In this document: positions 1 to 64,000 of the stretch, piece by piece | How positions within the stretch are numbered: position 1 is the first letter of the stretch | How the letters are laid out: each line of letters starts with the position of its first letter | IMG/VR virus record: IMGVR_UViG_3300021141_000001 | DNA from: a virus | DNA: 64,000 bases | Strand: one strand, 5' to 3' | Translations under genes and position numbers: made by a program | Notes under the pieces: model-generated | Databases searched by the model: none | The model's input: only the letters and a program-made list of their open reading frames with translations | What the model was told of the DNA's origin: nothing

Positions 1-1
1 T

Positions 2-412
2 GGAAAGTCTAAGATTATTGATTATGCTGATAGAAAAATAGTTGTCTTTAATGTTAATGGAATTCACGTTCCATTTTATTTATCATCTGGACATGGTGGT
101 AAAAAAGACGTAACTAGCGGAAAATGGTATCCGTTTTTTGGAATATATGGACCAGATAGATGGTTAAATAAGTCATCCTCTAGTGATATTAATAATTATT
201 ATGGAGTAGGTTTATTAAAACAAATTTCTCAATCACTTGATAGTAAAATAGGTGATATTAGAAATGATAGTTCTATACCAAAAGTTTCACCGACTGGCAC
301 ACATATAGATTTTATCAATAAAGATTTAACACCGGTTGAGAATGAAAGACCTGATACTAAGATTAAATTTGCTCAAAATTTAGAAAATTTAAAAAGAAAA
401 TTAGGTGTATGA
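2..412 (+). CDS. Hypothetical protein, 5'-truncated by the window edge
   Basis: Frame 2 is open from base 2 (GKSKIIDYADRKIVVFNVNG...KRKLGV) to TGA 410-412, which overlaps the next ATG (ATGA). Confidence 0.75.
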   Translation, partial: GKSKIIDYADRKIVVFNVNGIHVPFYLSSGHGGKKDVTSGKWYPFFGIYGPDRWLNKSSSSDINNYYGVGLLKQISQSLDSKIGDIRNDSSIPKVSPTGTHIDFINKDLTPVENERPDTKIKFAQNLENLKRKLGV

Positions 413-678
413 CACTTCTTCCTTTCCAAGAAACTAAATTAAGTGATAATGAATTTATCAGAGTATTTAGCCAAGATACTGATTCTGGCGAATATATGTG
501 GCACCGTGATAGAGAAGATAGAATAATTGAGTCTATTGGTGATACAGATTGGAAAATACAAATAGATAATGAGTTACCTAAAGTAATAGATAAGGCATTT
601 ATACCAATGGGTGTTTATCATCGAGTTATAAAAGGTACAGGAGATTTGAAAATAAAGTTAATAAAAAACCCATCTTAA
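409..678 (+). CDS. Small cupin-fold protein
   Basis: WHRDREDR and IPMGVYHRVIKG resemble cupin motifs 1 and 2. Confidence 0.6.
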   Translation: MTLLPFQETKLSDNEFIRVFSQDTDSGEYMWHRDREDRIIESIGDTDWKIQIDNELPKVIDKAFIPMGVYHRVIKGTGDLKIKLIKNPS

Positions 679-694
679 AGATGGGTTTTGTTTT
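664..694. terminator. Bidirectional intrinsic terminator
   Basis: AAAACCCATCT-taa-AGATGGGTTTT hairpin between convergent genes. Confidence 0.75.
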
Positions 695-1818
695 TAGTCA
701 GCTTTGACTTTATAATTTTCATTGTATATCTTAATGACTTCATCAAATTCATTTACAATTCCTGATTTGAACTTATCATTATCATACTTTTGTTTCAAGA
801 TATACTCTTTAATATAATCTTCATATTCTAATTGAACAGATATTTCCATTCCATTCTCGTCTAGTTCAACTTCTAATGATTCATTTACATCTTCACCATC
901 AACTAACTCTTTGGTAATATCGTCAATATATTCTACAGAAGCAAAATTACCTTTCTCCAACATAACTTCTAACTTTCTACGAAGCTTTCTGTTATTAATT
1001 AACAGGTTATTTGAGATAGCTAAATCAATATAATCTTTAGTTCCTCTTAATTCATCTAATTTGTCAATATCTTCTTCATTAGCAACTCTAAATTTTCTAA
1101 ATATTGGAGAGTATGTGTTAGGTACAAAATCAATTTTATCACTACTTAGGTCGAGAATGGTGATACCTTTTTGGTCTCCCATATCATTTCTGTCCATTTG
1201 GTATGGAGAGCCTATAAACGAGAAATTTTCATTTGTTTGTCGAATGTGAATATGTCCACTAAAAACATGTTTGTATTTCTTAAACTCATCAACATCAATT
1301 TTATCAGCATTTCTATGTGCTACTGAATTTAAATGCATGCGGCAACCATTTAAGTCAGAGTGACAAAATAAATAATCACCTTGGTTATTAGTGATTTCTT
1401 TAATCATATCTAATCTTTTTTCAGCCCAAGGCATTAGGACTAATTTCTGACCATCTACTTCAATAGTAGTTGTATTAGTATAAACATTTACATTATTAAC
1501 GTGGTTAAATAATCTAACCGAATTAATATCATTTGAACCTTTATTCCATAAGTCATGATTGCCTACAATAATATGTAGTGGAAGTATCTCAGACAACTCT
1601 AGGAGTATCTTCTCTGCTTTATATGAAGCAATGATAGGAATAGATGTTCTGTTGTCATATAAGTCACCACAGTGTATTAAAATATCACCTGGTTTAGCAT
1701 TTTCTCTGATGTAAGGAATAAAAGAGTTATAGAAATAATCTTCCATCATATCTAACCACTTATCTAAGTTATTAAGATATACTCCAAAATGCCAATCTGT
1801 TGTAATAAAAACTTTCAT
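694..1818 (-). CDS. gp47: Mre11/SbcD-like recombination nuclease (T4 gp47-like)
   Basis: Metallophosphoesterase motifs DWHFG, GDLYD, GNHD and SGHIH, plus GSPYQ. Confidence 0.9.
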   Translation of the reverse strand: MKVFITTDWHFGVYLNNLDKWLDMMEDYFYNSFIPYIRENAKPGDILIHCGDLYDNRTSIPIIASYKAEKILLELSEILPLHIIVGNHDLWNKGSNDINSVRLFNHVNNVNVYTNTTTIEVDGQKLVLMPWAEKRLDMIKEITNNQGDYLFCHSDLNGCRMHLNSVAHRNADKIDVDEFKKYKHVFSGHIHIRQTNENFSFIGSPYQMDRNDMGDQKGITILDLSSDKIDFVPNTYSPIFRKFRVANEEDIDKLDELRGTKDYIDLAISNNLLINNRKLRRKLEVMLEKGNFASVEYIDDITKELVDGEDVNESLEVELDENGMEISVQLEYEDYIKEYILKQKYDNDKFKSGIVNEFDEVIKIYNENYKVKAD

Positions 1819-1846
1819 TAAAAATTTCTTTTCTTTTTATATGAAA

Positions 1847-2194
1847 TTATTGTGATATTGTTTCTTTTCTTCTGGCTTCTCTGGCACATTTCTCACATCC
1901 ACTACCAGCATATAAATGAGCATTTGGTGTTTGTTCAAACTCTTCGTGAACTGGACATATTATTTTAACTTTACTTCTACAGTTTTCATAAAGCACTAAG
2001 TCATAATTATATTTATTGTCATGTTTAATATTTGACTTTTCAACAAAATCTTTACTTTTTTTACTTCTTCTATTAAGAGCCTTTAATTCTTTTGATATAG
2101 CCTTTTCTTTAGATTTACAGTTTTTATTACAAAACTTTCTATCTGGTCTACCCCAAATAATCTCTTTATTACAATATCTATAATTACAGTTCAT
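1847..2194 (-). CDS. Cys-rich zinc-binding protein (DUF723-like, homing-endonuclease-associated domain, no nuclease seen)
   Basis: CxxxxC/FCxxxC at the N-terminus; KYNY..V.Y....KVKIICPVHEEFEQTPNAHL..GSGCEKC. Confidence 0.6.
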   Translation of the reverse strand: MNCNYRYCNKEIIWGRPDRKFCNKNCKSKEKAISKELKALNRRSKKSKDFVEKSNIKHDNKYNYDLVLYENCRSKVKIICPVHEEFEQTPNAHLYAGSGCEKCAREARRKETISQ

Positions 2195-2309
2195 ATATTG
2201 TATTTATTAAAAAGTGGAAATGGCATTTTTTACAACATAATATTTTAAAATAGAGCTAAAGAGAGAACAAATAAAAATATATAATTTATAAAAAATAATT
2301 AAAAAAAAT

Positions 2310-2930
2310 ATGCCATTACCACATTTTACTCAACTTTTGAACACAGGTTCACCAGGGGGTCCTGGTACGCTACCTGATGAAGTAGTATATCTTAATTTAT
2401 TTGAGATTACCTTTGTATTACCTGTTATTTTACAGGCTCAAGGTAGAAACCCAATTTTACTTCTTCAAAATGCGTTGAATATTGATATGAACTTAACACA
2501 ATTTGACGTTGGTGTTAAAGAACAAAGATTCAAGTATTCAACTCGTCAGTTCTTGACAACTCCAACTAAAACCGCTGGTGAATTTAACATCAAGTTCAAT
2601 GTTAACGTTAACCAACAAGGTTCTATGGAGACTTGGAATGCTTTGAAGGCTTGGTACGATTTAGTATTTAACTCACAAAATGGTTCACTTCACTATAAAA
2701 GTGATATTATTGGAACTGTTATTGTTAACCAACACGATAAAAAAGGTGTTGTTTTAAGACGTGTTACTTTCCAAAACGTACAAATTAAACAATTAGCTGG
2801 TTACGCTTTAGACTGGTCATCAAACAACATTATTGAGTCATCTCAAGCTGACTTTATCTATGATTACTTTATTGATGAGTACATTGATAATAACTTTACT
2901 ATCAATCCTCCAATTTTATCTGGATACTAA
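2310..2930 (+). CDS. gp19: Tail tube protein (gp19-like)
   Basis: 206 aa; W..LV + Y(K)..I.V.Q.D..G...R...F....K.L....LDW pattern; near the sheath gene; late promoter upstream. Confidence 0.8.
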   Translation: MPLPHFTQLLNTGSPGGPGTLPDEVVYLNLFEITFVLPVILQAQGRNPILLLQNALNIDMNLTQFDVGVKEQRFKYSTRQFLTTPTKTAGEFNIKFNVNVNQQGSMETWNALKAWYDLVFNSQNGSLHYKSDIIGTVIVNQHDKKGVVLRRVTFQNVQIKQLAGYALDWSSNNIIESSQADFIYDYFIDEYIDNNFTINPPILSGY

Positions 2931-2946
2931 TAGAAATAATAAAATT

Positions 2947-3018
2947 AAAAACCCATCTTTTAAGATGGGTTTTTTTTTATGTCTAATAAACAAAAAACCC
3001 ACCAATTGGTGGGTTTAA
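2947..3018. terminator. Two intrinsic terminator hairpins
   Basis: AAAAACCCATCTT-AAGATGGGTTTTT and AAACCCACCAATTGGTGGGTTT between convergent genes. Confidence 0.75.
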
Positions 3019-3020
3019 TT

Positions 3021-3275
3021 TTAATATTTCGGTATGCTATTTGACATATTAGAAGCATTTCTCATCATTGAATTAGCATCAAAGTTTGGCATTCCTTTTT
3101 GCTGATCTTGTTCTTGTTTCTTTCTAGAGCTATCTTCCTCTTCAACAATCTCATTAACCAACTTAATGTTTTCTTCAAACATCCAAAAGGGCCATTCATC
3201 CATAGCATATTCTTGTGTATGAAAGTGCTTTTGTAGTAATAACTTATTCTTTAATATATGCTTCAAAGGCATCAT
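3021..3275 (-). CDS. Baseplate hub assembly protein (gp51-like)
   Basis: LLQKHFH...MDEWPFW...E resembles gp51 of T4-like phages; overlaps the end of the gp26-like gene; probable start ATG 3275. Confidence 0.55.
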   Translation of the reverse strand: MMPLKHILKNKLLLQKHFHTQEYAMDEWPFWMFEENIKLVNEIVEEEDSSRKKQEQDQQKGMPNFDANSMMRNASNMSNSIPKY

Positions 3276-4182
3276 GAATAACGAAAATACCTGACGCTCC
3301 GTTGGGAAATTGCATGTCTGTGTGGACCTCCTCACCACACGAACATTTTTTCTTCAATTCTTTGATACCAAAAGTCATTTTACCAACAGCCGCATTTAAG
3401 AATTGGAAAGAAATATCATCAATTTCTTCAAACTCTTTTAATTTAGATTTGATACCTTCATAAGTAACAGAAGTTCTACCAGCTAACATAAAAGGAATAA
3501 TTTTTAAGAAAGAAAGATTTGGAGTTCTTTTTTCATTATTTTCTTTTAAGATATAGTCAGTAAAAGCTTTTTGAAGACCAATATTTGGCGGAGTTAATTC
3601 AAACTCTTTACCATTTACTGTTGTAAAGTGATAAGATCTTGTAGAGTTACTAAAGTATCTATCAAGTTTTTCATCGATTTCGTGGAATGAAAAATGGTCT
3701 CTTTTCAATTCTAATTGTAATTCTTCTCCACAACCACATTTTGTAGTTACTGTTAATGAATTACCTTGTTGAAATGTTAATTCTCTAATTAAGAAAATTA
3801 AAAATAATCTATCTTGGTCTTTCACATCAAGATAAGAACCCATCTTACCATCTGAATATTTAATTCTAACACAAGATTGAAGAATGTCATTCATTTTTTC
3901 AACGATATCGTAAAAGTTTTGGTCATCAACCATTGAGTAAGATTGAATTTCTTTTACTTGAGCAGGTCTTACCATAAATACGGTACCTGTTGGGTAAAAA
4001 GTACCACATGGAAGTTCTTTAATATCAAAGTTAAAATATTGAAGATCTGTAGTTCTTGTATTGTCAATTTTTGGTTGCTCTACAAATGGAATATCAGAGT
4101 TGTTTTGATTTTTAGAAGATTCTAAATTACCAATATGTTTCTTTAAGTATTCTTCTTCACTCATATTATTTTGTTCAGACAT
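3244..4182 (-). CDS. Baseplate hub subunit (gp26-like)
   Basis: LPCG.FY, VRP..VKE, DR.FL...IRELT and CxC motifs; next to the sheath and tube genes. Confidence 0.6.
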   Translation of the reverse strand: MSEQNNMSEEEYLKKHIGNLESSKNQNNSDIPFVEQPKIDNTRTTDLQYFNFDIKELPCGTFYPTGTVFMVRPAQVKEIQSYSMVDDQNFYDIVEKMNDILQSCVRIKYSDGKMGSYLDVKDQDRLFLIFLIRELTFQQGNSLTVTTKCGCGEELQLELKRDHFSFHEIDEKLDRYFSNSTRSYHFTTVNGKEFELTPPNIGLQKAFTDYILKENNEKRTPNLSFLKIIPFMLAGRTSVTYEGIKSKLKEFEEIDDISFQFLNAAVGKMTFGIKELKKKCSCGEEVHTDMQFPNGASGIFVIHDAFEAYIKE

Positions 4183-4255
4183 ATAATGTTGTTATTTTTT
4201 ATTTATATATTCATAGAATAGTTACTCCTATGAATTTACCTTATGGTTATAACAA

Positions 4256-4290
4256 AAAAAAAGAGAAAAGTTTTCACTTTTCTCTTTTTT
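4256..4290 (-). terminator. Intrinsic terminator after the sheath gene
   Basis: AAAAGAGAAAAG-ttttca-CTTTTCTCTTTT. Confidence 0.7.
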
Positions 4291-4310
4291 ATTATAAAAT
4301 TTATTAATTA

Positions 4311-7300
4311 TTATCCGTTGATGAATCCACCCGCAGAGATAGCACCAGTTCTCAAGATAGTAATATTGTTTACAATAATACCCATACCCTTGATCGGTTC
4401 AACATATGTATCAAGAACACCAATTTGGTTATCAATGATTTCATTAGTGTTGTTTTCTTCATCCATTTTATTAAAGTAGTTGTATAAACCATTCTTACTT
4501 ACATAAGTTTCACAGATAACGTCTGCTCTAAGTTTAATTTCTGCTCTAATATCAGGTGTATTAAATTTCCATTGGAAGTCTAATAACATTCTTGACAATT
4601 CTCTTTCAAGTTCGATAAGAACTTCTCTAACGTGTAAGTATGAAAGAGCTGAGTCGTAAAGTGTTTGACCTGTATTTTCAGTTTCAATTACGTTTCCTCT
4701 GTTTCTCTTGAACACAATTGGGTTCATTTGAGCTTGGTTAATCCACTCGATATCAGTATTAGTGAAATCCATTTCAGTTGAAACTATATTAGTAATTCTA
4801 CCATTAGTAACACCTGCTGCGATTGTCCAAGGAGTCATTCCACTTATATTTGAAGTATGTTTTCTCATATAAGTTGTTCCTACCCATGCTGCTGGTGGAA
4901 CTTCAATTGGTCTACCATTATCATTTACAGTTAAGTAAGGCATAAAGTAACCTACTGCTGTAGTACCTGCTCCGTCACCGAATGAATAAAGGAACGCAGG
5001 AGAGCTTTCTGGGTCACCACCCTTAGCAACGTACTCAAGTTGTAAAACACCTTCAGCATTTACGAAAGTAGGAGATGATGAGTTCTTAAATGATTTCATA
5101 GAAGGCATATTCAAGATTCCAAGAGCATCTAATCTTTCTCCACAGATATCAACTAATTGTTGTTTAGATCTTTCAGTTAAACCAAGACCAAATGAGTCAA
5201 TTAAATATCTGAAGTCGATTGCTTCTTTATTAGTAATTGCTTTGAATAAAGGAGTTCCTTTAGCAACTAAGTTAAGTATAGCATTTTGTCTAGTTTCAGT
5301 ACCATCAGGTAAAGAAGCTTGTCTAATTCTAAATCCTTTAAGAGAGATAGCTTTATAAGTAGTAGCGTAGTTATCAATAGGTGTGTATCTAGTTGTTTGA
5401 TAATCACCACTATAGTTAGTTTTTTCAATTCTAGCATCACAAGTAACCTCTACTAATGTAGTATCACCAGCATATTGTTTTTTACTTAAAATTCTTGTAA
5501 GTTTTCTAGCAACTTCACCAGTTTGTAATACAACTGTTGGGTCAACATAAGCGGCTAAGAAGTCACCAACTTTAACCTCAGTGTATCTAGAACCAGTAAT
5601 AAGAATCTTATTAGGAACTTGAACATATCCTGTAGGAATTTCAATTTCAACAGTTTGTTTGAAGTTTGATTTAGCTGATTGTACATAGAATGTATTATTA
5701 GATACCGTATCAACTGCTTCAATAGATGTAAATCCTTCATCCATGAAATCAACTTCTAATGTTCCGTTATTATTTAAGTACATTTTTAAGTAATGTTTCT
5801 TTAAGAAATCATAAATAGTACTTACATTTAATACTTCTTCGTAAGCAACTTCTTCACTTACTTCATATGCCCAGTAGTAAGCTCCTACTGTACTTGTGTA
5901 ACCAAGATTTGTAGCTAAAGTAGATGGGTTAGAAGCATTAGTAATTGTAAATGATCCAGTATTAATACTTGAATCAGGAACAATGAATTGATCATATGTA
6001 GCATATGATGGATTTGTATTTGAAGTAGTTTCAAATATTACATAGTTGTAACCAGCATATGATGAAGTAGTACCTGCGGCAATTTCACCATCTATGAAAA
6101 TAACATTCATAGTTTCTTGTGCGGCTACTAAAGCTTGTGGTACTTTATTAGCATAGAAGTAATCTCCTGTGTTAATAATACCGTCATAAAAATTAGAATA
6201 AAATTTAGAGTATCTAGCAACAACACCATCAGTCATAGACCAAACATTTGAAGTTGTGGATACTTTATCTGAGCCAAGTAAAAATTCATTATCTACTGTG
6301 TAGATTACAAAGTAACCATCAAGAATATCACTTAATTGAGCATCAGTTAAACCAGTATTTAAGATAAATGATTTATTAGATGTTGATGAGCTAACAATAT
6401 TTGTAATTGTTATAGTAGATAAACTAACTTTATCAAACGCATGATTAGGTCCTAAACATAAAGTCATTTTATTTTTATTAGCAGAGTCAATTAAATCAAC
6501 TAATCTATTGAATAATTTGAATCTTCTGTATTGTGCGTAATTTGCTACAGAAGGTACAGTATTTGTATTTTCAAATGTAACTTTAATTACACCAGAATCT
6601 GGAGTACTTTGAGTTGCGATGTGATAATCATCAGAAGCACTAGTACCAAAACTAAAGTCTATGAAACCAACTGTGTCAATATTTACATCAGTAACTGTTA
6701 CTGTTGGTGCTGCGATATCACCATTAGCCATATCAAATTCTACATAACCTAATACGATATCACTTGCTGATACTGTAGGTTTTGTAGGTGTTGAACCATA
6801 AGCAACACCAGTTGTGTTAGATACTACAGATAATGAACCTGTTGAGTCTAAAACATAAGCTGATACAAATGATAATGTACCGTATGAAGCGCTATAATCA
6901 CTAGCACTAATTGTTAATGTATTTCCAGTTACTGGAACCATTTTATCACCAATTACAGCGAAAGCGTCAGCAGTAGCTGTGTAAGTTAATGCGATAGAAG
7001 CAGATGATGATGTTAAAGTATCTTTAGTTACATCATAAACAAATCCTTCACCAAACCAAGCAGTTCTGTTATCACCATTATCAATAACACCTGTTTCAGT
7101 TGGAACTAAACCAAATGCGTGAGGATCTTGGTTAATATAACCATTTCCTGTAAATACACCACCTAACAAGGCAGTTACGTTACCAGGTAAGTCTAAAGGC
7201 ACTGCTGTGATTTCAATTGATTCAGCGATAGTTTCTTTATAAGATAAGAATTCTATTTCAGTTTCATTCACACCAGCAACTGTTTGTCCAACTAAGTCTA

Positions 7301-8216
7301 AAAGACCGTTGTAGTAATCTGTTTCAACTAAATCTGAGTTGAAAGCACAGAATACTCCAGTTTTATCTGTATCTCTGTTAATTGTAGTTTCAATAAAAAT
7401 ATTAGTACCATTGGCATCTCTAAAATATGGAATTAAGGACAATCCTTCGTAATAAGCTAATAAAGTAACATTTCTATCATTAGCAAAGTTTCTAATTTGA
7501 CTCTTAACAAGACCAGACGCATTGAAGTAAGCACTCCATCTATTATCAATAGCCAAGTTTTGGTAGTCAGACCAGTCACCACCTACAACAATAACATCTA
7601 CTAAATAGTCAGATGCGTAATCGTTAGCGTTAACATATGGCGGAAGTTTTTCTTGAGAACCATACCATTCGATTAAAGTTCTATCAAAACCAGTTCTAGC
7701 ACTTTTCACAACAAATACAGTAACGAATCTGTCAGAAAGGTTAGTAATACTAAAAGCTCTTTCAGTATAACCAGCATTTGGTTTAGTTAAATTAATGAAA
7801 GACTCAGTATCTCTTTTCCAGAAACCTGTTGTATCGAAGAATCTTCTATAAGCTCCATTTCTTTCGATATCATTAATATAACCAGATGATGATGATAATG
7901 ATTTATACTCAATAGTATCTAATGTATCATCTGTGCTTAAAAGATTGATAGCGAATACTGGAGCTGATTCCAACATTTTTTGAATAGTTCTGTGGAAAAA
8001 TGAACCTTTTCTTTCTAATCCTCTATCAAGTTGACCAAAGATAGACTCTAAGTCATTGACTGTAGTAAGTCTAATAGGTGTATTTACTGGTCCCTTTTTT
8101 GAAACACCAATAACCATATTAGTAATACCCTCAACCACTGGAGTTGTAATGATTGAATTGTCAAACTCTTCTATGAAGATTCCTGGTCTTTTGTATTTTC
8201 CAATTTGAATTGCCAT
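4311..8216 (-). CDS. gp18: Contractile tail sheath protein (gp18-like), unusually long at 1301 aa
   Basis: N-terminal RPGIFIEEFD..GVSKKGPVNTP; C-terminal PWTIAAG..NG, MNPI, SALSYLHVR, F.W.FN. Confidence 0.92.
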   Translation of the reverse strand: MAIQIGKYKRPGIFIEEFDNSIITTPVVEGITNMVIGVSKKGPVNTPIRLTTVNDLESIFGQLDRGLERKGSFFHRTIQKMLESAPVFAINLLSTDDTLDTIEYKSLSSSSGYINDIERNGAYRRFFDTTGFWKRDTESFINLTKPNAGYTERAFSITNLSDRFVTVFVVKSARTGFDRTLIEWYGSQEKLPPYVNANDYASDYLVDVIVVGGDWSDYQNLAIDNRWSAYFNASGLVKSQIRNFANDRNVTLLAYYEGLSLIPYFRDANGTNIFIETTINRDTDKTGVFCAFNSDLVETDYYNGLLDLVGQTVAGVNETEIEFLSYKETIAESIEITAVPLDLPGNVTALLGGVFTGNGYINQDPHAFGLVPTETGVIDNGDNRTAWFGEGFVYDVTKDTLTSSSASIALTYTATADAFAVIGDKMVPVTGNTLTISASDYSASYGTLSFVSAYVLDSTGSLSVVSNTTGVAYGSTPTKPTVSASDIVLGYVEFDMANGDIAAPTVTVTDVNIDTVGFIDFSFGTSASDDYHIATQSTPDSGVIKVTFENTNTVPSVANYAQYRRFKLFNRLVDLIDSANKNKMTLCLGPNHAFDKVSLSTITITNIVSSSTSNKSFILNTGLTDAQLSDILDGYFVIYTVDNEFLLGSDKVSTTSNVWSMTDGVVARYSKFYSNFYDGIINTGDYFYANKVPQALVAAQETMNVIFIDGEIAAGTTSSYAGYNYVIFETTSNTNPSYATYDQFIVPDSSINTGSFTITNASNPSTLATNLGYTSTVGAYYWAYEVSEEVAYEEVLNVSTIYDFLKKHYLKMYLNNNGTLEVDFMDEGFTSIEAVDTVSNNTFYVQSAKSNFKQTVEIEIPTGYVQVPNKILITGSRYTEVKVGDFLAAYVDPTVVLQTGEVARKLTRILSKKQYAGDTTLVEVTCDARIEKTNYSGDYQTTRYTPIDNYATTYKAISLKGFRIRQASLPDGTETRQNAILNLVAKGTPLFKAITNKEAIDFRYLIDSFGLGLTERSKQQLVDICGERLDALGILNMPSMKSFKNSSSPTFVNAEGVLQLEYVAKGGDPESSPAFLYSFGDGAGTTAVGYFMPYLTVNDNGRPIEVPPAAWVGTTYMRKHTSNISGMTPWTIAAGVTNGRITNIVSTEMDFTNTDIEWINQAQMNPIVFKRNRGNVIETENTGQTLYDSALSYLHVREVLIELERELSRMLLDFQWKFNTPDIRAEIKLRADVICETYVSKNGLYNYFNKMDEENNTNEIIDNQIGVLDTYVEPIKGMGIIVNNITILRTGAISAGGFING

Positions 8217-8283
8217 ATTTTTAATATTTTTTTTTATGTTATAGAGTATATATAAAATGTAAAAAATGATATTTTTTCTATTT

Positions 8284-8844
8284 TCACTTCTCTTTTGAGA
8301 TTTTCTTTATATTATCCATCATATTCTTCTCTACATCGAGCATTTTTTTATTTAATGATGATTGGGCATCAGATATTTCTTTGGTTAACGATGCTATAGA
8401 AGCAGCATTTGTTGATATTCTATTAGTTATATCAGTTATTTTGCCAGTAACGGCTTGCTTTGTAGAGTCATCCTTAGATAATTTTAATTCTTCACTAAAA
8501 TCATCTTTTTTAACCTTATCATTCGCAATATCTTTTTGAATATTATTAACTTTTCTTGTTAAACTAGCAATGTGTAGATACTCAACTAAGAAAGGATTTC
8601 TATCCTGACCTGGTAAGGCATCTATTTTACCAACAATCGATTCTATTTTCTTTTGTAAGTCAGCATCTATTTTGATTGTTAGATATGCGGTGTCTATTAG
8701 AGGCTTCTTTGTTTTATATTCAGTAAGTTGATTTTTAAGAGTTGTCAACTTTTCTTTAGCCATTTTAATATCTGGTTGGTCTGTTATATTAACATCAAAT
8801 TCAGCTTCTTCTAAAAAGATTCTATATGATTTTAGGTTTCTCAT
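8284..8844 (-). CDS. Coiled-coil protein with capsid-targeting-like leader
   Basis: Starts MRNLKSYRIFLEE; heptad-rich. Confidence 0.6.
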   Translation of the reverse strand: MRNLKSYRIFLEEAEFDVNITDQPDIKMAKEKLTTLKNQLTEYKTKKPLIDTAYLTIKIDADLQKKIESIVGKIDALPGQDRNPFLVEYLHIASLTRKVNNIQKDIANDKVKKDDFSEELKLSKDDSTKQAVTGKITDITNRISTNAASIASLTKEISDAQSSLNKKMLDVEKNMMDNIKKISKEK

Positions 8845-11795
8845 TATTTCTTAATTATTGACGTATTTTTAATGTCATTAGCATTAATAATATTTGTAAA
8901 TCCACCGTTGACTCTTATTGAATTTGATGGATTTTTTAATTTAAATCTTGAGAATACTTCTTGTCCTTTGTCATCTTTTAACTTCTCTTGTAAAGTAAAG
9001 AAAGACTGAAAGTTTATCTCATCTTCTTTTCCACCTAATACAGATTTTGTAGATGGATTGTTTTTAGAACCATCAAATGATTGTATAAACTTAATAGAGT
9101 GACTACCACTTAAAAGGAATTTACCTTCTTTGTTGATAAGAGAAACTACTTTCATTCTGAATCCTTTTATTATGAATTGTTTGTTATTATCTTCTACTAA
9201 GTCAGTTTTTATAGAATATTCTAGTTTATTCTTTTCCATTTTAATTGTATTTCCTGACTCTATAATATATTTCTTAAAGAATCCCATTGATCCACAGTAA
9301 CTAACATAAGCATATTCTGATTCTATTCCTTGTACATAGAAGTATATTTGTCTAGACTCACCATTTAACATAGTTTTAGCAGCAAAGAAGGTTCCTTCTA
9401 ATTCATCATTACTTTCAAATTTTAAAAGTTTATCAGTGAAGTCAAGATTTTTTTCTTTAGGCATACTGTCTGCTACTCCGTTTATTTCCTCAGCTTCTTT
9501 TTCTCCGCCCATTGTAAGTCCACCTTTTTCAAGTTTCTTTTTATCCGCGTCTGTAGGTCCAAAGTATTTTTCGATAAATTCAGCTTGTTTACCTTGAGTA
9601 GAATCACCACTTTTGCTTTTATATAAAGTATCACCATCAAGCATATCATTCATAAATCTTAAAAGATTTTTACCAGCTTCCTTTATATCATTTCCTTCGG
9701 ATGTTTTAAGAATAGTTTCTTCTCTAAATATCTTTTGATATTTTGTATCTTTAATTATATTCTGTACAGCATTTTCCCATTGATTAAATATCACGTTATT
9801 TCTATATGGTCCACCACTAGCACCTGCGCTATCGGGAGAACCACCACCAAATGATGTGTATTCCATAAATGTTTTGTTAGAAACTTTACCACCACTTCTT
9901 CCAGTTGAAATAACTTGAGTTGTGTGTAGCTTATAAGCGCGGTTAAATACTTTTATTATTTCAATAATTGGATCAAGTCCAGTTATTGTAACAGCATCTC
10001 TCTTTTCAGCTTTTTCAATAGAAATTCTGATTTTTTCAGATTGTGATCTAGTTAGTACAAACTCTTTAATATCAACTTTTTTATCCCACCAATCTTTAAT
10101 CTTTTGAGATGTTGTCATATTAACTGGATCCGAAACTTCACCTTGAGTCTCTTCAGCTTCTTTTATATATGATAAAAATTTGTTATATCTGTTAATAATA
10201 GACTCTTTTGTTAATTCAGATTCTTTTTTAGAATATTCTTTACCATCACTTGTTGTGAAGAAGTAAGAACCATCTTTTACTTTTTCAATCTTTTTAGATA
10301 TTTCTTTACCTTCTTTATTTTTCCATTTAACAACATCACCAACTTTGAATTTAGTTTCAGTTGTTGGTACTTCTGCCTTTTGTTCTGATGGTTTTACAGT
10401 CATTATTGACTTGATACCTTCTACAAATGTTTGTAAACCTTTACCTGTTTCTCCTAAACCACCGTATAATCCTTCTTTGTCAAATTGTAAAGCAGTTTTA
10501 GCAAATCTTGCTATTTTCTCAGCTACAACAATTTTTTTGTTTTTATCTGAGATTATTTCCATACTTTCTTTATATAAAGGAGTAGTAGAAGCATTTAATG
10601 TTTCTTTTTTATCACCAACTAAATATCTGTTGATTTCTGTAAAAAGAGATTTAATAACTTCTTTGTTTTTAGAATCCAGTGATTTTGATGTTATATCATT
10701 TAAGAATTTAACATCTACACCAATACCTTTATCTTTTGGGGATTCTAATACTTCAATAGTCTTTTTTAATTTAGTAAAAGCCTGAGTTAAATGATCTTCT
10801 CCACCTTTTACATTTGCTCTATCTGGGCTAGCACCATCACCTAAGGCTTCGGCTAGAATATAACTCTCCATTACAAGAACTAACCCAGCAGGCATTGTTT
10901 GATTATCTTTTGGATATTTTGCCAAAATTTGAGTGTTTTTAGTTCTAATATCAGTTAATGCTAATTTTTTTGGATTAGCTTTTGTATTTTTTTGTATTTT
11001 TTCAACAGTATCTCCAGCTACAGTGGTATATGTGAATTTGGTTGTAGATGTAGTTGTATCTTTTTTAACATCCATTAATTTAACTTCTTTGTAATGTGTT
11101 AATATATAAGATAGTGATTTAAGTGTTTTGATCATAGTAGGGTAAATAGCTTCTGATGATTTAGAACCTTCTGTATCTTCAGCGCCTTCACCTTCTTTAC
11201 CTTCTGTATCTTCACTTTCTAACTCATCAGTATCTTCTTCAGCACCACTTTCAGCACCGCCTTCATCATCTTTGAATTGATCCAAAAACTTTCTAAACTC
11301 CTTTAACTGATTTATTAAATTAAGAAGATTATCTTTATCCATTGATAATTCTTCAGCTGGTGTATTCTCAACTACATCTTCTATGTTTTTAATAGCCTCA
11401 TCTGTAAGTCTTTTTATTTCACCTACATTATCTTCTTTCTCTATAGAATTTTTAAGATTTTCTAAAAATGAGAATATAAGAACTTTGTTAAATTCTGCCT
11501 TTTCTTCTTTTGATAAACCTGATACTGCTGACTTTCCTAATAAGTCATCAAAAGCATCTTTTAATCTTCTGTTAACAGCTTTTATTCTAACTAAGTTAGC
11601 ACCTATCTTAGCTTTTCTAATAGTAGAGTTTATTAGTCTACCAAGTAATGAGTCATTCCAAGGAATATCATTGGCAAATGGTCCACTATCACCCTCGTTT
11701 ATAATTTCTAAATCTTTATTTTCTAAAGACTTATATTCATCTATTTTGTTTATGCTTCTTTTAAGGAACTCATCTCTATTACTAAGATACTTCAT
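8844..11795 (-). CDS. Large putative internal virion protein with LysM-like and SH3/KOW-like modules
   Basis: YTTVAGDTVEKI...PAGLVLVM (LysM-like); FKVGDVVKWK (SH3/KOW-like); late promoter. Confidence 0.55.
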   Translation of the reverse strand: MKYLSNRDEFLKRSINKIDEYKSLENKDLEIINEGDSGPFANDIPWNDSLLGRLINSTIRKAKIGANLVRIKAVNRRLKDAFDDLLGKSAVSGLSKEEKAEFNKVLIFSFLENLKNSIEKEDNVGEIKRLTDEAIKNIEDVVENTPAEELSMDKDNLLNLINQLKEFRKFLDQFKDDEGGAESGAEEDTDELESEDTEGKEGEGAEDTEGSKSSEAIYPTMIKTLKSLSYILTHYKEVKLMDVKKDTTTSTTKFTYTTVAGDTVEKIQKNTKANPKKLALTDIRTKNTQILAKYPKDNQTMPAGLVLVMESYILAEALGDGASPDRANVKGGEDHLTQAFTKLKKTIEVLESPKDKGIGVDVKFLNDITSKSLDSKNKEVIKSLFTEINRYLVGDKKETLNASTTPLYKESMEIISDKNKKIVVAEKIARFAKTALQFDKEGLYGGLGETGKGLQTFVEGIKSIMTVKPSEQKAEVPTTETKFKVGDVVKWKNKEGKEISKKIEKVKDGSYFFTTSDGKEYSKKESELTKESIINRYNKFLSYIKEAEETQGEVSDPVNMTTSQKIKDWWDKKVDIKEFVLTRSQSEKIRISIEKAEKRDAVTITGLDPIIEIIKVFNRAYKLHTTQVISTGRSGGKVSNKTFMEYTSFGGGSPDSAGASGGPYRNNVIFNQWENAVQNIIKDTKYQKIFREETILKTSEGNDIKEAGKNLLRFMNDMLDGDTLYKSKSGDSTQGKQAEFIEKYFGPTDADKKKLEKGGLTMGGEKEAEEINGVADSMPKEKNLDFTDKLLKFESNDELEGTFFAAKTMLNGESRQIYFYVQGIESEYAYVSYCGSMGFFKKYIIESGNTIKMEKNKLEYSIKTDLVEDNNKQFIIKGFRMKVVSLINKEGKFLLSGSHSIKFIQSFDGSKNNPSTKSVLGGKEDEINFQSFFTLQEKLKDDKGQEVFSRFKLKNPSNSIRVNGGFTNIINANDIKNTSIIKK

Positions 11796-11929
11796 AAATT
11801 AATGTAATTTTTTCAACATATATATTAAAAAACTTTTATTGAAAATTAGTTAAAATGAATAATTATGCTTATCTTTGTTTAAGATAAGTGATTAAAACAA
11901 ATGATGAAGCAAAAAAATAATAAATAAAA

Positions 11930-11960
11930 TTTGTAAATTCACTAATTATCCTTATATTTG
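11930..11960 (+). promoter_or_regulatory. Bacteroidetes-type host RNAP promoter (early)
   Basis: TTTG (11930) - 19 nt - TATATTTG (11953). Confidence 0.75.
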
Positions 11961-11991
11961 TATAACAAAATAACCACTAAAAGAAAATAAT

Positions 11992-12459
11992 ATGAAATTC
12001 GACATCAACAAAGTAATCTGTATCAGCTTAAAGTCTCACAACGATCAACAATTGAAAGCTATCTCTGAAGTTTACAAGTTAGACTTTAATGCTTTAGTTA
12101 CTGTAAAAGGCACATCACCTAAAATATGGGTTGAGGCTGGTGGTGACTATGTTATTGCTTTTGTTAATAGTGTAGGTGATACAACTGTAAACTCTATTTT
12201 TTGTCCAATCACAAAGAGAGAAAAAGATGCTTTGTTAAAAATCACTCCTATCAAAACTCCAAAAATGCCAAAAGCTACTAAAGCTGTTGATACTAAAGTT
12301 GATAACACTGTAGAAGTTTCTAATGTTTTCATCGAAGATTTAATCGCTGAATTCGATGTAGTTTTAGATGTAGACACTATCTTAGAAAAAATCAGTGCTA
12401 CTGGTATGAAGTCTTTGACTAAAGCAGAATTAGACTTTTTGAATAGCCTTAGTAAATAA
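11992..12459 (+). CDS. Early hypothetical protein with C-terminal DUF6576-like helix
   Basis: VDTILEKISATGMKSLTKAELDFL. Confidence 0.55.
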   Translation: MKFDINKVICISLKSHNDQQLKAISEVYKLDFNALVTVKGTSPKIWVEAGGDYVIAFVNSVGDTTVNSIFCPITKREKDALLKITPIKTPKMPKATKAVDTKVDNTVEVSNVFIEDLIAEFDVVLDVDTILEKISATGMKSLTKAELDFLNSLSK

Positions 12460-12485
12460 AAAAAATCATTTTTTTCCATATTCTT

Positions 12486-12514
12486 AAAAAACCGGGCATA
12501 TGTCCGGTTTTTTT
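12486..12514 (+). terminator. Intrinsic terminator
   Basis: AAAAAACCGGGCAT-ATGTCCGGTTTTTT. Confidence 0.7.
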
Positions 12515-12626
12515 ATTTTAAAATATATTTTTTTTTACCCACCTTTGAAATTTTAATAAAATCCACGATTGTCGATTTGATAATAAAAAATTAGAATATA
12601 TAAGACATACAAATTCATATTTTATT

Positions 12627-12920
12627 ATGAGATATTCAGAACTAAATTATCGTGGTAAGACTTACACAAGTGCTAATGAAATCAACGATATTCTCGTTAA
12701 AGAGAAATTCTACTGGCTTATTGACTCAGAGATTGAGAACGCTCAGTTAGAAATAAAAAACAACACACTTATATGGAAAAATGGCAGTTTCTACACAGGA
12801 GATTGGTACTATGGTATTTTTAAAGATGGTAGCTTCTATGGAAACTGGGAAAATGGTATATGGGAAAACGGCAATTTCGGTGGTAAATGGCGCAGTGGTA
12901 TTAATCTTACACAGATATAA
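12627..12920 (+). CDS. Hypothetical protein with W/F-x-x-G pentapeptide repeats
   Basis: WKNGSFYTGDWYYGIFKDGSFYGNWENGIWENGNFGGKW. Confidence 0.6.
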   Translation: MRYSELNYRGKTYTSANEINDILVKEKFYWLIDSEIENAQLEIKNNTLIWKNGSFYTGDWYYGIFKDGSFYGNWENGIWENGNFGGKWRSGINLTQI

Positions 12921-12929
12921 AAAATTAAC

Positions 12930-13400
12930 ATGATTACTATGAAGAGAAAAAGAATTACTCTTGAAAAACAACAAGAGAAGGAAATTTTGAATCAAAGAGA
13001 GTTAAGGGTTACTAAAGAAGGAAATGATTACTTCTTTGAAATCGGACCAGAAATGACATCAGACGTAGCTGAAGCAGTTTCAATTCTAATGAGAAAAATT
13101 GACTGGAACGACCCTATTTGGAACACGACAATTGATAAAAAAATGATATATGAAAACATAACCCCAGAAAAATCACTATACTGGTTATCTGGTGGATATA
13201 AAGAATGGAACACATTAGACCATTATAATAGACCTTGGTGTGATTGTTACTTAGAGTTTCAAGAAGAGTTTGGTTTTCTTATAGTAAATTTAGTTAAAAA
13301 ATCAAAAACATTATTAGACGTAAGAAACGCATTTATGAAATACCTAAATCTACCAACACTATATAATTTCGCAATAAGTAAAAATATGGTAAGAGTATAA
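12930..13400 (+). CDS. Hypothetical protein
   Basis: 156-aa ORF in the same operon. Confidence 0.65.
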   Translation: MITMKRKRITLEKQQEKEILNQRELRVTKEGNDYFFEIGPEMTSDVAEAVSILMRKIDWNDPIWNTTIDKKMIYENITPEKSLYWLSGGYKEWNTLDHYNRPWCDCYLEFQEEFGFLIVNLVKKSKTLLDVRNAFMKYLNLPTLYNFAISKNMVRV

Positions 13401-13469
13401 AAAATAGAAAAATATATATTTAAGAAATCCTGTCAGAAATGATGGGATTTTTTATTTAATATATACTTT

Positions 13470-13751
13470 ATGGAACAAATGAAAACAGTTTGTAGAAATC
13501 CTTGGTGTAAAGGACATTTCTATTATACAGAGTCAGATATGGTAGAAGTAAAAAGTGATATCAGAACATCTAAAATAAATGATGTTTTAAGTGAAGTTCA
13601 AAAAACTCCACCAAGTCAATGTCCAAAGTGTAGAAGCTTTGATAGTGAACTAAGTGGTGGTGTTGAGTGGAAAGATAAAGAATATGAAGGTAGTAGATTT
13701 GATGGCATGCCTCATCAACTTAAATATAAAGTAACAAATTATAAATTATAA
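13470..13751 (+). CDS. Zinc-ribbon protein
   Basis: CRNPWC...CPKC; internal IRTSKINDVL motif. Confidence 0.65.
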   Translation: MEQMKTVCRNPWCKGHFYYTESDMVEVKSDIRTSKINDVLSEVQKTPPSQCPKCRSFDSELSGGVEWKDKEYEGSRFDGMPHQLKYKVTNYKL

Positions 13752-14596
13752 TGAAAGCACACTTTTTTGACTTAGATACAATATTGACAACTGATAATAA
13801 AGTTTGGTTAGTGGATAAGACTATTCCAAATATACCTATTATGAAAATATCACAAAGTGATTTTAATTTAATTAAAAAAGGTATTTATAAAAGCCAAGGA
13901 AACTCTATAAATTTTAGTGGACACACTTATTGGTTACCAACAGATTTATTTGAGAAGATAAAAATTAAAGCTAAAAATCACAGAGCCGATATTTCTAATT
14001 TAGCTTTTTCTTTACAAGAGTTTATGAATAAAGAATTAATTGAAAATTTAGATTATGATATTAATTTAGAAAATATTTTACATTTGAAAAATACAGATGA
14101 TGATATTTATGTAATATGCTCAAAGAATACTAAGAGAAACTATGAGTTAATGATATCTAAAATAGAAGATAAATTAAAAGAAAATGGTCTAATTATTAAA
14201 AAGTTCTATTTTATATCAGAAACATTCTATAATAAAGTATCTGATGATATTTCTCATAAGAAAGTTAGATTATTATTACAACATATAGTTGGTCTTAAAA
14301 CTGAAGGTGATAAGTTTACTGAAGAAAAGTTAGGTCAATATGATGAATTATTCTTCTATGATGATGAAGAAAATGTTATTAAACTAGCAAAAGAATCTAA
14401 TAAACTTTTAACTGTTTTGTTATCAAACACTGATAATAAATTAAAAGAAATTATTAAAGAAGATTTGAAATCTAAAAAATACACATTATATGTTAATTTA
14501 ATAACTGGTAATAAAGTAAATAGATTTGTAACTACAAAAGTAGATATTCAATTTAGTAATTTAATAACAGTGTTTGAAAGTTTTAAATGGAGATAA
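13751..14596 (+). CDS. HAD-like protein (divergent)
   Basis: FFDLDT at the N-terminus and FFYDDE. Confidence 0.5.
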   Translation: MKAHFFDLDTILTTDNKVWLVDKTIPNIPIMKISQSDFNLIKKGIYKSQGNSINFSGHTYWLPTDLFEKIKIKAKNHRADISNLAFSLQEFMNKELIENLDYDINLENILHLKNTDDDIYVICSKNTKRNYELMISKIEDKLKENGLIIKKFYFISETFYNKVSDDISHKKVRLLLQHIVGLKTEGDKFTEEKLGQYDELFFYDDEENVIKLAKESNKLLTVLLSNTDNKLKEIIKEDLKSKKYTLYVNLITGNKVNRFVTTKVDIQFSNLITVFESFKWR

Positions 14597-15235
14597 TTAT
14601 TTATCTTTCTCTTTACTAATCATAGCATTCTTAATTAAATCATTAAGCTTTCTATTATCCATTATTTCTCCACCACCTATTGACTCACCAGCCGATTCTT
14701 CAGCCGCTATATTTTGAGCTTTAATAACTTCTGGATTCTCAATTTCATTAAGACCTAAATCTTTTCTTAGTCCTTTATAAAATTTCTCAAGTTCAGTTCT
14801 TTGTGTGGATGAGAATTTAGAGTTTTCTCTAATTTGACCAATTGTTTGATTGACAACTTCATGCATTCTAGCAGAATTATCTCCATTATCAACTTGTCTT
14901 AACTGTGATAAGAAGTTCTTTCTAGTCATTTTTGATAAGAAGATTGTTTCAGCATAAACTTTAGCATCTTCTCTCATTTTATTTCTTATATAAGGATGTT
15001 CTTTTAATTGAGGTACATCACTTAAATATAAATCAATAAGTGATTCTAATACTTCCATAGACTGTTGGCTAGCAACTGTCATGTCTGAATCATAATCATA
15101 TATTTCTATTTCACCTAAATCTGGTAAATCCTCAGGTCTAGCAAGGTGTTTACTTATATCAAATTCGCCACTTTCCGATTGGATTTCATCGAATTCATCT
15201 TTGATTCTATTTCTTTCGTTCTCTGTTTTTGACAT
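14597..15235 (-). CDS. Hypothetical helical protein, candidate terminase small subunit
   Basis: Divergent from TerL and shares a palindromic late promoter with it; size fits. Confidence 0.4.
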   Translation of the reverse strand: MSKTENERNRIKDEFDEIQSESGEFDISKHLARPEDLPDLGEIEIYDYDSDMTVASQQSMEVLESLIDLYLSDVPQLKEHPYIRNKMREDAKVYAETIFLSKMTRKNFLSQLRQVDNGDNSARMHEVVNQTIGQIRENSKFSSTQRTELEKFYKGLRKDLGLNEIENPEVIKAQNIAAEESAGESIGGGEIMDNRKLNDLIKNAMISKEKDK

Positions 15236-15252
15236 AGAAGGCGGTTTTTTAC

Positions 15253-15262
15253 AATATATATT
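15253..15262. promoter_or_regulatory. Palindromic late promoter AATATATATT
   Basis: Perfect palindrome in the 49-bp gap between divergent genes. Confidence 0.65.
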
Positions 15263-15284
15263 AAAAAATATCTTTTCCTAAAAT

Positions 15285-17432
15285 ATGGCATTTGCTCCAC
15301 AACAAGAAAGACAAATGGTTTTTACAACCAAACTAGTAGAAGAGGCAACTGATAAGATTAATGATGGTATAGTCGTTAAACGATATCAAAATCCTTGGTT
15401 AAAGAGTGAAGTAGGCTTGAGAAGAGCCGGTGTTTCATTTAGGATGACTGCTGATGAACAACAAGAGTATGTTAGATGTGCCTTAGATGTTCATTATTTT
15501 GTGGAAAAATATTGTAAAGTAAAACGAGAAGATGGTTCTATTGGCTCTATTAAGTTAAGAGATTACCAAAAAGAGATGCTTGATAGTTTTGTTAATAATA
15601 GATTTAGTATCTTAATGGCATCTCGTCAGGTTGGTAAAACAATCTCATCTTCTATTTTCATGTTACACAAGATATTATTTGATAATGATAAGAATATAAT
15701 GATTGTTGCTAACAAAGGCGATACGGCTGTTGAGATTGTTGATAAAATCAAATCTATTTACTCTTTACTACCATTTTTCTTAAAACCAGGTATTAAAACT
15801 TGGAATCAGAAGTCGTTAACATTTGAGAATGGTTGTAGAATTAAAACATCAGCTAGAACAAAGACTCCAGCAATCGGTTTTACTATTGACGTACTTTACT
15901 TAGATGAGTTTGCTCACATTCCTTCAAATATTATTGAACCATACTATACTGCTGCTTTTCCGACAACTGCTGCTGTTCAAAATTCAAAGATTATCATCAC
16001 TTCTACTCCAAATGGTATGAACCTATTCCATAGGTTATTAACAGATGCTGAAAGACCTGAGGGCGATCCAATGAAGAATAACTATAAACCAATGAGAGTT
16101 TATTGGTATCAGGTGCCGGGTCGTTTTGTTACTTACATTAGACTAAATCCGCATAAAATTTATGAATATGGTGTAACTAAAGAAGAGATATTTGATTTAG
16201 TTAATCAGAAGTGGGGTAGTCAGACAAAAGTCTTTATGGAATATAATATGGACTTACTCAAAGATGTGATTAATATCTTTAATGATGATAAATGTACAGA
16301 TGAAGATGTTAAGAAATTAACATTTATTGATAAGAATGGTTTTGAAGTTCCTATTATGGCTATTGCTGAGGTTACAACTTGGAAAGAAGAAGCTATAAAA
16401 GATATTGGTGGTGAGGATGCCTTCAACCAAGAGTATGGTTTAAGATTTATTAATGCTTCTAAATCATTATTGAATGAGGCAATTATTGATGAGTTATTGA
16501 AAAATAAAAAACATTATGTACATGAGCCTATATTCGAGTTTGATAAAAAACTAAAATTTAGTTATACTGATTTAAAATGGGTTGAGGATGATAATGTTTT
16601 TATACCATTAATGAGGAAAGATTATAAGATTGTAATATCTGTCGATATATCAGAGGGACTTGGACAAGATTATTCTATTATAAACATATTTAGAGTTTCT
16701 GAGAAACCAAAAGATTTAACAGAATTACAAAAACCATCATATAAATCAATAGTTGATTTCTTTAGATTAGAGCAAATAGGTATTTATAGAAACAATTATA
16801 TTTCTGTTAAGCAGTTAGCCGAATTACTTTATATGATTGTATTTGAATACTTAAATCCTGATAACTGTAAAGTAGTTGTCGAGTTGAATAACTATGGTAA
16901 TACTTTATTTGCTGAGCTGCCTCACGTTTTTGATGGTAATAATAATTATGGCTCTTCTGTATTTGTTAGATATAAACATAGAGCCGATGCTACTGAAGAA
17001 AAGGTGGGGTTAAAGGTAGGAGAAAATAAAAATCTCATGGTTAAAGATTATCAGGATCTCATGCAAACTAAAGGATTCGTTATTACTAATGAAGATAATA
17101 TTAGAGAAATCACAACATTTGTTAAACATACTACATCAGCCGGTAACACAAGATATGCGGCAGACGTTGGTCATGATGATACTGTTATGACTATCGTAAA
17201 TGCTACAACTGTTTTTAGTAGACACGATTTTTCTGAAATGATTGAAGAGTGGTCTAGTAAGTTTGTTGATAAAGAGTATATGAACTATGTTAGAGAGACA
17301 CTAAAAGGAATAGATTATGTTGAGGGTGTTGATTATGGTCAAGTTTTGAAAATAAGAAGACAACAAATGAATAGGTATAAAGCTAATAATAATGGCTTTG
17401 GTGGGAATGGAACTAACTGGTTTGGTAAATAA
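15285..17432 (+). CDS. gp17: Terminase large subunit (gp17-like)
   Basis: LRDYQ, SRQVGKT (Walker A), LYLDEFAH (Walker B), TSTPNG, nuclease motifs VDISEG and GHDD. Confidence 0.95.
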   Translation: MAFAPQQERQMVFTTKLVEEATDKINDGIVVKRYQNPWLKSEVGLRRAGVSFRMTADEQQEYVRCALDVHYFVEKYCKVKREDGSIGSIKLRDYQKEMLDSFVNNRFSILMASRQVGKTISSSIFMLHKILFDNDKNIMIVANKGDTAVEIVDKIKSIYSLLPFFLKPGIKTWNQKSLTFENGCRIKTSARTKTPAIGFTIDVLYLDEFAHIPSNIIEPYYTAAFPTTAAVQNSKIIITSTPNGMNLFHRLLTDAERPEGDPMKNNYKPMRVYWYQVPGRFVTYIRLNPHKIYEYGVTKEEIFDLVNQKWGSQTKVFMEYNMDLLKDVINIFNDDKCTDEDVKKLTFIDKNGFEVPIMAIAEVTTWKEEAIKDIGGEDAFNQEYGLRFINASKSLLNEAIIDELLKNKKHYVHEPIFEFDKKLKFSYTDLKWVEDDNVFIPLMRKDYKIVISVDISEGLGQDYSIINIFRVSEKPKDLTELQKPSYKSIVDFFRLEQIGIYRNNYISVKQLAELLYMIVFEYLNPDNCKVVVELNNYGNTLFAELPHVFDGNNNYGSSVFVRYKHRADATEEKVGLKVGENKNLMVKDYQDLMQTKGFVITNEDNIREITTFVKHTTSAGNTRYAADVGHDDTVMTIVNATTVFSRHDFSEMIEEWSSKFVDKEYMNYVRETLKGIDYVEGVDYGQVLKIRRQQMNRYKANNNGFGGNGTNWFGK

Positions 17433-17456
17433 AAAAAGACATACTAAAAGTATGTC

Positions 17457-17549
17457 TTAGAATTTTCCAAAGATTTGTCTATTCTGAACTTCATCAACAT
17501 ATTTTTGTATTTCTGCTAGATAGTTCCAAATATTTTTAAGGTATTTCAT
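17457..17549 (-). CDS. Unannotated 30-aa peptide MKYLKNIWNYLAEIQKYVDEVQNRQIFGKF
   Basis: ATG overlaps the clpS stop codon (TAATG); followed by a terminator. Confidence 0.55.
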   Translation of the reverse strand: MKYLKNIWNYLAEIQKYVDEVQNRQIFGKF

Positions 17550-17833
17550 TAGTTGTTTGCCTCCATCGTAGCACTTAGTCCAGCACTTCTGAGTTTATCT
17601 TTCATAGTTGCTATTGTTTCAATATCTCCGTATTTAACATCACACTTTCCATTGTAGTGAACAATATGAGCGCATTGAGTAGCTTGTTCGGTTTCATGCT
17701 TACATATCTTCATAAGACAAGTAATAACCCACTCAAATGTATTGTGATCATCATTGTGTAAAACCAGTTTGTATGGTTTAGATAAAATTTCTTCTACTTT
17801 AGAAGATGTTTTCTTTTTTGTAATTGTTGCCAT
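17549..17833 (-). CDS. clpS: ATP-dependent Clp protease adaptor ClpS
   Basis: YKLVLHNDDHNTFEWVI...AHIVHYNGKCDV. Confidence 0.9.
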   Translation of the reverse strand: MATITKKKTSSKVEEILSKPYKLVLHNDDHNTFEWVITCLMKICKHETEQATQCAHIVHYNGKCDVKYGDIETIATMKDKLRSAGLSATMEANN

Positions 17834-17855
17834 AAATTGAATATTATATATTATT

Positions 17856-18374
17856 TTAGAAAATAGTTTCTTTTTTGTTTACAACATCAACTACTGTAAC
17901 TTGAACGTGATGTTCTTCCGCCCATTCTTCAAATTTAACTAAGTGTTCTTGTCTATCATCATACATAACAAATTCATGAACGCCAAGTTCTTCAATTTTT
18001 TCTTCAAATAATTTAGTTTTGAAGTGGTATGTATCACCGCCCCAGTTTAAATGAATTTCATCAAATGATAGGTTATGTTGATTTAAAATAGTTTGAATAT
18101 GACTAGACATACCTTCTTTCTTTTTAAGACGACCAGTTGCTAATATAACATAGTTTTCTGGATCAGATACGGCTTCTAAATATTTTTTATAAACCCATTG
18201 ATTCAATGGAATGTTAAATATTTCAGGATCAATACTTTCTGGACGACCCCACCAACCACTATATGGCCAATCTGTTCCTGTTTTTTCCTTCCAGATTTTT
18301 TCGCCTTCTTCAGGTTTTGGTGTATGGAATAAAGTGTCATCAAAATCGAAAGATATTAGTCTTTTATACGTCAT
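17856..18374 (-). CDS. HAD phosphatase (PNKP/RNA-repair-like)
   Basis: FDFDDTLF, LATGR, K, MYDDR (HAD motifs I-IV). Confidence 0.75.
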   Translation of the reverse strand: MTYKRLISFDFDDTLFHTPKPEEGEKIWKEKTGTDWPYSGWWGRPESIDPEIFNIPLNQWVYKKYLEAVSDPENYVILATGRLKKKEGMSSHIQTILNQHNLSFDEIHLNWGGDTYHFKTKLFEEKIEELGVHEFVMYDDRQEHLVKFEEWAEEHHVQVTVVDVVNKKETIF

Positions 18375-18469
18375 AGTTTTTTAAATATTTACAAATATAT
18401 ATAAAATTTCTCAAAAATAAAAGGTCGGTTTGGTAAAATAATATATAATTCCAAAAATAATAAGTTTTT

Positions 18470-18886
18470 ATGAAATTGGATATTAAATCAATTTTGATAT
18501 TAATCTTACTTGGACTGACACTTTTATTTGGTTTTAAGTGGTTCTTCTCAGGTGATAAAGCATCAAAAGAAAGAGTTAAACAACTAGAGCAACAATTCAA
18601 AGAATTAGAAGCTCAAAAGAAAGCTGTTGATTTAGAAATCACCACTTGGAGAGCAAAATCTGATAGTCTTAGACAATTAGACATTAAATTACAAGCTGAA
18701 ATAACTAAACAAGAGGCTTTAACTAGAAAGGCAGAAGCTGAGGCTAACAAGTCTAAAGCTAACTTGAATAAGTTGAGAAGTGATTTAGCTGAAACTCAAC
18801 ATAAGATTGAAGAGATTAAGAATCATCCTCCTAATAGAACAGGAGATGCTCTTTTAGAATCATTAAAAAATAAAACAAAACATTAA
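18470..18886 (+). CDS. Membrane-anchored coiled-coil protein (spanin-like candidate)
   Basis: N-terminal TM segment followed by a long coiled coil. Confidence 0.5.
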   Translation: MKLDIKSILILILLGLTLLFGFKWFFSGDKASKERVKQLEQQFKELEAQKKAVDLEITTWRAKSDSLRQLDIKLQAEITKQEALTRKAEAEANKSKANLNKLRSDLAETQHKIEEIKNHPPNRTGDALLESLKNKTKH

Positions 18887-18887
18887 T

Positions 18888-19403
18888 ATGAAAAAGTTTT
18901 TATCACTTATAGTTGGTTTAGTGTTGAGTTTAAGTGCTTACTCACAATACTCACAGGCTAAAATAGATTACCCTAAATTTGAAACAGATTCAAATGGTCA
19001 ACAAGTTATTGTAATGACTATTGAACAAGCTCAGTCACTTGATAATGGTACTGACTTATTGGCTCTTTTAGAAAAACAAAGTACTCAAATTGGTCAATAT
19101 GATTCAGTTTGTGTTAGAGTTATCAATGATAAAGAACAAGTAATTGCTTCTCAAAAATTGGAAATTGCTAAATTAAAAGAGTCTTTGAATAATAAAGACC
19201 AACAAATTAAATCATTACAAGGTGAAGTTGCTGCTTATCTTAAAAAGATTCTTATTTTAGAAGAACAAGTTGATAATAGACAACAAGTTATTGATGAAAA
19301 GAATCTACAAATAAGAAAAATGAAAACTAAAATGGTCTTTGGTGGTATCGGTGGAGGTGTCGCTATTATTGGTTTAGTACTCGGTTTATTACTAGTACAC
19401 TAA
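18888..19403 (+). CDS. Signal-peptide coiled-coil protein with C-terminal TM segment
   Basis: MKKFLSLIVGLVLSLSAYS signal peptide; GGIGGGVAIIGLVLGLLLV tail. Confidence 0.55.
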   Translation: MKKFLSLIVGLVLSLSAYSQYSQAKIDYPKFETDSNGQQVIVMTIEQAQSLDNGTDLLALLEKQSTQIGQYDSVCVRVINDKEQVIASQKLEIAKLKESLNNKDQQIKSLQGEVAAYLKKILILEEQVDNRQQVIDEKNLQIRKMKTKMVFGGIGGGVAIIGLVLGLLLVH

Positions 19404-19462
19404 TTGATAAAAAATGAGTTTTTTAGTTTAATATATAATCTATAAAAAATATTCAAATACAA

Positions 19463-20125
19463 ATGAAGCATATCAGAACATATGAAAACTATCGTATTAA
19501 AAAGAACAGAGAAGAAATCATTAAAGAATCGGTTCTTCAAGTAAACGATATTTACAAAGTAAAGACAATGATTGATATTCCTCAATCTTTAATCAATGCT
19601 TATGTGAAAAAAGTAAAAGACACTACAGGTAAAAACCTACGCACGTTCTTTGGTGATGTTGATATTGCTGAAGAAATTGTAAAGTTTATTAATATGGATA
19701 ACTTAGATGTTGAGAAAATTCCTGGTGGTGCTTTAATGGGTGGTGGTCAATCACAAACTCAAACACAACCTCAGGCTCAACCTCAAGTTCAAGTAGAGGC
19801 TCAACCTCAAGCTCAAACTCAAGAAGCTCCTCAGGCACAAGGTCAACCAGCTCAAACTCAAGAAGCTCCTCAAGCACAAGCTCAAGAAGCTCCAGCACAA
19901 GGTGAATTTGAAGAACCTCAAGCACAAGCTCAACCTGCTCAAGGTCAGGCTCAAGAAGCTCCAGCACAAGGAGAAGAAGCTCAACCAGCACAAGGACAAG
20001 CTCAACCAGCACAAGGACAAGCTCAACCAGCACAAGGACAAGCTCAACCAGCACAAGGTGAAGAAGAAGAAAAAGAAGAAGGTGAAGAAGAAAAAGAAGA
20101 AGGTGAAGAAGAATTACCTCTTTAA
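19463..20125 (+). CDS. Putative internal head protein with Q/A/P/E low-complexity tail
   Basis: MKHIRTYENY leader; late promoter; AQPAQGQ repeats. Confidence 0.6.
   Translation: MKHIRTYENYRIKKNREEIIKESVLQVNDIYKVKTMIDIPQSLINAYVKKVKDTTGKNLRTFFGDVDIAEEIVKFINMDNLDVEKIPGGALMGGGQSQTQTQPQAQPQVQVEAQPQAQTQEAPQAQGQPAQTQEAPQAQAQEAPAQGEFEEPQAQAQPAQGQAQEAPAQGEEAQPAQGQAQPAQGQAQPAQGQAQPAQGEEEEKEEGEEEKEEGEEELPL
19979..20058 (+). repeat. 21-bp coding tandem repeat (AQPAQGQ), about 3.8 copies
   Basis: gctcaaccagcacaaggacaa repeated perfectly. Confidence 0.9.
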
Positions 20126-20147
20126 TCTATAAAATATTCAAAGAATT

Positions 20148-20178
20148 AAAACCCATCAAATATTTTGATGGGTTTTTT
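20148..20178 (+). terminator. Intrinsic terminator
   Basis: AAAACCCATCAAA-TTTGATGGGTTTTTT. Confidence 0.7.
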
Positions 20179-20194
20179 ATTTAATATATACTTT

Positions 20195-20806
20195 ATGAAA
20201 TTCATTAAAACATTTGAGAGTCATAGTGGTGGAACATTAATTATAGTTGATGTTCAAAAATCATTTAGAAAGTTCTTTTCAGAAATGTATCTTAATGAAT
20301 TAAAGAAGTATTGTAATAACTTTCAAAATGTTTATCAAATTTGGGATAATCATACAGATGGTAAGAATGTAGATAAAGATTATTTATATGATGAAACACC
20401 TGTAATTCCTATTCATAAAGATCTTTATCATTTTACTAATCAAAAAGACCTTATTGAGAAAAGGTATAACTACAAAGTAGATGCTGATTTCTATAAGAAA
20501 GTATTAGATAAAGAAGTTTATGATGAAATTTCTGATAAAGAAGATAAGAGTTTATTAAAGAAAGGTGATATATTCAATACTAAAGAAGGAACTATTATTA
20601 CTTACATAAACAATAATCACGTTTGGTTTCACTGTCCTATAAAACTATATGAATTATTAAAGTCACTTAATGGTAAAGAAGTTACAATTGTCGGTGGTGC
20701 TGATTCTGAGTGTTTAGAAGATGTTGTTACTACTGCTGAGAGTTTAGGAGTTAAAATTAAAAGAGATTATAAGTATATTTATACTGCTAATAGTTGCCCT
20801 ATTTAA
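20195..20806 (+). CDS. Cysteine hydrolase (isochorismatase/nicotinamidase-like) with capsid-targeting-like leader
   Basis: LIIVDVQ..F and VGGADSECLED; start MKFIKTFES. Confidence 0.65.
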   Translation: MKFIKTFESHSGGTLIIVDVQKSFRKFFSEMYLNELKKYCNNFQNVYQIWDNHTDGKNVDKDYLYDETPVIPIHKDLYHFTNQKDLIEKRYNYKVDADFYKKVLDKEVYDEISDKEDKSLLKKGDIFNTKEGTIITYINNNHVWFHCPIKLYELLKSLNGKEVTIVGGADSECLEDVVTTAESLGVKIKRDYKYIYTANSCPI

Positions 20807-21197
20807 TAAAATGTAGTAAGTACGGATCTTTTGAATCAACAACTGTGGCACCACATCTTTGCCAGAACTTTTTACTATCCTTTGTACATCTTACAAATAC
20901 CTCATCAATAAGATATATATCAAGTACTTTCTTAGCAAGATATTCACCTAATCCTTTACCTTTCATATCTGAAAATGCTGACATTATTTCAGGTTTACCG
21001 TAATTTGAATTTGGATTAACTTCTATTTCAACTATAGGTTTACCATCTAATCTTAATTGATAAAAATCGGTTTCACCTTTTTTAGCACCAAATGATGGTT
21101 TAAATAAAGTTTTTTCATCTGAAGTAACTTTATAAAACTCCATGTTAGATATTAGTTCATTATCAATATAAGACTCAAATGTTTTAATGTATCTCAT
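20799..21197 (-). CDS. GNAT acetyltransferase with capsid-targeting-like leader
   Basis: KGKGLGEYL (acetyl-CoA motif A) and SKKFWQRCG; start MRYIKTFESY. Confidence 0.7.
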   Translation of the reverse strand: MRYIKTFESYIDNELISNMEFYKVTSDEKTLFKPSFGAKKGETDFYQLRLDGKPIVEIEVNPNSNYGKPEIMSAFSDMKGKGLGEYLAKKVLDIYLIDEVFVRCTKDSKKFWQRCGATVVDSKDPYLLHFIK

Positions 21198-21208
21198 ACT
21201 TTATATAT

Positions 21209-21583
21209 TTAAGTTACAACAGCATAAACCTCATAGTCTGCTATTTGAAAATTTATTTCCATGTACTCTTGGTATCTTTCAGGATCCTCATAAAAATTAA
21301 CTTGTAGTGTATAATTTATAGATTCTAGTTCGGTAATATATTCTCTTACTTGAGCTCTTAATTCACTTTCTATTGTTTCGGCTGATAGCCTTGTTTCGTG
21401 TAAATATTTTGGTAAGTCGCCACCAAACTCAGGATCACAAAATAATTCACCTTTATTTGTAAATATCATTAATTCCCATTTTTGTATAATAACTCTAATA
21501 ACATCATCCTCAATGATTTGAATATCATTGAATCTTGGATGACCGGGGTAAATAATATAGAAGTCTGAAAAATCAAAAGCCAT
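21209..21583 (-). CDS. gp25: Baseplate wedge protein (gp25-like)
   Basis: TNKGELFCDPEFGGDL..YLHE. Confidence 0.8.
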   Translation of the reverse strand: MAFDFSDFYIIYPGHPRFNDIQIIEDDVIRVIIQKWELMIFTNKGELFCDPEFGGDLPKYLHETRLSAETIESELRAQVREYITELESINYTLQVNFYEDPERYQEYMEINFQIADYEVYAVVT

Positions 21584-21615
21584 AACATATATATTAATAT
21601 ATTATGGCTCTTTTG

Positions 21616-22578
21616 TTATAATAGTATATCTCTGAATTTACCAACAATGGTTAGACCTAGAACTATAGGATCTGTATTGGTTTCTAATTTAGATGAATAA
21701 TCTGATATGATAAAATTACATTCAAATAGTTTATCTATATTTTTACTTTCTGATATAGACCAATCAATAAATGGTTTTCCTAAAAGTCTAATCATTACAT
21801 CAATCTTTTCAGCACCAAAGTTAGTCATTAAGAAGTGATAGATTTTCTCATAGTCTAATGATTTATCATAAATACAAGAGTATAAATCTAATTTTACTTT
21901 ATTAGATACATTGGATGAATTTTCACCTAAACTACCAGTTTCTAAATAGTTTTGAACTTCAACCATTATAGACCTAAAGTCTGGAAACTTTTTAGTAATA
22001 ATAGAAGCCAAATCTTCTTTAGGAATTTCTTTACCTTCTTTTGGTAGAATTACATTATTGATTCTTTTATAAACTTCTTGTTTAAGATACTTTTCTTCTT
22101 CAAGACTTTGACAATCAAAATTAATTTGAGGAATTCTAGACTTAATACCATCAGAAATTTTATTTAAGTGATTGGTTGTAATAATGAATCTAACATTCTT
22201 ATTATATTTTTCAATAAATGCTTTGAAGGCATCTTGAAATTGAGCCGATACTCTTTCAAATTCATCTAAAAAGATGTATTTAATATCAGAATCTGTCTCC
22301 ATCATTGGAGTAAATTTACAGAAATCTTCAATCTCACTTCTTAACACATCAATAGATGTATATAAAGACGAGTTTAATTCAAGATACGGCTTATCCTTTG
22401 TGTATTTACCAATAAGGATTCTAGCCAAACTGGTTTTTCCGGTACCAAAGTGACCGTAAAATATAAAGTTTTGGTTAACACCATTTTCAAAATGTTTTTT
22501 AATTCTAGGTAAAAGAATAACATCATCCATAGTTTTTGGACGCCACTTTTCCCATAAGAGTAATGATTTAACAGACAT
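21616..22578 (-). CDS. gp44: Sliding-clamp loader AAA+ subunit (gp44-like)
   Basis: LWEKWRPKT, GHFGTGKTS, FLDEFE, SRIP, FPDFR. Confidence 0.92.
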   Translation of the reverse strand: MSVKSLLLWEKWRPKTMDDVILLPRIKKHFENGVNQNFIFYGHFGTGKTSLARILIGKYTKDKPYLELNSSLYTSIDVLRSEIEDFCKFTPMMETDSDIKYIFLDEFERVSAQFQDAFKAFIEKYNKNVRFIITTNHLNKISDGIKSRIPQINFDCQSLEEEKYLKQEVYKRINNVILPKEGKEIPKEDLASIITKKFPDFRSIMVEVQNYLETGSLGENSSNVSNKVKLDLYSCIYDKSLDYEKIYHFLMTNFGAEKIDVMIRLLGKPFIDWSISESKNIDKLFECNFIISDYSSKLETNTDPIVLGLTIVGKFRDILL

Positions 22579-22645
22579 ATTTATTCAATTAGTTAATAGG
22601 TATATAATCTCATGAAGAGAAAGTTTATATTTAATATATACCGAT

Positions 22646-23701
22646 ATGATAGGAGAAAGATTTAATTTTGAAGACGTATTTTTTAGAGATTTAACAGTTT
22701 GTGTTTTAGATACGTTAGAAGGACAAGTCAAGTGGATTAACAGATTCACTAGTGGTGATGTTTATGTTCAAGTTCCTTTTTATTACTCTTTGACAGGGGA
22801 TGAAAGATTTCTTTTAGATTCATTTTCTGATGATATAGTTTCTGAAAACAGATTTGTTGAATTAAATACGGATATGATACCAAGAGGTCATTTAACTATG
22901 ACTGGTTTCAACATTAAATCTGATGAATTTGCCAACCCTAATGTTTGGTTAAGAATGGTTGTTGAGAATGAAGTAGAAATTAGAAAAGTAATCGCTAAAG
23001 TTAGAGCGGTTCCTATTACAGTAAATTATGATTTAGAAATATTATTAAGTTCTGAGATAGACACATTCAAATGTTCTCAGGCTATTATGGATACTCTTTG
23101 GTTATATAAGTTTATGTACTTTGAGTATAACTTTATGAATATTGATGCTGTTATTTTAATGCCTGATTCAAATCAAATTGAAATGTCTAGAGAAAAGAAT
23201 TTAACATCTGATAATAATATCAAGATGAAAGTTTCTTTTACAGTCGAAACTTACTATCCCGCATTTAGAAGTGATAGAATTAATAGTACTGGTTATCCAC
23301 AATCATATGGTTCAGGTATGAGTGATTTGAACGGATTTGCTCTTAATGGCGGGGTTTCTGATTATTTTCAACAACCTGGTATGCCAGGTGGACCTGGTGG
23401 TGCTAATAACAGACCTGGTGGTCCTGGTCCTGGTGGATCTAGAACCGACACTAGCTCTGGTGGTGGATTAGGCGTTAGAGATGTTCCTCCTTATGGCGCA
23501 ACTACTAGTTTCTATAATACACAATCATCAGCATCTTCTCCTAGTGATGGATATGGATCATTTACTAACTCTGATTACTTGATTGTTTCTCCTAAGAGAA
23601 CAAGATGGTTTAATAATATATTAAAAGCAAGAGAAAAAGCATCAGGAAATATAATAAATCCGAATGGTTCTCAAGGACCCGCAGACGCATCAAACCCTTA
23701 A
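22646..23701 (+). CDS. Tail completion/sheath stabiliser (gp15-like) with Gly/Pro-rich extension
   Basis: FFRDL...VPFYY...E.F...IPR...VP..VNYDL.I pattern. Confidence 0.6.
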   Translation: MIGERFNFEDVFFRDLTVCVLDTLEGQVKWINRFTSGDVYVQVPFYYSLTGDERFLLDSFSDDIVSENRFVELNTDMIPRGHLTMTGFNIKSDEFANPNVWLRMVVENEVEIRKVIAKVRAVPITVNYDLEILLSSEIDTFKCSQAIMDTLWLYKFMYFEYNFMNIDAVILMPDSNQIEMSREKNLTSDNNIKMKVSFTVETYYPAFRSDRINSTGYPQSYGSGMSDLNGFALNGGVSDYFQQPGMPGGPGGANNRPGGPGPGGSRTDTSSGGGLGVRDVPPYGATTSFYNTQSSASSPSDGYGSFTNSDYLIVSPKRTRWFNNILKAREKASGNIINPNGSQGPADASNP

Positions 23702-23781
23702 TAATAAATAAATTTAAAAATGGTAAAAAATGACTTTTTATCTATAATATATAGAGTATATAAAAAAAAATATTTTAAAAT

Positions 23782-25065
23782 ATGAAGAATCTTAAACTTG
23801 AGTTATTTAACTTCAAAAAGGACCTTACTCTTGACCAGGAGGAAGTTTCTGTGATAGTTGAGGGACATATGAATGCTTGTAATCAGTTATCTGAAAAGCA
23901 AATCATAGTTTCTCTTAACGATAGACTTAAACCATACACTTATGATAAGAGCGTTAAATCTCTTTTAGAGAATCTTAATGATGATATGAAAAATTATGAA
24001 TTATTATATGAATTAAAAAATTTATATAATGTTCTTAACTCTAAGAATCAAGGAGAACTTTACAGACAACCTTTGAATGTTGTTCTTCAAACTATTAATT
24101 TAGAAACTGACCAAGATAGAATGTCAAAAATTCTTAATGAATTGGCTGTTTATGACTGGGTTCCAGAAGTTAAGTTATTTGTTCATAATTTAACAAAATC
24201 ACCTGAAAAAAGATCAAATCTTTTAAGTGGTGGTAAAGGTGAGTCTACATTCACTATTGTTGAGCAAGTAGAAGATGGTCACGTTGCTTTAGTTAAAGAT
24301 TCATGGTTCTTATTATCTGAAAATACAATTGAAAAAACATTATTAGAAAATCACGTTAAAGATGAAGAATCTTTAAAATCTTTAAGAATGTTAGAAACAG
24401 CAATGAAGTATGCTCAAGTTTCTGAAGATAGAGTTAACTTTAGAATTTCTGAATACTTAACAATTGGTTTAGCTGTTGGTAAAAAATCTGGTCTTTATAT
24501 CAACGATGATGAATTAAATGAAGAAACTACATTAGAATCTTTATTCTCTTCTCCAATTATTCCAATCGTAAACAAAAATTTCTATCCTATTTTAGTTGAA
24601 GTTTCTAAAAACTTAGATAAATTTGTAGAGTTAGATGTTGTTAAAAAAGTTAACAACTTAATCAACCCTTATTTAGAATTATTTGCTTTCAATTACAAAA
24701 ACAATACTTTTGTTTACAGATGTGATGAAAGATATGGTAACTCATTCTTCAAATACGAATCTGCTTTAGAATTAGTAAACGAAGTAAGAAACGAATTAAA
24801 CTATGATTTAACTTATTTCTTTGAAAATAAATTAGATAAAGAATTAATCGTTAAAAGAAAACTTGAAGATAAAGAAAGAGAAATCACTTTGAAATTAGAA
24901 GATGTTAATTTCAATATCTCTAAAGTTAAAGGTTCTATCCAAATGATTGGTGAATCAGAAGTTTTAACTACAGCTCTTAAAAACTTAGAGAAAAGAAAAG
25001 ACAACTTAGATACTGAATTACAAGCTACTAAAGAACTTCAATATAACGAAAGAATTAAACTTTAA
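23782..25065 (+). CDS. Hypothetical late structural/core protein
   Basis: Late promoter, C-terminal coiled coil, many L/I-x-E sites. Confidence 0.55.
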   Translation: MKNLKLELFNFKKDLTLDQEEVSVIVEGHMNACNQLSEKQIIVSLNDRLKPYTYDKSVKSLLENLNDDMKNYELLYELKNLYNVLNSKNQGELYRQPLNVVLQTINLETDQDRMSKILNELAVYDWVPEVKLFVHNLTKSPEKRSNLLSGGKGESTFTIVEQVEDGHVALVKDSWFLLSENTIEKTLLENHVKDEESLKSLRMLETAMKYAQVSEDRVNFRISEYLTIGLAVGKKSGLYINDDELNEETTLESLFSSPIIPIVNKNFYPILVEVSKNLDKFVELDVVKKVNNLINPYLELFAFNYKNNTFVYRCDERYGNSFFKYESALELVNEVRNELNYDLTYFFENKLDKELIVKRKLEDKEREITLKLEDVNFNISKVKGSIQMIGESEVLTTALKNLEKRKDNLDTELQATKELQYNERIKL

Positions 25066-25119
25066 TATTAAATATTAATAAAAATCCTCAAAGAAATTTG
25101 AGGATTTTTTATTTTAAAA

Positions 25120-25148
25120 TAAACTTACATGTTACATAAACGTATAAC
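25120..25148 (+). promoter_or_regulatory. Putative middle promoter TAAAC-N18-TATAAC
   Basis: One of about 10 copies of the motif in the window. Confidence 0.6.
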
Positions 25149-25194
25149 ATGAAAGGTCTCTAAAGTTAGAGCCTTAAAAAATAAGTATCAATGA

Positions 25195-25560
25195 ATGTAC
25201 CTAAACAACAAAGACTTATACATTGAAGTAATAGTATCAAAAGCACAAGGCAAACTAACTAGAAACGCAGAGAAAATGTTAGAACTACTTGCCAAAAAAA
25301 CAATCAAAAAAATGAGATATTGGTCTAATGATGATAAATTAGACTGTTACCAATCAGGACTATTAGATATGTTCCAAAACTGGTATAATTTTAATGAAGA
25401 TAAATCTGTTAATGCCTTCGCATACTTTACAGAGGTCTTCAAAAGAGGAATTGCCAAAGGTTATAATGAACTTTACAAGAAAAAAGGCGATAACGAACAC
25501 TTAATCAAATTAATTTCAATTGAAGGTTCAAACGATGGACAAGGACTCCACTCACTTTAA
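25195..25560 (+). CDS. gp55: Late-transcription sigma factor (gp55-like)
   Basis: YLNNKDL...NFNEDKSVNAFAYFTEV matches the gp55 family signature. Confidence 0.85.
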   Translation: MYLNNKDLYIEVIVSKAQGKLTRNAEKMLELLAKKTIKKMRYWSNDDKLDCYQSGLLDMFQNWYNFNEDKSVNAFAYFTEVFKRGIAKGYNELYKKKGDNEHLIKLISIEGSNDGQGLHSL

Positions 25561-25696
25561 TCTAAAAACATTTGATATAGTTATGACACCAGCATTTAGT
25601 ACTAGTAGCATACCTATAACTATATTTCCTTCAAGACAGAAAAGACGAAAGGAAAAAATTCAAAACATCTTTAAAATAAAAAATCCACTCAATTGA
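25535..25696 (+). CDS. Unannotated 53-aa ORF containing RRKEKIQNIF
   Basis: ATG 25535 (or 25583) to TGA 25696; carries the recurrent motif. Confidence 0.4.
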   Translation: MDKDSTHFNLKTFDIVMTPAFSTSSIPITIFPSRQKRRKEKIQNIFKIKNPLN

Positions 25697-25724
25697 GTGG
25701 ATTTTTACTTTATAATCATTTATG

Positions 25725-26819
25725 TTATGCTTCTGTTGAAACCTCAAATTCAGAATAAACTGTTTGTAACATTCTAAGTGATACTTGGTAAGGATCACAG
25801 TTAGAAGCTGGTCTTCTATCTTCAAAGTAGCCTTTTCCTTCAACAATTGCTTGTGCTGGAATTCTGATAGATGTGTCTCTTGTAGAGAAGCCGTAACTGA
25901 AATCATTGATACTTGATGTTTCGTGAGCACCAGTTAATCTTTGGTCGTTATGTAATCCGTAAACCGCAATGTGTTCTCTTTGATACTTTTCTAATTTAGA
26001 CATAGTTTCTTTAATGATGTCTAATCCGCCTTCTTCTCTCATTTCTTTAGTAGAGAAGTTAACATGACAACCTGTTCCGTTCCAGTCGCCTTTTAGTGGT
26101 TTAGGATGTAAAGAAACTTTAACATTATATTTTTCAGCAACTCTTTGTAACAAATAACGAGAAACCCATAATTGGTCAGAACCTTCTAAAGCAGTAACTG
26201 GTCCAATTTGATATTCCCATTGTCCTAAAAGAACTTCAGCATTAATACCGGAAATATCTAAACCAATTTCCATACACATATTCATATGTTCTTCAACAAT
26301 GTCTCTACCAACTACATTATCAGATCCGATACCACAGTAGTAGTCACCTTGAGGTCTTGGTGTTGAATTTGGATCCAAAGTAAATCCTAATGGAATACCT
26401 TCACCAATGCCAAATGGAATCATTGGTTTGTGTGTAAGAGTGTATTCTTGTTCCCAGCCAAACCAAGGAAGTTCTAATTTATCACCTGAATTGATACCCA
26501 ATTCATTAACTTTTTCAGCTAATGTTCTTCTGTTGTTTGTTTCGTGTTGTGTTCCGTCTGGGTTAAGAACTTCACAGAAAACTAATTTGTTTAATCCTTT
26601 TCTAAATGGATCGTATGTTACAAATACGGGTTTTAATAAACAGTCTGTGTTTTTACCTTTACCTGATTGTGCTTGTAACGTTGAACTTCCGTCAAATGAC
26701 CATATTGAATAGGCGGAAGGATTCATTGAATTAATTTCTGAAGCGATTTTAGTTTTACTTCTAAGTTGTTGAGGGTTTGAACCATCAAGCCAAATGTACT
26801 CTAGTTTGATATTACTCAT
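25725..26819 (-). CDS. glnII: Glutamine synthetase type II
   Basis: LEYIWLDG, WSFDGSST, GINAEV..GQWEYQIGP, GDWNGTGCH, RLTGAHET, YFEDRRPASN. Confidence 0.95.
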   Translation of the reverse strand: MSNIKLEYIWLDGSNPQQLRSKTKIASEINSMNPSAYSIWSFDGSSTLQAQSGKGKNTDCLLKPVFVTYDPFRKGLNKLVFCEVLNPDGTQHETNNRRTLAEKVNELGINSGDKLELPWFGWEQEYTLTHKPMIPFGIGEGIPLGFTLDPNSTPRPQGDYYCGIGSDNVVGRDIVEEHMNMCMEIGLDISGINAEVLLGQWEYQIGPVTALEGSDQLWVSRYLLQRVAEKYNVKVSLHPKPLKGDWNGTGCHVNFSTKEMREEGGLDIIKETMSKLEKYQREHIAVYGLHNDQRLTGAHETSSINDFSYGFSTRDTSIRIPAQAIVEGKGYFEDRRPASNCDPYQVSLRMLQTVYSEFEVSTEA

Positions 26820-26901
26820 AAATGATTTGTTTTTTTTTATTTTATGTTTTTTACTAAACTTTGTTTAATTAGATCACTAAAATAAATACAAAAATTTAAA
26901 A

Positions 26902-27207
26902 ATGAATAAAGTAATATTACAACTTTGGGAAGAATCTAATACCAAAGAGGGATTTCTTAGTGATGGGTGTTCATTACATTTAAATGTTAAAGAAAGAGAT
27001 ATCTATGTATCTTCTATCTATGGAAGTCGAGATAATTCAATTATTCCTAATGAATATGATAGAATTGTTGGAGAATGGGTAGAAGTTTTTGTAGAAGATA
27101 AAATATTTAATATGATTATTGAAGATAAGTCTGTTAAAATTAATGAATCAGCTTTTCAAAATTTATTAAAATTTGAAGAAATAATATTTAACACCGATAC
27201 TATATGA
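26902..27207 (+). CDS. Hypothetical protein
   Basis: QLWEES...DGCSLH; 101 aa. Confidence 0.6.
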   Translation: MNKVILQLWEESNTKEGFLSDGCSLHLNVKERDIYVSSIYGSRDNSIIPNEYDRIVGEWVEVFVEDKIFNMIIEDKSVKINESAFQNLLKFEEIIFNTDTI

Positions 27208-27551
27208 TGATTATTTTATTTTACCTAATATCTATTTTATTTGCTTTTAACGAGGTTTATTATGTCTTTAATAAAACTAGATTAGATATTAGTATTAAGT
27301 CTTTAGATGTTAAGTCTTTTAGTAGATTTGATATCTTACATTATGTCTTCAGACTAATGTTTTGGGTTTGGATGATTATTGGTATTTGGTCATCTCAATC
27401 AAGTTTGTTTATATTTTTAACACTTTTACATTTACTTAGATTTCCATTCTACCATATAAGTAGAAAACTTTATATTATATGGGATAATATTTTACCAAGT
27501 ATTTCTATAATTTTTATATTAATTATACTTATTTATAAGATTAAAGGTTAA
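27204..27551 (+). CDS. Small multi-pass membrane protein
   Basis: Three to four hydrophobic segments. Confidence 0.6.
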   Translation: MMIILFYLISILFAFNEVYYVFNKTRLDISIKSLDVKSFSRFDILHYVFRLMFWVWMIIGIWSSQSSLFIFLTLLHLLRFPFYHISRKLYIIWDNILPSISIIFILIILIYKIKG

Positions 27552-28068
27552 ATTTCTTTAGATGTTGTTCAGTTATGATGATAAATTCATAACCTTTCAT
27601 ATTACACCAGTTAATCATAGTCTCCCATTTGTTCTTATTCTTGTAAGCCATTTTAAGATCATACTCAAAATTTTTCAACTTCTTCATTCCATTCTCAGGA
27701 ACGACTAGGTTGCCTTCATTTAAGTCTTGAACCATCTTATACTCTTTGAATGGTTTAACCTCTACAACGACTTGTTTAAGTACTCCTTCAGAGTTTCTCA
27801 TCTCATAATAGAAGTCAGGATAATAACAATGTTCTTTTACTTTAGTATCACCATTATCAAAGTGAGTCATTTGATAAGGTATTCTCATACACTCAGCACC
27901 CCATTTAGTGATAGTTTTGTTATTATCTAACCAAGTCATTATCTTCTTCTCCCAAGAACTTCTATAATATACGCCCCCTTGTGTATTCAATTTAATTACT
28001 TTGTCTTTATACTTTGGTATATAGTTACCTTGATTGTAGTTAGCATTATTTGGTTTTGAATTTAACAT
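27541..28068 (-). CDS. gp4: Head completion nuclease (gp4-like, TnsA-type)
   Basis: YRSSWE, YYPDFY, VEVKP, NKNKW, F.IITE. Confidence 0.88.
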   Translation of the reverse strand: MLNSKPNNANYNQGNYIPKYKDKVIKLNTQGGVYYRSSWEKKIMTWLDNNKTITKWGAECMRIPYQMTHFDNGDTKVKEHCYYPDFYYEMRNSEGVLKQVVVEVKPFKEYKMVQDLNEGNLVVPENGMKKLKNFEYDLKMAYKNKNKWETMINWCNMKGYEFIIITEQHLKKFNL

Positions 28069-28084
28069 ACCTTGGATTAGTTTA

Positions 28085-28098
28085 TTTTATATATAAAA
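28085..28098. promoter_or_regulatory. Palindromic late promoter TTTTATATATAAAA
   Basis: 14-bp palindrome between the divergent gp4-like and gp2-like genes. Confidence 0.6.
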
Positions 28099-28112
28099 GA
28101 AAACAGATTTCC

Positions 28113-28808
28113 ATGGGAGAATTAGTAGATAGAATAGGATTGAGAATGTTAGTTGATGGTGATGGGTTAGCTGATAACTTCAAAAACAATTCACTTTATT
28201 TTTATGAAAAGTATCAAAAATCTGATAAAAGTGTAAAGTCTATTAGTGTTAGTGATATATTACCTGGTAATTTTTATCATTTTCATTATTTAGATGATTC
28301 CAATTGGATGAAGTGGTCTCCAATTTTTGTTACTAACTATAAAAAGATAAGCAATCAAATAATTATATTTGGTGTGAATTTTAACTTTATACCATTAGAA
28401 GTCAGAGCTTTTTTATTTGATAATTTTATGAAGGAAGAAGATTTTGAAAAAGATCAGCCATTAGCGGTTAGTTATGAGGGTATGTATGCTGAGTTAATTA
28501 AATATGGATTTGAATATGCTTTAGTCGAATATAATGCTTTACAAATTAAAATGGTACATAGAATAGAAATGAATTCTGTTCCAAGATTTTTAATTGCTGG
28601 TCATCCTAAAAATAAATACGATCCAGGTAAATTATTTAGTATATGGCAAGCTAAGTTAAAGGATAAAGATAAAAGAAATCAAGAGATTATGAATTCAACA
28701 ATAGATGACTTCTATGACACTAGAGGTGAGATTAATGAAAAGTATGTTTTGTTGAAAGACCATATTAAAAGAATTCAGACCAATTTGCGAAAATATGGTA
28801 ATAGATAA
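28113..28808 (+). CDS. DNA end protector protein (gp2-like)
   Basis: PG.FY.F.Y...P.F...GVNFNFIP...R; adjacent to gp4. Confidence 0.6.
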   Translation: MGELVDRIGLRMLVDGDGLADNFKNNSLYFYEKYQKSDKSVKSISVSDILPGNFYHFHYLDDSNWMKWSPIFVTNYKKISNQIIIFGVNFNFIPLEVRAFLFDNFMKEEDFEKDQPLAVSYEGMYAELIKYGFEYALVEYNALQIKMVHRIEMNSVPRFLIAGHPKNKYDPGKLFSIWQAKLKDKDKRNQEIMNSTIDDFYDTRGEINEKYVLLKDHIKRIQTNLRKYGNR

Positions 28809-28840
28809 TAATATATACTCTATAAAAATTACAATTTTAA

Positions 28841-29317
28841 ATGAGACATTTAAGAAAATTTGAAGAACTTGATTATTCTACATATATGAGTGCTGCTGAT
28901 AAAATGGCTGGATATGGTCAAGTTAAGAAAGCAGAAGAAGTTAAATCACATGCTAAAAATATGGCTATGATGCTTATCAAAAATATGGAGTTTGATATTT
29001 TAGTTGGTAATGTTAAAGAATTTCCAATGGCAAAATTTCATACCGCTAGAATATTTAAATCAGGAACAGCTTGGACTCTTCAAGTTATGTTCGAATCTAA
29101 TGGTGGTTATACACATAGTGTGATGTCCAAGGCTACACCTGAAGGTGAAATTAGTTGGCAAGAAGGTAATAAATTTATGAATAGAAAATCTACAATTAAG
29201 TTTAATCAACTTATTGAACAACTTTGTCTTTTTCAACCAGATTTTGTTGGATACTTAAAAGAGTATAACTTAAATTCTGGAGATCTTAAATTAATACAAA
29301 GAACTTATTATTTATAA
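28841..29317 (+). CDS. Hypothetical protein with capsid-targeting-like leader
   Basis: Starts MRHLRKFEEL; late promoter. Confidence 0.6.
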   Translation: MRHLRKFEELDYSTYMSAADKMAGYGQVKKAEEVKSHAKNMAMMLIKNMEFDILVGNVKEFPMAKFHTARIFKSGTAWTLQVMFESNGGYTHSVMSKATPEGEISWQEGNKFMNRKSTIKFNQLIEQLCLFQPDFVGYLKEYNLNSGDLKLIQRTYYL

Positions 29318-29406
29318 TCTATAAAAAACCTACTGACACCAGTAGGTTTTACTCTTTTTGGAGGGACTTTAGATTTTTAATATATAAACGAAATACTTAT
29401 TAATAA

Positions 29407-31119
29407 ATGGCATCATATAATCAATTTACCGCAGGTTCAGGTCAAACAAATTTCGCCTACACCAACAGTGCTGTTGAGAATAAAGGACTTTTTAATAGAA
29501 TTTTAAGAGGTTTATCATCATATGGTATGAACTATGATGATATGATTGTTAGAAATCAAGTGGGTATTGGTATTAACGAAGATCCATATGCGGCTAGAGG
29601 TAACTCAATGTATGACTTCTTCTCTCAAAGAGCCGTAGCTTCTGTCTTAAATAGAAAATCAATTCCTTACTTAGATAAAGCTTATGGTGATAAAAGAAGA
29701 ATTTTAAGAGAATATTCAATTAAAGATGAAATTAGAGACTTTATTAGTTCATTAGCTGATGAAAGTATTGTTTATAATGATGAAAGAGATTTCTGTTCTC
29801 CTAAGCCTTTATCAAATGATTATTCACAAGAGATTAAAGATAAGTATCAAGAATATTTTGAAAAGATTTATAATAAGTTTGGATTCTCAGATAGTATTAC
29901 TGCCTGGAATATGATGAAAGACTTTTTAATTGATGGTTATTTAGCATTAGAAATTATCTATGATGATAAGAAAAAGAATATTATTGGTTTTAACAGATTA
30001 AGACCAGATACTTTAGTTCCAGCATTTGAACCATCCATTGGTCATTTATGGATTCAGTTTCCTGAAGATCCTCAATTGAGAAGAATCTTCTTAGACTCTC
30101 AGTTAGTTTATATTTCTTATTCATCTCAAAATGATTATTCAGAAACATCTTATGTAGAAGGTTTAATTAAACCTTATAACCAATTAAAGATTCTTGAGCA
30201 AACAAGAGTAATGTTTAACATTATTAATGCTACAGTTTATCAAAAGTTTACTATTCCTATTAAAGGTTTATCAAGACAAAGAGCTGAAGAACAAATTGGT
30301 CAATTAATCAATGATTATTCAGAAGAAGTTGAATGGGATGATTCATTAGGTACATTAACTATCAATGGGGCTAAACACTTACCTTATAATAAACAAATTT
30401 GGTTCCCTGAAGGAGATGCTGGTACACCAGCTATGGAATTAGTTTCACCTGAAGGACATAACTTAAATGAGTCGGATATGTTGACTTGGTTCTACAATGC
30501 CCTAAAAAGAGCTTCTAAGATTCCTTTCCAACGTTTTGATAAAGAAAATGGTGGTGGTAACTTAATCAATGACTCGGCTGATATGACGAGAGATGAGATT
30601 AAATTCTACAACTTTATTAATAGATTAAGAGCTAACTTCAAAGAACTTATTGTTAAGCCTTTAAAACTACAAATGTTAATTGAGTTTCCTGAGTTGAAAG
30701 AAGATGAGATTCTTATGAATCAAATTGATATTAATTTTAACTCGAATCAAGTATTTGAAGAATGGAAGAAATTAAATAACTTGGCTAAGAAAGCAGAAAT
30801 ATTTGGTACTTTAGTTGGAATTATGAATGGTGAAAAACCTTACTTCCACGTTGAGTATTTAATTGATAATGTATTTAAATTGACTCCAGAAGAAAAAGCC
30901 GAAAATCAAAAATACTGGGCTAAAGATGCTCTCGGTGTTGCTGGTGGTGGTGCGGCTGCCGCTGGTGCTGAAGGTGCTCCTGCTGAAGGTGCTCCTGCTG
31001 AAGGTGGTGAGGCTCCAGCTGAGGGTGGTGAAGCCGCTCCTGAGGCACAAGCCGCTCCTGAGGCACAAGCCGCTCCTGAAACTCCTCCTGCTGAAGGTGG
31101 TGGTGAATTTGAATTCTAA
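29407..31119 (+). CDS. gp20: Portal protein (gp20-like) with acidic Ala/Pro tail
   Basis: F.IDG, IKPYNQLKILE, L..ASKIP..R, TRDEIKF..FI.RLR..F. Confidence 0.92.
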   Translation: MASYNQFTAGSGQTNFAYTNSAVENKGLFNRILRGLSSYGMNYDDMIVRNQVGIGINEDPYAARGNSMYDFFSQRAVASVLNRKSIPYLDKAYGDKRRILREYSIKDEIRDFISSLADESIVYNDERDFCSPKPLSNDYSQEIKDKYQEYFEKIYNKFGFSDSITAWNMMKDFLIDGYLALEIIYDDKKKNIIGFNRLRPDTLVPAFEPSIGHLWIQFPEDPQLRRIFLDSQLVYISYSSQNDYSETSYVEGLIKPYNQLKILEQTRVMFNIINATVYQKFTIPIKGLSRQRAEEQIGQLINDYSEEVEWDDSLGTLTINGAKHLPYNKQIWFPEGDAGTPAMELVSPEGHNLNESDMLTWFYNALKRASKIPFQRFDKENGGGNLINDSADMTRDEIKFYNFINRLRANFKELIVKPLKLQMLIEFPELKEDEILMNQIDINFNSNQVFEEWKKLNNLAKKAEIFGTLVGIMNGEKPYFHVEYLIDNVFKLTPEEKAENQKYWAKDALGVAGGGAAAAGAEGAPAEGAPAEGGEAPAEGGEAAPEAQAAPEAQAAPETPPAEGGGEFEF

Positions 31120-31163
31120 AACTTATATAAAAAAAGAAAACCTCTCAAATTTGAGAGGTTTTT

Positions 31164-31613
31164 TTATGCTGTCATTTTCGGATAAATAAAGTAGAAGGAT
31201 TTAACTTGATTATCTACTATGTTTTGTTTGAGTTCTAGTTCAACTTCTGATTCAATTAAGTCTCTAATAATTTTCCCCCATTCAGTGGTCATTGTTTTAA
31301 TTGTTACTTCTAATTCTAAAACATTGTTACCTTTAAGTATGAATTTCATAAACTTTATTGCTGATGATGCTTTTTTAAGAACATCGTAGTCATAAGCATC
31401 ATCAACTATAACATTTACATACATAACACCGTGAGCGTGACCAGATATATCTAAAGTAAACTCAATCTTTTTATCTTCTAAAACAGAGTTTAATTTAATC
31501 TCTCTTTTATATTGGGACCAATTATTAAAATTAGATAATAATTTCTCGTATTGTTCTAAAGTATTATTATCTAATTCAATATTAAAAGACTTTGTTACAC
31601 TCCACCCTTCCAT
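31164..31613 (-). CDS. Hypothetical protein
   Basis: Contains KREIKLNSVL; downstream of rnr. Confidence 0.6.
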   Translation of the reverse strand: MEGWSVTKSFNIELDNNTLEQYEKLLSNFNNWSQYKREIKLNSVLEDKKIEFTLDISGHAHGVMYVNVIVDDAYDYDVLKKASSAIKFMKFILKGNNVLELEVTIKTMTTEWGKIIRDLIESEVELELKQNIVDNQVKSFYFIYPKMTA

Positions 31614-33494
31614 TTACAATATTGTAAAATCTATCTGTTTTCTTTCTAAGTCTACTGATTTAACCACAACTTTAAGAGGATCGCCTAGTCTTATTTTATC
31701 ACCACTTTCACTTGTTATAGTGTAATTAGTTGTATCAGCTGACCATTTACCTTCAAGAGATTGATATCTAACCATTCCTTCGCATTTACTTTCAATCAAT
31801 TCAACATACATACCCCAGTCAGTTACGCCTGAAACGATACCATCAAATACTTTTCCAATCTTATCTAAAAGATATTCAGCTTGTTTGTATTTAATAGAAT
31901 CTCTTTGAGCCTTAGCAGCAACTAACTCTCTAGCAGAACACCATTTAGCTTGTTCTTCAATCTTACCAGGATTACCTTGAGTTTTCTTATCTAAGAAATC
32001 AAGTAATATTCTGTGTGTGATTAAATCTGGATATCTACGAATCGGTGAAGTAAAGTGAGAATAGTGAGTAAATCCTAAACCATAGTGACCAATGTTCTTA
32101 ATTGTGTAAGTTGCTTTAGACATACATCTAGTTACTAAAGTTTCAATCATATTTTCTTCAGGAGTATCTTTAATTTCTTTTAGTAAATTATTTAGAGTTT
32201 TTTTAATTTCAGTTGAATCATCATATATCTCTATATCATATCCAAAAGTTTTACAAACACCAACTAAAGCATTTAACTTTTCCATATTTGGAGTATCGTG
32301 AACTCTATATACATTTGCCCAACTAGCCTCTGATAAAGTCTTAGCAACTGACTTGTTAGCCAATAACATAAATTCTTCAATTAACTTGTTAGCTTCTTTT
32401 TGTTCTTTGAAATAAACACCAATTGGTTTCTTATTATCTTCGGCTAATTTGAATCTTACTTCAATACCACCCATTTCAATAGAACCTTCTTTAATTCTTT
32501 TCTTTCTAATTTTTCTAGCTAAAGTATCAAGTAATCTAATCTCAGTTGAATAATCACCGTCATTTCCTTCAATGATTTCTTGAGCTTCTTCATAAGCATA
32601 TCTTCTATCAGAGTGAATAACTGTTTTGCCTTGCCAAGTGTTTAATATGTTACCTTCATTATCTAAAGTAAAGATAACTGAGAATGCCAATCTATCTTCG
32701 TGTGGTTTCAATGAACATATACCATTACTTAAACGTTCTGGTAACATTGGAACACATCTATCAACTAAATATACTGATGTAGCTCTTTTGAAAGCCTCAT
32801 CGTCTAATTTAGTTCCTGGTTTAACATAGTGTCCTACGTCGGCAATGTGAACTCCTACTTCAATTTTATTATCACTTATTATGTTAACTGAAAGGGCATC
32901 GTCAAAATCTTTAGCATCAACTGGGTCAATTGTTAAAGTAGTAACACCTCTCATATCTTTACGAGATTTAATTTCTTTTTCTGTAATAACTTCAGGTACT
33001 AAGAAAGATTCATTGATGACATCTTGTGGAAATTCAACAGGTAGTCCATATTCAATCATAATTGAGTTCATTTCCGCGTTGTTATCTCCGGAATTTCCTA
33101 AAACTCTTGTTATTTTTCCTTGTGGTGATTTAGTATCCTCCCACTTTATTAATTCGACTACAACTTTTTGGTCGTGTTCGGCTTTTAATCCGCCTTTAAT
33201 ATAAAAGTCTACTGGAATTTTATTGCTATCTGGAACAACAAATGTAGTTTTCTTCCCAATTTGTACTTTTCCAACAAACTCTGTTTTAAATCTTGAAATA
33301 ACTTCAATAACTTTTCCTTCTAACTTTTTTTCAGCTTTGAATATCTGAACTTTTACTTTATCTAAATGTAATGAGTTAGTCGTGTTTTTCTTGTAAATGA
33401 AGATTTCTTTATCTTCTACTAATAAGGATGCGTTACCACTTGTTGAGAATTCAATCTGTCCTTCGTAAACATCCCCTTCTTTTAATTCTATCAT
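31614..33494 (-). CDS. rnr: Ribonuclease R
   Basis: TIDPVDAKDFDDA, IEEFMLLAN, HFTSPIRRYPDL, C-terminal S1 domain. Confidence 0.93.
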   Translation of the reverse strand: MIELKEGDVYEGQIEFSTSGNASLLVEDKEIFIYKKNTTNSLHLDKVKVQIFKAEKKLEGKVIEVISRFKTEFVGKVQIGKKTTFVVPDSNKIPVDFYIKGGLKAEHDQKVVVELIKWEDTKSPQGKITRVLGNSGDNNAEMNSIMIEYGLPVEFPQDVINESFLVPEVITEKEIKSRKDMRGVTTLTIDPVDAKDFDDALSVNIISDNKIEVGVHIADVGHYVKPGTKLDDEAFKRATSVYLVDRCVPMLPERLSNGICSLKPHEDRLAFSVIFTLDNEGNILNTWQGKTVIHSDRRYAYEEAQEIIEGNDGDYSTEIRLLDTLARKIRKKRIKEGSIEMGGIEVRFKLAEDNKKPIGVYFKEQKEANKLIEEFMLLANKSVAKTLSEASWANVYRVHDTPNMEKLNALVGVCKTFGYDIEIYDDSTEIKKTLNNLLKEIKDTPEENMIETLVTRCMSKATYTIKNIGHYGLGFTHYSHFTSPIRRYPDLITHRILLDFLDKKTQGNPGKIEEQAKWCSARELVAAKAQRDSIKYKQAEYLLDKIGKVFDGIVSGVTDWGMYVELIESKCEGMVRYQSLEGKWSADTTNYTITSESGDKIRLGDPLKVVVKSVDLERKQIDFTIL

Positions 33495-33507
33495 ATAGGT
33501 ATTCTAT

Positions 33508-33903
33508 TTAAGAAACCTCATTTTGTTTATCTCTTTTTGATATATTATCTACACCATACTTCTCTATAAGTGTATTTTTCATCTTACTAAGTACCTTTTT
33601 ATTCTGTATTGGATAGTCAACTCCAAAGTTTTTTCTTAATGTTTCTTTTCTTTTTGATTCAGAACATTTTCTACAATAATATTCTCCAAAGTTGTTATCA
33701 TATTTAACATAGTTTTTGAATATTACTTCTTTTTCGATTCCACAACCGTCACACTTACATTTTATTTTATAATGTGATCCTTTTGACATTAATTCAATTG
33801 GTATTTTAATAATCTCTCCAATTGCTACATCATATCCTAAATCATCATAGTACTGATAATTCGACTCATTAATTTTTATCTCTATCTCTCTTGTAAGGAT
33901 CAT
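33508..33903 (-). CDS. Zinc-binding protein of homing-endonuclease-associated type (no nuclease seen)
   Basis: CKCDGCG, YCRKC, K.T..K..GVD repeats. Confidence 0.55.
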   Translation of the reverse strand: MILTREIEIKINESNYQYYDDLGYDVAIGEIIKIPIELMSKGSHYKIKCKCDGCGIEKEVIFKNYVKYDNNFGEYYCRKCSESKRKETLRKNFGVDYPIQNKKVLSKMKNTLIEKYGVDNISKRDKQNEVS

Positions 33904-34074
33904 AAAAAACCGCTCAATTTCTTTTATTTATTAAAAATCACTTCTCTCCTCCATGGTTTTATACATGTTAAACCCAGCCTGAAACCTATCACTACTATAA
34001 AAAATCCACGTTGAAAAAAAGACGGTTTCTTACTGATTATATATACTCTATATTTTAAAAAATAATAAACTTAA

Positions 34075-36198
34075 ATGAAACCAGTATTAATTATAGAAAA
34101 TTCACAAAACTCTCTTATTAGAGAGAATAATGGTTCTACTAAGAAGGATTATATTTTAGGTGGTACGTTCACAGAGTTCGGTGTTAAAAACCGTAATGAG
34201 AGAATTTACACTGCTGATAAATTTCTTCCAGCTTTAGATGAATTAAATGAAAGAATGAGCAGTTTAGGCGTTGTTTACGGTGAGTTTGATCACCCAGATG
34301 TTTTTGACACATCTCTTTCTAGAGCATCACACATTATCACAAAAGCTAATTATGTAAAAGAATCAAATTTAGTTAATGGTGAAATTAGATTACTAAACAC
34401 TTATTGGGGTAAAGAAGCAAAGGCATTAGTTGATGACGGATGTCCTGTTTTCGTTTCTTCAAGAGCCGCTGGTATCACTGAATCAGATGGTACTGTTTCA
34501 TTGAAAAAATTATTTACATATGATATCGTTGCTGATCCAGGTTTTGCTTCTGCTAAAATGTCGGTTAAGAATATCAACGAATCATTAGGATATAATGAAA
34601 ACTCTAACTTTAGGATATATGAAATGTCCGATGAGTCCAAAATAAATCAACTATTTGATATGAACAAAAATGAATTTGTTACAAAGCAACAATTAACTGA
34701 ATATTCTCAGTATTTAGTTAAAGAACTAGCTTCTACAAAGAAAGAAGTTAAAGGTGCTCTTACTAAAGGTAATTTATCTCCAAAGAAAATGGAGCAACTT
34801 TTAGAGTACTATGAAGAGTTAAATTCTACTAATTCTCAAGTTGTTAAATATTTAGATTATTTGGCTGAAAAAGTTCAAATTATGGTTAATGAAAACAAGT
34901 CGTTAAAGGAAACTACTGACAAACTTATTAAACATAATGACTATTTAGCTGAAAATTTAGAAAAAGCTGTTAACTACTCTGAATACTTAGCTGAAAACTT
35001 AGACAAAAATATTGAGTATTCTGAATACTTAGCTGAAAATCTTGATAAGAATATTTCTTATTCAGAATATATCGCTGAAAATCTTGATAAGAACATTTCT
35101 TATTCTGAATACTTAGCTGAAAACTTAGACAAAAATATTGAGTACTCTGAGTACTTAGCTGAAAATCTTGATAAGAATATTGCTTATTCAGAATATATCG
35201 CTGAAAACTTAGACAAAAATATTTCTTACGCAGAATATATTGCTGAGCACGTTGATAATTCAATTGCTTATTCTGAATACTTAGCTGAACACGTTGAAGG
35301 TAACATCGCTTACTCTGAATACATTGCTGAACATTTAGATGATAATATTGCTTACTCTGAATACATTGCTGAAAATCTTGATAAATCAATTAACTACCAA
35401 GGTTTAATCGTTGAAAAATTAAATTCAAGAAAATTAAATGAATCAATGAGTGAAGAAGAAGAAGCTTTCCCATCATTACAAGCGGCAGGTTTTGAAAATA
35501 CTCAAGAAGATGAGAATGAAGAAGAAGAAAATGAAGAAGAAGCATACAATGGTATTGCTTCAGCTCATGAAGAAGAAGCATATAATAAAGAAGAAGAAGA
35601 TGAAGACTGTGGTCCATCTGCTACTGAAGAAGAAAATAATGATGAAGAAGCTCATGATTACAAAGTAACTGGTAACAGTGATTCTGAATTATCTGAGTCA
35701 ATCAACAAATTAATAGAAGAAGCTAAAAAACGTAAAGTTTCTGAATCAACTGACTTGAATTTCTTAAAATTCTTAAACAAGTCACAAGTAGATAGTTACT
35801 ACGCTTTGTCTGATGAAGACCAAGAGGCTGTTAAATTTCACATAAACGAAAGAAATTACTTCACATCTAAAGATGTGTTAAGCCTAATCGCAGAAGCGCT
35901 ATCATCAAAGAATGAATCTCTTGAAGAAAGAGTAATCAGATTAATGCCTGAAAACACTAAGGCTATCTGGAGTCAAATGAATGAATCTGCTAAAAAATCT
36001 ATCTTATCACAAGCTAGACTTTACCCAGCTGAAGTTTTAATGACTGAATCACAAGTTGAGCATTTCTGGTTAACTAGAAAGCTTAAAACAAACGAGTCTG
36101 TAACTAAAAAGTTAGTAGCTCATGAAAGTTTAATACAAGAAGATAAACTTTCTGATAATGACGTTACTGCGATTATGGAAAGATTCAAAAACATTTAA
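34075..36198 (+). CDS. gp21: Prohead protease (gp21-like) fused to a scaffold/core domain
   Basis: KNRNERIY, GEFDHP, VSSRAAG, TYDIVADPGF, followed by a long coiled-coil and acidic region. Confidence 0.88.
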   Translation: MKPVLIIENSQNSLIRENNGSTKKDYILGGTFTEFGVKNRNERIYTADKFLPALDELNERMSSLGVVYGEFDHPDVFDTSLSRASHIITKANYVKESNLVNGEIRLLNTYWGKEAKALVDDGCPVFVSSRAAGITESDGTVSLKKLFTYDIVADPGFASAKMSVKNINESLGYNENSNFRIYEMSDESKINQLFDMNKNEFVTKQQLTEYSQYLVKELASTKKEVKGALTKGNLSPKKMEQLLEYYEELNSTNSQVVKYLDYLAEKVQIMVNENKSLKETTDKLIKHNDYLAENLEKAVNYSEYLAENLDKNIEYSEYLAENLDKNISYSEYIAENLDKNISYSEYLAENLDKNIEYSEYLAENLDKNIAYSEYIAENLDKNISYAEYIAEHVDNSIAYSEYLAEHVEGNIAYSEYIAEHLDDNIAYSEYIAENLDKSINYQGLIVEKLNSRKLNESMSEEEEAFPSLQAAGFENTQEDENEEEENEEEAYNGIASAHEEEAYNKEEEDEDCGPSATEEENNDEEAHDYKVTGNSDSELSESINKLIEEAKKRKVSESTDLNFLKFLNKSQVDSYYALSDEDQEAVKFHINERNYFTSKDVLSLIAEALSSKNESLEERVIRLMPENTKAIWSQMNESAKKSILSQARLYPAEVLMTESQVEHFWLTRKLKTNESVTKKLVAHESLIQEDKLSDNDVTAIMERFKNI
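34975..35394 (+). repeat. 42-bp/14-aa coding tandem repeat, 10 copies
   Basis: YSEY(L/I)AENLDKNI(E/S/A) units. Confidence 0.92.
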
Positions 36199-36279
36199 TC
36201 TATAAAAAATCCACACTTGAAATTATTGAAATTTTGAAGGGTAATATATAGATAAACACAAAAAAAAATTAAAAAAATT

Positions 36280-37983
36280 ATGTCACACATTAGAATAGAC
36301 AAATCAAAAGCAGTTAAGAAATGGGCTCCAGTTTTGGAAAACATGGGTGTAACTGAAGATAGAGTAGAATGGATGTCAGAAATGGCTGAGTATCACTCAA
36401 TCAATGAAAATGCGTATGTAAACGCATCAAACGTAGCAGGTATGGGAGCTGTATTGAATCCAGTTGTTGGTTCATTAGCAGGTAATACATTAGCTACTTA
36501 CGCAAACGGTGGTGGTGTTGCTGGTTCTGGAGACGTAGGTCAAAACTTACTTCCAGTAGCTATGAAAATTGCTGCTCAAACAATCGGTTTAGACTTAGTA
36601 GCTGTTAAACCAACTCCAGGTCCAAAAATCGATTTATTATACATCGATTTCCAATACGATGATGTTAATAACTTAACAGATGGTTATGAAAAGCCACAAG
36701 TTTTCAAATTATATGCTAGTAACATTACTGACATCACTGCTCAAATCAGACTTGACGTTGCTGGTGCTGGTCCTTTAACTGCTTTACAAGAAACAACTGG
36801 TGGATTACAAGGTGGTAGATTATTCTACGGTATCACTGCTTCATCAGCATTTGTAAGTAACACTTTACCAGCATCTAAAACAAATATAGTTGAATTCTTA
36901 GGTTTCTCTCGTATCGATGGTTACCCAATGTTTAGAGTATTCAGACAAGCAAATACATCAGGTAACATTTCTGTTCCTCATACATTTGTTGCTGCTGACA
37001 ACACATTTGCTGCTTCAGGTAGTATGCTTTCTCAAATTTTAGGTTTAGCTGGTATCGTTCCTAACTCAGGAACAAAAGAAGTTCAATTAATCTCTGCTTT
37101 AGAAGATCATATCCCAGGATTTACATCAAACTGGACTGCTGCTTCAGGTGGTGCTTTAGGTAACTATCCAATGGATCGTGCTTCTGATGATAACAGTTAT
37201 GCTGGTGTTATCGGACCAAAAATCTCTTCTAAAACTGTAGCAGTTGGTACTATCGAAGTATCTTCAGCTCTTAGAAGAACTGAAATCGAAGATATCAAAG
37301 CTAACACAGGTATGGATATCGTTCAAAAAATGGAGTCTATCCTTGTTAACGAATTGTCTCAAACAATTTCTAAACAAATCGTTGCTAAAATCTTCGAAAT
37401 GGGTGCTCTTAATGCTGTTAACGCTCCTGCTGCGCCAGCTGGTTCTGCTAACTCTGGTGGTACTATCTTCGACTTGAACACTGCTTATGCTGCTACTACT
37501 TATGTTGGTGGTGAAACTACTCACGCTGTTCAACGTAAGTTAATCACTAAGATTGCTCACGCTTCTAACTACATTGCTACTGAAGGTCGTGTAGGTCCTG
37601 CTCAATACCTTATCACAAACGGAGGTCTTGCTGCTGCTTTACAAGATATCGCTGGTTACACAATTAACCCAGTTAAATCTAAATTAAACGGACAAGGTCA
37701 ATTATACCCTGTAGGTTCAATCGGAGACATCTCTATCTATGTAGATCCATATATGAGATATAACGATAACAGAATCGTGTTAGGTCGTAAGAACAACCCT
37801 GACCAACCAGGTATCATTTTCGTACCTTACTTAATGGCTCAGTCTATCTCAGTTATCTCTGAAGCTACATTCGCTCCAAGAATGTTGTTACGTTCAAGAT
37901 ACGCTGTAACTGAAGTTGGTTGGTTCCCACAAAAACAATATATGACTATTACAGTTACTGACGCTGCTCAGTTATTAAACTAA
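36280..37983 (+). CDS. gp23: Major capsid protein (gp23-like)
   Basis: KKWAPVLE, A..IG.DLV.VKP..GP, YVDPY, FVPY, F.PR....SRY; strongly biased codon usage. Confidence 0.92.
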   Translation: MSHIRIDKSKAVKKWAPVLENMGVTEDRVEWMSEMAEYHSINENAYVNASNVAGMGAVLNPVVGSLAGNTLATYANGGGVAGSGDVGQNLLPVAMKIAAQTIGLDLVAVKPTPGPKIDLLYIDFQYDDVNNLTDGYEKPQVFKLYASNITDITAQIRLDVAGAGPLTALQETTGGLQGGRLFYGITASSAFVSNTLPASKTNIVEFLGFSRIDGYPMFRVFRQANTSGNISVPHTFVAADNTFAASGSMLSQILGLAGIVPNSGTKEVQLISALEDHIPGFTSNWTAASGGALGNYPMDRASDDNSYAGVIGPKISSKTVAVGTIEVSSALRRTEIEDIKANTGMDIVQKMESILVNELSQTISKQIVAKIFEMGALNAVNAPAAPAGSANSGGTIFDLNTAYAATTYVGGETTHAVQRKLITKIAHASNYIATEGRVGPAQYLITNGGLAAALQDIAGYTINPVKSKLNGQGQLYPVGSIGDISIYVDPYMRYNDNRIVLGRKNNPDQPGIIFVPYLMAQSISVISEATFAPRMLLRSRYAVTEVGWFPQKQYMTITVTDAAQLLN

Positions 37984-38007
37984 TCAATAGTCTTATTGAT
38001 ATTATTG

Positions 38008-38034
38008 AAAAAAGACCCTTTATGGGTCTTTTTT
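38008..38034 (+). terminator. Intrinsic terminator after the capsid gene
   Basis: AAAAAAGACCC-tttat-GGGTCTTTTTT. Confidence 0.8.
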
Positions 38035-38067
38035 CTTTTTAAAGAATTTGTAATTAATATATACACT

Positions 38068-38457
38068 ATGATAAAGAATTTTAATTTATTTAACGAATCT
38101 AAAAAAGACAAATTTCCTAATATTCAAAAATTAGAAATAGAAGGATTTGTTGTTTATGTTGGTAAAGATGCTAAATCTAATGATCATTTGACATTTAATG
38201 TTGCTGATAAAGAAGATATTTGGTTCCATGTTAAAGGTGTTCCAGGTAGTCACGTTGTTATTCGTGTAAGAGAAAATTTACCTACAGAAACTGTTATTAA
38301 ATCCGCGGCACAATTGGCTAAAAAGAATAGTAAAGGATCTAAAGAATCTAGTGTAACTGTTGTTTATTGTCAAAGAAGATTCGTTAAGAAAGAATCAGGT
38401 ATGAATGATGGTCAAGTTAAAGTAGATTATACAAATTCATATCAAATTGTAGTTTAA
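38068..38457 (+). CDS. Stand-alone NFACT-R (RqcH/FbpA RNA-binding) domain protein
   Basis: VGKDAKSND.LT, DIWFHVKGVPGSHV, AAQLA, V.Y...R.VKK; leader MIKNFNLFNES. Confidence 0.85.
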   Translation: MIKNFNLFNESKKDKFPNIQKLEIEGFVVYVGKDAKSNDHLTFNVADKEDIWFHVKGVPGSHVVIRVRENLPTETVIKSAAQLAKKNSKGSKESSVTVVYCQRRFVKKESGMNDGQVKVDYTNSYQIVV

Positions 38458-38492
38458 TATTTAATATATAACATAATAAAATAAATTAAAAA

Positions 38493-39848
38493 ATGGCAGA
38501 TACTAATGAACCTGTAAGAGTTAAATTTTCCGAAGAACTTCATGATTTATTAAAAGTTTTAGAAGATGAGAATAGTTATATCGCATTTGAAATGCTTTGG
38601 CTAAATGAACCTAATTCTAAATATCATAATGGTTTAGGAATTACTGATGTTAATATATCTAAGACAAAATCTTGTTTAGATGTTACATCTAGAGGTAAAG
38701 TACACCCTATGAAAATAGAAAATTTTATTAAATTTTACTTTAAAAATTATTTTCAAACTGCTGATATTCAAGATTTTATTGAACAATATGATATATTATC
38801 AGGTGGTGGTTCGGTTGAAAGTATTGCTGTTAATAGAATTACACCAGAACCTTTTACTTATAATCCTAAAGACGTTAGAAGTACATTTATTTCATTAGTT
38901 ACTAAGACATATCCTCACGGACACGAAGAAGAAGTAATGGCTTTTATGCCTAAATTGGATAAAGATATTGTAGGTAACTATTATAAGATTATTGGCGAGA
39001 ATTCAACAACAATGTTTACGTCTCACTTAGATACTGCTGATAGAAAACAAGGCATTACTAAACTTCTTTCTAAGAAAGATGATAAAGGTGATGAAATTAT
39101 CTATACAGATGGTTCTACTATATTAGGTGCTGATGATAAATCAGGTGTTGCTGTTATGCTTTATATGATGGCTCATAATGTACCAGGTCTTTATTACTTC
39201 TTTATGGGTGAAGAAAGAGGTGGTATTGGTTCAGGTTTATTATCTTCAGTGTATGAACAAGTTGAATATCTTAAAAATATTAAGAGATGTGTTTCTTTTG
39301 ATAGAAGAGATGTTTGTTCAGTTATCACTTCTCAATTAGGCAGAACTTGTTGTTCTGATCAATTTGGAACTGCTTTGGCTAAACAATATAATTCACACGG
39401 TCTTAATTTATCATTAGATCCAGGTGGTATATACACAGATTCTGCTTCATTTATTGACCAAATTCCTGAATGTACTAACATTTCAGTTGGTTATTATAGT
39501 GAACATACTGGTAAAGAAAGACAAAATATCAACTATTTAGAAAGACTTGCTAAAGCTAGTGTAAAAGTAAATTGGGATTCATTACCAACTACTAGAAAGA
39601 TAGGAATTGATGAAGAAACTATTAGAAAATATGGTAAGTTAATTAGTGATATAAAAGCAACACCATTTGGTATTGATGTTAAAATAGCATCTGATAGAGC
39701 TACTACATTTATTCAATGTGATTTAGAAGAAGGTTATATTGATGAAACATATGAGGCTTTAACAACATTACAATTCTTATTAAACAAACACAAAGTAAGT
39801 CAAAAGGTTTATTTTGACGCAGAATACATAAAAATAGATTTACTATAA
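38493..39848 (+). CDS. M28/M20-like zinc peptidase, paralogue 1
   Basis: SHLDT, GADDKSG, GEERG, FDRR, EHT. Confidence 0.8.
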   Translation: MADTNEPVRVKFSEELHDLLKVLEDENSYIAFEMLWLNEPNSKYHNGLGITDVNISKTKSCLDVTSRGKVHPMKIENFIKFYFKNYFQTADIQDFIEQYDILSGGGSVESIAVNRITPEPFTYNPKDVRSTFISLVTKTYPHGHEEEVMAFMPKLDKDIVGNYYKIIGENSTTMFTSHLDTADRKQGITKLLSKKDDKGDEIIYTDGSTILGADDKSGVAVMLYMMAHNVPGLYYFFMGEERGGIGSGLLSSVYEQVEYLKNIKRCVSFDRRDVCSVITSQLGRTCCSDQFGTALAKQYNSHGLNLSLDPGGIYTDSASFIDQIPECTNISVGYYSEHTGKERQNINYLERLAKASVKVNWDSLPTTRKIGIDEETIRKYGKLISDIKATPFGIDVKIASDRATTFIQCDLEEGYIDETYEALTTLQFLLNKHKVSQKVYFDAEYIKIDLL

Positions 39849-40294
39849 TGAAACTTAAAAAATTTAATCAATTATTTGAACGTGAGGGTTTTGATGATAT
39901 CGATGGATATGATTATGAAGATGATTACGATTATTCAAGAGAAGATGAATATAAAGGTGATGATGATGATTCAGATGATGATATGTCACATCTTTGTTAT
40001 CTTTTAAGATCCATGTTTAATAATAGTAATGTAGATGTTAATGTTGAAAATAGTGGATTGGATTTATCTATTACAGCTCAATTTGCTAGAAGAGAATCAC
40101 TTAGTGATATTGTTAAAGTATTTGAAATTGTTAGAAAAATTAAAAAAGACGTTTTAGCTCAATATTCTTCTTCTTATGAAATATGGGAAACTAAAACAGG
40201 TACGCCTATGATTACATTTGAATTTATGTTAGAAGACGATGATGATAAAGATGGTGTAGTTACTGATGATAAGAACGATGATTATCCTTGGTAA
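39848..40294 (+). CDS. Acidic protein with capsid-targeting-like leader
   Basis: Starts MKLKKFNQLFE. Confidence 0.6.
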   Translation: MKLKKFNQLFEREGFDDIDGYDYEDDYDYSREDEYKGDDDDSDDDMSHLCYLLRSMFNNSNVDVNVENSGLDLSITAQFARRESLSDIVKVFEIVRKIKKDVLAQYSSSYEIWETKTGTPMITFEFMLEDDDDKDGVVTDDKNDDYPW

Positions 40295-40307
40295 TTTTTA
40301 AAATTTC

Positions 40308-40346
40308 TAAACTTTTTGCTATTTTAGAATATTATATATATATTTG
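40308..40346 (+). promoter_or_regulatory. Composite promoter upstream of the tmRNA
   Basis: TTTG (40315) - 20 nt - TATATTTG (40339); also TAAAC-N17-TATTAT and TATATATA. Confidence 0.65.
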
Positions 40347-40363
40347 TAGAATATAACACACTT

Positions 40364-40743
40364 GGGGATGTTTTAGAATTGATTTGCGGAATGGTGGTGA
40401 TTATGTCAGGTATCGGTTGGTTAAGTATCCGATTAATAAATTAAGTAACAAATTTGTAAACGGCAACGTTAATGAAGTAGCAAGCAATGAAGATTTAGTA
40501 TTTGCGCTACAAAACAACATGATCTTGGTAGAAGATCTAGCAACTGTCTAACAACAGTTACTATCAAAAAATTCTCCAACTTGTATCACACAAGAATAAA
40601 ATGGTGAAACGGTTTTTTGTTACTTGTTAGAGTTTCTCAAAAAAAGTAAATAGTTTGTAAGTTTAGAAAAATTTACTAAGCCTGTGAATGAATAATTATT
40701 AACAACTGAAAAAGACACGTTGGGCAGTACAACGTCATCTCCA
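40364..40743 (+). ncRNA. ssrA: tmRNA
   Basis: Acceptor stem GGGGATG/CATCTCC-A with G3:U wobble; T-arm ACGTTG-GGCAGTA-CAACGT after GAC; pk1 stem ATCGG/CCGAT; tag ORF 40462-40551; followed by a terminator. Confidence 0.88.
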
Positions 40744-40747
40744 CAAG

Positions 40748-40773
40748 AACAAAGACCAGTAATGGTCTTTTGT
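40748..40773 (+). terminator. Intrinsic terminator after the tmRNA
   Basis: AAAGACCA-gtaa-TGGTCTTTT. Confidence 0.7.
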
Positions 40774-40818
40774 TATTTTAAATAGGTAAACTTTATTCCT
40801 TTCGTTAATATAATAAGT

Positions 40819-41322
40819 ATGATTGATAAATTTGAAGGTCGTTATAGATTCTTATCCAACTTCTACCCTTGTACAATAGAACATCAGGGTATTACTTACC
40901 CATCTGTTGAGAACTTTTATGTTGCTATGAAAGTTAATGACCAACAATTAATTAATGGTAAATATTACACACCAGGTGACTTTCGTGAAATGATTGCTAG
41001 AATTTCTAATCCTGCTGAAGTTAAGAAGATTGGTTCTAAAATAAAATTAAGAACTGGTTGGGATGAAAAGAAATTAGAAGTAATGAACTGGGCTGTTCGC
41101 CAAAAGTTCAAAGATGAAACTTTATCTGAAATGTTATTATCTACTGGTGGCCAAGAGTTAATTGAAGGTAACTGGTGGAAAGATTATTTCTGGGGAGTTT
41201 GTAATGGTAAAGGTGATAATAATCTTGGTAAAATTTTAATGACTGTTCGTGAAGAAATTTCTTTACAAAATCAAAAACCTTCAATCGAAGATATAATAAA
41301 AGACAAAAATAAATTAAATTAA
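40819..41322 (+). CDS. NADAR family protein
   Basis: FLSNFY, YPSVENFY.A.K, W, QKF, LLSTG..ELIE, D.FWG, N.LGKILM..R. Confidence 0.9.
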   Translation: MIDKFEGRYRFLSNFYPCTIEHQGITYPSVENFYVAMKVNDQQLINGKYYTPGDFREMIARISNPAEVKKIGSKIKLRTGWDEKKLEVMNWAVRQKFKDETLSEMLLSTGGQELIEGNWWKDYFWGVCNGKGDNNLGKILMTVREEISLQNQKPSIEDIIKDKNKLN

Positions 41323-41324
41323 TA

Positions 41325-42308
41325 ATGAGTGTAATTTCATATTTCGGAGGTAAGTCCTCAAATGTTTTCATTGAGTTTATTAACTCAAAAATTCCTAAAG
41401 ATGGTAGCATAAAAACCTACATAGAACCATTCTCTGGCTCTATGGGAACGTATATGGACGACCCAAACCTAAAGTTTGATGTAGTTGTTTATAATGATAA
41501 AAATCGTCACCAGACGAATCTATACAAGTGTTGTGCTCAACCAGAAGAATTCGTTAAGTATTTAGAAGCTTTGAAAAGAACTTTACTTCATACCGATGAA
41601 ACTGATCCATTGAAGAAGTGGGATTTCTATAAAGAGATTTACAAAAGATATATTAAGAACGATTTCTTAGATAATATGAATTTTGAGATTGGTGATTTCA
41701 AAAAAGCGTCTATCTATGCTTTCTTAATCACATCAGCACATAACTCGGTTTATCCTCGTGGTGCCGGTTTCAATGGTTATAAGAAAGATAAAGACCGTTT
41801 GAAGTTAGAAGTTCTTATTGATAAATTGAAAAAGAACAAGTACACATCTAAATTGGCTACTATTACAGACTTCTATAACATTGATTTTGAAGAGTTAATC
41901 AATCAATATGATGCTGAAGATACTTATTTGTATTTGGATCCTCCTTATCACAGACCTGATGAGAATGGCGATGATGATGCTAAGAGATTATCTTGGTATG
42001 GTGCTGACAAAGAAGGTATGTTTGGTCCGGCTTCACATAGAAGATTGTTAGATTTAATTAAGAAATCAAAATCTCGTTGGTCATTATCTTATTACTATTT
42101 TCCTTTATTAGAAGAATTGTTACCAAGAGACCAATATATCTGGACTGAGAAAGAAGTATTTAGAAGTTCAGCTCAAGGTGGTAATAACTCTGAGGGTAAA
42201 GGTGAACAAGCTAAAGGCGTAGAGTTATTAATTTTAAATTACGATCCAGTTACTGGTAAAAAATTAAACATTCAAGATGAACTATCCGCTACCGAGACAG
42301 AGATATAA
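41325..42308 (+). CDS. dam: DNA adenine methyltransferase (D12/Dam class)
   Basis: YFGGK, YIEPFSGS, YND, YLDPPY, ELLILNY. Confidence 0.88.
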   Translation: MSVISYFGGKSSNVFIEFINSKIPKDGSIKTYIEPFSGSMGTYMDDPNLKFDVVVYNDKNRHQTNLYKCCAQPEEFVKYLEALKRTLLHTDETDPLKKWDFYKEIYKRYIKNDFLDNMNFEIGDFKKASIYAFLITSAHNSVYPRGAGFNGYKKDKDRLKLEVLIDKLKKNKYTSKLATITDFYNIDFEELINQYDAEDTYLYLDPPYHRPDENGDDDAKRLSWYGADKEGMFGPASHRRLLDLIKKSKSRWSLSYYYFPLLEELLPRDQYIWTEKEVFRSSAQGGNNSEGKGEQAKGVELLILNYDPVTGKKLNIQDELSATETEI

Positions 42309-42477
42309 GCATTATAAAGGTGGTACTTATGAAGTAATTACTTTAGCCACTCATACGGAAACAGGAGAAAAGTTAGTAGTTTACAAGTCTATCAACTTTG
42401 GTTCTATTTATGTTAGACCATTAGATATTTGGAACTCAACTTCTGAACATGGTCAAAAAAGATTTGAATTAATATAA
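42277..42477 (+). CDS. DUF1653 protein
   Basis: YKHYKGG.Y.V...A.HTET.E.LVVY...VRP. Confidence 0.85.
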   Translation: MNYPLPRQRYKHYKGGTYEVITLATHTETGEKLVVYKSINFGSIYVRPLDIWNSTSEHGQKRFELI

Positions 42478-42701
42478 TGGCAATAGCTTGTAATCCTAGT
42501 GTATTTAATATAAATAACGCTTCAAATTCAACAGCAATTAATGTTGATTCAGATGGTTGTACAGTTATTAGTAAGTTGGTTCTATTAGATGAGAAGACTG
42601 GTAATAAATGGCAAATTAAAATATTAGATGGTGAGTTGATAGCTGAGCCACTTGAATTAGAAGATAAAAGAGAATATAAACTAAATAAAATACTAAAATG
42701 A
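42477..42701 (+). CDS. Hypothetical protein ending KREYKLNKILK
   Basis: Translationally coupled ORF. Confidence 0.6.
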   Translation: MAIACNPSVFNINNASNSTAINVDSDGCTVISKLVLLDEKTGNKWQIKILDGELIAEPLELEDKREYKLNKILK

Positions 42702-43246
42702 AAAAGTACAAAGTTACCATCTATGGATATGGCGCAGAAGTAACAATTGGTTCTGTTGATGAAGAACAAAAAGCAATTATTAATAACCCTGATAAAGAGT
42801 TATGGGAAATTGTGACTAATGATTTAGAAGATTGGGGTAGTTGGTATGAAATTGATGATCAATATCATCGTTGGGGTGCCGCTGGTACATTTACTATCCT
42901 TATTGAAGATGAGAATGGTGAAGAAGTATATAAAATTGATTCTGATAATTTAAGTGAATTTGATACTGAAGAATTTCAGTTAGTAGATTATGAATACACT
43001 GAGATTGATGAGTCTAAAGACTTATTAATGTGTGCTTCATTTGAAAAAGGTGGATTCTTTGAAGGTGATATTGAAACTGAAGAGTTTGATATTACTAAAC
43101 TTAAAATCACTATTGATGAAGAGATTGGTATTGAAGAATATTACTTTGGTGATATTGTTGCTGGTGTTTACTATGATGATGAGGAAGTAGATAACTACGG
43201 TGGTAGTACTAACGGTAAGTCATTTGATGTTACTAAGAACTTCTAA
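42698..43246 (+). CDS. Highly acidic hypothetical protein
   Basis: D/E-rich, 182 aa. Confidence 0.65.
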   Translation: MKKYKVTIYGYGAEVTIGSVDEEQKAIINNPDKELWEIVTNDLEDWGSWYEIDDQYHRWGAAGTFTILIEDENGEEVYKIDSDNLSEFDTEEFQLVDYEYTEIDESKDLLMCASFEKGGFFEGDIETEEFDITKLKITIDEEIGIEEYYFGDIVAGVYYDDEEVDNYGGSTNGKSFDVTKNF

Positions 43247-43249
43247 AAA

Positions 43250-43279
43250 GAAAAACCTCAGAGAAATCTGAGGTTTTTT
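43250..43279. terminator. Bidirectional terminator
   Basis: AAAACCTCAGA-gaaa-TCTGAGGTTTT. Confidence 0.8.
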
Positions 43280-43287
43280 TATGTTTT

Positions 43288-43767
43288 TTACCAACCAATA
43301 TGCTCATCAAGAGCTTCTTGTATAGCCGCATTATATGCCTTGTCGTGATCGCTATCACCTTCATCATATCCTATTTCATCAGATACTCTTTTTAATTCCT
43401 GATTAAAAGTATCAATAGATTTTTTGAACTCTTCTTTAAGAGTTTTATATGCTTCAGTTTTTTGAATTTTATTCATTACCTCATAATCAATATGTGATTC
43501 ATTAACAATTGACTCTTCCAATTCTTCAATAGCATCAATCTTATCTTTTATTTCAGCAGGACTTAAATCATCCATCTTACGAGTTGTGTTATTGAATTTA
43601 TATCTTGAATTAGCCATATTCTTTTGTTGGTTATCAGTATTAGGCTTGTTTTGTCTATCCATCTTCTTCAATTCTTCTTTTTCAGCATTAGGATTAGCTG
43701 AGAAGTCTTTGAAGTTAACTACTTTTCTATTTACATTGAATGTAGGTGTGTTATCTTTATAAGTCAT
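43288..43767 (-). CDS. Hypothetical late protein
   Basis: Late promoter; VVNFKDF and IVNES motifs. Confidence 0.6.
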   Translation of the reverse strand: MTYKDNTPTFNVNRKVVNFKDFSANPNAEKEELKKMDRQNKPNTDNQQKNMANSRYKFNNTTRKMDDLSPAEIKDKIDAIEELEESIVNESHIDYEVMNKIQKTEAYKTLKEEFKKSIDTFNQELKRVSDEIGYDEGDSDHDKAYNAAIQEALDEHIGW

Positions 43768-43890
43768 TTTATAGAATTACTTTTTTGTATATATTAATTG
43801 TCAAATCTCATTTCTTTCATTTTAGAGAGCCGGTTTTTTATATATACTTATGATAAAAAACAAAAATCAAAAAGAGTGTATAATAAAGAT

Positions 43891-45231
43891 ATGAGTAAAT
43901 TAGTAACGTTAAACGGAAATAATGATCAAGAACTTCTAAGTTCTATCTTTGACAATGAAATTGTTGTATTTGAAGATATTCAAGGATCAAAAATATGGGT
44001 TAATTGGGATGGTAAAGAATTTACTATTAAACCAAAGTCAATGAGTAGTGAAAAACTTAATCTTGTTGATTTGGCTATTCAAAACTATTATAATCCAGGT
44101 ATTAAATATTTAGAATCATTGGATGTAAGAGTTAAATCATTGTTGAATAAAAAATGGTGGTTTTGTTTTGAGTACTTTCCAGATGAACAACCTGCTAATA
44201 TTGGATATGATAGAGTTCCTAAAAATCATTTAGTTTTAACTGCTATTAATAAAGGTGGTAAGTATGACTTTAGTGTTGAAGAGTTAGATGAGTATGCTAG
44301 ATTATTTGATGTTGATATGTTACCGATTGTTTTTCAAGGTAAACTAACTGAGAGAATGATTGAAGCTATTAAATACTTTATTAATACAAGTGAAGAAGAT
44401 TTAGAGTATGTATTTGGAGAAAAGTCATTTTCATTTTTCTTCTACAGAATATTAAATCCAAGTTCTACTAACTCGTTCTTAATGAAAGATGAAGATTATC
44501 AATCAAATCTTGAGAAACTTATTGTAAGAACTAAAAGTGGTGATATTTCATTTGAAATATTAAATCCTTTATACAGAAGAATAAGTGATAGTAACTCAAC
44601 AGAATTTGTTGAAATTTATACACTTATATTAGTTAACTTCTTAAACTTCTGTCAATCATTTAACTTAGATGAAATTAAATTAAAAGGTGAAAGAAGAGAT
44701 GAAGTTTATATTTATCTAATGTCTAAACTATTCAATGTTTATGTTTCTGAAGTTAAACAAGATTTATTAGACTTTGATTTTGTAGTTCCTGAATTCTTTG
44801 ATAAAGAAAAGTTCAAAATCAATACAGAATTAATTCCTAATAAATTGACCAAAGATTATATTAAAGAATCTGATAAGTTAGAATATATCTTCAAAGTTAT
44901 TCTTGGTTCATTTAACAAGAAAAGAAAGAAAGCAATTGGTGTATTTACTGATAATACAGTTATATTATTTAACACATTTGTCAATGATATTAATGTTTAT
45001 ATTGAAAAGTATCTAAATAAAGTACACGAGGTTGAATTAACAAGAGCTGGTTTGCTTGACTTTGGTGATTTCTTTGAGATTCAATATGATCAAGATGGTG
45101 AAGGTGATGTTTATCCTGATGTTTACTCTGAGTTTGAAAAAGGAACACCTGAAGAAAAGAAGAAAAAAGGTAAAGGTGGTAAAGGTTTACCCGTACCAGA
45201 AGAAGGACCGTCTAAAACTCCTACTAAGTAA
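43891..45231 (+). CDS. RNA-ligase-fold protein with degenerate active site
   Basis: EDIQGS in place of EKxDG; FEY, LPIVFQG, EKLIVR resemble Rnl2-type motifs. Confidence 0.45.
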   Translation: MSKLVTLNGNNDQELLSSIFDNEIVVFEDIQGSKIWVNWDGKEFTIKPKSMSSEKLNLVDLAIQNYYNPGIKYLESLDVRVKSLLNKKWWFCFEYFPDEQPANIGYDRVPKNHLVLTAINKGGKYDFSVEELDEYARLFDVDMLPIVFQGKLTERMIEAIKYFINTSEEDLEYVFGEKSFSFFFYRILNPSSTNSFLMKDEDYQSNLEKLIVRTKSGDISFEILNPLYRRISDSNSTEFVEIYTLILVNFLNFCQSFNLDEIKLKGERRDEVYIYLMSKLFNVYVSEVKQDLLDFDFVVPEFFDKEKFKINTELIPNKLTKDYIKESDKLEYIFKVILGSFNKKRKKAIGVFTDNTVILFNTFVNDINVYIEKYLNKVHEVELTRAGLLDFGDFFEIQYDQDGEGDVYPDVYSEFEKGTPEEKKKKGKGGKGLPVPEEGPSKTPTK

Positions 45232-45443
45232 TGAACTCAATTGATATTAATATGAGAAGTGTTCAAGTTGAAACTAAAACAAGAGCGCTTAGATCTACTT
45301 GGACTCGTGAATTGGCAACTGATTTAGATTCATATCATAATATTGATATTGAAAAGGAACTTTCTCATCTTTTGAAAGAAGAGCTTCGTAAACAACGAGC
45401 TTCTAGTAGAAAAAAATCAATCAATAAAATCTTCCAAAATTAA
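45231..45443 (+). CDS. 70-aa gp23-core fragment protein
   Basis: VETKTRALRSTWTRELATDLDSYHNIDIEKELSHLL resembles T4 gp23 IEAKSRQLKAAYSIELAQDLRAVHGMDADAELSGIL. Confidence 0.7.
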   Translation: MNSIDINMRSVQVETKTRALRSTWTRELATDLDSYHNIDIEKELSHLLKEELRKQRASSRKKSINKIFQN

Positions 45444-45474
45444 GAACATAAACTTGGAATTTCATATAATTTAT

Positions 45475-46710
45475 ATGACAGTTTCAAGTGTAATTAAGCT
45501 CAGTGATATAGAGTCCTATTCTTCAATTAAGAAGAATTTAGAGGGTAAGAAATGTAGCTTACAGTTTCTACCGGTTTCGTTAGAAACAATTTCAAAACAA
45601 AAGAATTTTATTTATAAAGGTCAAAAGTTGAAGTCAGCTTATTTGATTGATATTATTCATAATTTAATTCTAAAGTATTATTTCAAAAAAGAAAATAAAT
45701 TTCATTTAATGTCTCCTATTTTAAAGGAGAAGTATGGTTATTTATATAACTACTATATGGATTTTCTTACAGAGAATAAAATTATTATTCTTTTAGCAAA
45801 ACATCAAAAGGGTAAAAGTGCTAGAGTTTATGCCATTAATGAATATATTCTCAGAGGAACTATCATTCGATTTAATAATAGTGATAGGACTTTACTTAAA
45901 AAGTATAAAGCAAAGGTAGCTCAGATAGTAGAAGATAAATTAGAAAACTCACTCATTGATAATGATATAAAGATTAAGTTAGTCGATGATTTATTTAAGA
46001 TTCAAATTGAATTTGATAGGTCAATATTTTATTTAGACTCCTTAAAAAGTGATGATATTGATATTTATAATAGAAATAAATATTCAGTTGAGTGTATTAA
46101 TGATAAACACATATTTTATCATTTTGATAGTTATGGTCGCATGCATACTAACTTTACTATATTAAAGTCTTTTATTAGAAAGAATTGTCTATTAATTAAT
46201 GGTGAAGAAACTCATGAAATAGATATTAAAAACTCACAACCTCTTTTCCTAACTAAATTGATTCAAGATTCCGGTACTAAATGGGTTAATCAAGAAGAAT
46301 TTGAACTATTCAAAAATCTTACTATTAATGGTACTTACTATAACTATATAATGGATCACCTTAAAACAAAAGATAGAGGTATGGTTAAAGAATTAACATA
46401 TAAAGTACTATTTGGTAGAAATGGTGTTAATAGTAAAGCCGATAAGATATTTAGTAGTCTTTTTCCAACTATACATTATTTTATTAAATTGTATAAAAAA
46501 GAACACGGAGATTATAAAGTATTGGCTTATGAATTACAAAAGTCTGAAAGTAATCTTATTTTTAATAAAATTATTAGACAAATAATGACACTTTATCCAG
46601 AAATAAATTTAGTTACTGTACATGACAGTATAATTATACCAAAGTCTTATAAAGATTCGGTTTGGGCAATTTTTCAAACCAAACTTTATGAAGAATTCGG
46701 ACTTATTTAA
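45475..46710 (+). CDS. Minimal family-A polymerase-like protein
   Basis: GRMHT, EIDIKNSQP (motif A), K...Y..LFG (motif B), LQ..E, TVHDS (motif C). Confidence 0.6.
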   Translation: MTVSSVIKLSDIESYSSIKKNLEGKKCSLQFLPVSLETISKQKNFIYKGQKLKSAYLIDIIHNLILKYYFKKENKFHLMSPILKEKYGYLYNYYMDFLTENKIIILLAKHQKGKSARVYAINEYILRGTIIRFNNSDRTLLKKYKAKVAQIVEDKLENSLIDNDIKIKLVDDLFKIQIEFDRSIFYLDSLKSDDIDIYNRNKYSVECINDKHIFYHFDSYGRMHTNFTILKSFIRKNCLLINGEETHEIDIKNSQPLFLTKLIQDSGTKWVNQEEFELFKNLTINGTYYNYIMDHLKTKDRGMVKELTYKVLFGRNGVNSKADKIFSSLFPTIHYFIKLYKKEHGDYKVLAYELQKSESNLIFNKIIRQIMTLYPEINLVTVHDSIIIPKSYKDSVWAIFQTKLYEEFGLI

Positions 46711-46735
46711 GAAATAAAAACTTATATATAACTTT

Positions 46736-46885
46736 ATGAAACAATATCATTTAAAATCTAAAATTTCTGAAGAATCTTTTGCCAAATTTGTAGCATCATC
46801 TTTAGAAGAAGCCATTGAGTACTTTTCAAGATTAAAAAAATTATCTAAAAAAGACTTACTTAATATCTACACCGTTACAGATTAA
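46736..46885 (+). CDS. Unannotated 49-aa protein
   Basis: MKQYHLKSK...YTVTD, preceded by a TATATATA promoter motif. Confidence 0.55.
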   Translation: MKQYHLKSKISEESFAKFVASSLEEAIEYFSRLKKLSKKDLLNIYTVTD

Positions 46886-46910
46886 GTATATTATTTTTAA
46901 TATATACTTT

Positions 46911-47450
46911 ATGACAGGATTGGAACACAAGGATGCCTCATTTATTCTACTATCATCTACACGTTTAGATGATATGATATCTATTTTATATGCCAAAGAA
47001 TATCAAGTATTACCCATTAAAGGTTACTACAAGGGTCAATATGAAGACTCTGTAATGGCTTATGGTAAAGTAGATAATGATACTTTAAGAAAAGATGTTC
47101 TTTTTCTTTTAAATCATTTCCATGAAGAATGTGCTATTATTAAATACACTGAAGAAACTAATGCTAAAAAGATATTTAAAGATGGATCTGAGATACCTAT
47201 GGGTATTGTAATGTATAATACAGATTCTGATAATATGTCTTATTTACATAATGGTACATCATTCTCATTTGTTGAATCTAAAAGATATTGGAGACCAACT
47301 AAAAAAGAAGATTTCAGAGTTGGTATGCTAGTTGAATATTTCAATAATAATAAGTGGTTTGAAAAGCTTGTTGAGAATCCTAATGATGAATATGAAAAAC
47401 TTTATAAACTACTTATAAAGTATGATAAAGTTAGAGTTCCTTCTAAATAA
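46911..47450 (+). CDS. Hypothetical protein
   Basis: 179 aa; late promoter. Confidence 0.65.
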   Translation: MTGLEHKDASFILLSSTRLDDMISILYAKEYQVLPIKGYYKGQYEDSVMAYGKVDNDTLRKDVLFLLNHFHEECAIIKYTEETNAKKIFKDGSEIPMGIVMYNTDSDNMSYLHNGTSFSFVESKRYWRPTKKEDFRVGMLVEYFNNNKWFEKLVENPNDEYEKLYKLLIKYDKVRVPSK

Positions 47451-48222
47451 TTTCAAACCAATTTATAATCTTAGAATAATTAGGAGTTTCTTTTAAGAAA
47501 TATCTCATGTCATTTGGACAGTTAATTACATTTAATCCATTCTCAGTTTTCTGAGCATTTCTCATCATAATAATCTTATTTGATTTGATATAAGGAGAAG
47601 GTATAACATTCATACCATTTATATTTCCATCCACAACACCATCTTTTATATCAGACATCATCATTCCATTAGACATCAGAAGATATTTATAAGCATCTAA
47701 ACCAACTATAATAGTATTGGCTGGTCCTGTTCTTCCGGTTGATGATATTAGATTACTGGTCATCATTAATCTTGTTATAACTTTTCTTGATGTTGATGAC
47801 TCATTTTCATAATCTGTTAGATTAGGATCTTTTTGAATAGAAACATTCAAATTTTGAGGAATATTCATTGACTTTGATGTTAATGATTCTAATGTCATCA
47901 TAACATCATTGTAAATATCAAATAAGTCTAAATAGGTTTTACCTTGAACATTAATAGAGTTAAGTTTAGGAGTTATAGTCATCATATAACTTTCGTTATC
48001 TAATGGATTTGAAAACGGTTCTCTATTTTTGAACTCTTCAACTTTATCATCTATAATAGCATCAATCGCAAGTTCACGATTCTTTCTTTTTAATTCTCTT
48101 TGATATTCCTCATTGGATGATTCATCCCAATCCATAAAAGTCATTACACCTTGTGGCAAAGAAGGCTTTGTAGATTCTACATAGTTACAGATTTTCTCTA
48201 AATCTTTAGATGAAATTATCAT
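47443..48222 (-). CDS. Truncated major-capsid paralogue (C-terminal part)
   Basis: RKVITRLMMTSNLISSTGRTGPANTII vs MCP RKLITKIAHASNYIATEGRVGPAQYLI; GNINGMNVIPSPY vs GSIGDISIYVDPY. Confidence 0.7.
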   Translation of the reverse strand: MIISSKDLEKICNYVESTKPSLPQGVMTFMDWDESSNEEYQRELKRKNRELAIDAIIDDKVEEFKNREPFSNPLDNESYMMTITPKLNSINVQGKTYLDLFDIYNDVMMTLESLTSKSMNIPQNLNVSIQKDPNLTDYENESSTSRKVITRLMMTSNLISSTGRTGPANTIIVGLDAYKYLLMSNGMMMSDIKDGVVDGNINGMNVIPSPYIKSNKIIMMRNAQKTENGLNVINCPNDMRYFLKETPNYSKIINWFEII

Positions 48223-48970
48223 ATTTATTCTTCATTCCAATTTTTGGCAATTGGTTAAGAATAACCTTTTGTAACTGAGATTTATCCATTTGAGAGGTTT
48301 TAGTTAGTAAATCTAAATTTCTTTGATACCACTTCATATCTGGCATTCCTCTTTCATGATATAAATGAAAACATTTAGATTGTAGCTCAGTCCAAGTTAA
48401 GAATTGTTTAACCTTTATTGATTGAAAGTCATCTTCACCACCCCATCCTATAAAATCTTCATTCCAACCAGCTATTCTTTGAATTGCGTCTCTTCTAAAA
48501 ATACAAATTCCACCACATAAAGGCACTTTTTGTATATCGGTTTCGCCTCTACCTGGTCTGTTAATTTGAAGAAGTTGTTCTAGTGATAAATTACTTTCTT
48601 GTTGAGTTAAATCAATTACTGTATGATATGGATTACACATTTCAAATTCATTCATTGACTCTAAACCTCTTATAAAAGAGTTTGGTTCCATTATTAAATC
48701 TGAATCACCAAATACAATTATGTTTGATGTTGAATGTTTTAAACCTACATTAAATGCCAGTGACTTATTAAAAGGTAGATTTGACTTTGTGAAGATATGT
48801 TTTGATTTGAGACCTAGATGAGATATTTTAGAGTGTGTGTCTTGTTCTACAACAATTACTTCAACTCTAGCAAAGCCATTAATCCAGTCAAGTACTCTTC
48901 TTAAATTTTGTAACCTTTCTAAACTATGTCTATAGGCTATGATAAATGTAAATGTATAATTTGAATTCAT
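48206..48970 (-). CDS. Glycosyltransferase (GT2/GT7-like)
   Basis: IIAYR, VVEQD, FNKS...N.G, GDSD, GWNEDFIGWGGEDD, HLYH. Confidence 0.88.
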   Translation of the reverse strand: MNSNYTFTFIIAYRHSLERLQNLRRVLDWINGFARVEVIVVEQDTHSKISHLGLKSKHIFTKSNLPFNKSLAFNVGLKHSTSNIIVFGDSDLIMEPNSFIRGLESMNEFEMCNPYHTVIDLTQQESNLSLEQLLQINRPGRGETDIQKVPLCGGICIFRRDAIQRIAGWNEDFIGWGGEDDFQSIKVKQFLTWTELQSKCFHLYHERGMPDMKWYQRNLDLLTKTSQMDKSQLQKVILNQLPKIGMKNKYDNFI

Positions 48971-49061
48971 TAAAGAATATTATTTTTTATTTATATCAAA
49001 TAGAATCTATTTGTTTAGTGTATAAGTATTGATACTTTATATATAAGTAATATAAAATGTT

Positions 49062-49724
49062 ATGAAAACAAATCGTAAAAATAATTTAATTTTAAACTAC
49101 TATAAAGATGAAGTAGAAGATAGAAATTTAGAACTATTAACTTGCTTTGTGAAAAATTTAAATAATGATTATATTCATAATATAGTTGTTATTTCAAACG
49201 AAAATGATTATTACTCATTAAATACAAATTTAGTAGATAATAAAAATAAAATTATTCCTATATTAACTGAAGTGAGACCGACCTATAATGATTACTTTTC
49301 AATAATAAGAAATCTATTTAATGATGATAATAACATAAATATCATATCAAACTTGGACATTATAATTCCACAAGAAACATTATATAGCGAAGTATCAAAA
49401 ACAATAAATGATTATATAGATAGTAAAACTTGTCTAGCTTTATCTCGTTGGGATATACAAGAAGACAACACTTATGTTCATTTTGATAGATCTGATTCTC
49501 AAGATACCTGGATTTTTCTTGGTGGTATTCCTAACATTGATGGTGCTGATTTTACTCTTGGTAGATCTGGTTGTGATAATAAAATATCATATCTTCTTGA
49601 TGAAAGTGGATACTTTGTTATAAACCCCTCAAAGACATTAAAAACATATCATTTACATTTAACAAATATTAGAAACTATGGTAGTGTAATACCGCCTCCA
49701 TATAAATTATTACCGACTTTTTAA
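49062..49724 (+). CDS. Glycosyltransferase-like protein
   Basis: SNLDI, ALSRWD, SQDTWIF, GCDN, HLH. Confidence 0.55.
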   Translation: MKTNRKNNLILNYYKDEVEDRNLELLTCFVKNLNNDYIHNIVVISNENDYYSLNTNLVDNKNKIIPILTEVRPTYNDYFSIIRNLFNDDNNINIISNLDIIIPQETLYSEVSKTINDYIDSKTCLALSRWDIQEDNTYVHFDRSDSQDTWIFLGGIPNIDGADFTLGRSGCDNKISYLLDESGYFVINPSKTLKTYHLHLTNIRNYGSVIPPPYKLLPTF

Positions 49725-50768
49725 TTAAGATATACTTACAAAAAAATCCGCTAGTTTTTTAACATATTCTTTACCAAATTTATCTCTCACATATTCTTTT
49801 CCTTGATTGGCTATCATATGACCTTCATCGCTTTCTATCCATTTTTTATAAAAAGAATTATCTTTTATAAGACCATTTTCATCAAAACAAGGTATATAAT
49901 GAATATATTCTATCAGACCTAATTGTTCTTTCAGTAGCGGATTTGGTTCAAAAAATCCAATACATCCACACATAAGTACTTCTATATGTTTAGCCAATAA
50001 AAAATTTATCGGATATACATAATGACCTACAAATGCTGCTTTATATTTAGATAATTCTTTATAGTAATTTAACTCAGTCATATGATCATTATTTTTATAT
50101 CCTGGGTGATCAATTTTGTAAATTAAATCCTTAAATAATACATCCTTTCTTAAATTATCAAATTCGACTCTAGAGTCATAACCTTTTACTATATCACCCG
50201 ACAAGACAACACCATTTATTCTTTTTTCAAATTTTGACTCATCTATGTACTCGTAGTTTTCTTCATTTAAGAAATAAAAAAAGTCTACTATTTTTTCATC
50301 AAATTCATTTATTTTTAAATTTTTAAAATATATTGAAGATGGTGTTATTAGATAGTCTACATCTTTAATGTAAAATGGTTCGTATTTTTTTGAAAATCTC
50401 TGTACAATCTCGCCATCTCTTTCAACAAAATGAGCAAAGTAGTGAAGGTCATCTTGCCACATGACTTTTTTTATTCCCTTTCCATTTTTTATTGCGATTT
50501 CCCATCCATATGGATGTATTCCAAATATTATAAAGTCTTTTTTATTTTCAATCTCTTCTAAAAACTCAATTTCTGTCTTATTTAAAACTTCTTTAATATA
50601 TTTTGATGTTATTATTTCAATTCCTCTTTCTTCAAATATTTTTATTATAGACTCGTCATAAAACATCTTTATTAGATTTCTAATAAGACTTGAGACACTA
50701 TAGTTGTCGCTTTCACTTAGTACAATTAGTTTCATGTGTTTAGTATATTTTATATATTTTTCTTCCAT
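49725..50768 (-). CDS. GT-B glycosyltransferase-like protein
   Basis: WQDDLH, HPGY, AKHIEVLMCG, IANQGKEYV. Confidence 0.65.
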   Translation of the reverse strand: MEEKYIKYTKHMKLIVLSESDNYSVSSLIRNLIKMFYDESIIKIFEERGIEIITSKYIKEVLNKTEIEFLEEIENKKDFIIFGIHPYGWEIAIKNGKGIKKVMWQDDLHYFAHFVERDGEIVQRFSKKYEPFYIKDVDYLITPSSIYFKNLKINEFDEKIVDFFYFLNEENYEYIDESKFEKRINGVVLSGDIVKGYDSRVEFDNLRKDVLFKDLIYKIDHPGYKNNDHMTELNYYKELSKYKAAFVGHYVYPINFLLAKHIEVLMCGCIGFFEPNPLLKEQLGLIEYIHYIPCFDENGLIKDNSFYKKWIESDEGHMIANQGKEYVRDKFGKEYVKKLADFFVSIS

Positions 50769-51843
50769 TTAACTCGTATAGATATTCAATTTCATCTTTA
50801 TTTGTCTCAGTTTTGACAAAATCTATAAACTCTTCTGGTGTTAAATTTAAAAATGCTGACTCCATTTGTGGTTCATCGGTTGAGTGTACTTGTATAAATA
50901 ATTCTTTGAATTTAATTGAATTTAAATAACTTCTAAGATTGTTATATAAATTTTCTGTTTTTAGAAAGTGATGGAAAATATTAAATGCTACGATTATATC
51001 AAAATTAAATTCAACATCAAAAAATGAATCTTCGATTATTTTATAATTCATTTCATATGATTTGTGTAGTTTTTTCATAACATTTAGATATTTACTGTCG
51101 GTCTCAATTGCTGTACAATTAAATCCTTCTAACTCAGCTTGATAACATATATTTCCAAAAAGACTACCTATATCTACTAAAGTACTGCCTATTGGGAGTT
51201 TTGTATTATTTTTTATAATATCAAATCTCACATCTGGCCACATAGTTTGTATGTCTGTGAAGTCTGGATGTGGTAAATTTTGATATGTTCTTCCATTCCA
51301 TAATTTATCACACATTTCTTTTATTTCTAATTTATACTTAGACCAATTTTCATGTACTCTAAATACTTTAACTGGTATAGTTTTAAAGTTTAATATTTTT
51401 GATATACACAATCTATGAGTTCCGTTTTTAGCAAATAAAAAACCACCTTCTCTATCAATTGATACGCAAATATCATCTTCTTCATAATATCCTTTTGGTA
51501 TCTCACCTGTTTCCTTCATATATTTATAAAGGTCTTTTAGATATTCTCCTCTTTTTAATATCAATTCAATTGAATTACAACTCCACATAGGGTTTCCATT
51601 ATTTAAATTTTCCAATAAATGAGTATATAATTTGGTTTCTATCCAAGGAGTTCCATTTTTTAAAAAATCAAATAAACTTCTATATATCATTAGTTCACTA
51701 AAATCTATCACATTAAGATCCCAATCTCCATTTTCTGTACATGTTTCTATAATAGAATTTATATCTTCTATATTATAGAATGGGCCACCACCATCAATAT
51801 TTGATTTTTTTATCTTTGATGGATTTATAAAAAGTGTTTTCAT
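50740..51843 (-). CDS. ParB/Srx-like domain fused to class I SAM methyltransferase
   Basis: NGTHRL.I.K.L....IPV.V; LVDIGSLFG; FNIFHH. Confidence 0.7.
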   Translation of the reverse strand: MKTLFINPSKIKKSNIDGGGPFYNIEDINSIIETCTENGDWDLNVIDFSELMIYRSLFDFLKNGTPWIETKLYTHLLENLNNGNPMWSCNSIELILKRGEYLKDLYKYMKETGEIPKGYYEEDDICVSIDREGGFLFAKNGTHRLCISKILNFKTIPVKVFRVHENWSKYKLEIKEMCDKLWNGRTYQNLPHPDFTDIQTMWPDVRFDIIKNNTKLPIGSTLVDIGSLFGNICYQAELEGFNCTAIETDSKYLNVMKKLHKSYEMNYKIIEDSFFDVEFNFDIIVAFNIFHHFLKTENLYNNLRSYLNSIKFKELFIQVHSTDEPQMESAFLNLTPEEFIDFVKTETNKDEIEYLYELNGRKIYKIY

Positions 51844-54800
51844 TTTTTTACATAGTTTTTAATCAGTATTTCAGGACTGATTGGTTTATTGTTATTTGTA
51901 ATAAATTTGAATTCTTTTTTTGAAACCAAATTTTCTATTCTTTCGAAATTATTATCTTTAATTAAAAAGTTTTTTTCTCTATTTCTTAAAGGTGATTCAT
52001 TTGATATGCTAGTCATAGCACCCATGAGCGCAAATAGATTAATATCACTTGGATCTGATTTAAATATTTCCATTAATTTAGCTGGTAGTTCATCTAACCA
52101 ATTATATTTGAACACTTTCCATTTTTCCATTAAATCAAAATATCTTTCATATATTAATTGTTCTGTCCATTTTGGACTATGTTGACCAACAACCTCAGGG
52201 CACATTAGTGTTTCAAATCCGTCATTTTGTAACCTTGACATTTGTTCAACTTCACAAGATATTATTTCTAAATTGTATGGGTATTTTTTTAAGATGGTGT
52301 GTTTGTAGCCTTTTATACCGTAGATATCAAAATCTAAATGAACATCATTTAACATATGAGTAACTGTACTTATATTTTCTTCAGTTTTTATTAACCTGTC
52401 ATATATTTTTTCAATTGTATCTTCATATAAAATCATATCTTCATCAACTTGTATGTAGTAATCTGTTTTACAATCATCTATCATTTTTTGAAATGCTTTA
52501 GACATTGGTGCTATGTCTTTTATTTCGATTAAATTAAATTTCACAGTTTGGTTTAATAAAGATTTTAAACAATCTTCATAATTTGGATTTTGACCACATC
52601 TTATTATAAATACTGTTAAATAATCCGATAAATCTTTAGAACTATTTGTAAATAAATTTGACTTTTCTTTTGATAAAACATTTAAGAAGAAGTTAGCAAA
52701 CTTATTAGCGGTTTTTTTATAAGTAAAGTTTTCTAAGACAACCTCTCTTGCTTTTTTACCAACTTCTTTACATTCTGTTCTATTTTTTTTAAGATTATTA
52801 ATTATTTTAATAAAGTCTTCTTTACTCTCACCTGTAAAACAAGGTATTAACTTAGATAATTCATTATCATTTCTAATTAACATTGGAACCTCACAAAGAC
52901 CTGCTTCTAAAAAAGTTTGTGGACCACCTTCTGATGTACTAAAGTTTATACATATATCAGCCTTATTATAATAATTAACAAGATCGTCGTTATTAACGTT
53001 TGTACAGGTTATTAATTTTATATCAGCCTTGTTACAAATTTCAACTATATCCTCATAGTTTTTTACCTTTCTGTTAGTGTTACCTACAAAGATTGCCGTA
53101 AATTCATTTTCTTTTACATTATCTATATGATAGAATTTTTCTTCATCAGCAGAATCGTGTATTATAGTTTGTGGATAATCCTGAGGTAAAAATTTACATA
53201 TAGAATTCTTTAAATAGTTATTAACAAAAACACCACCTCTACTTGCCTTGAAAAACTCAGAGATTTTTTCTTCACTAAAATATGAATTTTCTAGCCAAAA
53301 AGCTGAGTAACATCCTCTGATCACATTATCACCATCTGGTATACATCTTTCAGCTTCCCACATTACAAATATTAAATCCCATTCATCTGATATAACGTTA
53401 TCTCTTTTTTGATGTATATCTCTAGCGTACTTTATAGTGTATTCTATTTTATCTGGATATGGATTATATTTAACTACTGATTTTGCTATATTATCAAATG
53501 CCCAATCTTTTACATCTGGTAATAATAGAATTTTTTTCTTTTTTATAATATTAAAATTTGAAAGATTCCATCTTACTAAATTTGAATATGTAATGATATT
53601 TTTTGATTCTCTTATATCAGAGCTTTCAACATCAGATATCACTATATTTGGATAGAATGTATAGCACTTACCGTAATTATTTGATTGTATCTCGGATAAT
53701 AAGTTATCTACAGATTTTCTTTTTGTTTCTAATAGATTTATCACATCGTCATATATTGATGATTCAATCGCATAAGCAAAGGTCCCTAGCGTGTTCTTAC
53801 ACAAGTAGAAACAATCTTTTTCTTCAATTCCGCTCCAGTTGAATTGACTAGCCCCTAAATAAACAATACTCCAATCTATTTTTGATATTTTTTTGATACT
53901 TTCTGTAAAGTCTTTACTAAATGTTATATCATCTTCAAAAATTAATATTCTTTTATAATTATTTATTTTTGCTGTTTTAATCAATTCTATGTGTGATAGT
54001 AGACAAGCTAGTGAGTTTTTATTTTCAATTAAGCCATTTAAACTAGCACTTTCACCGGTTAGTCTATTCGGATTATATTTATTTAGTATATTATTAAATT
54101 CTTCATCACTAATTGTCAGACCATTTATTGCTTCAAATCTTTCAACTTCTATTAAGTTTTCATTAAATAATTTTTCAACTCTTTCCCATCTATCTTTTTT
54201 ATTTTGTAAATTAATACAATAGATTTTATCAAAGTATTTATTTATATCAAATGATTGTTCGGTTTCATTCAAAAATAATTCATTTTCTATAAATCTTTTA
54301 GTTTTTCTACCTTCCCAGTTTTGACATGTTTGACCAAGATGTAGAACGGTCGTATTTAATTCGGTCTCGTTTTTATTAAATGTGTCTCTGAATATAATAT
54401 CACTCCAGGCAGCATCATTTGAGTTTTCTGGAAAAATATTTGATTTTTTTTGAAATTTTTTAATATTAAACATTTGAAAGTATCCAAATCCTTTGGCTCT
54501 TTCTAATCTTCCTACATCTTTATTATTTAGAAAATCTAAAAATAGTTCATAACTATCAAGTATTAGTCTTTTACAAACTATTAAATTTTGATGAATTAAA
54601 TTTGTTTTTTCTAATACTTCTAAGAAATCATCTTGTAAATAAATATCAGCATCTAATAGTAAAATCCATTCTGGATTTTTTAAAGATTTTATACCTTCAT
54701 TTATTGCTTTACCTTTATTGAAGATAGCTCCGTCTTCATACATTCTTTCCGTTATAATACAATTTGCTCCAAATTTTTTACATAATTCTTGACAGATTAT

Positions 54801-55475
54801 ATCATTTTTTGATGTTACGACAGTTACGTTTGAAACTTTTGTCGTACTTTTAAGAGTTATTGACAGAAAATCATTGTAGTTAACTGATACTATAATAATG
54901 TCTAATTTAATATTTGTTTCATTTGATAACTCTTTTCGTCTTTTGTTTAAGTAAGACTCCTTTCGTCTCACATTTTTTTCTAACAAACTTCTTGATATAT
55001 TTGGTTGTCTTTTTTCGGGTATTATATTATCTTCATTCTTTATTAATAGATTTTTTCTTTCTATTAAAATTTTATTATTTGATGTGTTTATTCTTAATAT
55101 ACTATCTATGTTATCGCCCATTTCTAACTCAGTATTTTTATTAAAAATATAACAACCGTCATCTATTTTAATAGTTTTGTCTACAGGTGTTTCCAAATTT
55201 ATTAGACTATTATTGAATTTAATAAATGGATTTGAGAATATAAATACATCATCATTATAAATTCTTTTACAATATTCAATTATTTCTCTATCTGTATAGC
55301 CATTTTTAATAACTAACTTAACTTTATTGTTTTTTGGTAATACAATATTTGTATTATTATAAAAAATAACTATATTTGATATAAAACTAATATCTGAATT
55401 GTTGATTAAACATTCGATTAAATCTTTTTGATAGGCTTCGTTAGCAAATGGTGTTACTTTATTAATAAGAATCAT
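51840..55475 (-). CDS. Multidomain glycosyltransferase (GT2 + GT25 + GT4 + GT2-like)
   Basis: FNKG..IN..LLDAD; CINL..R...FEA...SH..FEDD; EGGPQTFLEAG; QVDED. Confidence 0.85.
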   Translation of the reverse strand: MILINKVTPFANEAYQKDLIECLINNSDISFISNIVIFYNNTNIVLPKNNKVKLVIKNGYTDREIIEYCKRIYNDDVFIFSNPFIKFNNSLINLETPVDKTIKIDDGCYIFNKNTELEMGDNIDSILRINTSNNKILIERKNLLIKNEDNIIPEKRQPNISRSLLEKNVRRKESYLNKRRKELSNETNIKLDIIIVSVNYNDFLSITLKSTTKVSNVTVVTSKNDIICQELCKKFGANCIITERMYEDGAIFNKGKAINEGIKSLKNPEWILLLDADIYLQDDFLEVLEKTNLIHQNLIVCKRLILDSYELFLDFLNNKDVGRLERAKGFGYFQMFNIKKFQKKSNIFPENSNDAAWSDIIFRDTFNKNETELNTTVLHLGQTCQNWEGRKTKRFIENELFLNETEQSFDINKYFDKIYCINLQNKKDRWERVEKLFNENLIEVERFEAINGLTISDEEFNNILNKYNPNRLTGESASLNGLIENKNSLACLLSHIELIKTAKINNYKRILIFEDDITFSKDFTESIKKISKIDWSIVYLGASQFNWSGIEEKDCFYLCKNTLGTFAYAIESSIYDDVINLLETKRKSVDNLLSEIQSNNYGKCYTFYPNIVISDVESSDIRESKNIITYSNLVRWNLSNFNIIKKKKILLLPDVKDWAFDNIAKSVVKYNPYPDKIEYTIKYARDIHQKRDNVISDEWDLIFVMWEAERCIPDGDNVIRGCYSAFWLENSYFSEEKISEFFKASRGGVFVNNYLKNSICKFLPQDYPQTIIHDSADEEKFYHIDNVKENEFTAIFVGNTNRKVKNYEDIVEICNKADIKLITCTNVNNDDLVNYYNKADICINFSTSEGGPQTFLEAGLCEVPMLIRNDNELSKLIPCFTGESKEDFIKIINNLKKNRTECKEVGKKAREVVLENFTYKKTANKFANFFLNVLSKEKSNLFTNSSKDLSDYLTVFIIRCGQNPNYEDCLKSLLNQTVKFNLIEIKDIAPMSKAFQKMIDDCKTDYYIQVDEDMILYEDTIEKIYDRLIKTEENISTVTHMLNDVHLDFDIYGIKGYKHTILKKYPYNLEIISCEVEQMSRLQNDGFETLMCPEVVGQHSPKWTEQLIYERYFDLMEKWKVFKYNWLDELPAKLMEIFKSDPSDINLFALMGAMTSISNESPLRNREKNFLIKDNNFERIENLVSKKEFKFITNNNKPISPEILIKNYVKK

Positions 55476-55514
55476 ATTTGTTATATATAAAAAAATATTG
55501 TTTTTAACAGAAAA

Positions 55515-55916
55515 ATGGAGAAAAAAGTAGGAAGAATTGAAAATATTTCTTTTCCGGAACTTAAAATAGAAAAGATAAAGGCAAAAGTAGATACTGGTGC
55601 TTATGGAGTTGCTTTACATGTTGATAGTATAAAACTTGAAGATGGTAAGTTATATTTTACAGTTGGTAATGAAGAGTTTTCTTATAATAAATTCAAAACT
55701 ATTATAGTTAAAAATTCATTTGGTAAAGTTCAGAAAAGATTTTCTATATTTACTAAATTAACAATTGGTGATTCAATATATAAATTTTATGTATCTTTAA
55801 CAGATAGAAAAAAAATGAGATATCCTGTTTTAATAGGTAGAAGATTCCTTTACAAATTCAACTATTTAGTTGATGTAACAAAAAAGAATATAAATGATAG
55901 AAATAAAAAGGTGTAA
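55515..55916 (+). CDS. RimK-associated retropepsin-like protease
   Basis: AKVDTGA, LTDR..MRYPVLIGRRFL. Confidence 0.85.
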   Translation: MEKKVGRIENISFPELKIEKIKAKVDTGAYGVALHVDSIKLEDGKLYFTVGNEEFSYNKFKTIIVKNSFGKVQKRFSIFTKLTIGDSIYKFYVSLTDRKKMRYPVLIGRRFLYKFNYLVDVTKKNINDRNKKV

Positions 55917-56424
55917 TTATATTACCGGAAATCCTTCAGACGTTTCTTATGCTGTTAAGAAAATAGTTGACTTCTTAGATATGGAGGGTAGAAATCCGGT
56001 CTTATTTTGTAAACCAAGAAGTTCAAACTCTACTGCTACTACACTTAAATATTTAATGGAACCTAAAATAAACTTCAATAATATTGAAGATTTTACAGAA
56101 GTATTAAATAATAAAGGTAATCTATTTAGAGTTGATTTATTAGTATTCGATTTTTGGCATTTGAGTGTTTCTTCAATAATAGAATATAAACAAGTTATTG
56201 ATAAATTAAATATTGATTATATAATATTAGCCAAAGAGTATCATTATAAATCATCTGAGGATGTTAATGATTATCATGTTAAAATTGAATCTAGAGAATT
56301 ATATCACAGTGAATACTCAATAACTGATAAAATATCTGGATGGACTTCAAACTTAGAAAATTTATCAAAATCTTACATTCGTAATAAAAAAATTGACGAT
56401 ATTTTCAATAAAAATGATGAATAA
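55894..56424 (+). CDS. Degenerate P-loop-like protein ending IRNKKIDDIF
   Basis: YITG at the N-terminus; LLVFD (Walker B-like). Confidence 0.45.
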   Translation: MIEIKRCNYITGNPSDVSYAVKKIVDFLDMEGRNPVLFCKPRSSNSTATTLKYLMEPKINFNNIEDFTEVLNNKGNLFRVDLLVFDFWHLSVSSIIEYKQVIDKLNIDYIILAKEYHYKSSEDVNDYHVKIESRELYHSEYSITDKISGWTSNLENLSKSYIRNKKIDDIFNKNDE

Positions 56425-56425
56425 T

Positions 56426-56456
56426 TTTGTAATTGTTAATAAGTTGTTTATATTTG
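56426..56456 (+). promoter_or_regulatory. Bacteroidetes-type promoter
   Basis: TTTG - 19 nt - TATATTTG. Confidence 0.75.
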
Positions 56457-56480
56457 TATAATAAATATAATTATACATTC

Positions 56481-57575
56481 ATGAGAATACGCAGAAAGTT
56501 TTTACAACTTACGAAATACACTTATCCACACGGCACAGAGGGATTTTTAAAATCATATCTTCCGGAAGGTACTAAAAAAGATGCCTATGGTAATTTTTAC
56601 TACCTAATTGGTGAGGATCCTACAACAATGTTTACTTGTCATTTAGATACTGCTTGTTCTAAACAAGTAAAAGTAAATCATGTTCAAACACAAAATATAA
56701 TTAAGACTGACGGTTCTTCTATTTTAGGAGCCGATGATAAAGCAGGAATGGTTGTTATTCTTAATATGATTGAGAATAAAGTTCCAGGTCTTTATTATTT
56801 CTTTATTGGCGAGGAAGTTGGTTGTGTTGGTTCTAGTAAATTAGCTCAAAATTGGGTAAATAGTGAATTCAGTTATACTATTTCTAAAGTTGTTTCTTTT
56901 GATAGAAGAAGTACCGGATCTGTTATTACACATCAATGGTATGGTCGTTGTTGTTCTGATGAATTTGCTGATGAATTATCTTTTAGATTAAATGGAACCG
57001 GTCAAAGATTAAAACTTGAACCAGATGATACGGGTGTTTTAACAGACTCTGCCCAATTTATGGATATCGTACCAGAGTGTACTAATATTTCAGTTGGTTA
57101 TATGTATGAACATACAACCGGTGAGTATCAAGATATTGAGTTTCTACAAAGACTTTGTAAAGCTGTTTGTTTAATTGATTGGGAATCACTTCCTGTTGAA
57201 AGAAATCCATATGATATTTCAAATGAAGATGATGATGATGATGATTTAGAATTTTCAACAGATGATGAAGTTTATTCAGAAGAATACTATTCTTACTTTT
57301 CAGTAAATGGTAAAACAAAGAAAATGTATATTGCTACTGATTTGATAAAAAAAGAAACTGAATTAATCAGAAATTATTTAACAAATAATGGTTATGGTGA
57401 TATGTATGGTATTACCTGGAATGGTCATAAGTGTTATGCTCAAAATGAAACAAATTGTTATGACTTTGTTGGCTCTCGTACAGATCTTATGGATGTGATA
57501 TCTGAATTGTGTTCAGTTCCTTTGAATAAGATTAAAGAGAAATTGAGAAATGATATTAGTCATTTAGTATTCTAA
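56481..57575 (+). CDS. M28/M20-like zinc peptidase, paralogue 2
   Basis: TYPHG, CHLDT, GADDKAG, GEEVG, FDRR, PECTNISVGY, EHT. Confidence 0.8.
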   Translation: MRIRRKFLQLTKYTYPHGTEGFLKSYLPEGTKKDAYGNFYYLIGEDPTTMFTCHLDTACSKQVKVNHVQTQNIIKTDGSSILGADDKAGMVVILNMIENKVPGLYYFFIGEEVGCVGSSKLAQNWVNSEFSYTISKVVSFDRRSTGSVITHQWYGRCCSDEFADELSFRLNGTGQRLKLEPDDTGVLTDSAQFMDIVPECTNISVGYMYEHTTGEYQDIEFLQRLCKAVCLIDWESLPVERNPYDISNEDDDDDDLEFSTDDEVYSEEYYSYFSVNGKTKKMYIATDLIKKETELIRNYLTNNGYGDMYGITWNGHKCYAQNETNCYDFVGSRTDLMDVISELCSVPLNKIKEKLRNDISHLVF

Positions 57576-57608
57576 ATAAAAAAAGAGAACTTAAAGTTCT
57601 CTTTTTTG

Positions 57609-57794
57609 TTATCCTAATATTAAACCAGGTGCTTTATATTGTTTTTGAGAAACTATCTCTAACATTTGATTAGTTGATAATTCATTTGGATTCCAACCTT
57701 TGTTTTTAGAGTATTCGTGTAAAAACTTTTCTCTTAACATGTTTATTTCTTCTTGAGATAAACTGGAATTCTTGATTAATTCTGAATCTTTCAT
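57609..57794 (-). CDS. Small hypothetical protein
   Basis: 61-aa ORF followed by a terminator. Confidence 0.6.
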   Translation of the reverse strand: MKDSELIKNSSLSQEEINMLREKFLHEYSKNKGWNPNELSTNQMLEIVSQKQYKAPGLILG

Positions 57795-57809
57795 AATTTT
57801 ATTTAATTT

Positions 57810-58238
57810 TTATAATAAAAATAGGTATATAAATATTTGAGCTAAAACTCCAATTACCATACCTAATGTTCTTTTACTGTATGTAGTTAGTGGTGTGAAT
57901 CTTGGAAATGTTTTAGACTCATCTTTCCATCTTTTTGGATAAGATCTTCCATCTAATTTATTTCTTGTATAGTAATAAGTTCCATTGTGAAAGAAATTAA
58001 ACATTAAGAATATACAAGCCAAACAAAGTAGTGAAAACCAACCAAGTGTGTGTACCATGAAACCACCAGTTATTAACATAACTAAAACTCTTTGTAGGTT
58101 AAAGATAGGATTTATATCAAAATCACATACTCTTCTACTGTTATTTTCATAGTGCCAGTAGAAACCTTCTCTTACTCCTTCTGTTAGTGCGTAACCAACC
58201 CAAATCAAATTTGTTAATATAAGTGTTATTAGTATCAT
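57810..58238 (-). CDS. Membrane protein
   Basis: Several TM segments. Confidence 0.6.
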   Translation of the reverse strand: MILITLILTNLIWVGYALTEGVREGFYWHYENNSRRVCDFDINPIFNLQRVLVMLITGGFMVHTLGWFSLLCLACIFLMFNFFHNGTYYYTRNKLDGRSYPKRWKDESKTFPRFTPLTTYSKRTLGMVIGVLAQIFIYLFLL

Positions 58239-58252
58239 ATACCTAATTATTT

Positions 58253-58284
58253 ATTGTATATATAAATTTTTATTTGTATCTTTG
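58253..58284 (+). promoter_or_regulatory. Bacteroidetes-type promoter, probably leaderless
   Basis: ATTG - 20 nt - TATCTTTG, ending 4 nt before ATG 58289. Confidence 0.55.
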
Positions 58285-58288
58285 TTCC

Positions 58289-58762
58289 ATGTTAGAAATG
58301 AAAGGCATATTAGAATTCGACCCAGTTAACGTCACCAAGAAGCACTTAGCACAGTCTTCTTGGAAGAGAACTGCTATGGTTAGATTTGACTGTGACCTTT
58401 ATGCTTACTACTCTTGGTTCTTAGAAAAAAGATTCAACTTAAAACTAAACAAACCTTTAAGAGGAACTCACTTAACTATCATCAATGATAGATTTGAGTC
58501 TGATGAATTATATGCTCAAGCTCGTCAGTTATTTCACGGTAAAGAAATCACTGTAAAATACGATCCTGCTTTAATTCGTGCTAATCACAAAGGTCACTGG
58601 TGGATTGGTGCTGATAGTGATGATGCTAGAAACATTAGAAGTGTTATTGGATTAGATCCTAACCCTTACTTTGGTTTTCACATCACTGTTGGTTTAGCTA
58701 CTCACTTACAATTAGAACACTCTAAATATATCTTAGACCAATGTATAAGATTCAGCCTGTAA
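58289..58762 (+). CDS. 2H phosphoesterase
   Basis: Two HxT motifs: THLTII and FHITVG. Confidence 0.8.
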   Translation: MLEMKGILEFDPVNVTKKHLAQSSWKRTAMVRFDCDLYAYYSWFLEKRFNLKLNKPLRGTHLTIINDRFESDELYAQARQLFHGKEITVKYDPALIRANHKGHWWIGADSDDARNIRSVIGLDPNPYFGFHITVGLATHLQLEHSKYILDQCIRFSL

Positions 58763-58818
58763 TATAAACTTTAATAGGTCATTAAAGTATAAATTAAAAA
58801 TTAAAAATTAAAAATAAT

Positions 58819-59658
58819 ATGAATTATTGGATTACTTATTCTGATAAAAACTATATGAAAAATACAGATATTTTATTAAGTCTGTTAGATAAATTTTCAA
58901 ATATAAAATTAATATTTTTTACTCTTGGTTTTGAGTATGATAATAATTATGAAAATGTTATTCCTATTTATTATGATTTAAATGGTAAAGGTATACCAGA
59001 GATTAAGTTTCTAAAGGCTGAGTTGTGTCAAAAAGCTTTAGAATATGATAAAGAAGCTAACTTTTGTTTTTTAGATGCTGATATTACACCAACTAGGAAT
59101 TGTGATTCTATATTTAATAATATTAACTATATCACAAATTATCCTTTAGTTACAAGACATGCTTATGATTTTATAAATCACTTCAATCAGGAGATTGATA
59201 AAAATCATGAGATAAATCTCTTAAATTATATAGATTCGTCTATTGATAAAAGAACATTGTTTTACAAACAAACTTGTGTTGTTCTTTTTAATTATGGATG
59301 TTTAGATATAATTAATCAATGGGTTGTTTTATGTAATGATAAATTTATTGTTGATAATAAAAATAAATTTGCTCCAGTTCATGAAGAAAGTATCTTAAAT
59401 GCTTTATTATGGAAATATGACTATAATAATTGTTTACAAGAATTACATATGGATGTTCCTCACTTCAACTATAACAATGTTTTTGATTTTATTCATACTT
59501 TGAGAAATCCAAAGGATTATGCGGACTTTTTCTGTGACTGGGTAAAAGTGCCATCTAGAGAAAGTATAAATAATGTTTGCTTTCTACATGGTTTAATCTA
59601 CAATGATGCTAAAATTCCACTATTACATTTTTTAGAAAAGTATTTCCAAAATGGATGA
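58819..59658 (+). CDS. GT-A glycosyltransferase-like protein
   Basis: K.....LDAD, HEESILN, FLHG. Confidence 0.65.
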   Translation: MNYWITYSDKNYMKNTDILLSLLDKFSNIKLIFFTLGFEYDNNYENVIPIYYDLNGKGIPEIKFLKAELCQKALEYDKEANFCFLDADITPTRNCDSIFNNINYITNYPLVTRHAYDFINHFNQEIDKNHEINLLNYIDSSIDKRTLFYKQTCVVLFNYGCLDIINQWVVLCNDKFIVDNKNKFAPVHEESILNALLWKYDYNNCLQELHMDVPHFNYNNVFDFIHTLRNPKDYADFFCDWVKVPSRESINNVCFLHGLIYNDAKIPLLHFLEKYFQNG

Positions 59659-60001
59659 TTTTTTTGATAGCTTTAAGGGTAAGCCTAAATATGACCATAA
59701 AGTCAGAGTAGTTCATTTTAAGAAAGAACACTTTGATATTTATATTGGTCGACTTCCAAATGGTAAGTACAATAAATGGGCTTACCCTAAAGAACTTCGT
59801 GAATCATTTCTAGAAGGAACACCAAGAAAAACAATCGTAGATGCTTATGAGAATTATCTCATAAATAATGAAGAACTAATGAATTCACTTCATGAATTAA
59901 AAGATAAAGTTCTTGGATGTTGGTGTAAAGATGAAGGTGGTAAAGGTAAATCTTGCCACGGTGATATTTTAGTAAAGTGGGTAAAAAGGAATTGTAATTA
60001 A
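59651..60001 (+). CDS. DUF4326 protein
   Basis: DIYIGR, KW, ELKDKVLGCWC, CHGDIL. Confidence 0.85.
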   Translation: MDDFFDSFKGKPKYDHKVRVVHFKKEHFDIYIGRLPNGKYNKWAYPKELRESFLEGTPRKTIVDAYENYLINNEELMNSLHELKDKVLGCWCKDEGGKGKSCHGDILVKWVKRNCN

Positions 60002-60003
60002 AT

Positions 60004-60519
60004 TTATTTAGTCTTACTTGAAATCCAAGCACTGGCTAGTATAGAAATAGTTAAGGCCATTGCGCCAGTAAAAACTCCCCAGAAATTATTATTTATAACA
60101 CCACTAACAATCATAAATATTGACAAAATTGGACCTCCAAGTCCAAAAATATATGAAAAGAATTTCAATAATTTCTCTTTAATATAGTCACCAAGACCTT
60201 CTTGAACTGCCTCAAGTTCTTTATCTTTATTTCTCATTATTATTTCTCTATCTAACCACTCTTTTACTAATACTGGATTTGTTAAATCTTCTAAAGTACA
60301 TCCAAACTTTTCAGTTAATTTTTCTAACTCTTCAGAGACTTTTAATTTATCCAAACTATTCATTTTATTTATTATGTCAGTAGTCTCATGCTTAATTTTC
60401 ACATCTTCTTCTTTGTTTAAGTGTAAATCCTCAACATTATATTGATATAAATCTTTATCATGAAAATGTAGATGAGTAGTGTTCTCATTAAATTGTTTAA
60501 AGGTCTTTATTGATTTCAT
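60004..60519 (-). CDS. Two-TM protein with capsid-targeting-like leader
   Basis: MKSIKTFKQFNE; C-terminal hydrophobic hairpin. Confidence 0.6.
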   Translation of the reverse strand: MKSIKTFKQFNENTTHLHFHDKDLYQYNVEDLHLNKEEDVKIKHETTDIINKMNSLDKLKVSEELEKLTEKFGCTLEDLTNPVLVKEWLDREIIMRNKDKELEAVQEGLGDYIKEKLLKFFSYIFGLGGPILSIFMIVSGVINNNFWGVFTGAMALTISILASAWISSKTK

Positions 60520-60534
60520 TCTAAATTTAATATT

Positions 60535-62397
60535 TTAATGTGCGTGAACAAAACTATAGAATCCTTTACATACATTCGGTAATAAAGGAGCTTTACTTGC
60601 TAAATTTTTACCCCAAGAAGTCTCTGTAAAGATATATCCAAGAGTTGCTAAAATTAAAAGTATCAGTGATATTGTCTCAAATGCTGCGTGTAATCCAGGT
60701 ATAGCATGTGTGAAAAGAGATACTAAGAAGGCTAAAAGGAGACTACCGGCTCCAATCGCTAATCCTTTCCAATTAATTCCCTTTCCTTCTCCACCTTCTG
60801 ATTCGTTAACTTTTTTGAAATCTTCAAATTTACTCACTCTGGATTCCTTGGCTATGGGAATGCCAACTTCTGCCAAAACTTCTTTAGATTTTTCCACTGC
60901 TCCACCTAGCCCAATCATTTCACCAGATTTCTCAATCCATTCTCCTGGTAAATGTGTCGTTAAGGCAAATGATTCAGCAGCAACTCCTGCTATAAAGCCA
61001 ATTAATGTACCAATCATTGTAAATTTAGCAGCGTATGAAACAAGATTTTTCGCACCTTCATATAAAACCCCTAATTTACCTGATAACCACGCTGGTAAAG
61101 CGGCCATTCCTTTTGCCACAACCTCTCCGAGAATTTCCATAAGTTTTCCAAAAGGTGATAAAACCCATAATACTAAATTTTTAACCCAGCCTTTAATTCC
61201 TCTCGATTCGGTTTTTTTACCTTCTTTTTCAACTTGTTCTTCTGTATTGTCAGCCTCAAATATCTTCTCAATTTTAGTTTCGTGAAGTTTAATGAGTTCA
61301 ATTGTATCAAAATTTCTATTCATTGACATATACCCTTTAAGAGAGTCCCAAATAAAACTATCATTGACAACTTCTTTTTTATCTTCTTTTTCAGGAGTAG
61401 ATTCTTTACCTTCTTCAGAATTTCCTTCTTCTCCTGTCGATAAAATTTTATTAGCCGAAGAACTTGCTACTTCCTCAAATGACCCACCAACCGATCCACT
61501 TATTTCACCTCTGAAATATTTCACCATATCTTTGACATCCGCACCAACTGTCTTCACTTCTTCGCCTAATTTAGTGGCATCTACTTTTTCCCCTAATTTT
61601 GTCATTTTCTGAAGTTTAGGCTTCAACCCTGGTAATACTTTTACAGCATGTGTTTTTATGAAACCCCAAACTTTCATCAATACTTCTTTAATCTTAGCCC
61701 AAATCTCTTTAACTATATTAGCAATTTTTTGTGCAAAATCCTTTAATGAGGCATAAACTCCGTCAAATATAGATTTGGATGTTTTCATAAAATCATCAAT
61801 TGAATTGAGAACCTTTTTTGCGGTTGTTTCAATAGCAGCTACTACTTCTGGACCAAATAGTTTTGTTGCTACATTTTTAAGAGCCTCAAGTCCAGGTTTG
61901 AAAATATCTTCAACAATAGAGTCCCAAACAACTTTAGCACTTGAAGAAAGAAAGTTCCAAATCTTAGATAGACCTTTTTTAACAACTTCAGTTCCTGCAT
62001 TTACCTTATCTTTAATCCAATCTACTAAACCTTCACTCATTATAATTGACTCTAAGTTTTCCTCAATTAATTTTATATCAGCTTCTGAAATGTTTTTACT
62101 TTCTAAATAAGTTCTTGTTTCTTTTGCAATATCTTTTATTCCGTCTTGATAAAACTTAGCACACACCATGTTCTTAGTATCCTGAAGTAATTCCTTATCT
62201 TCTAGAATAAGACCATAACTTTCATTGATTCTTATGTTATTTTTAAGATGAATTGTTACAACATCATGTTTTTTACCTTCATAGCAGATTGATTCAAATT
62301 CTCTTATCTTCATATCATTAATGAAACTAATCTTTTGGGCTCTTTTAGTAGCCATTTGCTTTAAGTAAAAATCATTGTATCGATTAAGTCTTGCCAT
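60535..62397 (-). CDS. Large amphipathic-helix membrane protein (candidate ejection protein)
   Basis: Trp-spaced helices (SKIWNFL, VVWDSI, EIWAKI, KVWGFI), C-terminal TM segments, internal VSKFEDFKKVNE. Confidence 0.5.
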   Translation of the reverse strand: MARLNRYNDFYLKQMATKRAQKISFINDMKIREFESICYEGKKHDVVTIHLKNNIRINESYGLILEDKELLQDTKNMVCAKFYQDGIKDIAKETRTYLESKNISEADIKLIEENLESIIMSEGLVDWIKDKVNAGTEVVKKGLSKIWNFLSSSAKVVWDSIVEDIFKPGLEALKNVATKLFGPEVVAAIETTAKKVLNSIDDFMKTSKSIFDGVYASLKDFAQKIANIVKEIWAKIKEVLMKVWGFIKTHAVKVLPGLKPKLQKMTKLGEKVDATKLGEEVKTVGADVKDMVKYFRGEISGSVGGSFEEVASSSANKILSTGEEGNSEEGKESTPEKEDKKEVVNDSFIWDSLKGYMSMNRNFDTIELIKLHETKIEKIFEADNTEEQVEKEGKKTESRGIKGWVKNLVLWVLSPFGKLMEILGEVVAKGMAALPAWLSGKLGVLYEGAKNLVSYAAKFTMIGTLIGFIAGVAAESFALTTHLPGEWIEKSGEMIGLGGAVEKSKEVLAEVGIPIAKESRVSKFEDFKKVNESEGGEGKGINWKGLAIGAGSLLLAFLVSLFTHAIPGLHAAFETISLILLILATLGYIFTETSWGKNLASKAPLLPNVCKGFYSFVHAH

Positions 62398-62482
62398 ATT
62401 ATATTTTAATTTTTTACAGGATATATATTAAAATATAAACCTTTTTTTTTTCAATTTATATAACCTTAATAAAATTATATCT

Positions 62483-63268
62483 ATGCCAGAGTTAGCAGAA
62501 TTGAAAATAATGTCTGATTATATTAATCAGAATGTCAAAGACAAAACATTTACAAAACTATATCACGTTGAAAAAGGAAATATTCCTGTTGATTCAAATC
62601 TAATTGAAAAATTCAAACTTGAAGCTGACTCTAATGGTAAAGAGTTAGTATTAAAGTTATATAATGATAATGTTGATATTAGTATCTCAGTTTTTATGGG
62701 TATGTCTGGTAATTGGCTTTTTACACCAACAGAAACTTGGTCTGATAGAAAGTTCACTAGAATGAGATTAGATACTACTGATGGTAGTTCACTACTTCTT
62801 TATGGTCTTTATATGGGTCCTAAATATAGAGTTGGTGGCTTTACTGGTGTTAAAAGAGGTCTTGACCCAACTAAAGAATTTGATAGTTTCAAGAATGTAG
62901 TTATATCTAATTTAGATAAAAAGGTTTTTGACAAACCTATTTGTGAGGCTTTATTAGACCAAAAATATTTCAATGGTATTGGTAACTATTTAAGAAGCAC
63001 AATTCTTTATTACTTAGATGTTAATCCTTTTGAAACGGCTAGAACTATTATCAAATCACATCCACAAGTTTTAGATATGTGTAAGGATATTCCTATGAAG
63101 GCATATGAACTAAATGGTGGTCAGTTACAAGATTGGAAGAATCCATTTGATACAGACTTTGAAGAATTCAAAAAATGGGTATTCTATCAAAAAGGAATTT
63201 CTTGTAAAGATAATACCGGAAGAACCTTCTGGTTCAATGAAAAGTGGAAAGATAGTTGTCCATACTAA
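62483..63268 (+). CDS. Fpg/Nei-family DNA glycosylase
   Basis: MPELAE, GKE, GMSG, LLDQKYFNGIGNYLRS (H2TH), GRTFW. Confidence 0.9.
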   Translation: MPELAELKIMSDYINQNVKDKTFTKLYHVEKGNIPVDSNLIEKFKLEADSNGKELVLKLYNDNVDISISVFMGMSGNWLFTPTETWSDRKFTRMRLDTTDGSSLLLYGLYMGPKYRVGGFTGVKRGLDPTKEFDSFKNVVISNLDKKVFDKPICEALLDQKYFNGIGNYLRSTILYYLDVNPFETARTIIKSHPQVLDMCKDIPMKAYELNGGQLQDWKNPFDTDFEEFKKWVFYQKGISCKDNTGRTFWFNEKWKDSCPY

Positions 63269-63299
63269 AACATATTTCTATTATTTAATATAATAATTG

Positions 63300-63776
63300 A
63301 TGTTTGATAAAAATTTCAATATTATACATGGTGATAGAATTTCTGGTAGAACAGAGTTTCTATTTAATATTTCTAATAGTTTTAATAAAGTAGGATTAAA
63401 ACTATTTTTCTTATCATGTACAGGTGATATTGAGACTAAAGATAGATTTAATGATATCTTTGATGATTATAGAATTATAAACACATTTGATGAAGTCAAT
63501 AATTATAAAGTAATAGAAGTTGTAAAAGAACTATCTGAAAAAAGAAAGTATAATTTTCTAATTATAGATGATATTGATTACTTGCCAAAATCTTGTGTTG
63601 ATTTATTATCAGAAATAGATACTTCTAAAATTGTAACTTGTTTAAGTGACAATTATAAAAAACTACCTGAAGAATCTAATTTTTATAATATAAGTGATGT
63701 TAGTGATTTATCTAATATTGATGAAATTGTTAAAAAAATAATTAGAGACCAAAAAATAAATTCAGTATTAAAATGA
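63300..63776 (+). CDS. Degenerate P-loop NTPase-like protein ending IRDQKINSVLK
   Basis: HGDRISGRT (Walker A with K->R); LIIDD (Walker B). Confidence 0.5.
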   Translation: MFDKNFNIIHGDRISGRTEFLFNISNSFNKVGLKLFFLSCTGDIETKDRFNDIFDDYRIINTFDEVNNYKVIEVVKELSEKRKYNFLIIDDIDYLPKSCVDLLSEIDTSKIVTCLSDNYKKLPEESNFYNISDVSDLSNIDEIVKKIIRDQKINSVLK

Positions 63777-64000
63777 TTAAAGCAGATAAATATTACATCG
63801 ATAATCTAAATCGAATTGTCTTAGAAGATGGTGACGGAACTTGGGATGAGAATCCAAGACCAAAGTATATTGATGGTCAACCTGGTCATAGTAAATTTAT
63901 AACTCAAATATTTGAAGAGTATGATTTATCAAAAGGAGAGTTTCCAATTACTACATTAAGAAACACCGCAATTAAAACAGGTATCAGAGAGATACTTTGG
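63773..64000 (+). CDS. thyA: Thymidylate synthase, 3'-truncated by the window edge
   Basis: MIKADKYY...ENPRPKY...YDLSKGEFPITTLRNTAIKTGIREILW. Confidence 0.85.
   Translation, partial: MIKADKYYIDNLNRIVLEDGDGTWDENPRPKYIDGQPGHSKFITQIFEEYDLSKGEFPITTLRNTAIKTGIREILW

What the first reader, a model, noticed from the sequence alone, without database searches (positions are those of the whole stretch)
8284..62397. Shared capsid-targeting-like leader on about 10 unrelated proteins, suggesting a packaged effector cargo
Seen: the N-termini MRNLKSYRIFLEE (8844-), MKYLKNIWNYLAE (17549-), MKHIRTYENY (19463+), MKFIKTFES (20195+), MRYIKTFESY (21197-), MRHLRKFEE (28841+), MIKNFNLFNES (38068+), MKLKKFNQLFE (39848+) and MKSIKTFKQFNE (60519-), with weaker copies MKYLSNRDEF (11795-) and MARLNRYNDF (62397-). 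Internal copies are IINRYNKFLSYIKE and VSKFEDFKKVNE. The consensus is M-K/R-x-I/L-K-x-F/Y-(x)-E, and most of these genes follow the AATATATA late promoter. Known: T4 internal proteins use a short capsid-targeting sequence (MKTYQEFIAE) that gp21 removes after Glu. Inference: this phage grafts such a tag onto a GNAT, a cysteine hydrolase, an NFACT-R domain and membrane proteins so that they are packaged and injected with the DNA.
Basis: partly seen in the sequence, partly recalled or inferred. Interest (0 to 1): 0.82.

Follow-up and report, generated by a model that had tools for sequence, protein, structure and literature searches.

The report
T4-like capsid-loading tag, huge phage
Eight or so unrelated proteins in this piece of an uncultivated huge phage, and about a tenth of all genes in its 635-kb relative, start with the same short peptide, which resembles the phage T4 tag that loads proteins into the head and is then clipped off; no experiment has tested this.

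Summary
Every listed peptide is at its coordinates. Six gene starts fit M-[KR]-x-[IL]-[KR]-x-[FY], against 0.5 expected. Two more (38068+, 39848+) belong to minor variants that are enriched in relatives. Three (17549-, 11795-, 62397-) stay weak.

In the relative LR745206, about 94-115 of 947 ORFs carry the tag. It is conserved as protein, not as RNA. It is unstructured in two AlphaFold models and sits on 84 unrelated bodies, almost all without a Pfam domain. Tagged genes lie in arrays and are enriched behind the promoter that also precedes the capsid, portal and terminase genes.

The window encodes T4-type portal, gp21-like protease and gp23-like capsid protein. The tag keeps hydrophobic residues at positions 4 and 7, the T4 targeting determinants, and ends in Glu-Ser/Asn. 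The same signature occurs in the capsid propeptide, at the protease domain boundary, in the scaffold repeats and at domain junctions of fused homologues. Homologues of one tagged enzyme exist with no tag or with another lineage's tag.

Best reading (about 0.6): a T4-type capsid-targeting and cleavage tag, expanded about 30-fold. Packaging and injection are not shown. This scan noted the same tag earlier on related DNA.

The parts
8284..8844 (-). 186-aa coiled-coil-like protein with the tag MRNLKSYRIFLEE. It lies in the late operon just upstream of the tail sheath gene.
   Evidence: The LR745206 orthologue starts MKYLKKYKIFLE at 48% overall identity.
19463..20125 (+). 220-aa protein with the tag MKHIRTYENY and a long Gln/Ala/Pro/Glu-rich tail.
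   Evidence: Score 6 of 6. The orthologue keeps the tag. The promoter lies 25 nt upstream.
20195..20806 (+). 203-aa isochorismatase-like (Asp-Lys-Cys) hydrolase with the tag MKFIKTFES.
   Evidence: The AlphaFold model has pLDDT 87. Residues 1-12 are coil with pLDDT about 49, and the body starts at strand 13-18. D19, K89 and C173 are nearly invariant. Fold hits are weak. Homologues occur with and without the tag.
20799..21197 (-). 132-aa GNAT-fold protein with the tag MRYIKTFESY.
   Evidence: The AlphaFold model has pLDDT 81, and residues 1-12 are coil. Foldseek finds 59 GNAT hits at E <= 0.001. E8 and S9 are nearly invariant in the orthologues.
28841..29317 (+). 158-aa protein of unknown fold with the tag MRHLRKFEE, directly upstream of the portal gene.
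   Evidence: Score 6 of 6. It has its own late promoter.
60004..60519 (-). 171-aa protein with the tag MKSIKTFKQFNEN and a hydrophobic C-terminus.
38068..38457 (+). 129-aa NFACT-R protein with the short variant tag MIKNFNLFNES. This is the type that dominates in LR756501.
   Evidence: Pfam NFACT-R_1 at 7e-18, covering residues 23-119. The variant is enriched in relatives.
39848..40294 (+). 148-aa very acidic protein with the variant tag MKLKKFNQLFERE, two genes after the capsid gene.
   Evidence: The variant M[KR][LI][KRN][KR][FY] starts 8 genes in LR745206 against 0.1-0.3 expected.
8844..11795 (-). 983-aa protein with a weak N-terminal copy (MKYLSNRDEF) and an internal tag-like copy at residue 533 (bases 10158-10199).
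   Evidence: The part conserved with LR745206 begins exactly at residue 533.
60535..62397 (-). 620-aa tape-measure-like protein with a weak copy (MARLNRYNDF) and an internal copy ending VNE-S at residue 521 (bases 60802-60837).
17457..17549 (-). 30-aa ORF starting MKYLKNIWNYLAE. It is doubtful as a gene.
   Evidence: LR745206 has no space for it between the terminase and ClpS genes.
34075..36198 (+). Prohead protease (gp21-like) fused to a scaffold-like region with 11 repeats of YSEY[LI]AENLDKNI. It is the presumed receptor and processing enzyme for the tag.
   Evidence: PHROG head maturation protease at 2.5e-30. BLASTP against T4 gp21 gives E 7e-6, with the His and Ser motifs aligned. The repeats and NE[SN] sites are enriched.
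36280..37983 (+). gp23-like major capsid protein with a T4-like propeptide and a conserved [IML]-x-E-N site near residue 53.
   Evidence: Pfam Gp23 at 5.9e-28. Alignment with T4 gp23 and five relatives.
29407..31119 (+). gp20-like portal protein.
   Evidence: Pfam Portal_T4 at 2.6e-57.

Best explanation
The peptide is a T4-type capsid-targeting sequence joined to a prohead-protease cleavage site.

Proposed steps, all inferred:
1. The tagged proteins are made late in infection.
2. The unstructured N-terminal tag, through its conserved hydrophobic residues at positions 4 and 7, binds the assembling prohead core. That core is built from the gp21-like protease-scaffold fusion.
3. The protein is enclosed by the gp23-like shell.
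4. The protease cuts after the conserved Glu, before Ser or Asn, and frees the mature protein inside the head.
5. The protein enters the next host cell with the DNA.

Shown here:
- The tag is real, portable, specific to each phage lineage and under purifying selection as a peptide.
- It is not part of the folded domain.
- The phage has T4-type head machinery.
- A Glu-Ser/Asn signature links the end of the tag to the probable protease substrates.

Not shown: binding, packaging, cleavage and injection.
For: 1. Reality and scale.
- In LR745206 a six-feature score is bimodal at gene starts: 771, 827, 384, 115, 22, 35 and 60 genes for scores 0 to 6.
- Position 3 was not used to select the genes, yet it is Tyr or His in 64 of 67.

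2. Selection acts on the peptide.
- Synonymous codon use at most tag positions equals genome usage; K2 gives p 0.77 and K5 p 0.72.
- In 120 orthologues, F7 and E8 are invariant.
- Entropy is 0.60 bits in the tag, 1.76 in the linker and 0.47 in the body.

3. Portability.
- With the tag removed, 94 tagged proteins fall into 84 BLAST clusters.
- Homologues of the 20195 hydrolase start directly at the first strand, or carry the tag of another lineage.
- Six fused homologues have tag, extra domain(s), a hydrophobic-N-E-S junction (S-E-S in one) and then the body.
- The tag is coil with pLDDT about 50 in two AlphaFold models.

4. T4 context.
- Portal, protease, capsid protein and terminase are all of T4 type.
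- The real T4 tags are MKTYQEFIAE (IPII, IPIII) and MKTFKEF... (IPI).
- In T4, residues 4 and 7 direct targeting and residues 8 and 10 direct processing (PMC9026906).

5. Cleavage signature.
- Ser follows the first Glu of the tag in 43% of cases and Asn in 15%; the background is 7% and 6%.
- The capsid propeptide has a conserved [IML]-x-E-N.
- INE-S at the end of the protease domain aligns with T4 ITE-S.
- The protease-scaffold is the only protein with three or more NES.
- In the cultured relative MA9V-2, 5-8 genes start MK.FF.F[IV]NE[SA]. Six of the 10 internal copies of that core lie in the protease-scaffold and the capsid protein.

6. Expression and gene class.
- The promoter AATATATA precedes 45% of tagged genes and 16% of untagged genes (p 6e-10). 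It also precedes the capsid, portal and terminase genes.
- Only 2 of 94 tagged proteins have a Pfam hit, one of them a cell-wall peptidase. A length-matched control set of 94 untagged proteins hit 50 families.
- Tagged genes sit in tandem arrays: 29 adjacent pairs against 9.3 expected. I recall, but did not check here, that the T-even internal-protein loci are arranged the same way.
Against: - No virion proteome or experiment exists for this clade.
- About 10% of all genes is far more cargo than any studied phage carries.
- The commonest short form (..K-T-F-E-S) has no hydrophobic residue three places before the cut, which the T4 rule [LI]-x-E requires.
- Similarity between the tag and the scaffold repeat is no better than for shuffled tags (p 0.29). 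A simple mimicry model is therefore not supported.
- Tagged proteins are more acidic than the rest. From my recollection, not checked here, T4 IPII and IPIII are basic.
- Weak copies sit on probable tail proteins.
- The resemblance to the T4 tag rests on about five positions of a ten-residue peptide, too short for a homology test.
Confidence: 0.6

Rival explanations
1. The tag is an address or handle for a partner other than the prohead core. Candidates are a phage chaperone, a timed-degradation system, an oligomerisation helix, or another intracellular assembly.
For: Everything that shows a portable, lineage-specific, peptide-level tag fits this reading equally well. The large number of carriers and their acidity are unlike the T4 internal proteins. 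The window also encodes a ClpS adaptor.
Against: This reading does not explain three things. The end of the tag shares the Glu-Ser/Asn signature with the capsid propeptide, the protease boundary and the scaffold. Fused cargo is joined by hydrophobic-N-E-S sites. The pattern matches the T4 tag at the positions that were functionally mapped. ClpS recognises N-terminal Phe, Leu, Trp or Tyr, not Met-Lys (established knowledge).
Confidence: 0.2
2. The carriers are one fast-diverging paralogue family. Only the N-terminus stayed recognisable, so the shared peptide reflects common descent rather than grafting.
For: Tagged genes lie in tandem arrays. 98% have no Pfam domain. Five pairs and one group of six are still related.
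Against: At least four unrelated folds carry the tag: GNAT, Asp-Lys-Cys hydrolase, NFACT-R and Peptidase_M15. The hydrolase family has many members with no tag and members with the tags of other lineages. Common descent would still leave the strong selection on the tag unexplained.
Confidence: 0.08
3. The conservation acts on the mRNA. The sequence would be a translation-initiation or regulatory element for late, partly leaderless transcripts.
For: The promoter ends only 4-6 nt before the ATG in many genes. 31% of such genes carry the tag, against 18% where the promoter lies further away.
Against: Synonymous sites vary as in the rest of the genome at most tag positions, and Leu4 uses five codons; only Tyr3 and Phe7 deviate mildly. 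Substitutions are conservative at the protein level: K/R, L/I, F/Y. Fifty-five untagged genes have the same close promoter. The capsid, portal and terminase genes, which share the promoter, lack the tag.
Confidence: 0.03
4. The pattern is a chance or compositional effect of AT-rich N-termini.
For: Met-Lys starts are common in this 29% GC genome.
Against: Six genes match against 0.5 expected in the window. The score distribution is bimodal. A DNA pattern for the tag gave 30 matches and its reversed control none in LR745206.
Confidence: 0.01

Closest known systems
Capsid targeting sequence (CTS) of phage T4 internal proteins IPI, IPII and IPIII (Mullaney and Black 1996, as reviewed in PMC3012670, PMC5694885 and PMC9026906)
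   Same: - It is a 10-20-residue N-terminal peptide on otherwise unrelated proteins.
- The pattern is M-K-x-hydrophobic-(K/Q)-x-F...E, with key residues at positions 4 and 7.
- It ends at a Glu.
- The phage has gp20, gp21 and gp23-type head genes.
- The carriers are poorly conserved proteins of unknown fold.
   Different: - There are about 100 carriers per genome instead of 3-4.
- The consensus is MK[YH][LI]Kx[FY], not MKT[YF][QK]EF.
- The residue after the cut is Ser or Asn, not Ala.
- The short form has no Leu or Ile three places before the Glu.
- Carriers are mostly acidic.
- The scaffold is fused to the protease.
- Multi-domain fusions are joined by N-E-S sites.
- Nothing has been tested experimentally.
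N-terminal propeptides of head and ejection proteins in phiKZ, 201phi2-1 and SPN3US (PMC5694885, PMC9026906)
   Same: These are giant phages with a gp21-related protease that cuts after Glu. Their propeptides are thought to target proteins into the prohead, and the head holds many different proteins.
   Different: Those propeptides are mostly longer than 100 residues, are not a shared short consensus, and are cut at S/A-x-E. About 8-20 proteins are processed, not about 100. The capsid lineage is different.
Encapsulin cargo-loading peptides (established knowledge, not tested here)
   Same: A short, portable terminal peptide directs unrelated enzymes into an HK97-fold protein shell.
   Different: The encapsulin peptide is usually C-terminal, binds the shell protein itself and is not cleaved. 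Encapsulins have no scaffold, protease or DNA.

Membership tests
T4-type capsid targeting sequence | A short N-terminal peptide shared by otherwise unrelated proteins | tested here: met
   The consensus spans 9-13 residues. Ninety-four carriers fall into 84 body clusters. Four different folds carry it. It is disordered in AlphaFold models.
T4-type capsid targeting sequence | Targeting determinants at residues 4 and 7: hydrophobic or aromatic residues after Met-Lys | tested here: met
   T4 has Y/F at position 4 and F at 7, with the roles described in PMC9026906. Here position 4 is L/I and position 7 is F/Y. F7 is invariant in 120 orthologues. This is agreement of pattern only.
T4-type capsid targeting sequence | The tag ends in a gp21-type cleavage site, [LI]-x-E followed by a small residue | tested here: inconclusive
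   A Glu lies at positions 8-14 in 93 of 94 tags and is followed by Ser or Asn in 58%. The forms FNE-S, IFE-S and FIKE-S fit the rule. The common form TFE-S lacks the hydrophobic residue three places before the cut.
T4-type capsid targeting sequence | The phage builds its head with a gp20 portal, a gp21 protease, a scaffold core and a gp23 shell | tested here: met
   Pfam Portal_T4 at 2.6e-57 and Gp23 at 5.9e-28. PHROG protease at 2.5e-30. BLASTP against T4 gp21 gives 7e-6 with the catalytic motifs aligned, and the capsid propeptide is T4-like.
T4-type capsid targeting sequence | Tagged proteins are present in virions in processed form | not testable with these tools
   There is no cultured member of the clade and no proteome. 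The MA9V-1 paper reports SDS-PAGE only.
T4-type capsid targeting sequence | The tag alone suffices to load a foreign protein | not testable with these tools
   This needs an experiment.
phiKZ/SPN3US-type long propeptides | A propeptide of about 80-270 residues cut at S/A-x-E | tested here: not met
   The tag is 9-13 residues, and the body fold starts at residue 13.
Sec, Tat or lipoprotein signal peptides | A hydrophobic core of 7-15 residues after a charged N-terminus | tested here: not met
   The tag alternates charged and aromatic residues and is followed by an acidic linker.

The most novel reading that the evidence does not exclude
Huge phages of this clade load about 100 different proteins, roughly 10% of their coding capacity and mostly of unknown fold, into the capsid. 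They would do so through a T4-like N-terminal tag, some as multi-domain precursors cut at hydrophobic-N-E-S junctions. If so, the whole set of injected proteins of an uncultivated phage could be read from its genome sequence.
Probability: 0.45. Interest if true: 0.8.

Novelty: new variant of a known kind. Interest (0 to 1): 0.64.

Why it matters
Most genes of huge phages have no known role. If the tag marks capsid cargo, about a tenth of those genes would get a location and a timing at once: made late, packed in the head, and delivered at the start of the next infection. They would then be prime candidates for anti-defence and host-takeover proteins.

It would also show that the T4 loading system is old and scalable. 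It would predict a cleavage rule (Glu followed by Ser or Asn) that mass spectrometry can check. A cultured relative that carries a version of the tag, Chryseobacterium phage MA9V-1/2, makes the test practical.

I found no paper in the held library that describes this tag in huge phages.

Tried and rejected
- Tag as a copy of one scaffold repeat. A profile of the 11 repeats scores tagged N-termini above untagged ones (p 1e-7) but not above shuffled tags (p 0.29). The similarity is therefore compositional.
- mRNA-level signal. Rejected on codon usage.
- Same tag in cultured or gut relatives. PTm1, MA9V-2 and Lak-B1 show no excess of the MK.[LI]K.[FY] DNA pattern. MA9V-2 has its own version of the tag. 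PTm1 shows at most one or two candidates. Lak was not analysed further.
- Pfam and PHROGs on the tagged proteins. Almost nothing was found.
- Foldseek for the 20195 model. No hit reached E <= 0.001. The hydrolase assignment rests on weak hits plus the conserved triad.
- Residue tally around every Glu in the protease-scaffolds. My script was offset by one position, and I do not use those numbers.
- Tools not available.
Full report
**What the window is.** The window has 29% GC and about 74 genes. It is syntenic with bases 165-230 kb of LR745206, an uncultured 635-kb phage, at about 76% DNA identity over the protease-capsid stretch that was searched. It is more distantly related to LR756500-LR756504, the Lak phages, and the cultured Bacteroidota jumbo phages MA9V-1/2 and PTm1. 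It holds a T4-type morphogenesis module:
- terminase, 15285-17432
- gp20-like portal, 29407-31119
- gp21-like protease fused to a repeat-rich scaffold, 34075-36198
- gp23-like capsid protein, 36280-37983
- tail sheath, 4311-8216

The protease aligns with real T4 gp21 at 28% identity (E 7e-6), including the GE..HP and VSSR motifs. The capsid protein begins with a T4-like propeptide.

**The observation.** All listed peptides are at their coordinates.
- Six gene starts fit M[KR].[IL][KR].[FY]. The expectation is 0.49 if N-terminal positions were independent and 0.02 from the internal frequency.
- 38068+ and 39848+ belong to two minor variants, MIKx[FY] and M[KR][LI]xK[FY]. Both are enriched at N-termini in LR745206.
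- The copy at 17549- is a 30-aa ORF with no counterpart in LR745206.
- 11795- and 62397- are weak.

**Scale.** I fetched all of LR745206 and scored every ORF start on six features.
- The distribution is bimodal: 22 genes at score 4, 35 at score 5 and 60 at score 6.
- Position 3 was not used for selection, yet it is Tyr or His in 64 of 67.
- With the minor variants included, about 94-115 of 947 ORFs carry the tag.
- A DNA pattern for the tag gave 30 hits, and its reversed control gave none.

**What kind of signal it is.**
- Synonymous codon use at most tag positions matches the genome. Tyr3 and Phe7 deviate mildly (p 2e-4 and 0.01).
- In 120 orthologues of the 20195 protein, F7 and E8 never change. 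The tag is about as conserved as the enzyme body (0.60 against 0.47 bits), while the five residues between them are variable (1.76 bits).
- AlphaFold models of the 20195 and 21197 proteins leave residues 1-12 as low-confidence coil in front of well-predicted domains.
- The tag is therefore a selected peptide that is not part of the fold.

**Portability.**
- With the tag removed, 94 carriers form 84 BLAST clusters.
- The 21197 protein has a GNAT fold.
- The 20195 protein has a conserved Asp-Lys-Cys triad and weak isochorismatase/nicotinamidase fold matches.
- 38068 is an NFACT-R protein.
- One LR745206 carrier is a Peptidase_M15.
- A search of 1.8 billion representative proteins with the 20195 protein found three kinds of homologue. 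Some begin directly at the first strand with no tag. Some carry differently spelled tags. Six longer proteins are built as tag, one or two extra domains, a hydrophobic-N-E-S junction (S-E-S in one), and then the hydrolase body.
- The LR756501 orthologue carries that phage's own tag type.
- Tag spelling follows the phage lineage:
  - MK[YH][LI]Kx[FY] here and in LR756504
  - MIKx[FY]..[FY]I[NK]E in LR756501
  - MKYIKEYEEF[LI]NE in LR756500
  - MK.FF.F[IV]NE[SA] in MA9V-2
  - MKT[YF][QK]EF in T4

**Link to the head protease.**
- The first Glu of the tag is followed by Ser (43%) or Asn (15%), against 7% and 6% after other Glu residues.
- The capsid propeptide of all five huge phages has [IML]-x-E-N near residue 53.
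- The end of the protease domain reads INE-S where T4 gp21 reads ITE-S.
- The scaffold repeats read Y[LI]AE-N 11 times.
- The protease-scaffold is the only protein in LR745206 with three or more NES tripeptides.
- In MA9V-2, six of the ten internal copies of the tag-end motif lie in the protease-scaffold and the capsid protein.
- The commonest short form, TFE-S, does not fit the T4 rule of Leu or Ile three places before the cut. Cleavage therefore remains an inference.

**Expression and gene class.**
- AATATATA lies within 60 nt upstream of 45% of tagged genes and 16% of untagged genes (p 6e-10).
- The same motif precedes the capsid, portal and terminase genes, so it is reasonably read as a late promoter.
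- Those structural genes, and enzymes such as ClpS, the clamp loader, glutamine synthetase and the DNA methylase, lack the tag.
- Only 2 of 94 tagged proteins match any Pfam family. Ninety-four length-matched controls matched 50 families.
- Tagged genes form tandem arrays.
- Tagged proteins are more acidic than the rest, and few have membrane-like segments.

**Comparison with what is known.**
- In T4 the first ten residues of IPIII suffice for loading into the prohead core. Residues 4 and 7 matter for targeting, residues 8 and 10 for processing, and gp21 removes the tag (PMC9026906; PMC3012670; PMC5694885).
- T-even internal proteins are described as diverse proteins that share only the targeting sequence.
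- The tag here has the same position, length and key residues, and the same machinery around it.
- It differs in spelling, in the residue after the cut, in the fused protease-scaffold, in the junction-linked fusions, and above all in number.
- I found no paper that describes it in huge phages.
- Earlier notes of this scan describe the same tag on related DNA and the protease-scaffold repeats on this window. I re-derived both independently.

**Verdict.**
Packaging and injection are untested.
- I put it at about 0.6. The main rival is a different partner for the same portable tag.

Noticed in passing
window 34075-36198 (+): The prohead protease is fused to a scaffold-like region. That region holds 11 tandem 14-residue repeats (YSEY[LI]AENLDKNI), then an acidic stretch and a C-terminal helical part. 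No separate gp22-like gene lies before the capsid gene. Relatives have the same fusion with other repeats (PTm1: W[IL]..FTKELSEG; MA9V-2: many hydrophobic-N-E-S sites).
   Followed up: partly
window, e.g. 20183-20190, 28810-28817, 36243-36250, 38056-38063 (+): The promoter-like motif T(A/T)AATATATA occurs at two fixed distances from the ATG. One class is 4-6 nt away, which would give leaderless or nearly leaderless mRNAs. The other is 17-29 nt away and is followed by a shared A-rich stretch (..TAAAAAATTA..). In LR745206 there are 84 genes in the close class (1-7 nt; 81 of them at 4-6 nt) and 88 in the class 9-35 nt away.
   Followed up: partly
window 17552-17833 (-): The phage encodes a ClpS adaptor (Pfam 5.5e-20). 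It is followed by a 30-aa ORF with a tag-like start that overlaps its stop codon.
   Followed up: no
window 25725-26819 (-), 31614-33494 (-), 40819-41322 (+), 17856-18374 (-), 51840-55475 (-): Cell-like genes sit among the structural genes: a glutamine-synthetase-like protein, an RNase II/R-like protein (RNB, CSD2 and S1 domains), a NADAR domain protein, a HAD domain of RNA-repair type, and a 1211-aa protein with several glycosyltransferase domains.
   Followed up: no
proteins P0121-P0126 (metagenomic homologues of window 20195-20806): These fused forms carry the tag, one or two extra domains of at least three kinds, and the hydrolase body. Five of the six have NE[SN] a few residues before the body, and four of those have no other NE[SN] anywhere in the protein. 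They look like precursors meant to be cut.
   Followed up: partly
L037 (T4 NC_000866, 18966-19130, minus strand): T4 gp61.1 is a 54-aa hypothetical protein that begins MKTFKEFIKE. That is as close to the T4 targeting sequence as IPI is.
   Followed up: no
window 19463-20125 (+): After the tag and a 90-residue domain, this protein has about 100 residues of Gln/Ala/Pro/Glu repeats and a Glu-rich end.
   Followed up: no
L035 (MA9V-2) 3984-4790 and 7774-8022: Two of the MA9V-2 genes with a tag-like start (MKNFFSFINEA, MKTFTYFINEA) lie in the head module. One sits between the portal and protease genes, where T4 has the prohead core genes 67 and 68.
   Followed up: partly

Follow-up and report, generated by a model that had tools for sequence, protein, structure and literature searches.

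A nine-residue, mostly C-terminal peptide behaves like a portable address tag on unrelated proteins of a huge T4-related phage lineage

In phage T4, the CTS is a portable tag of about 10 residues with a K-h-N/Q-x-h-h core; it sits at the N terminus of unrelated proteins, is cleaved, and marks late head cargo. Encapsulin and microcompartment peptides are short terminal peptides or helices by which varied cargo is addressed to a single shell protein, with an HK97-like or another fold. The encapsulin cargo-loading consensus is of the G-S-L-x-I-G-S-L type, lies at the C terminus, and binds the shell interior. AAA+ degrons and tethers, such as ssrA and the SspB XB peptide on ClpX, are terminal peptides at the flexible end of a folded body and are common to many substrates or adaptors. 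The clamp-binding tails of T4 gp43, gp55, and gp33 and the PIP-box found in clients of PCNA are likewise portable short peptides, mostly at the extreme C terminus, through which many unlike proteins share one hub. The PIP-box reads Q-x-x-psi-x-x-theta-theta, and basic flanks increase affinity for PCNA (PMC6881253); the T4 clamp-binding tails are described as hydrophobic and acidic (PMC2988020). Literature searches for short linear motifs of phages, or for a jumbo-phage motif of the kind reported here, gave nothing relevant.

The motif was found in a 64,000-nucleotide stretch of viral DNA (IMG/VR record IMGVR_UViG_3300021141_000001; here, the window) from a lineage of huge T4-related phages. 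Its consensus is the nine-residue R-[DE]-x-K-[IL]-[ND]-x-[IV]-L, with an end variant, R-x-x-K-L-x-x-L-G-I. An earlier note on this DNA had listed eight peptides under the pattern R-x-x-K-[IL]-[NDQ]-x-[IV]-[LF]. All eight are present in the window; the coordinates given for them were gene starts or ends, and we give the nine-residue sites instead. The pattern describes five sites in called genes and one at 25646..25672, but not SRKKSINKIF or NRELAIDAII. Placement at the C terminus holds for four window sites, which lie 1 to 5 residues from the end: RDQKINSVL (63744..63770, plus strand, 1 residue from the end; profile score, 24.2) in the 159-amino-acid RecA/FlaH-like P-loop protein of gene 63297-63776; REYKLNKIL (42669..42695, plus strand, 1 residue; score, 20.1) in the 74-amino-acid product of gene 42477-42701; RNKKIDDIF (56380..56406, plus strand, 5 residues; score, 17.4) in the 176-amino-acid product of gene 55894-56424; and the variant RKKSINKIF (45408..45434, plus strand, 2 residues; score, 13.0) in the 70-amino-acid gp23-like capsid fragment of gene 45231-45443. 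It does not hold for two others, near the N terminus or in a loop. REIKLNSVL (31479..31505, minus strand; score, 21.6) occupies residues 37 to 45 of the 149-amino-acid product of gene 31164-31613, and RTSKINDVL (13563..13589, plus strand; score, 15.2) lies in the loop between two Cys pairs of the 93-amino-acid zinc-ribbon-like protein of gene 13470-13751. A degenerate copy, RELAIDAII (48052..48078, minus strand; score below 9), occupies residues 49 to 57 of the 259-amino-acid gp23-like protein of gene 47443-48222.

How often does the motif occur, and where? In the window proteins, the strict pattern was observed 5 times, against 0.03 (analytic) or 0.05 (300 per-protein shuffles; maximum, 1) expected, and a profile trained on another genome gave 6 matches at a score of at least 12, against 0.5 expected. 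Proteome-wide, in numbers that come from relatives of the window's genome, the strict pattern occurs 30 times in the 476-kb relative G002 (0.3 expected) and the profile finds 85 sites (about 2 to 4 expected); the tag or its K-L-x-x-L-G-I end variant is carried by 104 of the 655 proteins (about 16%). Out-of-sample matches numbered 16 in G003 (1.0 expected), 21 in LR745206.1 (0.9 expected), and 1 in T4 itself (0.6 expected). The earlier observation is therefore real and far larger than eight sites. The C-terminal enrichment for which the earlier note had proposed a test is also borne out: 65 of the 85 G002 sites lie within 10 residues of the C terminus (9 expected). The typical place is 0 to 8 residues from the end, with occasional copies in loops or near N termini. 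Across the 30 strict sites, [IL]4, [IV]7, and [LF]8 are invariant classes (position 7 is I or V; position 8 is L, with F in 3 sites), R0 and K3 are invariant basic residues, and positions 2 and 6 are free.

Conservation among orthologues, on which the earlier note had staked its reading, was found as well. RDQKINSVL is retained in orthologues of 63297-63776 at 32 to 37% identity, and 64 of the 72 near-full-length members of this family worldwide have the tag. Orthologues of 55894-56424 (48 to 51% identity) retain SY[IK]RDKKID[DH][IL]F, and RKKSINKIF of 45231-45443 is retained in G002, G003, and G004. The G002 orthologue of 42477-42701 has REFKLNEILK, and that of 31164-31613, 37% identical overall, retains KREIKLTNLL. 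Even the degenerate 48052..48078 site is kept, as R-E-x-[AV]-I-D-A-[IV]-[ILV] in four genomes. The 13563..13589 tag is retained in G002; the whole loop that carries it is absent from the G003 orthologue of 13470-13751 and is therefore a modular insertion.

Selection on the tag acts at the protein level. The eight window sites use differing synonymous codons, and codon usage at 62 tag sites matches genome-wide synonymous usage, which rules out a DNA-level repeat. Could the peptide still be a by-product of a composition rich in K, I, and N, or of a signal at the ends of genes (promoter, terminator, or coupling element) that works at the nucleotide or translation level? The G+C content is 29%, and the tag-like peptides at 25646..25672 (in the window and in G002) and at G003:111848-112051 each directly precede a terminator hairpin, within an A-rich run. 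However, the frequency of the tag is not that of a K/I/N-rich background, since per-protein shuffles yield about 100-fold fewer matches; codon choice at the tag tracks genome-wide usage, and therefore no fixed DNA word is kept; internal copies are conserved; and the tag persists at 32% identity. These data already largely refute a by-product, to which we give next to no credence.

The tag-like peptide RKEKIQNIF (25646..25672, plus strand) lies in a 52-codon open reading frame (25535-25693) 3' of a gp55-like gene, within an A-rich run before a terminator hairpin. Compared with G002, this frame has 10, 4, and 7 substitutions at the three codon positions plus a 6-nucleotide indel; in the upstream gp55-like gene, all 25 changes are synonymous. 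The frame has no third-position bias, and the site is therefore probably noncoding. We dropped the possibility that a frameshifted gp55 homologue has this peptide as its C-terminal tail, because the substitution pattern indicates no coding constraint on the frame. The homologue itself has 121 amino acids, in the window as in G002, and no tag at its end.

The earlier note had described the carriers as otherwise unrelated and several of them as broken core proteins. Among 84 G002 carriers, similarity outside the tag was detected in one pair only, and the carriers are mostly small proteins with unlike body folds (P-loop, tube fold, zinc ribbon, and pieces of the major capsid protein [MCP]). Capsid fragments are indeed found among them: 45231-45443 matches Pfam Gp23 (E value, 2.5e-11; profile positions 132 to 182), with no similarity to the phage's own MCP by BLAST, and 47443-48222 matches Gp23 weakly (E value, 6e-4). 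One G002 carrier holds MCP residues 441 to 498, and another has a tail-tube/Hcp fold. The view that certain carriers represent fragments or miniature versions of core folds is thus supported. The two P-loop carriers, in contrast, are not broken core genes; the 63297-63776 family (87 clusters) is conserved in its own right, with the tag kept.

In two structure models, the tag lies in a terminal helix with a pLDDT of about 50 or below, following bodies at 70 to 90, on which it is not confidently packed; in both, one of them the 63297-63776 model, this helix has the lowest pLDDT of the protein. A low-confidence tag after a folded body, together with the C-terminal bias, agrees with the flexible terminus of the AAA+ degron and tether class. 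Tags that pair with one another or cap the proteins that carry them, as an oligomerization or stability element with no common receptor, would account for a short amphipathic helix and for the upstream hydrophobic periodicity of some carriers. A nine-residue helix is too short, however, to form a stable bundle, and the polar residues R0, D/E1, K3, and N/D5 are as conserved as the hydrophobic positions. The unpacked helices and the unrelated folds of the bodies also speak against self-association, which we regard as very unlikely. The nonapeptide and its end variant behave like an address tag in the form of a portable docking helix, and the portable protein-level module on unrelated proteins that the earlier note had put forward is upheld.

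Is the address the phage head? An encapsulin-like peptide that loads small proteins into a capsid or scaffold would share the C-terminal position of the tag. Three carriers are MCP pieces, and K-h-N-x-h-h is also the core of the phage's own N-terminal T4-CTS-like leader, M-I-K-K-Y-N-Q-F-I-x-E. This leader already marks a separate set of larger, late-promoter genes. With promoter classes that are consensus guesses (the early-type motif gave 35 sense matches and 26 in the antisense control), the late-like motif AATATATA was found within 60 nucleotides upstream of 14 of the 31 leader genes, 111 of 521 others, and only 5 of the 104 tag genes (p = 6e-6), and tags were on 41 of the 135 genes behind host-type TAnnTTTG-like motifs compared to 20 of the 258 behind late-like motifs. 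The earlier note had claimed that the leader and tag sets do not overlap; they share a single protein, where about 4 were expected. Tag carriers and the late proteins targeted to the head form distinct sets, and most tagged proteins are early-type "dark matter." Unlike the T4 CTS, which is N-terminal on late, head-packaged proteins, the tag is C-terminal and belongs to nonlate genes; unlike the encapsulin and microcompartment peptides, with which it has no sequence likeness, it accompanies a separate head leader. Both this leader and the timing of expression argue against a capsid destination, and we consider capsid loading quite improbable.

If not the shell, what would the tag bind? It is likely, in our view, that one common receptor grips all carriers through the tag helix, in which R0, K3, [IL]4, [IV]7, and L8, flanked by [DE]1 and [ND]5, would face the receptor. 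One candidate is a sliding clamp, to which the tag would tether many small proteins as this lineage's counterpart of the T4 gp45-binding tail or of the PIP-box. The hydrophobic spacing at 4, 7, and 8 with N/D at 5 aligns with T4 ...S-L-D-F-L-F and with the PIP-box, and basic flanks favor PCNA binding (PMC6881253). Mainly C-terminal copies with some at N termini and in loops are typical of clamp clients, and a gp44-like clamp loader is encoded at 21616-22578. However, the T4 tails (SLDFLFG and SLDFLYEAND, as read from the genome) are hydrophobic and acidic (PMC2988020), whereas the tag is basic and aliphatic at 4 and 7, without the aromatic 7/8 of the PIP-box. The late sigma factor gp55 does not carry it here, its homologue being only 121 amino acids long and without such a tail. 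A phage clamp with about 100 clients, mostly encoded in arrays of small nonlate genes, would be without precedent. No clamp gene was recognized in the lineage with PF02916, PF09116, PF00712, PF02767, PF02768, PF00705, phrog_223, or a home-made gp45 profile, by which a divergent clamp may be missed, and PHROG scans of the replication-module proteins gave none. A weak PF02767 match was a LAGLIDADG endonuclease, and a weak match to the gp45 profile was a glycosyltransferase. We consider a clamp unlikely as the hub, and both the sliding clamp and capsid loading are weaker rivals than the Clp candidate.

Our committed, though tentative, guess for the receptor is a phage-encoded ClpC-type unfoldase acting together with ClpP. 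As a tether or degron, the tag would deliver nonlate proteins to one protease or let them regulate it, possibly for the timed removal of nonlate proteins. The ClpC and ClpP observations come from two relatives: ClpP (E value, 2e-55) and a ClpC-like double AAA+ protein (E value, 1e-69) are encoded in G002, and both are also present in LR745206.1. The two proteins are as conserved as the portal (84 to 85% identity). The ClpC-like protein (710 amino acids) contains a VGF loop and a middle domain of the UVR type; it lacks a Clp_N domain and hence the N-domain through which adaptors are usually received. A conserved tagged protein is encoded directly upstream of ClpC. The ClpP gene lies inside a tag-gene array, a location that is only weakly informative given that such arrays occupy much of the genome. 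The tag resembles AAA+ degrons and tethers in being a terminal peptide common to many proteins at the flexible end of a folded body, and a machine of the cognate type is phage encoded. It differs in having some internal copies and, to our knowledge, is unlike any known Clp degron or tether, be it the ...LAA of ssrA or the SspB XB peptide. Some tags lie in loops or near N termini and some are on proteins conserved lineage-wide, and therefore docking fits better than simple disposal. Complex prediction of the ClpC-like protein with 36-residue tag tails scored 0.00, which counts neither for nor against binding. HslV and Lon were looked for and not found. A relative encodes SmpB, and a tmRNA with a comparable tag was not found by ARAGORN (whole relative) or Rfam (180 to 260 kb).

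All general evidence for a docking tag would support equally another hub, such as host RNA polymerase, the ribosome, a chaperone, or a phage protein like the MoxR/CobS-like AAA+ ATPase encoded at G002 387168-388301, and nothing ties the tag specifically to Clp. Still, no particular alternative receptor has positive evidence, and we hold such a hub to be possible without expecting it. Under the ClpC-ClpP reading, early mini-proteins that imitate virion parts (capsid pieces, a tail-tube-fold protein, and packaging-ATPase-like P-loops) might even be baits for host defense sensors or competing phages, with the tag tethering anything caught to the protease. We think this highly improbable; if true, the carriers would amount to a library of natural adaptors that direct proteolysis.

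In eukaryotic cells, the recruitment of many proteins to one hub by short linear motifs is a central organizing principle; in phages, such motifs are barely charted. Here, roughly every sixth protein of a widespread group of phages of 0.5 to 0.6 Mb bears one and the same nine-residue helix. Two separate tags, an N-terminal CTS-like leader for late cargo and a C-terminal tag on nonlate proteins, provide a rare, testable picture of viral protein sorting. Naming the receptor would give about a hundred uncharacterized proteins a shared fate, whether turnover, localization, or recruitment, and would also yield a compact, transferable tag for Bacteroidota-type hosts.

All eight peptides that the earlier note had read as copies of a single tag were present in the window sequence. 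Do they exceed what chance would supply? Among 75 greedily called window proteins (20,225 residues), the pattern as first written, R-x-x-K-[IL]-[NDQ]-x-[IV]-[LF], occurred five times, well above the background of 0.03 expected from composition or 0.05 obtained by shuffling each protein. Its inner part, K-[IL]-[NDQ]-x-[IV]-[LF], also occurred five times, versus approximately one expected, and all five occurrences had an arginine three residues upstream.

The window has a G+C content of 29% and carries a T4-related module of structural and replication genes, namely those for tail sheath, large terminase, portal, gp21-type prohead protease, gp23-type capsid protein (intact MCP at 36280-37983), a gp44-like clamp loader, and a gp55-like late sigma factor. 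Of the deposited phages, only the 634-kb uncultured phage LR745206.1 is related to it at the DNA level; closer relatives are present in IMG/VR, among them the 476-kb contig G002, rated 97% complete (segments of G002 are written L0xx:coordinates). Two paralogous peptidases lie at 38493-39848(+) and 56433-57575(+) (phrog_4191, E = 5e-64 and 1.5e-71; Pfam M28 borderline), the second directly 3' of the tagged gene 55894-56424. Homing-endonuclease-like genes with GIY-YIG/HNH PHROG matches, at 33508-33903(-) and 1847-2194(-), adjoin nuclease and SbcD-like genes. G002 carries ∼52 tRNA genes (L018-L021, L027), and no tmRNA was found in it by ARAGORN over the whole genome or by Rfam over 180 to 260 kb. 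A putative SmpB homologue (L045:792-1238(+)) sits beside a putative LAGLIDADG endonuclease (L045:1258-2130(+)), both judged by eye only.

In G002, the strict pattern was observed 30 times versus 0.32 expected. The nine-column profile derived from them returned 72 sites at a score of ≥12 (1.9 in shuffles) and 85 sites, in 84 proteins, at ≥11. Together with the variant R-x-x-K-L-x-x-L-G-I, which forms the exact terminus of 20 further proteins, the tag is found in 104 of 655 G002 proteins. Out of sample, the profile matched 6 times in the window (0.5 expected), 16 times in the 195-kb relative G003 (1.0 expected), and 21 times in two 50-kb samples of LR745206.1 (0.9 expected), compared to once in the first 50 kb of T4 (0.6 expected). 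The sites were concentrated at the C terminus: 65 of the 85 fell within 10 residues of the end (9.2 expected), most commonly with one residue following the tag. Carriers were short (median, 113 amino acids versus 162 for all G002 proteins) and, in agreement with the earlier description, otherwise unrelated, since similarity outside the tag was detected in only one pair among the 84.

Two of the original eight sites require comment. The peptide at 25643 is probably non-coding, because the 52-codon ORF that contains it (25535-, + strand), 3' of the gp55-like gene, has no third-position bias and is placed in an A-rich run ahead of a hairpin terminator (∼25690-25720). NRELAIDAII, in gene 47443-48222, is missing K at position 3 (positions are numbered 0 to 8), yet is conserved in four genomes.

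The tag is retained in orthologues while the remainder of the protein diverges, at 32 to 37% identity in the 63297 family, 48 to 51% in the 55894 family, 38 to 47% for the capsid-fragment gene 45231, and 37% for the 31164 protein (genes are named by start coordinate). A 63297-family profile matched 87 cluster representatives among 1.84 billion; 64 of the 72 near-full-length representatives scored as tagged in the last 30 residues, and the remaining 8 are visible variants. In the 13470 protein the tag lies within a loop that is missing from the orthologue in G003, indicating that the tag is modular. Synonymous codons differ among the eight window sites, which rules out a DNA repeat as its source. 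At 62 sites, the codons for all conserved residues matched synonymous usage across the genome, apart from a mild ATA/GTA excess at position 7. AlphaFold models of the 63297 protein and one G002 carrier both showed a well-folded body followed by the tag in a terminal helix of lowest model confidence. Positions 2 and 6, which share one helix face, vary freely, while the other seven are constrained; judged from sequence, such a pattern is characteristic of a short helix that would be buried in a partner's groove.

Carrier folds include one RecA/FlaH-like P-loop protein, two nucleotidyltransferase-like proteins, three capsid-protein pieces, and a 115-amino-acid protein with a tail-tube/Hcp fold (L022:4277-4621(+); VIA Z 11.2, rmsd 2.2 Å over 89 residues), whose VIA top 50 were almost all tube and Hcp proteins. 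Beyond its body, this last protein has a flexible helix, ...ERREEILDKVLNN, which is a variant of the tag without K at position 3. The capsid fragments reported earlier, 45231-45443(+) and 47443-48222(-), were indeed gp23-like, and G002 supplied a third (L011:9912-10661(+)). These separate small genes encode different parts of the capsid protein, and all three bear the tag or a variant. The pieces are old, because BLAST detects no likeness between 45231-45443 and the MCP of the same phage, and the G002 piece is only 41% identical to the MCP of G002.

What might the tag bind? Its spacing and N/D at position 5 recall the T4 clamp-binding tails (PMC2988020), read from the T4 genome as SLDFLFG and SLDFLYEAND, and the PIP-box (PMC6881253), as would be expected of a sliding-clamp-binding motif. 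However, the tag is basic and aliphatic, and no sliding clamp was recognized in the window or the 97%-complete G002 by any sequence model tried; the gp44-like clamp loader is at 21616-22578(-) (phrog_168, E = 4e-47). In addition, the gp55 homologue (25195-25560(+); phrog_234, E = 4e-6; 121 amino acids) has neither the tag nor a clamp-binding tail at its C terminus like that of T4 gp55. Its 121 codons differ between the window and G002 at 25 synonymous and 0 nonsynonymous positions, so the proteins are identical.

Our leading guess, held tentatively, is that the tag is a tether or degron for a phage Clp machine. G002 encodes a 710-amino-acid ClpC-like unfoldase (L022:4643-6772(+); G002 284643-286775) with a VGF loop, a UVR-type middle domain, an acidic N terminus (EDDDDD), and no Clp_N domain, as well as ClpP (L030:754-1512(-); G002 440754-441512); neither HslV nor Lon was found. 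LR745206.1 likewise encodes such a 710-amino-acid ClpC-like unfoldase, plus two ClpP genes. This guess is based on the conservation of both proteins (84 to 85% identity between G002 and LR745206.1, equal to that of portal), on the location of ClpP inside a tag-gene array, and on the gene directly upstream of the ClpC-like gene, which encodes the tagged tube-fold protein, itself conserved in 46 metagenomic homologues.

Tags read by a common hub are of a known kind, exemplified by clamp tails, degrons, capsid targeting sequences (CTS), and encapsulin peptides. Our literature search (jumbo-phage motifs and phage short linear motifs) found no description of the present motif, of the extent of its use, or of its occurrence alongside a distinct CTS-like leader. 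That leader, M-I-K-K-Y-N-Q-F-I-x-E, resembles the T4 CTS and begins ∼30 G002 genes (e.g., L013:17481-17882(-) and L013:17885-18358(-)). Its carriers are larger proteins and, in line with the separation noted earlier, form a set almost disjoint from the tag carriers.

The two sets also differ in their upstream sequences. A TAATATATA-like motif, scored as AATATATA and likely a late promoter, stands in front of the genes for capsid, portal, protease, sheath, and terminase; in the window, (T)TAATATATA occurs 10 to 40 nt upstream of structural genes (upstream of 36280, 29407, 34075, 8216(-), 15285, 13470, and 46911). It was found within 60 nt upstream of nearly half of the leader genes (14/31) but only 5 of 104 tag genes, versus 111 of 521 others (P = 6e-6). 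The tag-rich arrays of small genes in G002 (340 to 364 kb and 436 to 476 kb) are preceded by TAnnTTTG-like motifs, although calling these sites promoters is crude and the antisense control for it weak; such motifs also occur between genes of the window, upstream of 11992 and 56433. TAnnTTTG-like motifs are typical of Bacteroidota sigma-A promoters, and their presence here hints at a Bacteroidota host. Because leader genes are rich and tag genes poor in the late-like motif, this lineage appears to use a pair of tags, with late head cargo bearing the N-terminal leader and non-late proteins the C-terminal tag.

Follow-up and report, generated by a model that had tools for sequence, protein, structure and literature searches.

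A tmRNA overlooked by standard detectors, with RNase R, NFACT-R and ClpS genes, in a freshwater megaphage lineage

Genes of the locus and its lineage

The stretch of DNA that was analysed, here called the window, comprises 64,000 nucleotides of a virus (IMG/VR record IMGVR_UViG_3300021141_000001) and belongs to a freshwater megaphage; among published genomes, LR745206 and LR756502 (634-642 kb) are nearest to it. It was compared with a near-identical 85-kb fragment (G001) and with the complete relatives LR745206, LR756502 and G002, the latter being a close relative of 476 kb that is 97% complete. The megaphage lineage is predicted to infect Bacteroidota. A first-pass annotation had described tmRNA, RNase R, an NFACT-R protein and ClpS in this window as a dispersed ribosome-rescue kit. 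All four genes are real and each was confirmed, with ClpS located 14 kb outside the span (31614 to 40743) to which the kit had been assigned.

Three of the features lie around the head genes. On the plus strand the gene of a T4-type major capsid protein (36280..37983; PF07068, 5.9e-28) is followed after a gap of 81 nt by the NFACT-R gene (38065..38457), and the T4-type prohead protease gene is found two genes upstream of NFACT-R. The placement of NFACT-R right after the capsid gene, as annotated before, is thus correct, and the order is constant across loci. A PepT/M20-like peptidase homologue (38493..39848, plus strand; weak NCBIfam matches, best TIGR01883 with 2.1e-10) is always located between NFACT-R and the tmRNA in all syntenic loci. 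Domains of RNA-repair type also occur nearby, i.e., HAD_SAK_1 beside ClpS, NADAR beside the tmRNA and a weak 2H-SAK match.

The RNase R gene (31614..33494, minus strand) encodes a core enzyme of 626 aa with the order CSD1-CSD2-RNB-S1. Pfam identifies RNB (1.7e-110) together with CSD2 and S1, and TIGR02063 scores 648.4 bits against an equivalog cut-off of 597.85, covering model positions 63-709 of 711. The match to B. subtilis RNase R (PDB 8cdu) spans residues 71-707 of 779, and the protein shares the core with the enzymes of E. coli and B. subtilis, including the RNB aspartate cluster DxxDxxDxDD in the alignment. In difference to these bacterial enzymes it has neither the N-terminal HTH (model positions 1-62 are unmatched) nor the C-terminal K/R-rich domain, as the S1 domain extends to residue 625, the last but one. 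[quoted passage not shown] The phage RNase R is without the domain that would couple it to trans-translation, which limits the kit idea at this point. In the simplest view the enzyme degrades structured RNA in general, in the 3'-5' direction.

The ClpS adaptor homologue (17549..17833, minus strand; 94 aa; PF02617, 5.5e-20) reaches 71.4 bits against a Pfam cut-off of 23 and does not reach the equivalog cut-offs of NCBIfam. The gene also occurs in LR745206, LR756502, LR756504 and G002, and the protein has no N-terminal leader. No ClpA partner encoded by the phage was found, the sole Hsp100 in G002 being ClpB-like and starting at ClpA model position 146. The 710-aa phage Hsp100 was considered as the ClpA partner of ClpS and rejected since it is ClpB-like and has no N-domain.

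The tmRNA and SmpB

The tmRNA gene is encoded in one piece of 380 nt (40364..40743, plus strand) and ends with the discriminator base A at 40743; the CCA end is not encoded and the next bases are CAA. ARAGORN gives no tmRNA call at 40364-40743, and in the window Rfam matches tmRNA neither at the gathering score nor at E<=10 and alpha_tmRNA not at E<=10. Both programs also found no tmRNA in the published genomes LR745206 and LR756502, where the inspected sub-threshold Rfam matches (loci L030, L031 and L035) are tRNA genes. Therefore, the call in the window rests on homologues, covariation and RNA contigs. With nhmmer the same 380-nt element was found in 17 related loci, and conservation among the relatives stops exactly at both of its ends. 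ARAGORN recognises two of the syntenic homologues (L020 and L023) as tmRNA, and with RF00023 they score 57.4 and 53.1 bits, the gathering score being 47. Locus L018 carries the syntenic block and gave no nhmmer match within the locus; its tmRNA may lie just outside or be more diverged.

In an alignment of 15 sequences the element has 72 consensus pairs that are 96.7% paired. Compensatory changes are seen in 27 of the 72 pairs; shuffling gives 13.1 +/- 1.9 (0 of 500) and slid controls give 2-8. Covariation is present in every tmRNA helix including acceptor stem and T-arm. The 5' strand of the acceptor stem (GGGGAUG, 40364..40370, plus strand) pairs with 40736-40742 (CAUCUCC); all seven pairs are 100% paired in the 15 sequences, the alanine identity pair G3:U70 is invariant and pair 5 changes from A-U to G-C in three sequences. 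The T-arm (40717..40735, plus strand) consists of a 6-bp stem (ACGUUG/CAACGU), in which three pairs show compensatory changes, and a non-canonical 7-nt loop, GGCAGUA, that departs from the UUCRANY consensus. Within the clade of the window this loop reads GGCAGUA, GGCGGUA, UGCAAUA or GGCAGUG, and AUCGUUA in the Rfam-positive homologues. ARAGORN and Rfam probably fail because the tRNA-like elbow has diverged in this way. Of the P2 helix 8 of 18 pairs are compensatory. Stem 1 of PK1 is 100% paired and stem 2 98%, compared to 2-70% in slid controls; PK2-PK4 were observed as hairpins only.

The tag reading frame (40462..40551, plus strand) starts with the resume codon GGC, spans 29 codons (GNVNEVASNEDLVFALQNNMILVEDLATV) and ends with a TAA in a hairpin loop. 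Its length is 28-29 aa in all 15 homologues, where the sole length change is an in-frame deletion of 3 nt, and the amino-acid pattern of the tag is maintained. In the Rfam alignment of L020 this GGC, preceded by UAA-CC, is likewise the resume codon. Moreover, in 6 of the 15 homologues the tag frame lacks a start codon all the way back to the closest stop upstream.

Like the standard tmRNA (SsrA, RF00023), the phage RNA has a 7-bp acceptor stem with G3:U70 and A73, a T-arm abutting this stem, a long P2 helix, PK1 before the resume codon, the UAA two bases before that codon and a start-less tag frame that ends in a hairpin. A SmpB that would be its partner is encoded in the complete close relatives. 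It differs from SsrA in the T-loop (GGCAGUA in place of UUCRANY), in the D-loop, which is altered, in a tag of 29 residues ending with ATV, AVA or EVA instead of about 10 ending with LAA, in the heavily base-paired tag region and in the unencoded CCA. Unlike the members of RF00023, the tmRNA of the window falls below every Rfam and ARAGORN threshold.

A promoter-like element (40315..40346, plus strand) precedes the gene; as read from the sequence it consists of TTTG, 20 nt and then TATATTTG, and it is conserved in relatives. The promoter consensus of Bacteroidota is TTTG-N19-21-TAnnTTTG. Downstream, a terminator hairpin (40751..40770, plus strand) was identified by a terminator scan, and relatives carry different hairpins at this position. 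Metatranscriptome contigs from four studies are confined to 40358-40744, with RNA ends that are not fixed and DNA carry-over being possible, and one run covers the tmRNA at a depth of 263 compared to 2.4 for the adjacent gene. Apart from these contigs, RNA cover nearby amounts to one piece past 40808 and an upstream one of low depth, and missing cover elsewhere carries no weight. The tmRNA is genuine, structurally intact and apparently transcribed.

That no smpB had been seen before holds for the window, as a Pfam scan of its 70 ORFs yielded no SmpB domain, and SmpB was also not found in the 85-kb fragment G001. However, beyond the window it is encoded in G002, LR745206 and LR756502, i.e., in all three complete close relatives, roughly 130-150 kb away from the tmRNA. 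SmpB of the close relatives reaches 171 bits with TIGR00086 (cut-off 119), that of G002 lies over both equivalog cut-offs, and the SmpB of the lineage is intact with its C-terminal tail kept. These sequences support a complete trans-translation core in the phage lineage, in which SmpB is known from the relatives and not from the window.

The stand-alone NFACT-R protein and its N-terminus

The NFACT-R gene (38065..38457, plus strand) encodes a stand-alone protein of 130 aa (PF05670, 1.2e-17) that scores 64.9 bits against a cut-off of 29.8. Its best match of solved structure is B. subtilis RqcH, residues 448-552 (3.6e-18), and CCDC25 follows with 2.6e-10. Comparison with orthologues fixes the start at the ATG at 38065. 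The listed TTG start at 37996 was rejected: the reading frame from there reads through the terminator hairpin of the capsid gene (38007..38035, plus strand), the translation of which is the spurious N-terminal extension of the TTG-start ORF, and the upstream frame is unconserved in orthologues. Among the 120 matches listed, 106 have a length of 127-131 aa and 118 keep the histidine of the D[IL]WxH motif, which is His54 of DIWFH in the window protein.

Over about 100 residues the domain is 40-45% identical to the NFACT-R of bacterial RqcH (NEMF family). However, only NFACT-R was matched, and the NFACT-N, HhH and coiled-coil/M domains of RqcH/NEMF are all absent, so that the phage protein cannot perform alanine tailing in the manner of RqcH. 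A Fpg/Nei-like protein (62483-63268) was considered as a split NFACT-N and discarded; its matches are to the Fapy glycosylase and H2TH families, and its N-terminus reads MPELAE. In the one Bacteroides control genome that was searched no NFACT-R was found.

Yeast Jlp2 and human CCDC25 are similar to the phage protein in being stand-alone NFACT-R proteins with a DIWFH-type histidine followed by a PGSH motif. In contrast to these two, the phage protein ends with the domain: the Pfam match leaves about 10 C-terminal residues uncovered, 7 residues follow the part that aligns to RqcH, and the C-terminal coiled-coil extension is absent. Additional differences are a leader-like N-terminal segment of about 17 residues in the viral protein and the closer match to B. 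subtilis RqcH than to CCDC25. Jlp2 was described as a peptidyl-tRNA release factor with an essential His44, in a preprint whose authors left open whether histidine-bearing NFACT-R domains form a general class for peptide release (bioRxiv 10.1101/2025.09.04.673968). By the shared motif and fitting coordinates in the CCDC25 alignment, His54 of the phage would match H44 of Jlp2 and H41 of CCDC25. As Jlp2 is a peptidyl-tRNA release factor and the phage histidine is in the same motif, a role of the phage NFACT-R in rescue is plausible. RqcH, which also has the NFACT-R histidine, is not known as a hydrolase.

The NFACT-R protein had also been said to carry the capsid leader. A motif family of this kind exists, since the pattern M-[KR]-x-[ILV]-[KRN]-x-[FY]..E recurs in 6 of 70 N-termini when 0.04 are expected (regex); the window copy of NFACT-R (MIKNFNLFNES) fails the strict pattern and fits only loosely. 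Some orthologues meet the strict form, e.g., with MRYLNYFES and MKYLSYFEG. An all-against-all blastp-short comparison of the N-termini in the window found no shared leader, and the idea that the 'capsid leader' is merely a translated terminator is ruled out by the real motif that the regex shows. The capsid-targeting sequence of the internal proteins of T4 is MKTYQEFIAE and is cut by gp21. The phage motif is comparable in that it is short and N-terminal, starts with M-K/R, contains aromatic residues and has a Glu at about position 8-10, that it is found on unrelated proteins and that a T4-type prohead protease is encoded, a likeness known here at the level of sequence. The motif sequence itself differs from the T4 leader.

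One pathway or separate genes

Six complete megaphage genomes show a nested distribution, with SmpB/tmRNA being more widespread than RNase R and ClpS, and these more widespread than NFACT-R. SmpB is present in all six genomes, a tmRNA at Rfam level in LR756504 and Lak-C1, RNase R together with ClpS also in LR756504, and solo NFACT-R is limited to the closest clade. Thus, the co-occurrence across related phages that a kit implies was not obtained, as the distribution among these six genomes is nested and not joint; inside the close clade joint presence reflects no more than common descent. Of the proposed translation-quality-control kit the trans-translation core stands, with the tmRNA here and SmpB in relatives, and the single module finds no support. 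RNase R, NFACT-R and ClpS appear as separate acquisitions of the lineage, judged on six genomes and no rooted tree, and are not demonstrated to be a single module. We therefore favour, with some reserve, a phage with its own trans-translation system and three real, separately acquired genes.

In this preferred reading the tmRNA would be transcribed from the promoter-like element up to its own terminator and processed to about 380 nt, the missing CCA would be added, and the RNA would be charged with alanine by means of G3:U70 and A73. It would bind the SmpB of the phage, enter stalled ribosomes and add a 29-residue tag that ends in small hydrophobic residues. The solo NFACT-R is a candidate for a Jlp2-like enzyme that frees peptides from peptidyl-tRNA stuck on large subunits. 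Together the genes may form a repertoire that keeps translation and protein turnover going during infection.

It is unlikely, in our opinion, that tmRNA/SmpB, RNase R, NFACT-R and ClpS work as one rescue pathway against mRNA- or tRNA-cleaving defences with NFACT-R delivered by the capsid. The presence of all parts in every complete genome of the close clade, and the conserved 9-kb block around the head genes that unites RNase R, NFACT-R and tmRNA in about 20 loci, would agree with such a pathway; however, outside this clade the distribution is nested and in LR756502 about 157 kb separate RNase R from the head block. The nearby RNA-repair-type domains, the ability of a solo NFACT-R to act in rescue as known from Jlp2 and the leader-like motif class of the NFACT-R family N-terminus fit the idea, but the RNase R does not have the K-rich domain that the E. 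coli enzyme needs for its tmRNA-dependent recruitment. ClpS speaks against it as well, since it has no leader, no ClpA is encoded by the phage and the Hsp100 is ClpB-like and without N-domain. Moreover, the ClpS of E. coli diverts ClpAP from substrates with an ssrA tag. Equally doubtful is that NFACT-R is mainly a packaged, head-internal nucleic-acid-binding protein, targeted by a leader that is cut by the prohead protease, and not a ribosome factor. The terminator that separates NFACT-R from the capsid gene and the failure of the window copy in the strict motif argue against this, although the gene always directly follows the capsid gene, the T4-type prohead protease is encoded two genes upstream, about 10 N-terminal residues are conserved and some orthologues match the leader of the six window proteins. 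In 228-aa fused forms the motif has an internal position, as expected of a cleavage site, and human CCDC25 is reported to bind DNA via its NFACT-R domain. However, the strong conservation of the catalytic-type histidine in the matches listed points to an enzymatic or RNA-end-binding role of NFACT-R.

It is very improbable that the 380-nt element is not a working tmRNA, being either a 55-codon gene (40384-40551) or a decayed or decoy copy that titrates host SmpB/AlaRS. The 55-codon ORF is open in the window with a TTG start, but it is unconserved, a 1-nt indel upstream of the tag shifts its frame in most relatives, and the start codon is missing in the 6 homologues mentioned above. Standard detectors fail and the T-loop is non-canonical, and a CDS-less tmRNA of mycobacteriophage DS6A reportedly inhibits the host tmRNA; yet compensatory changes keep all helices of the present element including acceptor stem and T-arm, the length and pattern of the tag frame are kept and the SmpB of the lineage is intact. 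A further reading, with two rescue routes of the phage's own, is quite unlikely as a whole. In one route tmRNA and SmpB would form an orthogonal pair, the tRNA-like elbow being re-designed and the long tag leading products to a fate chosen by the phage. In the other a Jlp2-like NFACT-R would hydrolyse peptidyl-tRNA bound to split large subunits, in a host phylum that may lack RqcH. If this NFACT-R is packaged by its leader and delivered with the DNA, histidine-bearing NFACT-R domains would constitute a general class of peptide-release factors carried by viruses.

Phage tmRNA and SmpB have been published before, and in huge phages tmRNAs were reported on the basis of ARAGORN calls alone (Al-Shayeb et al. 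2020, PMC7162821). The present tmRNA family, in contrast, is invisible to ARAGORN and Rfam, also in the two genomes of 634-642 kb. Because of this, LR745206 and LR756502 probably seem to carry an orphan SmpB, and a model built from the present tmRNA alignment would close this annotation gap. The altered elbow and the 29-residue tag, paired with their own SmpB, offer a natural variant for testing what is needed in T-loop and tag. The solo NFACT-R, which is small and abundant in lake metagenomes, is a test case for a class of histidine-bearing release factors.

Phage setting and head module

The DNA of the window is AT-rich, comes from a phage and encodes a T4-type head module, in which genes for terminase (15285-17432), portal (29407-31119), a prohead protease joined to a scaffold rich in repeats (34075-36198, +) and a gp23-type capsid protein (36280-37983) were recognized. 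In the fused protein the Peptidase_S77 prohead protease domain is weak and under the cut-off, and the scaffold-like part contains a 13-residue repeat of YSEYLAENLDKNI type in more than 12 tandem copies, and an acidic tail. Beside the intact capsid gene, two short genes match pieces of gp23: a 70-aa protein (45231-45443, +) matches Pfam positions 132-182 (2.5e-11) and a 259-aa protein (47443-48222, -) weakly matches positions 185-305.

In GenBank, nucleotide similarity to the window was confined to two phages, LR745206 (634 kb) and LR756502 (642 kb), both uncultured. Genomes above 634 kb have been assigned to the Mahaphage clade, for which Bacteroidetes hosts were predicted (Al-Shayeb et al., 2020, PMC7162821). 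All of the window's sampled words (100%) were found in lake/freshwater metagenomes from at least 11 studies. As stand-ins for the window's own assembly we used G001, a near-identical fragment of 85 kb, and G002, a 476-kb relative that is 97% complete.

About half of the genes carry an AT-rich TAATATATA-like motif 5-40 nt 5' of the start codon (e.g., 36243-36251, 38050-38058, and 29385-29393), which may be a phage promoter. It precedes portal, protease, capsid, NFACT-R, a PepT-like peptidase and ClpS, and is not restricted to rescue genes. Peptidase-like genes are a PepT/M20-like gene, conserved between NFACT-R and tmRNA (38493-39848, +), a retropepsin-like Zn_protease (PF05618; 55515-55916, +) and a weak M28 match (56433-57575, +). 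Other genes encode a glutamine-synthetase-like protein (25725-26819, -), a TnsA-like endonuclease (27541-28068, -) and a DNA glycosylase of Fpg/Nei type that begins, as is canonical, with MPELAE (62483-63268, +). Domains of RNA-repair/ADP-ribose-processing type are dispersed over 17856-18374 (-), 40819-41322 (+), 58274-58762 (+) and 59651-60001 (+); among these, HAD_SAK_1 neighbours ClpS, NADAR lies directly 3' of the tmRNA and is syntenic in relatives, the 2H-SAK match is weak and under the Pfam cut-off, and DUF4326 is also present.

A diverged tmRNA

ARAGORN called no tmRNA in the window, and Rfam gave no match to it, neither at the gathering score nor at E<=10. Read directly, 40364-40743 (+) starts with GGGGAUG and ends with CAUCUCC-A, so that its ends form a 7-bp acceptor stem that includes G3:U70; a hairpin stands immediately before the 3' strand. 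After 21 related loci (L numbers) had been fetched via the NFACT-R protein, this 380-nt element was found in 17 related loci with 72-100% identity and also in LR745206 and LR756502, where ARAGORN misses it as well. Conservation runs from the first G to the discriminator base and then ceases; the terminator hairpin that follows differs from relative to relative. Because the element is inverted at another site in L015 and L016, it acts as its own unit. In L015, L016 and L018 (~8700-11600) the tmRNA-NADAR-Dam block has the opposite orientation to that in the window, and within locus L018 no tmRNA was found.

ARAGORN recognizes L020 and L023, the two most distant copies, as tmRNA, and RF00023 gives them 57.4 and 53.1 bits (cut-off 47). 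Therefore, the window element is a diverged member of a recognizable phage tmRNA lineage. Both tmRNAs, called by ARAGORN, and SmpB have been reported in huge phages (Al-Shayeb et al., 2020, PMC7162821). The 735-kb megaphage LR756501, which has SmpB, contains a sub-threshold 344-nt candidate (718388-718731, L050; 21 bits) that may be another hidden tmRNA.

The RNAalifold consensus of 15 sequences has tmRNA topology, with acceptor stem, long P2, PK1 stem, hairpins within and after the tag region and T-arm. Standard pairs fill 96.7% of the cells in this structure, compared to 88.2% when the 3' letters were shuffled and 35-47% when the partners were slid by 1-3 columns. Of 72 pairs, 27 are compensatory, a number that none of 500 shuffles attained (13.1 +/- 1.9; 2-8 upon sliding). 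G3:U is constant across the homologues, three sequences have G-C in place of A-U at acceptor pair 5, three pairs of the T-stem switch, and the second PK1 stem (4 bp) is 98% paired vs 2-70% when slid. The window element differs from usual tmRNAs in its T-loop (GGCAGUA instead of UUCRANY), an altered D-loop, a long tag whose region is in large part base-paired, and the lack of an encoded CCA. A CCA-tailed mature tmRNA would end in ...CUCCACCA, where the genome reads CAA.

According to the Rfam alignment of L020 the resume codon is GGC, two bases 3' of UAA. Tags read from it have 28-29 residues and a common pattern in all homologues, the sole length change being an in-frame 3-nt deletion; the window tag is GNVNEVASNEDLVFALQNNMILVEDLATV, and the C-termini among the homologues are ATV, MAV, SMV, AVA or EVA. 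A 55-codon ORF over the tmRNA is not conserved; a 1-nt upstream indel shifts its frame in most relatives. Six of the 15 homologues lack any ATG, GTG or TTG in the interval from the nearest upstream stop to the resume codon.

A 601-nt stretch, 63% of it tmRNA, is represented in six metatranscriptome runs by 54-61% of its sampled words. RNA contigs, placed from four of these runs (four studies), are confined to 40358-40744, one entire 376-nt contig corresponding to 40358-40733 with zero mismatches, and no contig of the four runs covers 40754-40795. Word depth in one run was 263 on the tmRNA vs 2.4 on the upstream gene. Contigs from two studies end at 40742-40744; contig ends are no proof of RNA ends, and the pattern is as a stable, discrete and abundant RNA would give. 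Upstream, at 40315-40346, TTTG, 20 nt and then TATATTTG are conserved in relatives, an element that would fit the Bacteroidota promoter consensus.

NFACT-R and the N-terminal motif

By orthologue comparison NFACT-R starts with MIKNFNLFNES at 38065 (38065-38457, +; 130 aa), which corrects its coordinates. A TTG start at 37996 was rejected, as that ORF opens inside the capsid terminator hairpin (38007-38035) and the orthologues disagree with it. The protein is a bare NFACT-R domain (PF05670, 1.2e-17); B. subtilis RqcH (residues 448-552, 3.6e-18) is its closest match, followed by CCDC25 (2.6e-10). It has 634 metagenome homologues; among the matches listed nearly all have 127-131 aa, and many come from contigs measured in hundreds of kilobases. 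Of the 120 homologues in the list, nine are 228-aa forms that carry an acidic N-terminal extension as an in-frame fusion. In L011, L012, L017 and L019 (~5600-6390; proteins P0007, P0043, and P0095) this extension of ~100 residues begins with MKYLLIE or MNKYLLVE, and the usual N-terminal motif (KIMNYKSFNES) is internal.

The annotation had also assigned a capsid leader to NFACT-R. The strict motif M-[KR]-x-[ILV]-[KRN]-x-[FY], a pattern picked after the fact, occurs at 6 of 70 window N-termini vs 0.04 expected from internal positions, so the motif is real; the window NFACT-R itself does not match it. Orthologues with MRYLNYFES, MKYLSYFEG or MRYLKYYES do, and ClpS (MATITKKK) carries no leader motif. 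The six bearers (8284-8844, -; 19463-20125, +; 20195-20806, +; 20799-21197, -; 28841-29317, +; 60004-60519, -) are otherwise unrelated, have no Pfam matches and share M-[KR]-x-[ILV]-[KRN]-x-[FY]..E, e.g., MKFIKTFES and MRYIKTFES. The motif presumably resembles the T4 capsid-targeting sequence, and may serve as a leader for capsid targeting or for cleavage.

The domain contexts described for NFACT-R are NFACT proteins, ThiI fusions and the eukaryotic solo proteins CCDC25/Jlp2, and include none in phages (Burroughs and Aravind, PMC4075521). Yeast Jlp2 frees peptides from ribosome-bound peptidyl-tRNA, for which His44 (His41 in CCDC25) is essential, and its authors raise the question of whether this activity extends to other NFACT-R domains that bear the histidine (bioRxiv 10.1101/2025.09.04.673968). 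DIWFH of the phage protein (His54) aligns to DIWLH of RqcH, and D[IL]WxH is retained in 118 of the 120 homologues listed. At the level of alignment coordinates, His54 also fits an equivalence with the CCDC25 histidine. Judged from sequence, a Jlp2-like release activity might be present, although we lean somewhat against it; a rescue role is plausible. No NFACT-R domain was found in the single Bacteroides control genome searched, a hint, from one genome, that RqcH may be absent from the host.

SmpB and the proposed unity of the rescue genes

Homology and domain matches bear out that tmRNA, RNase R, NFACT-R and ClpS are all encoded in the window. They had been described as one kit within 31614-40743; however, ClpS (17549-17833, -) lies 14 kb outside, adjoining a HAD_SAK_1 phosphatase. 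Complete relatives (G002, LR745206, LR756502, LR756504, and Lak-C1) have one to three ClpP homologues (in G002, C1:285900-286421 and 440856-441380, sites of the ClpP/Hsp100 observation), and ClpP gave no match in LR756501. Their single 710-aa Hsp100 is ClpB-like, without the N-domain that ClpS would bind, and no phage ClpA partner was seen in the complete relatives.

RNase R (31614-33494, -) has CSD, RNB and S1 domains and passes the equivalog cut-off (648 vs 598 bits). It covers model positions 63-709, with S1 as the protein end, and aligns to residues 71-707 of the 779-residue B. subtilis RNase R. [quoted passage not shown] The HTH domain is the pivot of RNase R during 30S degradation (PMC12320835). 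Therefore, its anatomy gives no support to the proposed link with trans-translation, and it is simpler to read the enzyme as a general degrader of structured RNA.

As first noted, the window has no smpB: none of its 70 ORFs has an SmpB domain (Pfam), and none was found in G001. SmpB is present in all three complete close relatives (167-177 bits), roughly 130-150 kb from the tmRNA; that of G002 has its C-terminal tail and scores over both equivalog cut-offs of NCBIfam. It is thus the window, not the phage, that lacks smpB.

Some 20 loci of the close clade share one gene order, namely RNase R, DUF7487, protease, capsid, NFACT-R, PepT-like peptidase, acidic protein, tmRNA, NADAR, Dam. These phages are close kin, thus the synteny shows inheritance, not function. 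Over six complete genomes the parts are nested and do not occur jointly as one kit. G002, LR745206 and LR756502 have SmpB, the window-type tmRNA, RNase R (in LR756502 about 157 kb from the head genes), ClpS and solo NFACT-R. LR756504 has SmpB, a tmRNA (Rfam 65 bits), RNase R (34% identity) and ClpS (41% identity) without solo NFACT-R. Lak-C1 (tmRNA, Rfam 49 bits) and LR756501, with its sub-threshold candidate, have SmpB and none of the other three. Of the suggested phage takeover of translation quality control, a phage-owned trans-translation core is well founded, and the unity of the kit is not upheld; a counter-defence purpose and the injection of NFACT-R are conjectural. In these six genomes the tmRNA/SmpB pair is the stable core, which RNase R, ClpS and NFACT-R joined later or separately.

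What the first reader, a model, noticed from the sequence alone, without database searches (positions are those of the whole stretch)
45231..45443. Stand-alone 70-aa fragment of a foreign-type gp23 capsid core
Seen: the peptide matches the canonical T4-family gp23 segment (..AKSRxLKAxYxxELAQDLxAxHGxDAxxELxxIL) much better than it matches this phage's own capsid protein (VGTIEVSSALRRTEIEDIKANTGMDIVQKMESIL). It ends in the recurrent RKKSINKIF tag. Inference: a decoy for capsid-sensing immunity, or a dominant-negative inhibitor of competing T4-like phages, rather than debris.
Basis: partly seen in the sequence, partly recalled or inferred. Interest (0 to 1): 0.75.

Follow-up and report, generated by a model that had tools for sequence, protein, structure and literature searches.

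The report
Tagged capsid-fragment mini-gene of a megaphage
A conserved 70-residue gene in a giant phage joins a piece of a T4-type capsid protein to a short tail peptide that many other mini-genes of these phages also carry, so it is a working part of an undescribed set of small mimic proteins and not gene debris.

Summary
ORF 45231..45443 (+), here q70, encodes 70 aa. Residues 2-52 match Pfam Gp23 (E 2.5e-11, 44 bits) and T4 gp23 residues 256-299. A profile of its family scores 56-59 bits on canonical gp23 proteins but only 17.7 bits on this phage's own capsid protein.

It is not debris. I collected 131 distinct homologues of 45-90 aa. They sit at the same position in most of 73 related megaphage loci. 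The frame stays open, and the conserved positions are the gp23 signature residues plus the tail.

The gene evolves fast: dN/dS is 0.16-0.83 against 0.04-0.13 in its neighbours. It was lost together with a small capsid-fold paralogue in at least three lineages.

The "RKKSINKIF tag" really recurs. A second copy ends ORF 25520..25696, the detached C-terminal piece of the gp55 late sigma factor. In a complete relative, about 16 mini-ORFs carry the tag. Their bodies include capsid, scaffold and polymerase fragments.

Best reading: a two-module mimic protein, a gp23 capsomer-edge segment plus a shared docking peptide (possibly a T4-type sliding-clamp-binding tail). Decoy and dominant-negative roles remain untested. 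Other first-stage notes of this scan reported the shared tag elsewhere in this genome.

The parts
45231..45443 (+). q70: the 70-aa mini-protein gene, stop codon included
   Evidence: conserved in most of 73 related loci
45234..45389 (+). gp23-like module, residues 2-53. It equals T4 gp23 ~249-299: I-domain linker 2 / E-loop return strand, the short acidic P-domain helix and the first half of the spine helix. It covers the head-length (ptg) sites 268, 275, 285 and 287 and the gp31-bypass site 292.
   Evidence: residue roles from PMC9546572
45396..45434 (+). C-terminal basic tag, residues 56-68 (R...RKKSINKIF). It is the most conserved part of the family (R60 91%, I64 85%, I67 80%). AlphaFold2 models it in one helix with the spine-helix half.
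43798..45231 (+). Upstream 477-aa gene with no family hit. Its stop overlaps the q70 start (TAATG), which suggests translational coupling. It is directly upstream in most but not all relatives.
45454..46710 (+). Downstream 418-aa gene with no family hit. q70 lies 10-40 nt upstream of it in nearly all loci. The gene is intact where q70 is missing.
25520..25696 (+). Second ORF with the same tag (RRKEKIQNIF): the detached C-terminal piece of the gp55-like late sigma factor. It is a conserved family (55 clusters) and is fused in frame to the sigma core in relative P0282.
25195..25560 (+). gp55-like late sigma core, 121 aa. It covers only positions 10-105 of the 181-position profile.
   Evidence: phrog_234, E 4.3e-6
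47443..48222 (-). p259: a compact HK97-fold paralogue of the phage's own capsid protein. It evolves fast and is gained and lost together with q70.
36280..37983 (+). The phage's own major capsid protein (567 aa). Its segment 315-373 is the distant counterpart of q70.

Best explanation
q70 is a functional, fast-evolving accessory mini-protein made of two modules. Module 1 (residues 1-53) is homologous to the edge of a canonical gp23 P domain: the strand returning from the insertion domain, the short acidic helix and the start of the spine helix. [quoted passage not shown] Module 2 (residues 56-68) is a basic amphipathic peptide. In these megaphages the same peptide ends about 16 other mini-ORFs whose bodies are fragments of core phage proteins: capsid spine helix, capsid C-terminus, scaffold repeats, polymerase motif A and the tail piece of gp55. 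Inferred mechanism: the tag docks the mini-protein on a common partner, and the capsid module acts as a competitive mimic for whatever normally binds this segment of a gp23-type protein. The best candidate for the partner is a sliding clamp. The tag sits where T4 gp55 carries its clamp-binding tail and has the same S-hydrophobic-x-x-hydrophobic-F skeleton as the tails of T4 gp43 and gp55. Shown: homology, conservation, module structure, recurrence of the tag and co-loss with p259. Inferred: docking, mimicry and the identity of both partners.
For: gp23 homology is shown. Conservation: the ORF is present and in frame in about 55 of 73 loci, and about 90 of the top 150 hits among 1.84 billion representatives are 50-75-aa full-length members. 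A 70-codon frame stays open by chance with p about 0.003 at this base composition. Across 131 members the conserved sites are R18, L20, R21, W24, T25, E27, L28, D31, L32, D39 and L48. Each is identical or conservative to T4 R264, L266, K267, Y270, S271, E273, L274, D277, L278, D285 and L294. The tag sites R56, R60, K61, I64, I67 and F68 are conserved too. AlphaFold2 gives residues 1-25 unstructured, helix 26-36 and helix 40-69 at pLDDT about 90, with pTM 0.37. That is the gp23 secondary structure without a globular core, as expected for a partner-dependent peptide. Tag recurrence: in the window. hhalign aligns the tags of the q70 and gp55C families at E 5.5e-5. The tag DNA differs by synonymous codons and the flanks are unrelated, so the constraint is on the protein. 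In the complete relative LR745206 the motif occurs 99 times against 6.5 expected, 80 of them within 10 residues of a C-terminus. Basic-tag mini-ORFs there match the scaffold (E 2e-17), the own capsid C-terminus (E 2e-5), the gp23 spine helix (Pfam E 4e-4 to 1.5e-3 in three genomes) and polymerase motif A. Clamp link: gp55 is split, with the tag on its tail piece. T4 tails read SLDFLFG, SLDFLY and TLDFLL and are interchangeable clamp-binding epitopes (PMC2988020). The megaphage PolB ends RRLSVVMDIFGG, and a gp44-like clamp loader lies at 21616..22578. Accessory, arms-race-like evolution: dN/dS 0.16-0.83, and 2.3 against the closest relative with all 10 changes in residues 6-30, versus 0.04-0.13 in neighbours. 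Identity plateaus near 40%.
Against: No binding was shown for either module. No gp45-type or beta-type clamp gene was found with Pfam models in three relatives' genomes, two of them complete GenBank records and one estimated 95% complete. The tag is basic, whereas T4 clamp-binding tails are acidic and hydrophobic. A related acidic form of the motif ends about 65 further ORFs of unknown function, far more clients than any phage clamp is known to have. The gp55 tail piece shows no profile-level homology to T4 gp55 segments 3-4, so the equivalence rests on position and length only. q70 is absent from whole sub-lineages whose neighbouring genes are intact, so it is dispensable.
Confidence: 0.45

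Rival explanations
1. Immune decoy. q70 and its sister mini-ORFs display conserved motifs of core phage proteins to soak up host sensors that recognise short capsid motifs, as Lit and CapRel do. The tag recruits a common neutralising partner.
For: The bodies of the tagged mini-ORFs are the most conserved segments of capsid, scaffold and polymerase. Evolution is fast and alleles are patchy. Capsid-sensing defences exist, and some read short motifs (PMC13581612; PMC3014915).
Against: q70 is not the Gol segment. Whole-fold sensors such as Avs7 need the A domain, which q70 lacks. The own capsid protein is so diverged in this segment that a sensor tuned to the canonical motif would not see it. Buried catalytic motifs of a polymerase are odd sensor targets. 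No defence gene or host is known here.
Confidence: 0.15
2. Dominant-negative weapon against co-infecting T4-like phages. The canonical strand, acidic helix and spine-helix segment caps the edges of a competitor's gp23 capsomers and blocks or distorts shell assembly, while the diverged resident capsid protein is spared.
For: q70 is canonical-type and not own-type. It covers the intercapsomer contact helix and the head-length mutation cluster. The closest segments among cultured phages are the capsid proteins of a Microcystis phage and of Flavobacterium T4-like phages. A precedent exists, recalled from memory and not checked here: the capsid homologue Ccm of SaPIbov5 interferes with its helper phage.
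Against: Sister mini-ORFs copy the phage's own capsid C-terminus and its own scaffold. This model does not explain the shared tag. There is no evidence of co-infection.
Confidence: 0.12
3. Factor for the phage's own head. q70 works with p259, the small HK97-fold paralogue, or with the major capsid protein, for example at capsomer edges or vertices of the very large capsid.
For: q70 and p259 are both capsid-derived, lie 2 kb apart and both evolve fast. They are lost together in at least three separate lineages although the genes between them stay. Both are decayed remnants in one contig, and p259 is merely relocated in another that keeps q70.
Against: p259 models as a complete fold that needs no extra helix. 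Some lineages keep q70-like ORFs without p259 at the site. The conserved q70 residues are canonical and not own-type.
Confidence: 0.15
4. Decaying remnant of a second gp23 gene with no function of its own, kept open by chance or as a spacer for translational coupling.
For: dN/dS is high in close pairs. The ORF is absent or broken in some lineages.
Against: 131 distinct intact homologues exist with signature residues conserved. In-frame indels are tolerated while the frame stays open. Chance openness has p about 0.003 per genome. Identity plateaus instead of decaying. The tag is under protein-level constraint.
Confidence: 0.03

Closest known systems
T4 gp23 / gp24 (Pfam Gp23, HK97-fold major capsid and vertex proteins)
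   Same: Residues 2-53 are homologous to T4 gp23 249-299, with the family signature R-x-L-K/R-x-x-W/Y-T/S-x-E-L-x-x-D-L kept.
   Different: Only about 50 of roughly 450 fold residues are present: no A domain, no P-domain sheet, no N-arm. The second half of the spine helix is replaced by a basic tag. The gene is stand-alone and lies outside the head gene block.
C-terminal sliding-clamp-binding epitopes of T4 gp43, gp55 and gp33 (and RB69 gp43)
   Same: A short peptide at the extreme C-terminus with the skeleton S/T-hydrophobic-x-x-hydrophobic-F/Y/L, carried by otherwise unrelated proteins. Here it is found on the tail piece of the gp55 homologue (PMC2988020).
   Different: The tag is basic instead of acidic. 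It is carried by dozens of ORFs. No clamp gene was recognised, and binding is untested.
Gol peptide of T4 gp23 (activator of the Lit protease)
   Same: A short piece of gp23 that is biologically active on its own (PMC3014915).
   Different: Gol lies in the first quarter of gp23, whereas q70 maps to residues 256-299. Gol is not a separate gene.
Capsid-protein homologues used for interference (SaPIbov5 Ccm) and plant-type microProteins (recalled from memory, not checked here)
   Same: A protein derived from a larger assembly protein that could act by competing for its contacts.
   Different: Ccm is a full HK97-fold protein of a satellite. microProteins lack a shared docking tag. q70 is a 50-residue fragment in a phage genome and one of a tagged series.
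Small inhibitor proteins of huge phages (PMC8297831)
   Same: Small conserved ORFs next to large enzymes in huge phage genomes, proposed to be inhibitors.
   Different: That work concerns partners of ATPases. It describes neither capsid fragments nor a common C-terminal tag.

Membership tests
Pfam PF07068 Gp23 (T4-type major capsid protein) | Significant match to the family profile above the gathering score | tested here: met
   44 bits against a 24.4-bit cut-off, E 2.5e-11; 36 of 39 homologues match
Pfam PF07068 Gp23 (T4-type major capsid protein) | A complete HK97 fold (N-arm, E-loop, P domain, A domain) able to form capsomers | tested here: not met
   Only profile positions 132-182 of 376 are covered. 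The AlphaFold2 model is a coil plus two helices, pTM 0.37.
T4-type sliding-clamp-binding epitope | Location at the extreme C-terminus with the skeleton S/T-hydrophobic-x-x-hydrophobic-aromatic | tested here: met
   SINKIF lies 2 residues from the end. T4 tails read SLDFLF, SLDFLY and TLDFLL. In the family, I64, I67 and F68 are conserved at 85%, 80% and 63%.
T4-type sliding-clamp-binding epitope | Hydrophobic and acidic character (PMC2988020) | tested here: not met
   The tag is strongly basic, with R56, R60 and K61 conserved.
T4-type sliding-clamp-binding epitope | Presence on the homologues of known clamp clients (gp55, gp43) | tested here: inconclusive
   The tag ends the detached gp55 tail piece. 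The PolB tail shares only R-x-x-x-V-x-x-I-F. The gp55 tail piece has no profile-level homology to T4 gp55.
T4-type sliding-clamp-binding epitope | A clamp encoded by the phage, and binding to it | tested here: inconclusive
   There are no hits for PF02916, PF09116 or PF00712 in relatives, but a gp44-like clamp loader is present. Binding cannot be tested with these tools.
Gol peptide / Lit trigger | Correspondence to the Gol region in the first quarter of gp23 | tested here: not met
   q70 aligns to T4 gp23 256-299. Gol lies in the first quarter (PMC3014915).
T4 prohead core proteins gp67 / gp68 / gp22 | Sequence similarity to these small core proteins | tested here: not met
   The family profile scores -1.6, -6.7 and 1.8 bits.
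Dominant-negative / microProtein-type mimic | Derived from an interaction segment of a larger assembly protein | tested here: met
   It maps onto the intercapsomer contact helix and the head-length mutation cluster of gp23.
Dominant-negative / microProtein-type mimic | Binds the parent protein or its partner and blocks assembly | not testable with these tools
   No assay is available. The one complex prediction run gave no verdict (see Tried and rejected).

The most novel reading that the evidence does not exclude
q70 is one element of a phage-encoded system of tagged mimic peptides. In this system dozens of mini-genes each fuse a hallmark segment of an essential phage protein (capsid, scaffold, polymerase, sigma factor) to one docking peptide. 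A single hub therefore holds a panel of baits that intercept host sensors, competitor proteins or the phage's own assembly intermediates.
Probability: 0.3. Interest if true: 0.9.

Novelty: categorically new. Interest (0 to 1): 0.8.

Why it matters
If the two-module reading is right, these giant phages have turned fragments of their most conserved proteins into a family of small trans-acting proteins that share one address label. That would be a new way for a virus to regulate or protect capsid assembly, late transcription or replication. It would also give a ready-made panel of natural peptide inhibitors or baits. The capsid module covers exactly the gp23 segment that sets head length and capsomer contacts in T4. 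Expressing it against T4-like phages is a direct test of how that segment works in assembly. The tag, found on about 80 ORFs per genome, is a handle for finding an unknown hub protein in uncultivated megaphages.

Tried and rejected
1) Complex prediction of q70 with p259, both as alignments: no verdict (score 0.00). It is not used as evidence either way.

2) Split-fold idea, that q70 supplies a missing helix to p259: set aside. p259 models as a complete compact HK97 fold, and hhalign of the two families is insignificant.

3) A remembered similarity between T4 gp67/gp22 and the gp23 head-length region: not found with the family profile.

4) q70 as a gp33 analogue by sequence: no similarity.

5) The tag as the end of a mobile element or a DNA repeat: rejected. 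DNA similarity is limited to the coding tag with synonymous differences, and the flanks are unrelated.

6) The tag as a by-product of AT-rich codons: rejected by shuffles.

7) T4 late promoter TATAAATA near the operon: not enriched and none upstream. The sigma-70 scan is at chance, and there is no terminator between the three genes.

8) The tag as simply the second half of the spine helix, which I held at first: weakened. Sister ORFs carry a complete canonical spine helix, then a Gly/Pro linker, then the tag.

9) Identity of the neighbours p477 and p418: no Pfam, PHROG or PDB sequence hits.

10) Pfam on ten larger carriers of the acidic tag form: nothing.

11) Literature searches for capsid decoys, the megaphage clade and C-terminal motifs found no description of this family.

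Full report
**Setting.** The window has 29% G+C. It belongs to a megaphage related to the 634-642 kb uncultured phage genomes LR745206 and LR756502, at about 71% DNA identity around the finding. The window's own assembly is not held. An 85-kb IMG/VR contig (G001) is nearly identical.

**The observation.** ORF 45231..45443 (+), here called q70, encodes 70 residues. Its ATG overlaps the TAA of the upstream 477-aa gene by one base.
- Residues 2-52 match Pfam Gp23 at E 2.5e-11 (44 bits, cut-off 24.4, profile 132-182 of 376) and phrog_138 'major head protein' at E 3.8e-11.
- Against solved structures it aligns to T4 gp23 residues 256-299.
- BLASTP finds no similarity to the phage's own capsid protein at 36280..37983, which is itself a Gp23 member at E 6e-28.
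- A profile of 39 homologues scores 56-59 bits on canonical full-length gp23 proteins from metagenomes, 37.9 on T4 gp23, 19.2 on T4 gp24 and 17.7 on the own capsid protein.

**It is a real gene.** I used the downstream 418-aa gene to fetch 73 related loci from IMG/VR.
- A homologous short ORF lies directly upstream of that gene in about 55 of them, always in frame, despite in-frame insertions and deletions.
- A profile search of 1.84 billion representative proteins returned 1512 hits. About 90 of the best 150 are full-length members of 50-75 aa. A distant member sits in the same gene order.
- The sources call them 'hypothetical protein', and the ESM Atlas auto-names such clusters 'Gp23 domain-containing'.
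- At this base composition a 70-codon frame is open by chance with p about 0.003.
- In 131 distinct members the conserved sites are R18, L20, R21, W24, T25, E27, L28, D31, L32, D39 and L48. Each is identical or conservative to the T4 gp23 residue at n+246. The tail sites R56, R60, K61, I64, I67 and F68 are conserved as well.

**What the gp23 module corresponds to.** According to the T4 head structures (PMC9546572), the matched stretch has three elements:
- I-domain linker 2, the strand that returns to the P domain.
- The short negatively charged P-domain helix, which makes charge contacts between capsomers near the quasi-threefold axes.
- The start of the spine helix.

The head-length mutations A268V, A275T, D285V and D287V/N lie in it, and so does the gp31-bypass site G292. 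The Gol peptide that triggers Lit lies in the first quarter of gp23 (PMC3014915), so q70 is not a Gol copy. AlphaFold2 with the family alignment gives an unstructured 1-25, helix 26-36 and one long helix 40-69 at pLDDT about 90, with pTM 0.37. This is the gp23 secondary structure without a core, which suggests folding on a partner.

**Evolution.**
- Against close relatives q70 has dN/dS 0.16-0.83, while the flanking genes have 0.04-0.13.
- Against the nearest relative all ten amino-acid changes fall in residues 6-30, with almost no synonymous change (dN/dS 2.3).
- Identity drops to about 50% between genomes whose neighbours are more than 90% identical, then plateaus near 40%.
- One allele type is more alike between distant genomes than their neighbouring gene is (68% against 58%). 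This hints at exchange.
- q70 is missing from several lineages in which the neighbours are intact. No copy was found elsewhere on four such contigs, though these are partial (CheckV 12-68% complete).

**Link to the second capsid-derived gene.** ORF 47443..48222 (-), here p259, models with pLDDT 84 as a compact HK97 fold. Its best structural matches are T4 gp23/gp24 and HK97. Its profile hits the phage's own capsid protein at 46 bits.
- On a tree of the 418-aa gene, q70 and p259 are lost together in at least three separate lineages, although three genes between them stay.
- In one contig both survive only as decayed remnants. In another contig that keeps q70, p259 has merely moved.
- p259 needs no extra helix, and profile comparison of the two families is insignificant.

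**The tag.** My first exact-pattern search found the tail only once in the window. Complete relatives then showed further short Gp23-like ORFs. These turned out to end in the same peptide.
- A position matrix of the tag finds exactly two strong hits in the six frames of the window: q70, and RRKEKIQNIF seven residues from the end of ORF 25520..25696.
- That ORF is itself a conserved family. hhalign aligns the two families only at the tag, at E 5.5e-5.
- The tag DNA of six ORFs differs by synonymous codons and the flanks are unrelated. The constraint is therefore on the peptide, not on a DNA repeat.
- A looser form occurs 6 times in the window against 0.37 expected.
- In the complete genome LR745206 the motif occurs 99 times against 6.5 ± 2.7 in shuffles. 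Eighty occurrences lie within 10 residues of a C-terminus, where 10 are expected.
- Two forms are visible. An acidic one (R-D-x-K-I-D-x-I-L) ends about 65 ORFs of 60-250 aa with no Pfam domain. A basic one (R-K-x-K/S-I-x-K/N-I-F) ends about 16 mini-ORFs of 36-83 aa.
- The basic-tag mini-ORFs include the q70 homologue, a canonical spine-helix fragment, a fragment of the own capsid C-terminus (E 2e-5), a fragment of the scaffold repeats (E 2e-17), a piece holding polymerase motif A (DFASLYPS, E 0.004) and the gp55 tail piece.

Other first-stage notes of this scan had proposed such tagged mini-proteins elsewhere in this genome. I reached the pattern before reading them and tested it on a related genome.

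**What the tag may be.** ORF 25195..25560 is a gp55-type late sigma core that covers only profile positions 10-105 of 181. The tagged ORF overlaps its end, and the two are fused in frame in one relative of 179 aa. The combined length is close to T4 gp55.
- For a clamp-binding tail: in T4 the C-terminal tails of gp55, gp33 and gp43 (SLDFLY, TLDFLL, SLDFLFG) are interchangeable sliding-clamp-binding epitopes (PMC2988020). The q70 tail has the same spacing of serine, two hydrophobic residues and phenylalanine. The megaphage PolB ends RRLSVVMDIFGG, and a gp44-like clamp loader is in the window.
- Against it: no clamp gene is detectable with three Pfam models. The tag is basic. The number of carriers is very large. 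The gp55 tail piece has no profile-level match to T4 gp55.

I rate the clamp reading at about one in three. Other docking, targeting or turnover roles for the tag remain open.

**Conclusion.** q70 is not debris. It is a conserved, dispensable, fast-evolving mini-protein that joins a canonical gp23 capsomer-edge segment to a shared docking peptide. It is one of a series built on the same plan. The most economical mechanism is molecular mimicry by the capsid module with the tag as an address. Whether the target is a host sensor, a competitor's capsid, the phage's own head proteins (with p259) or the late-transcription machinery cannot be decided here. The single complex prediction I ran gave no verdict.

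Noticed in passing
window 25195-25696: The gp55-type late sigma factor is split. A 121-aa core (phrog_234, profile 10-105 of 181) is followed by an overlapping 53-58-aa ORF that carries the tail with the tag. One relative (P0282, 179 aa) has both in one frame.
   Followed up: partly
window 13563-13589, 31479-31505 (-), 42669-42695, 56380-56406, 63744-63770: Further copies of the looser motif R..K[IL][NDQ].[IV][LF], three of them within 5 residues of a C-terminus. In the complete relative LR745206 about 80 ORFs (median 90 aa) end in this motif, mostly in an acidic form. No carrier tested has a Pfam domain.
   Followed up: partly
window 47443-48222 (-): A 259-aa compact HK97-fold protein (pLDDT 84), a paralogue of the phage's own capsid protein. 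It evolves fast (dN/dS 0.16-0.47) and lies downstream of a glycosyltransferase. It could be a vertex or accessory shell protein.
   Followed up: partly
window 45454-46710: A 418-aa protein with polymerase-like motifs seen by eye (DIKNSQP..., TVHDS), highly conserved (dN/dS about 0.05). It has no hit in Pfam, PHROGs or PDB sequences.
   Followed up: partly
window 43798-45231: A 477-aa protein with a lysine/glycine-rich tail and a ligase-like look but no family hit. Its stop overlaps the q70 start.
   Followed up: partly
LR745206 (W01) 130634-131950 (-) and 233919-234311 (+); likewise in LR756502 and G006: Family-B DNA polymerase matches fall in two separate ORFs of about 476 and 515 aa that lie 100 kb apart, so the polymerase looks split in these phages.
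   Followed up: no
proteins P0051, P0067, P0072, P0091, P0094, P0110 (metagenomes); locus L082 238-600: Other small ORFs of 97-280 aa join the same gp23 strand and spine-helix segment to the gp23 N-terminal 'PIVRRV...DLV.VQPL' segment in permuted order. They are often flanked by FKFFRG-like repeats. One lies beside sugar-modifying genes. This is a different kind of mini-gp23.
   Followed up: no
loci L056, L057, L064: In lineages that lack q70 and p259, the full-length capsid gene lies just beyond the glycosyltransferase, within 3.5 kb of the 418-aa gene. In the window it is 10 kb away on the other strand.
   Followed up: no
locus L012 2574-3500: An insertion of about 930 nt separates the q70 homologue from the 418-aa gene in one relative. 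Elsewhere insertions fall upstream of q70.
   Followed up: no
own capsid protein residues 362-373 (window ~37363-37398): SKQIVAKIFEMG at the end of the own spine helix closely resembles SKQAIIAKIFENQ in the N-terminal propeptide of T4 gp23 (residues 28-40), and both resemble the tag. This may be chance.
   Followed up: no
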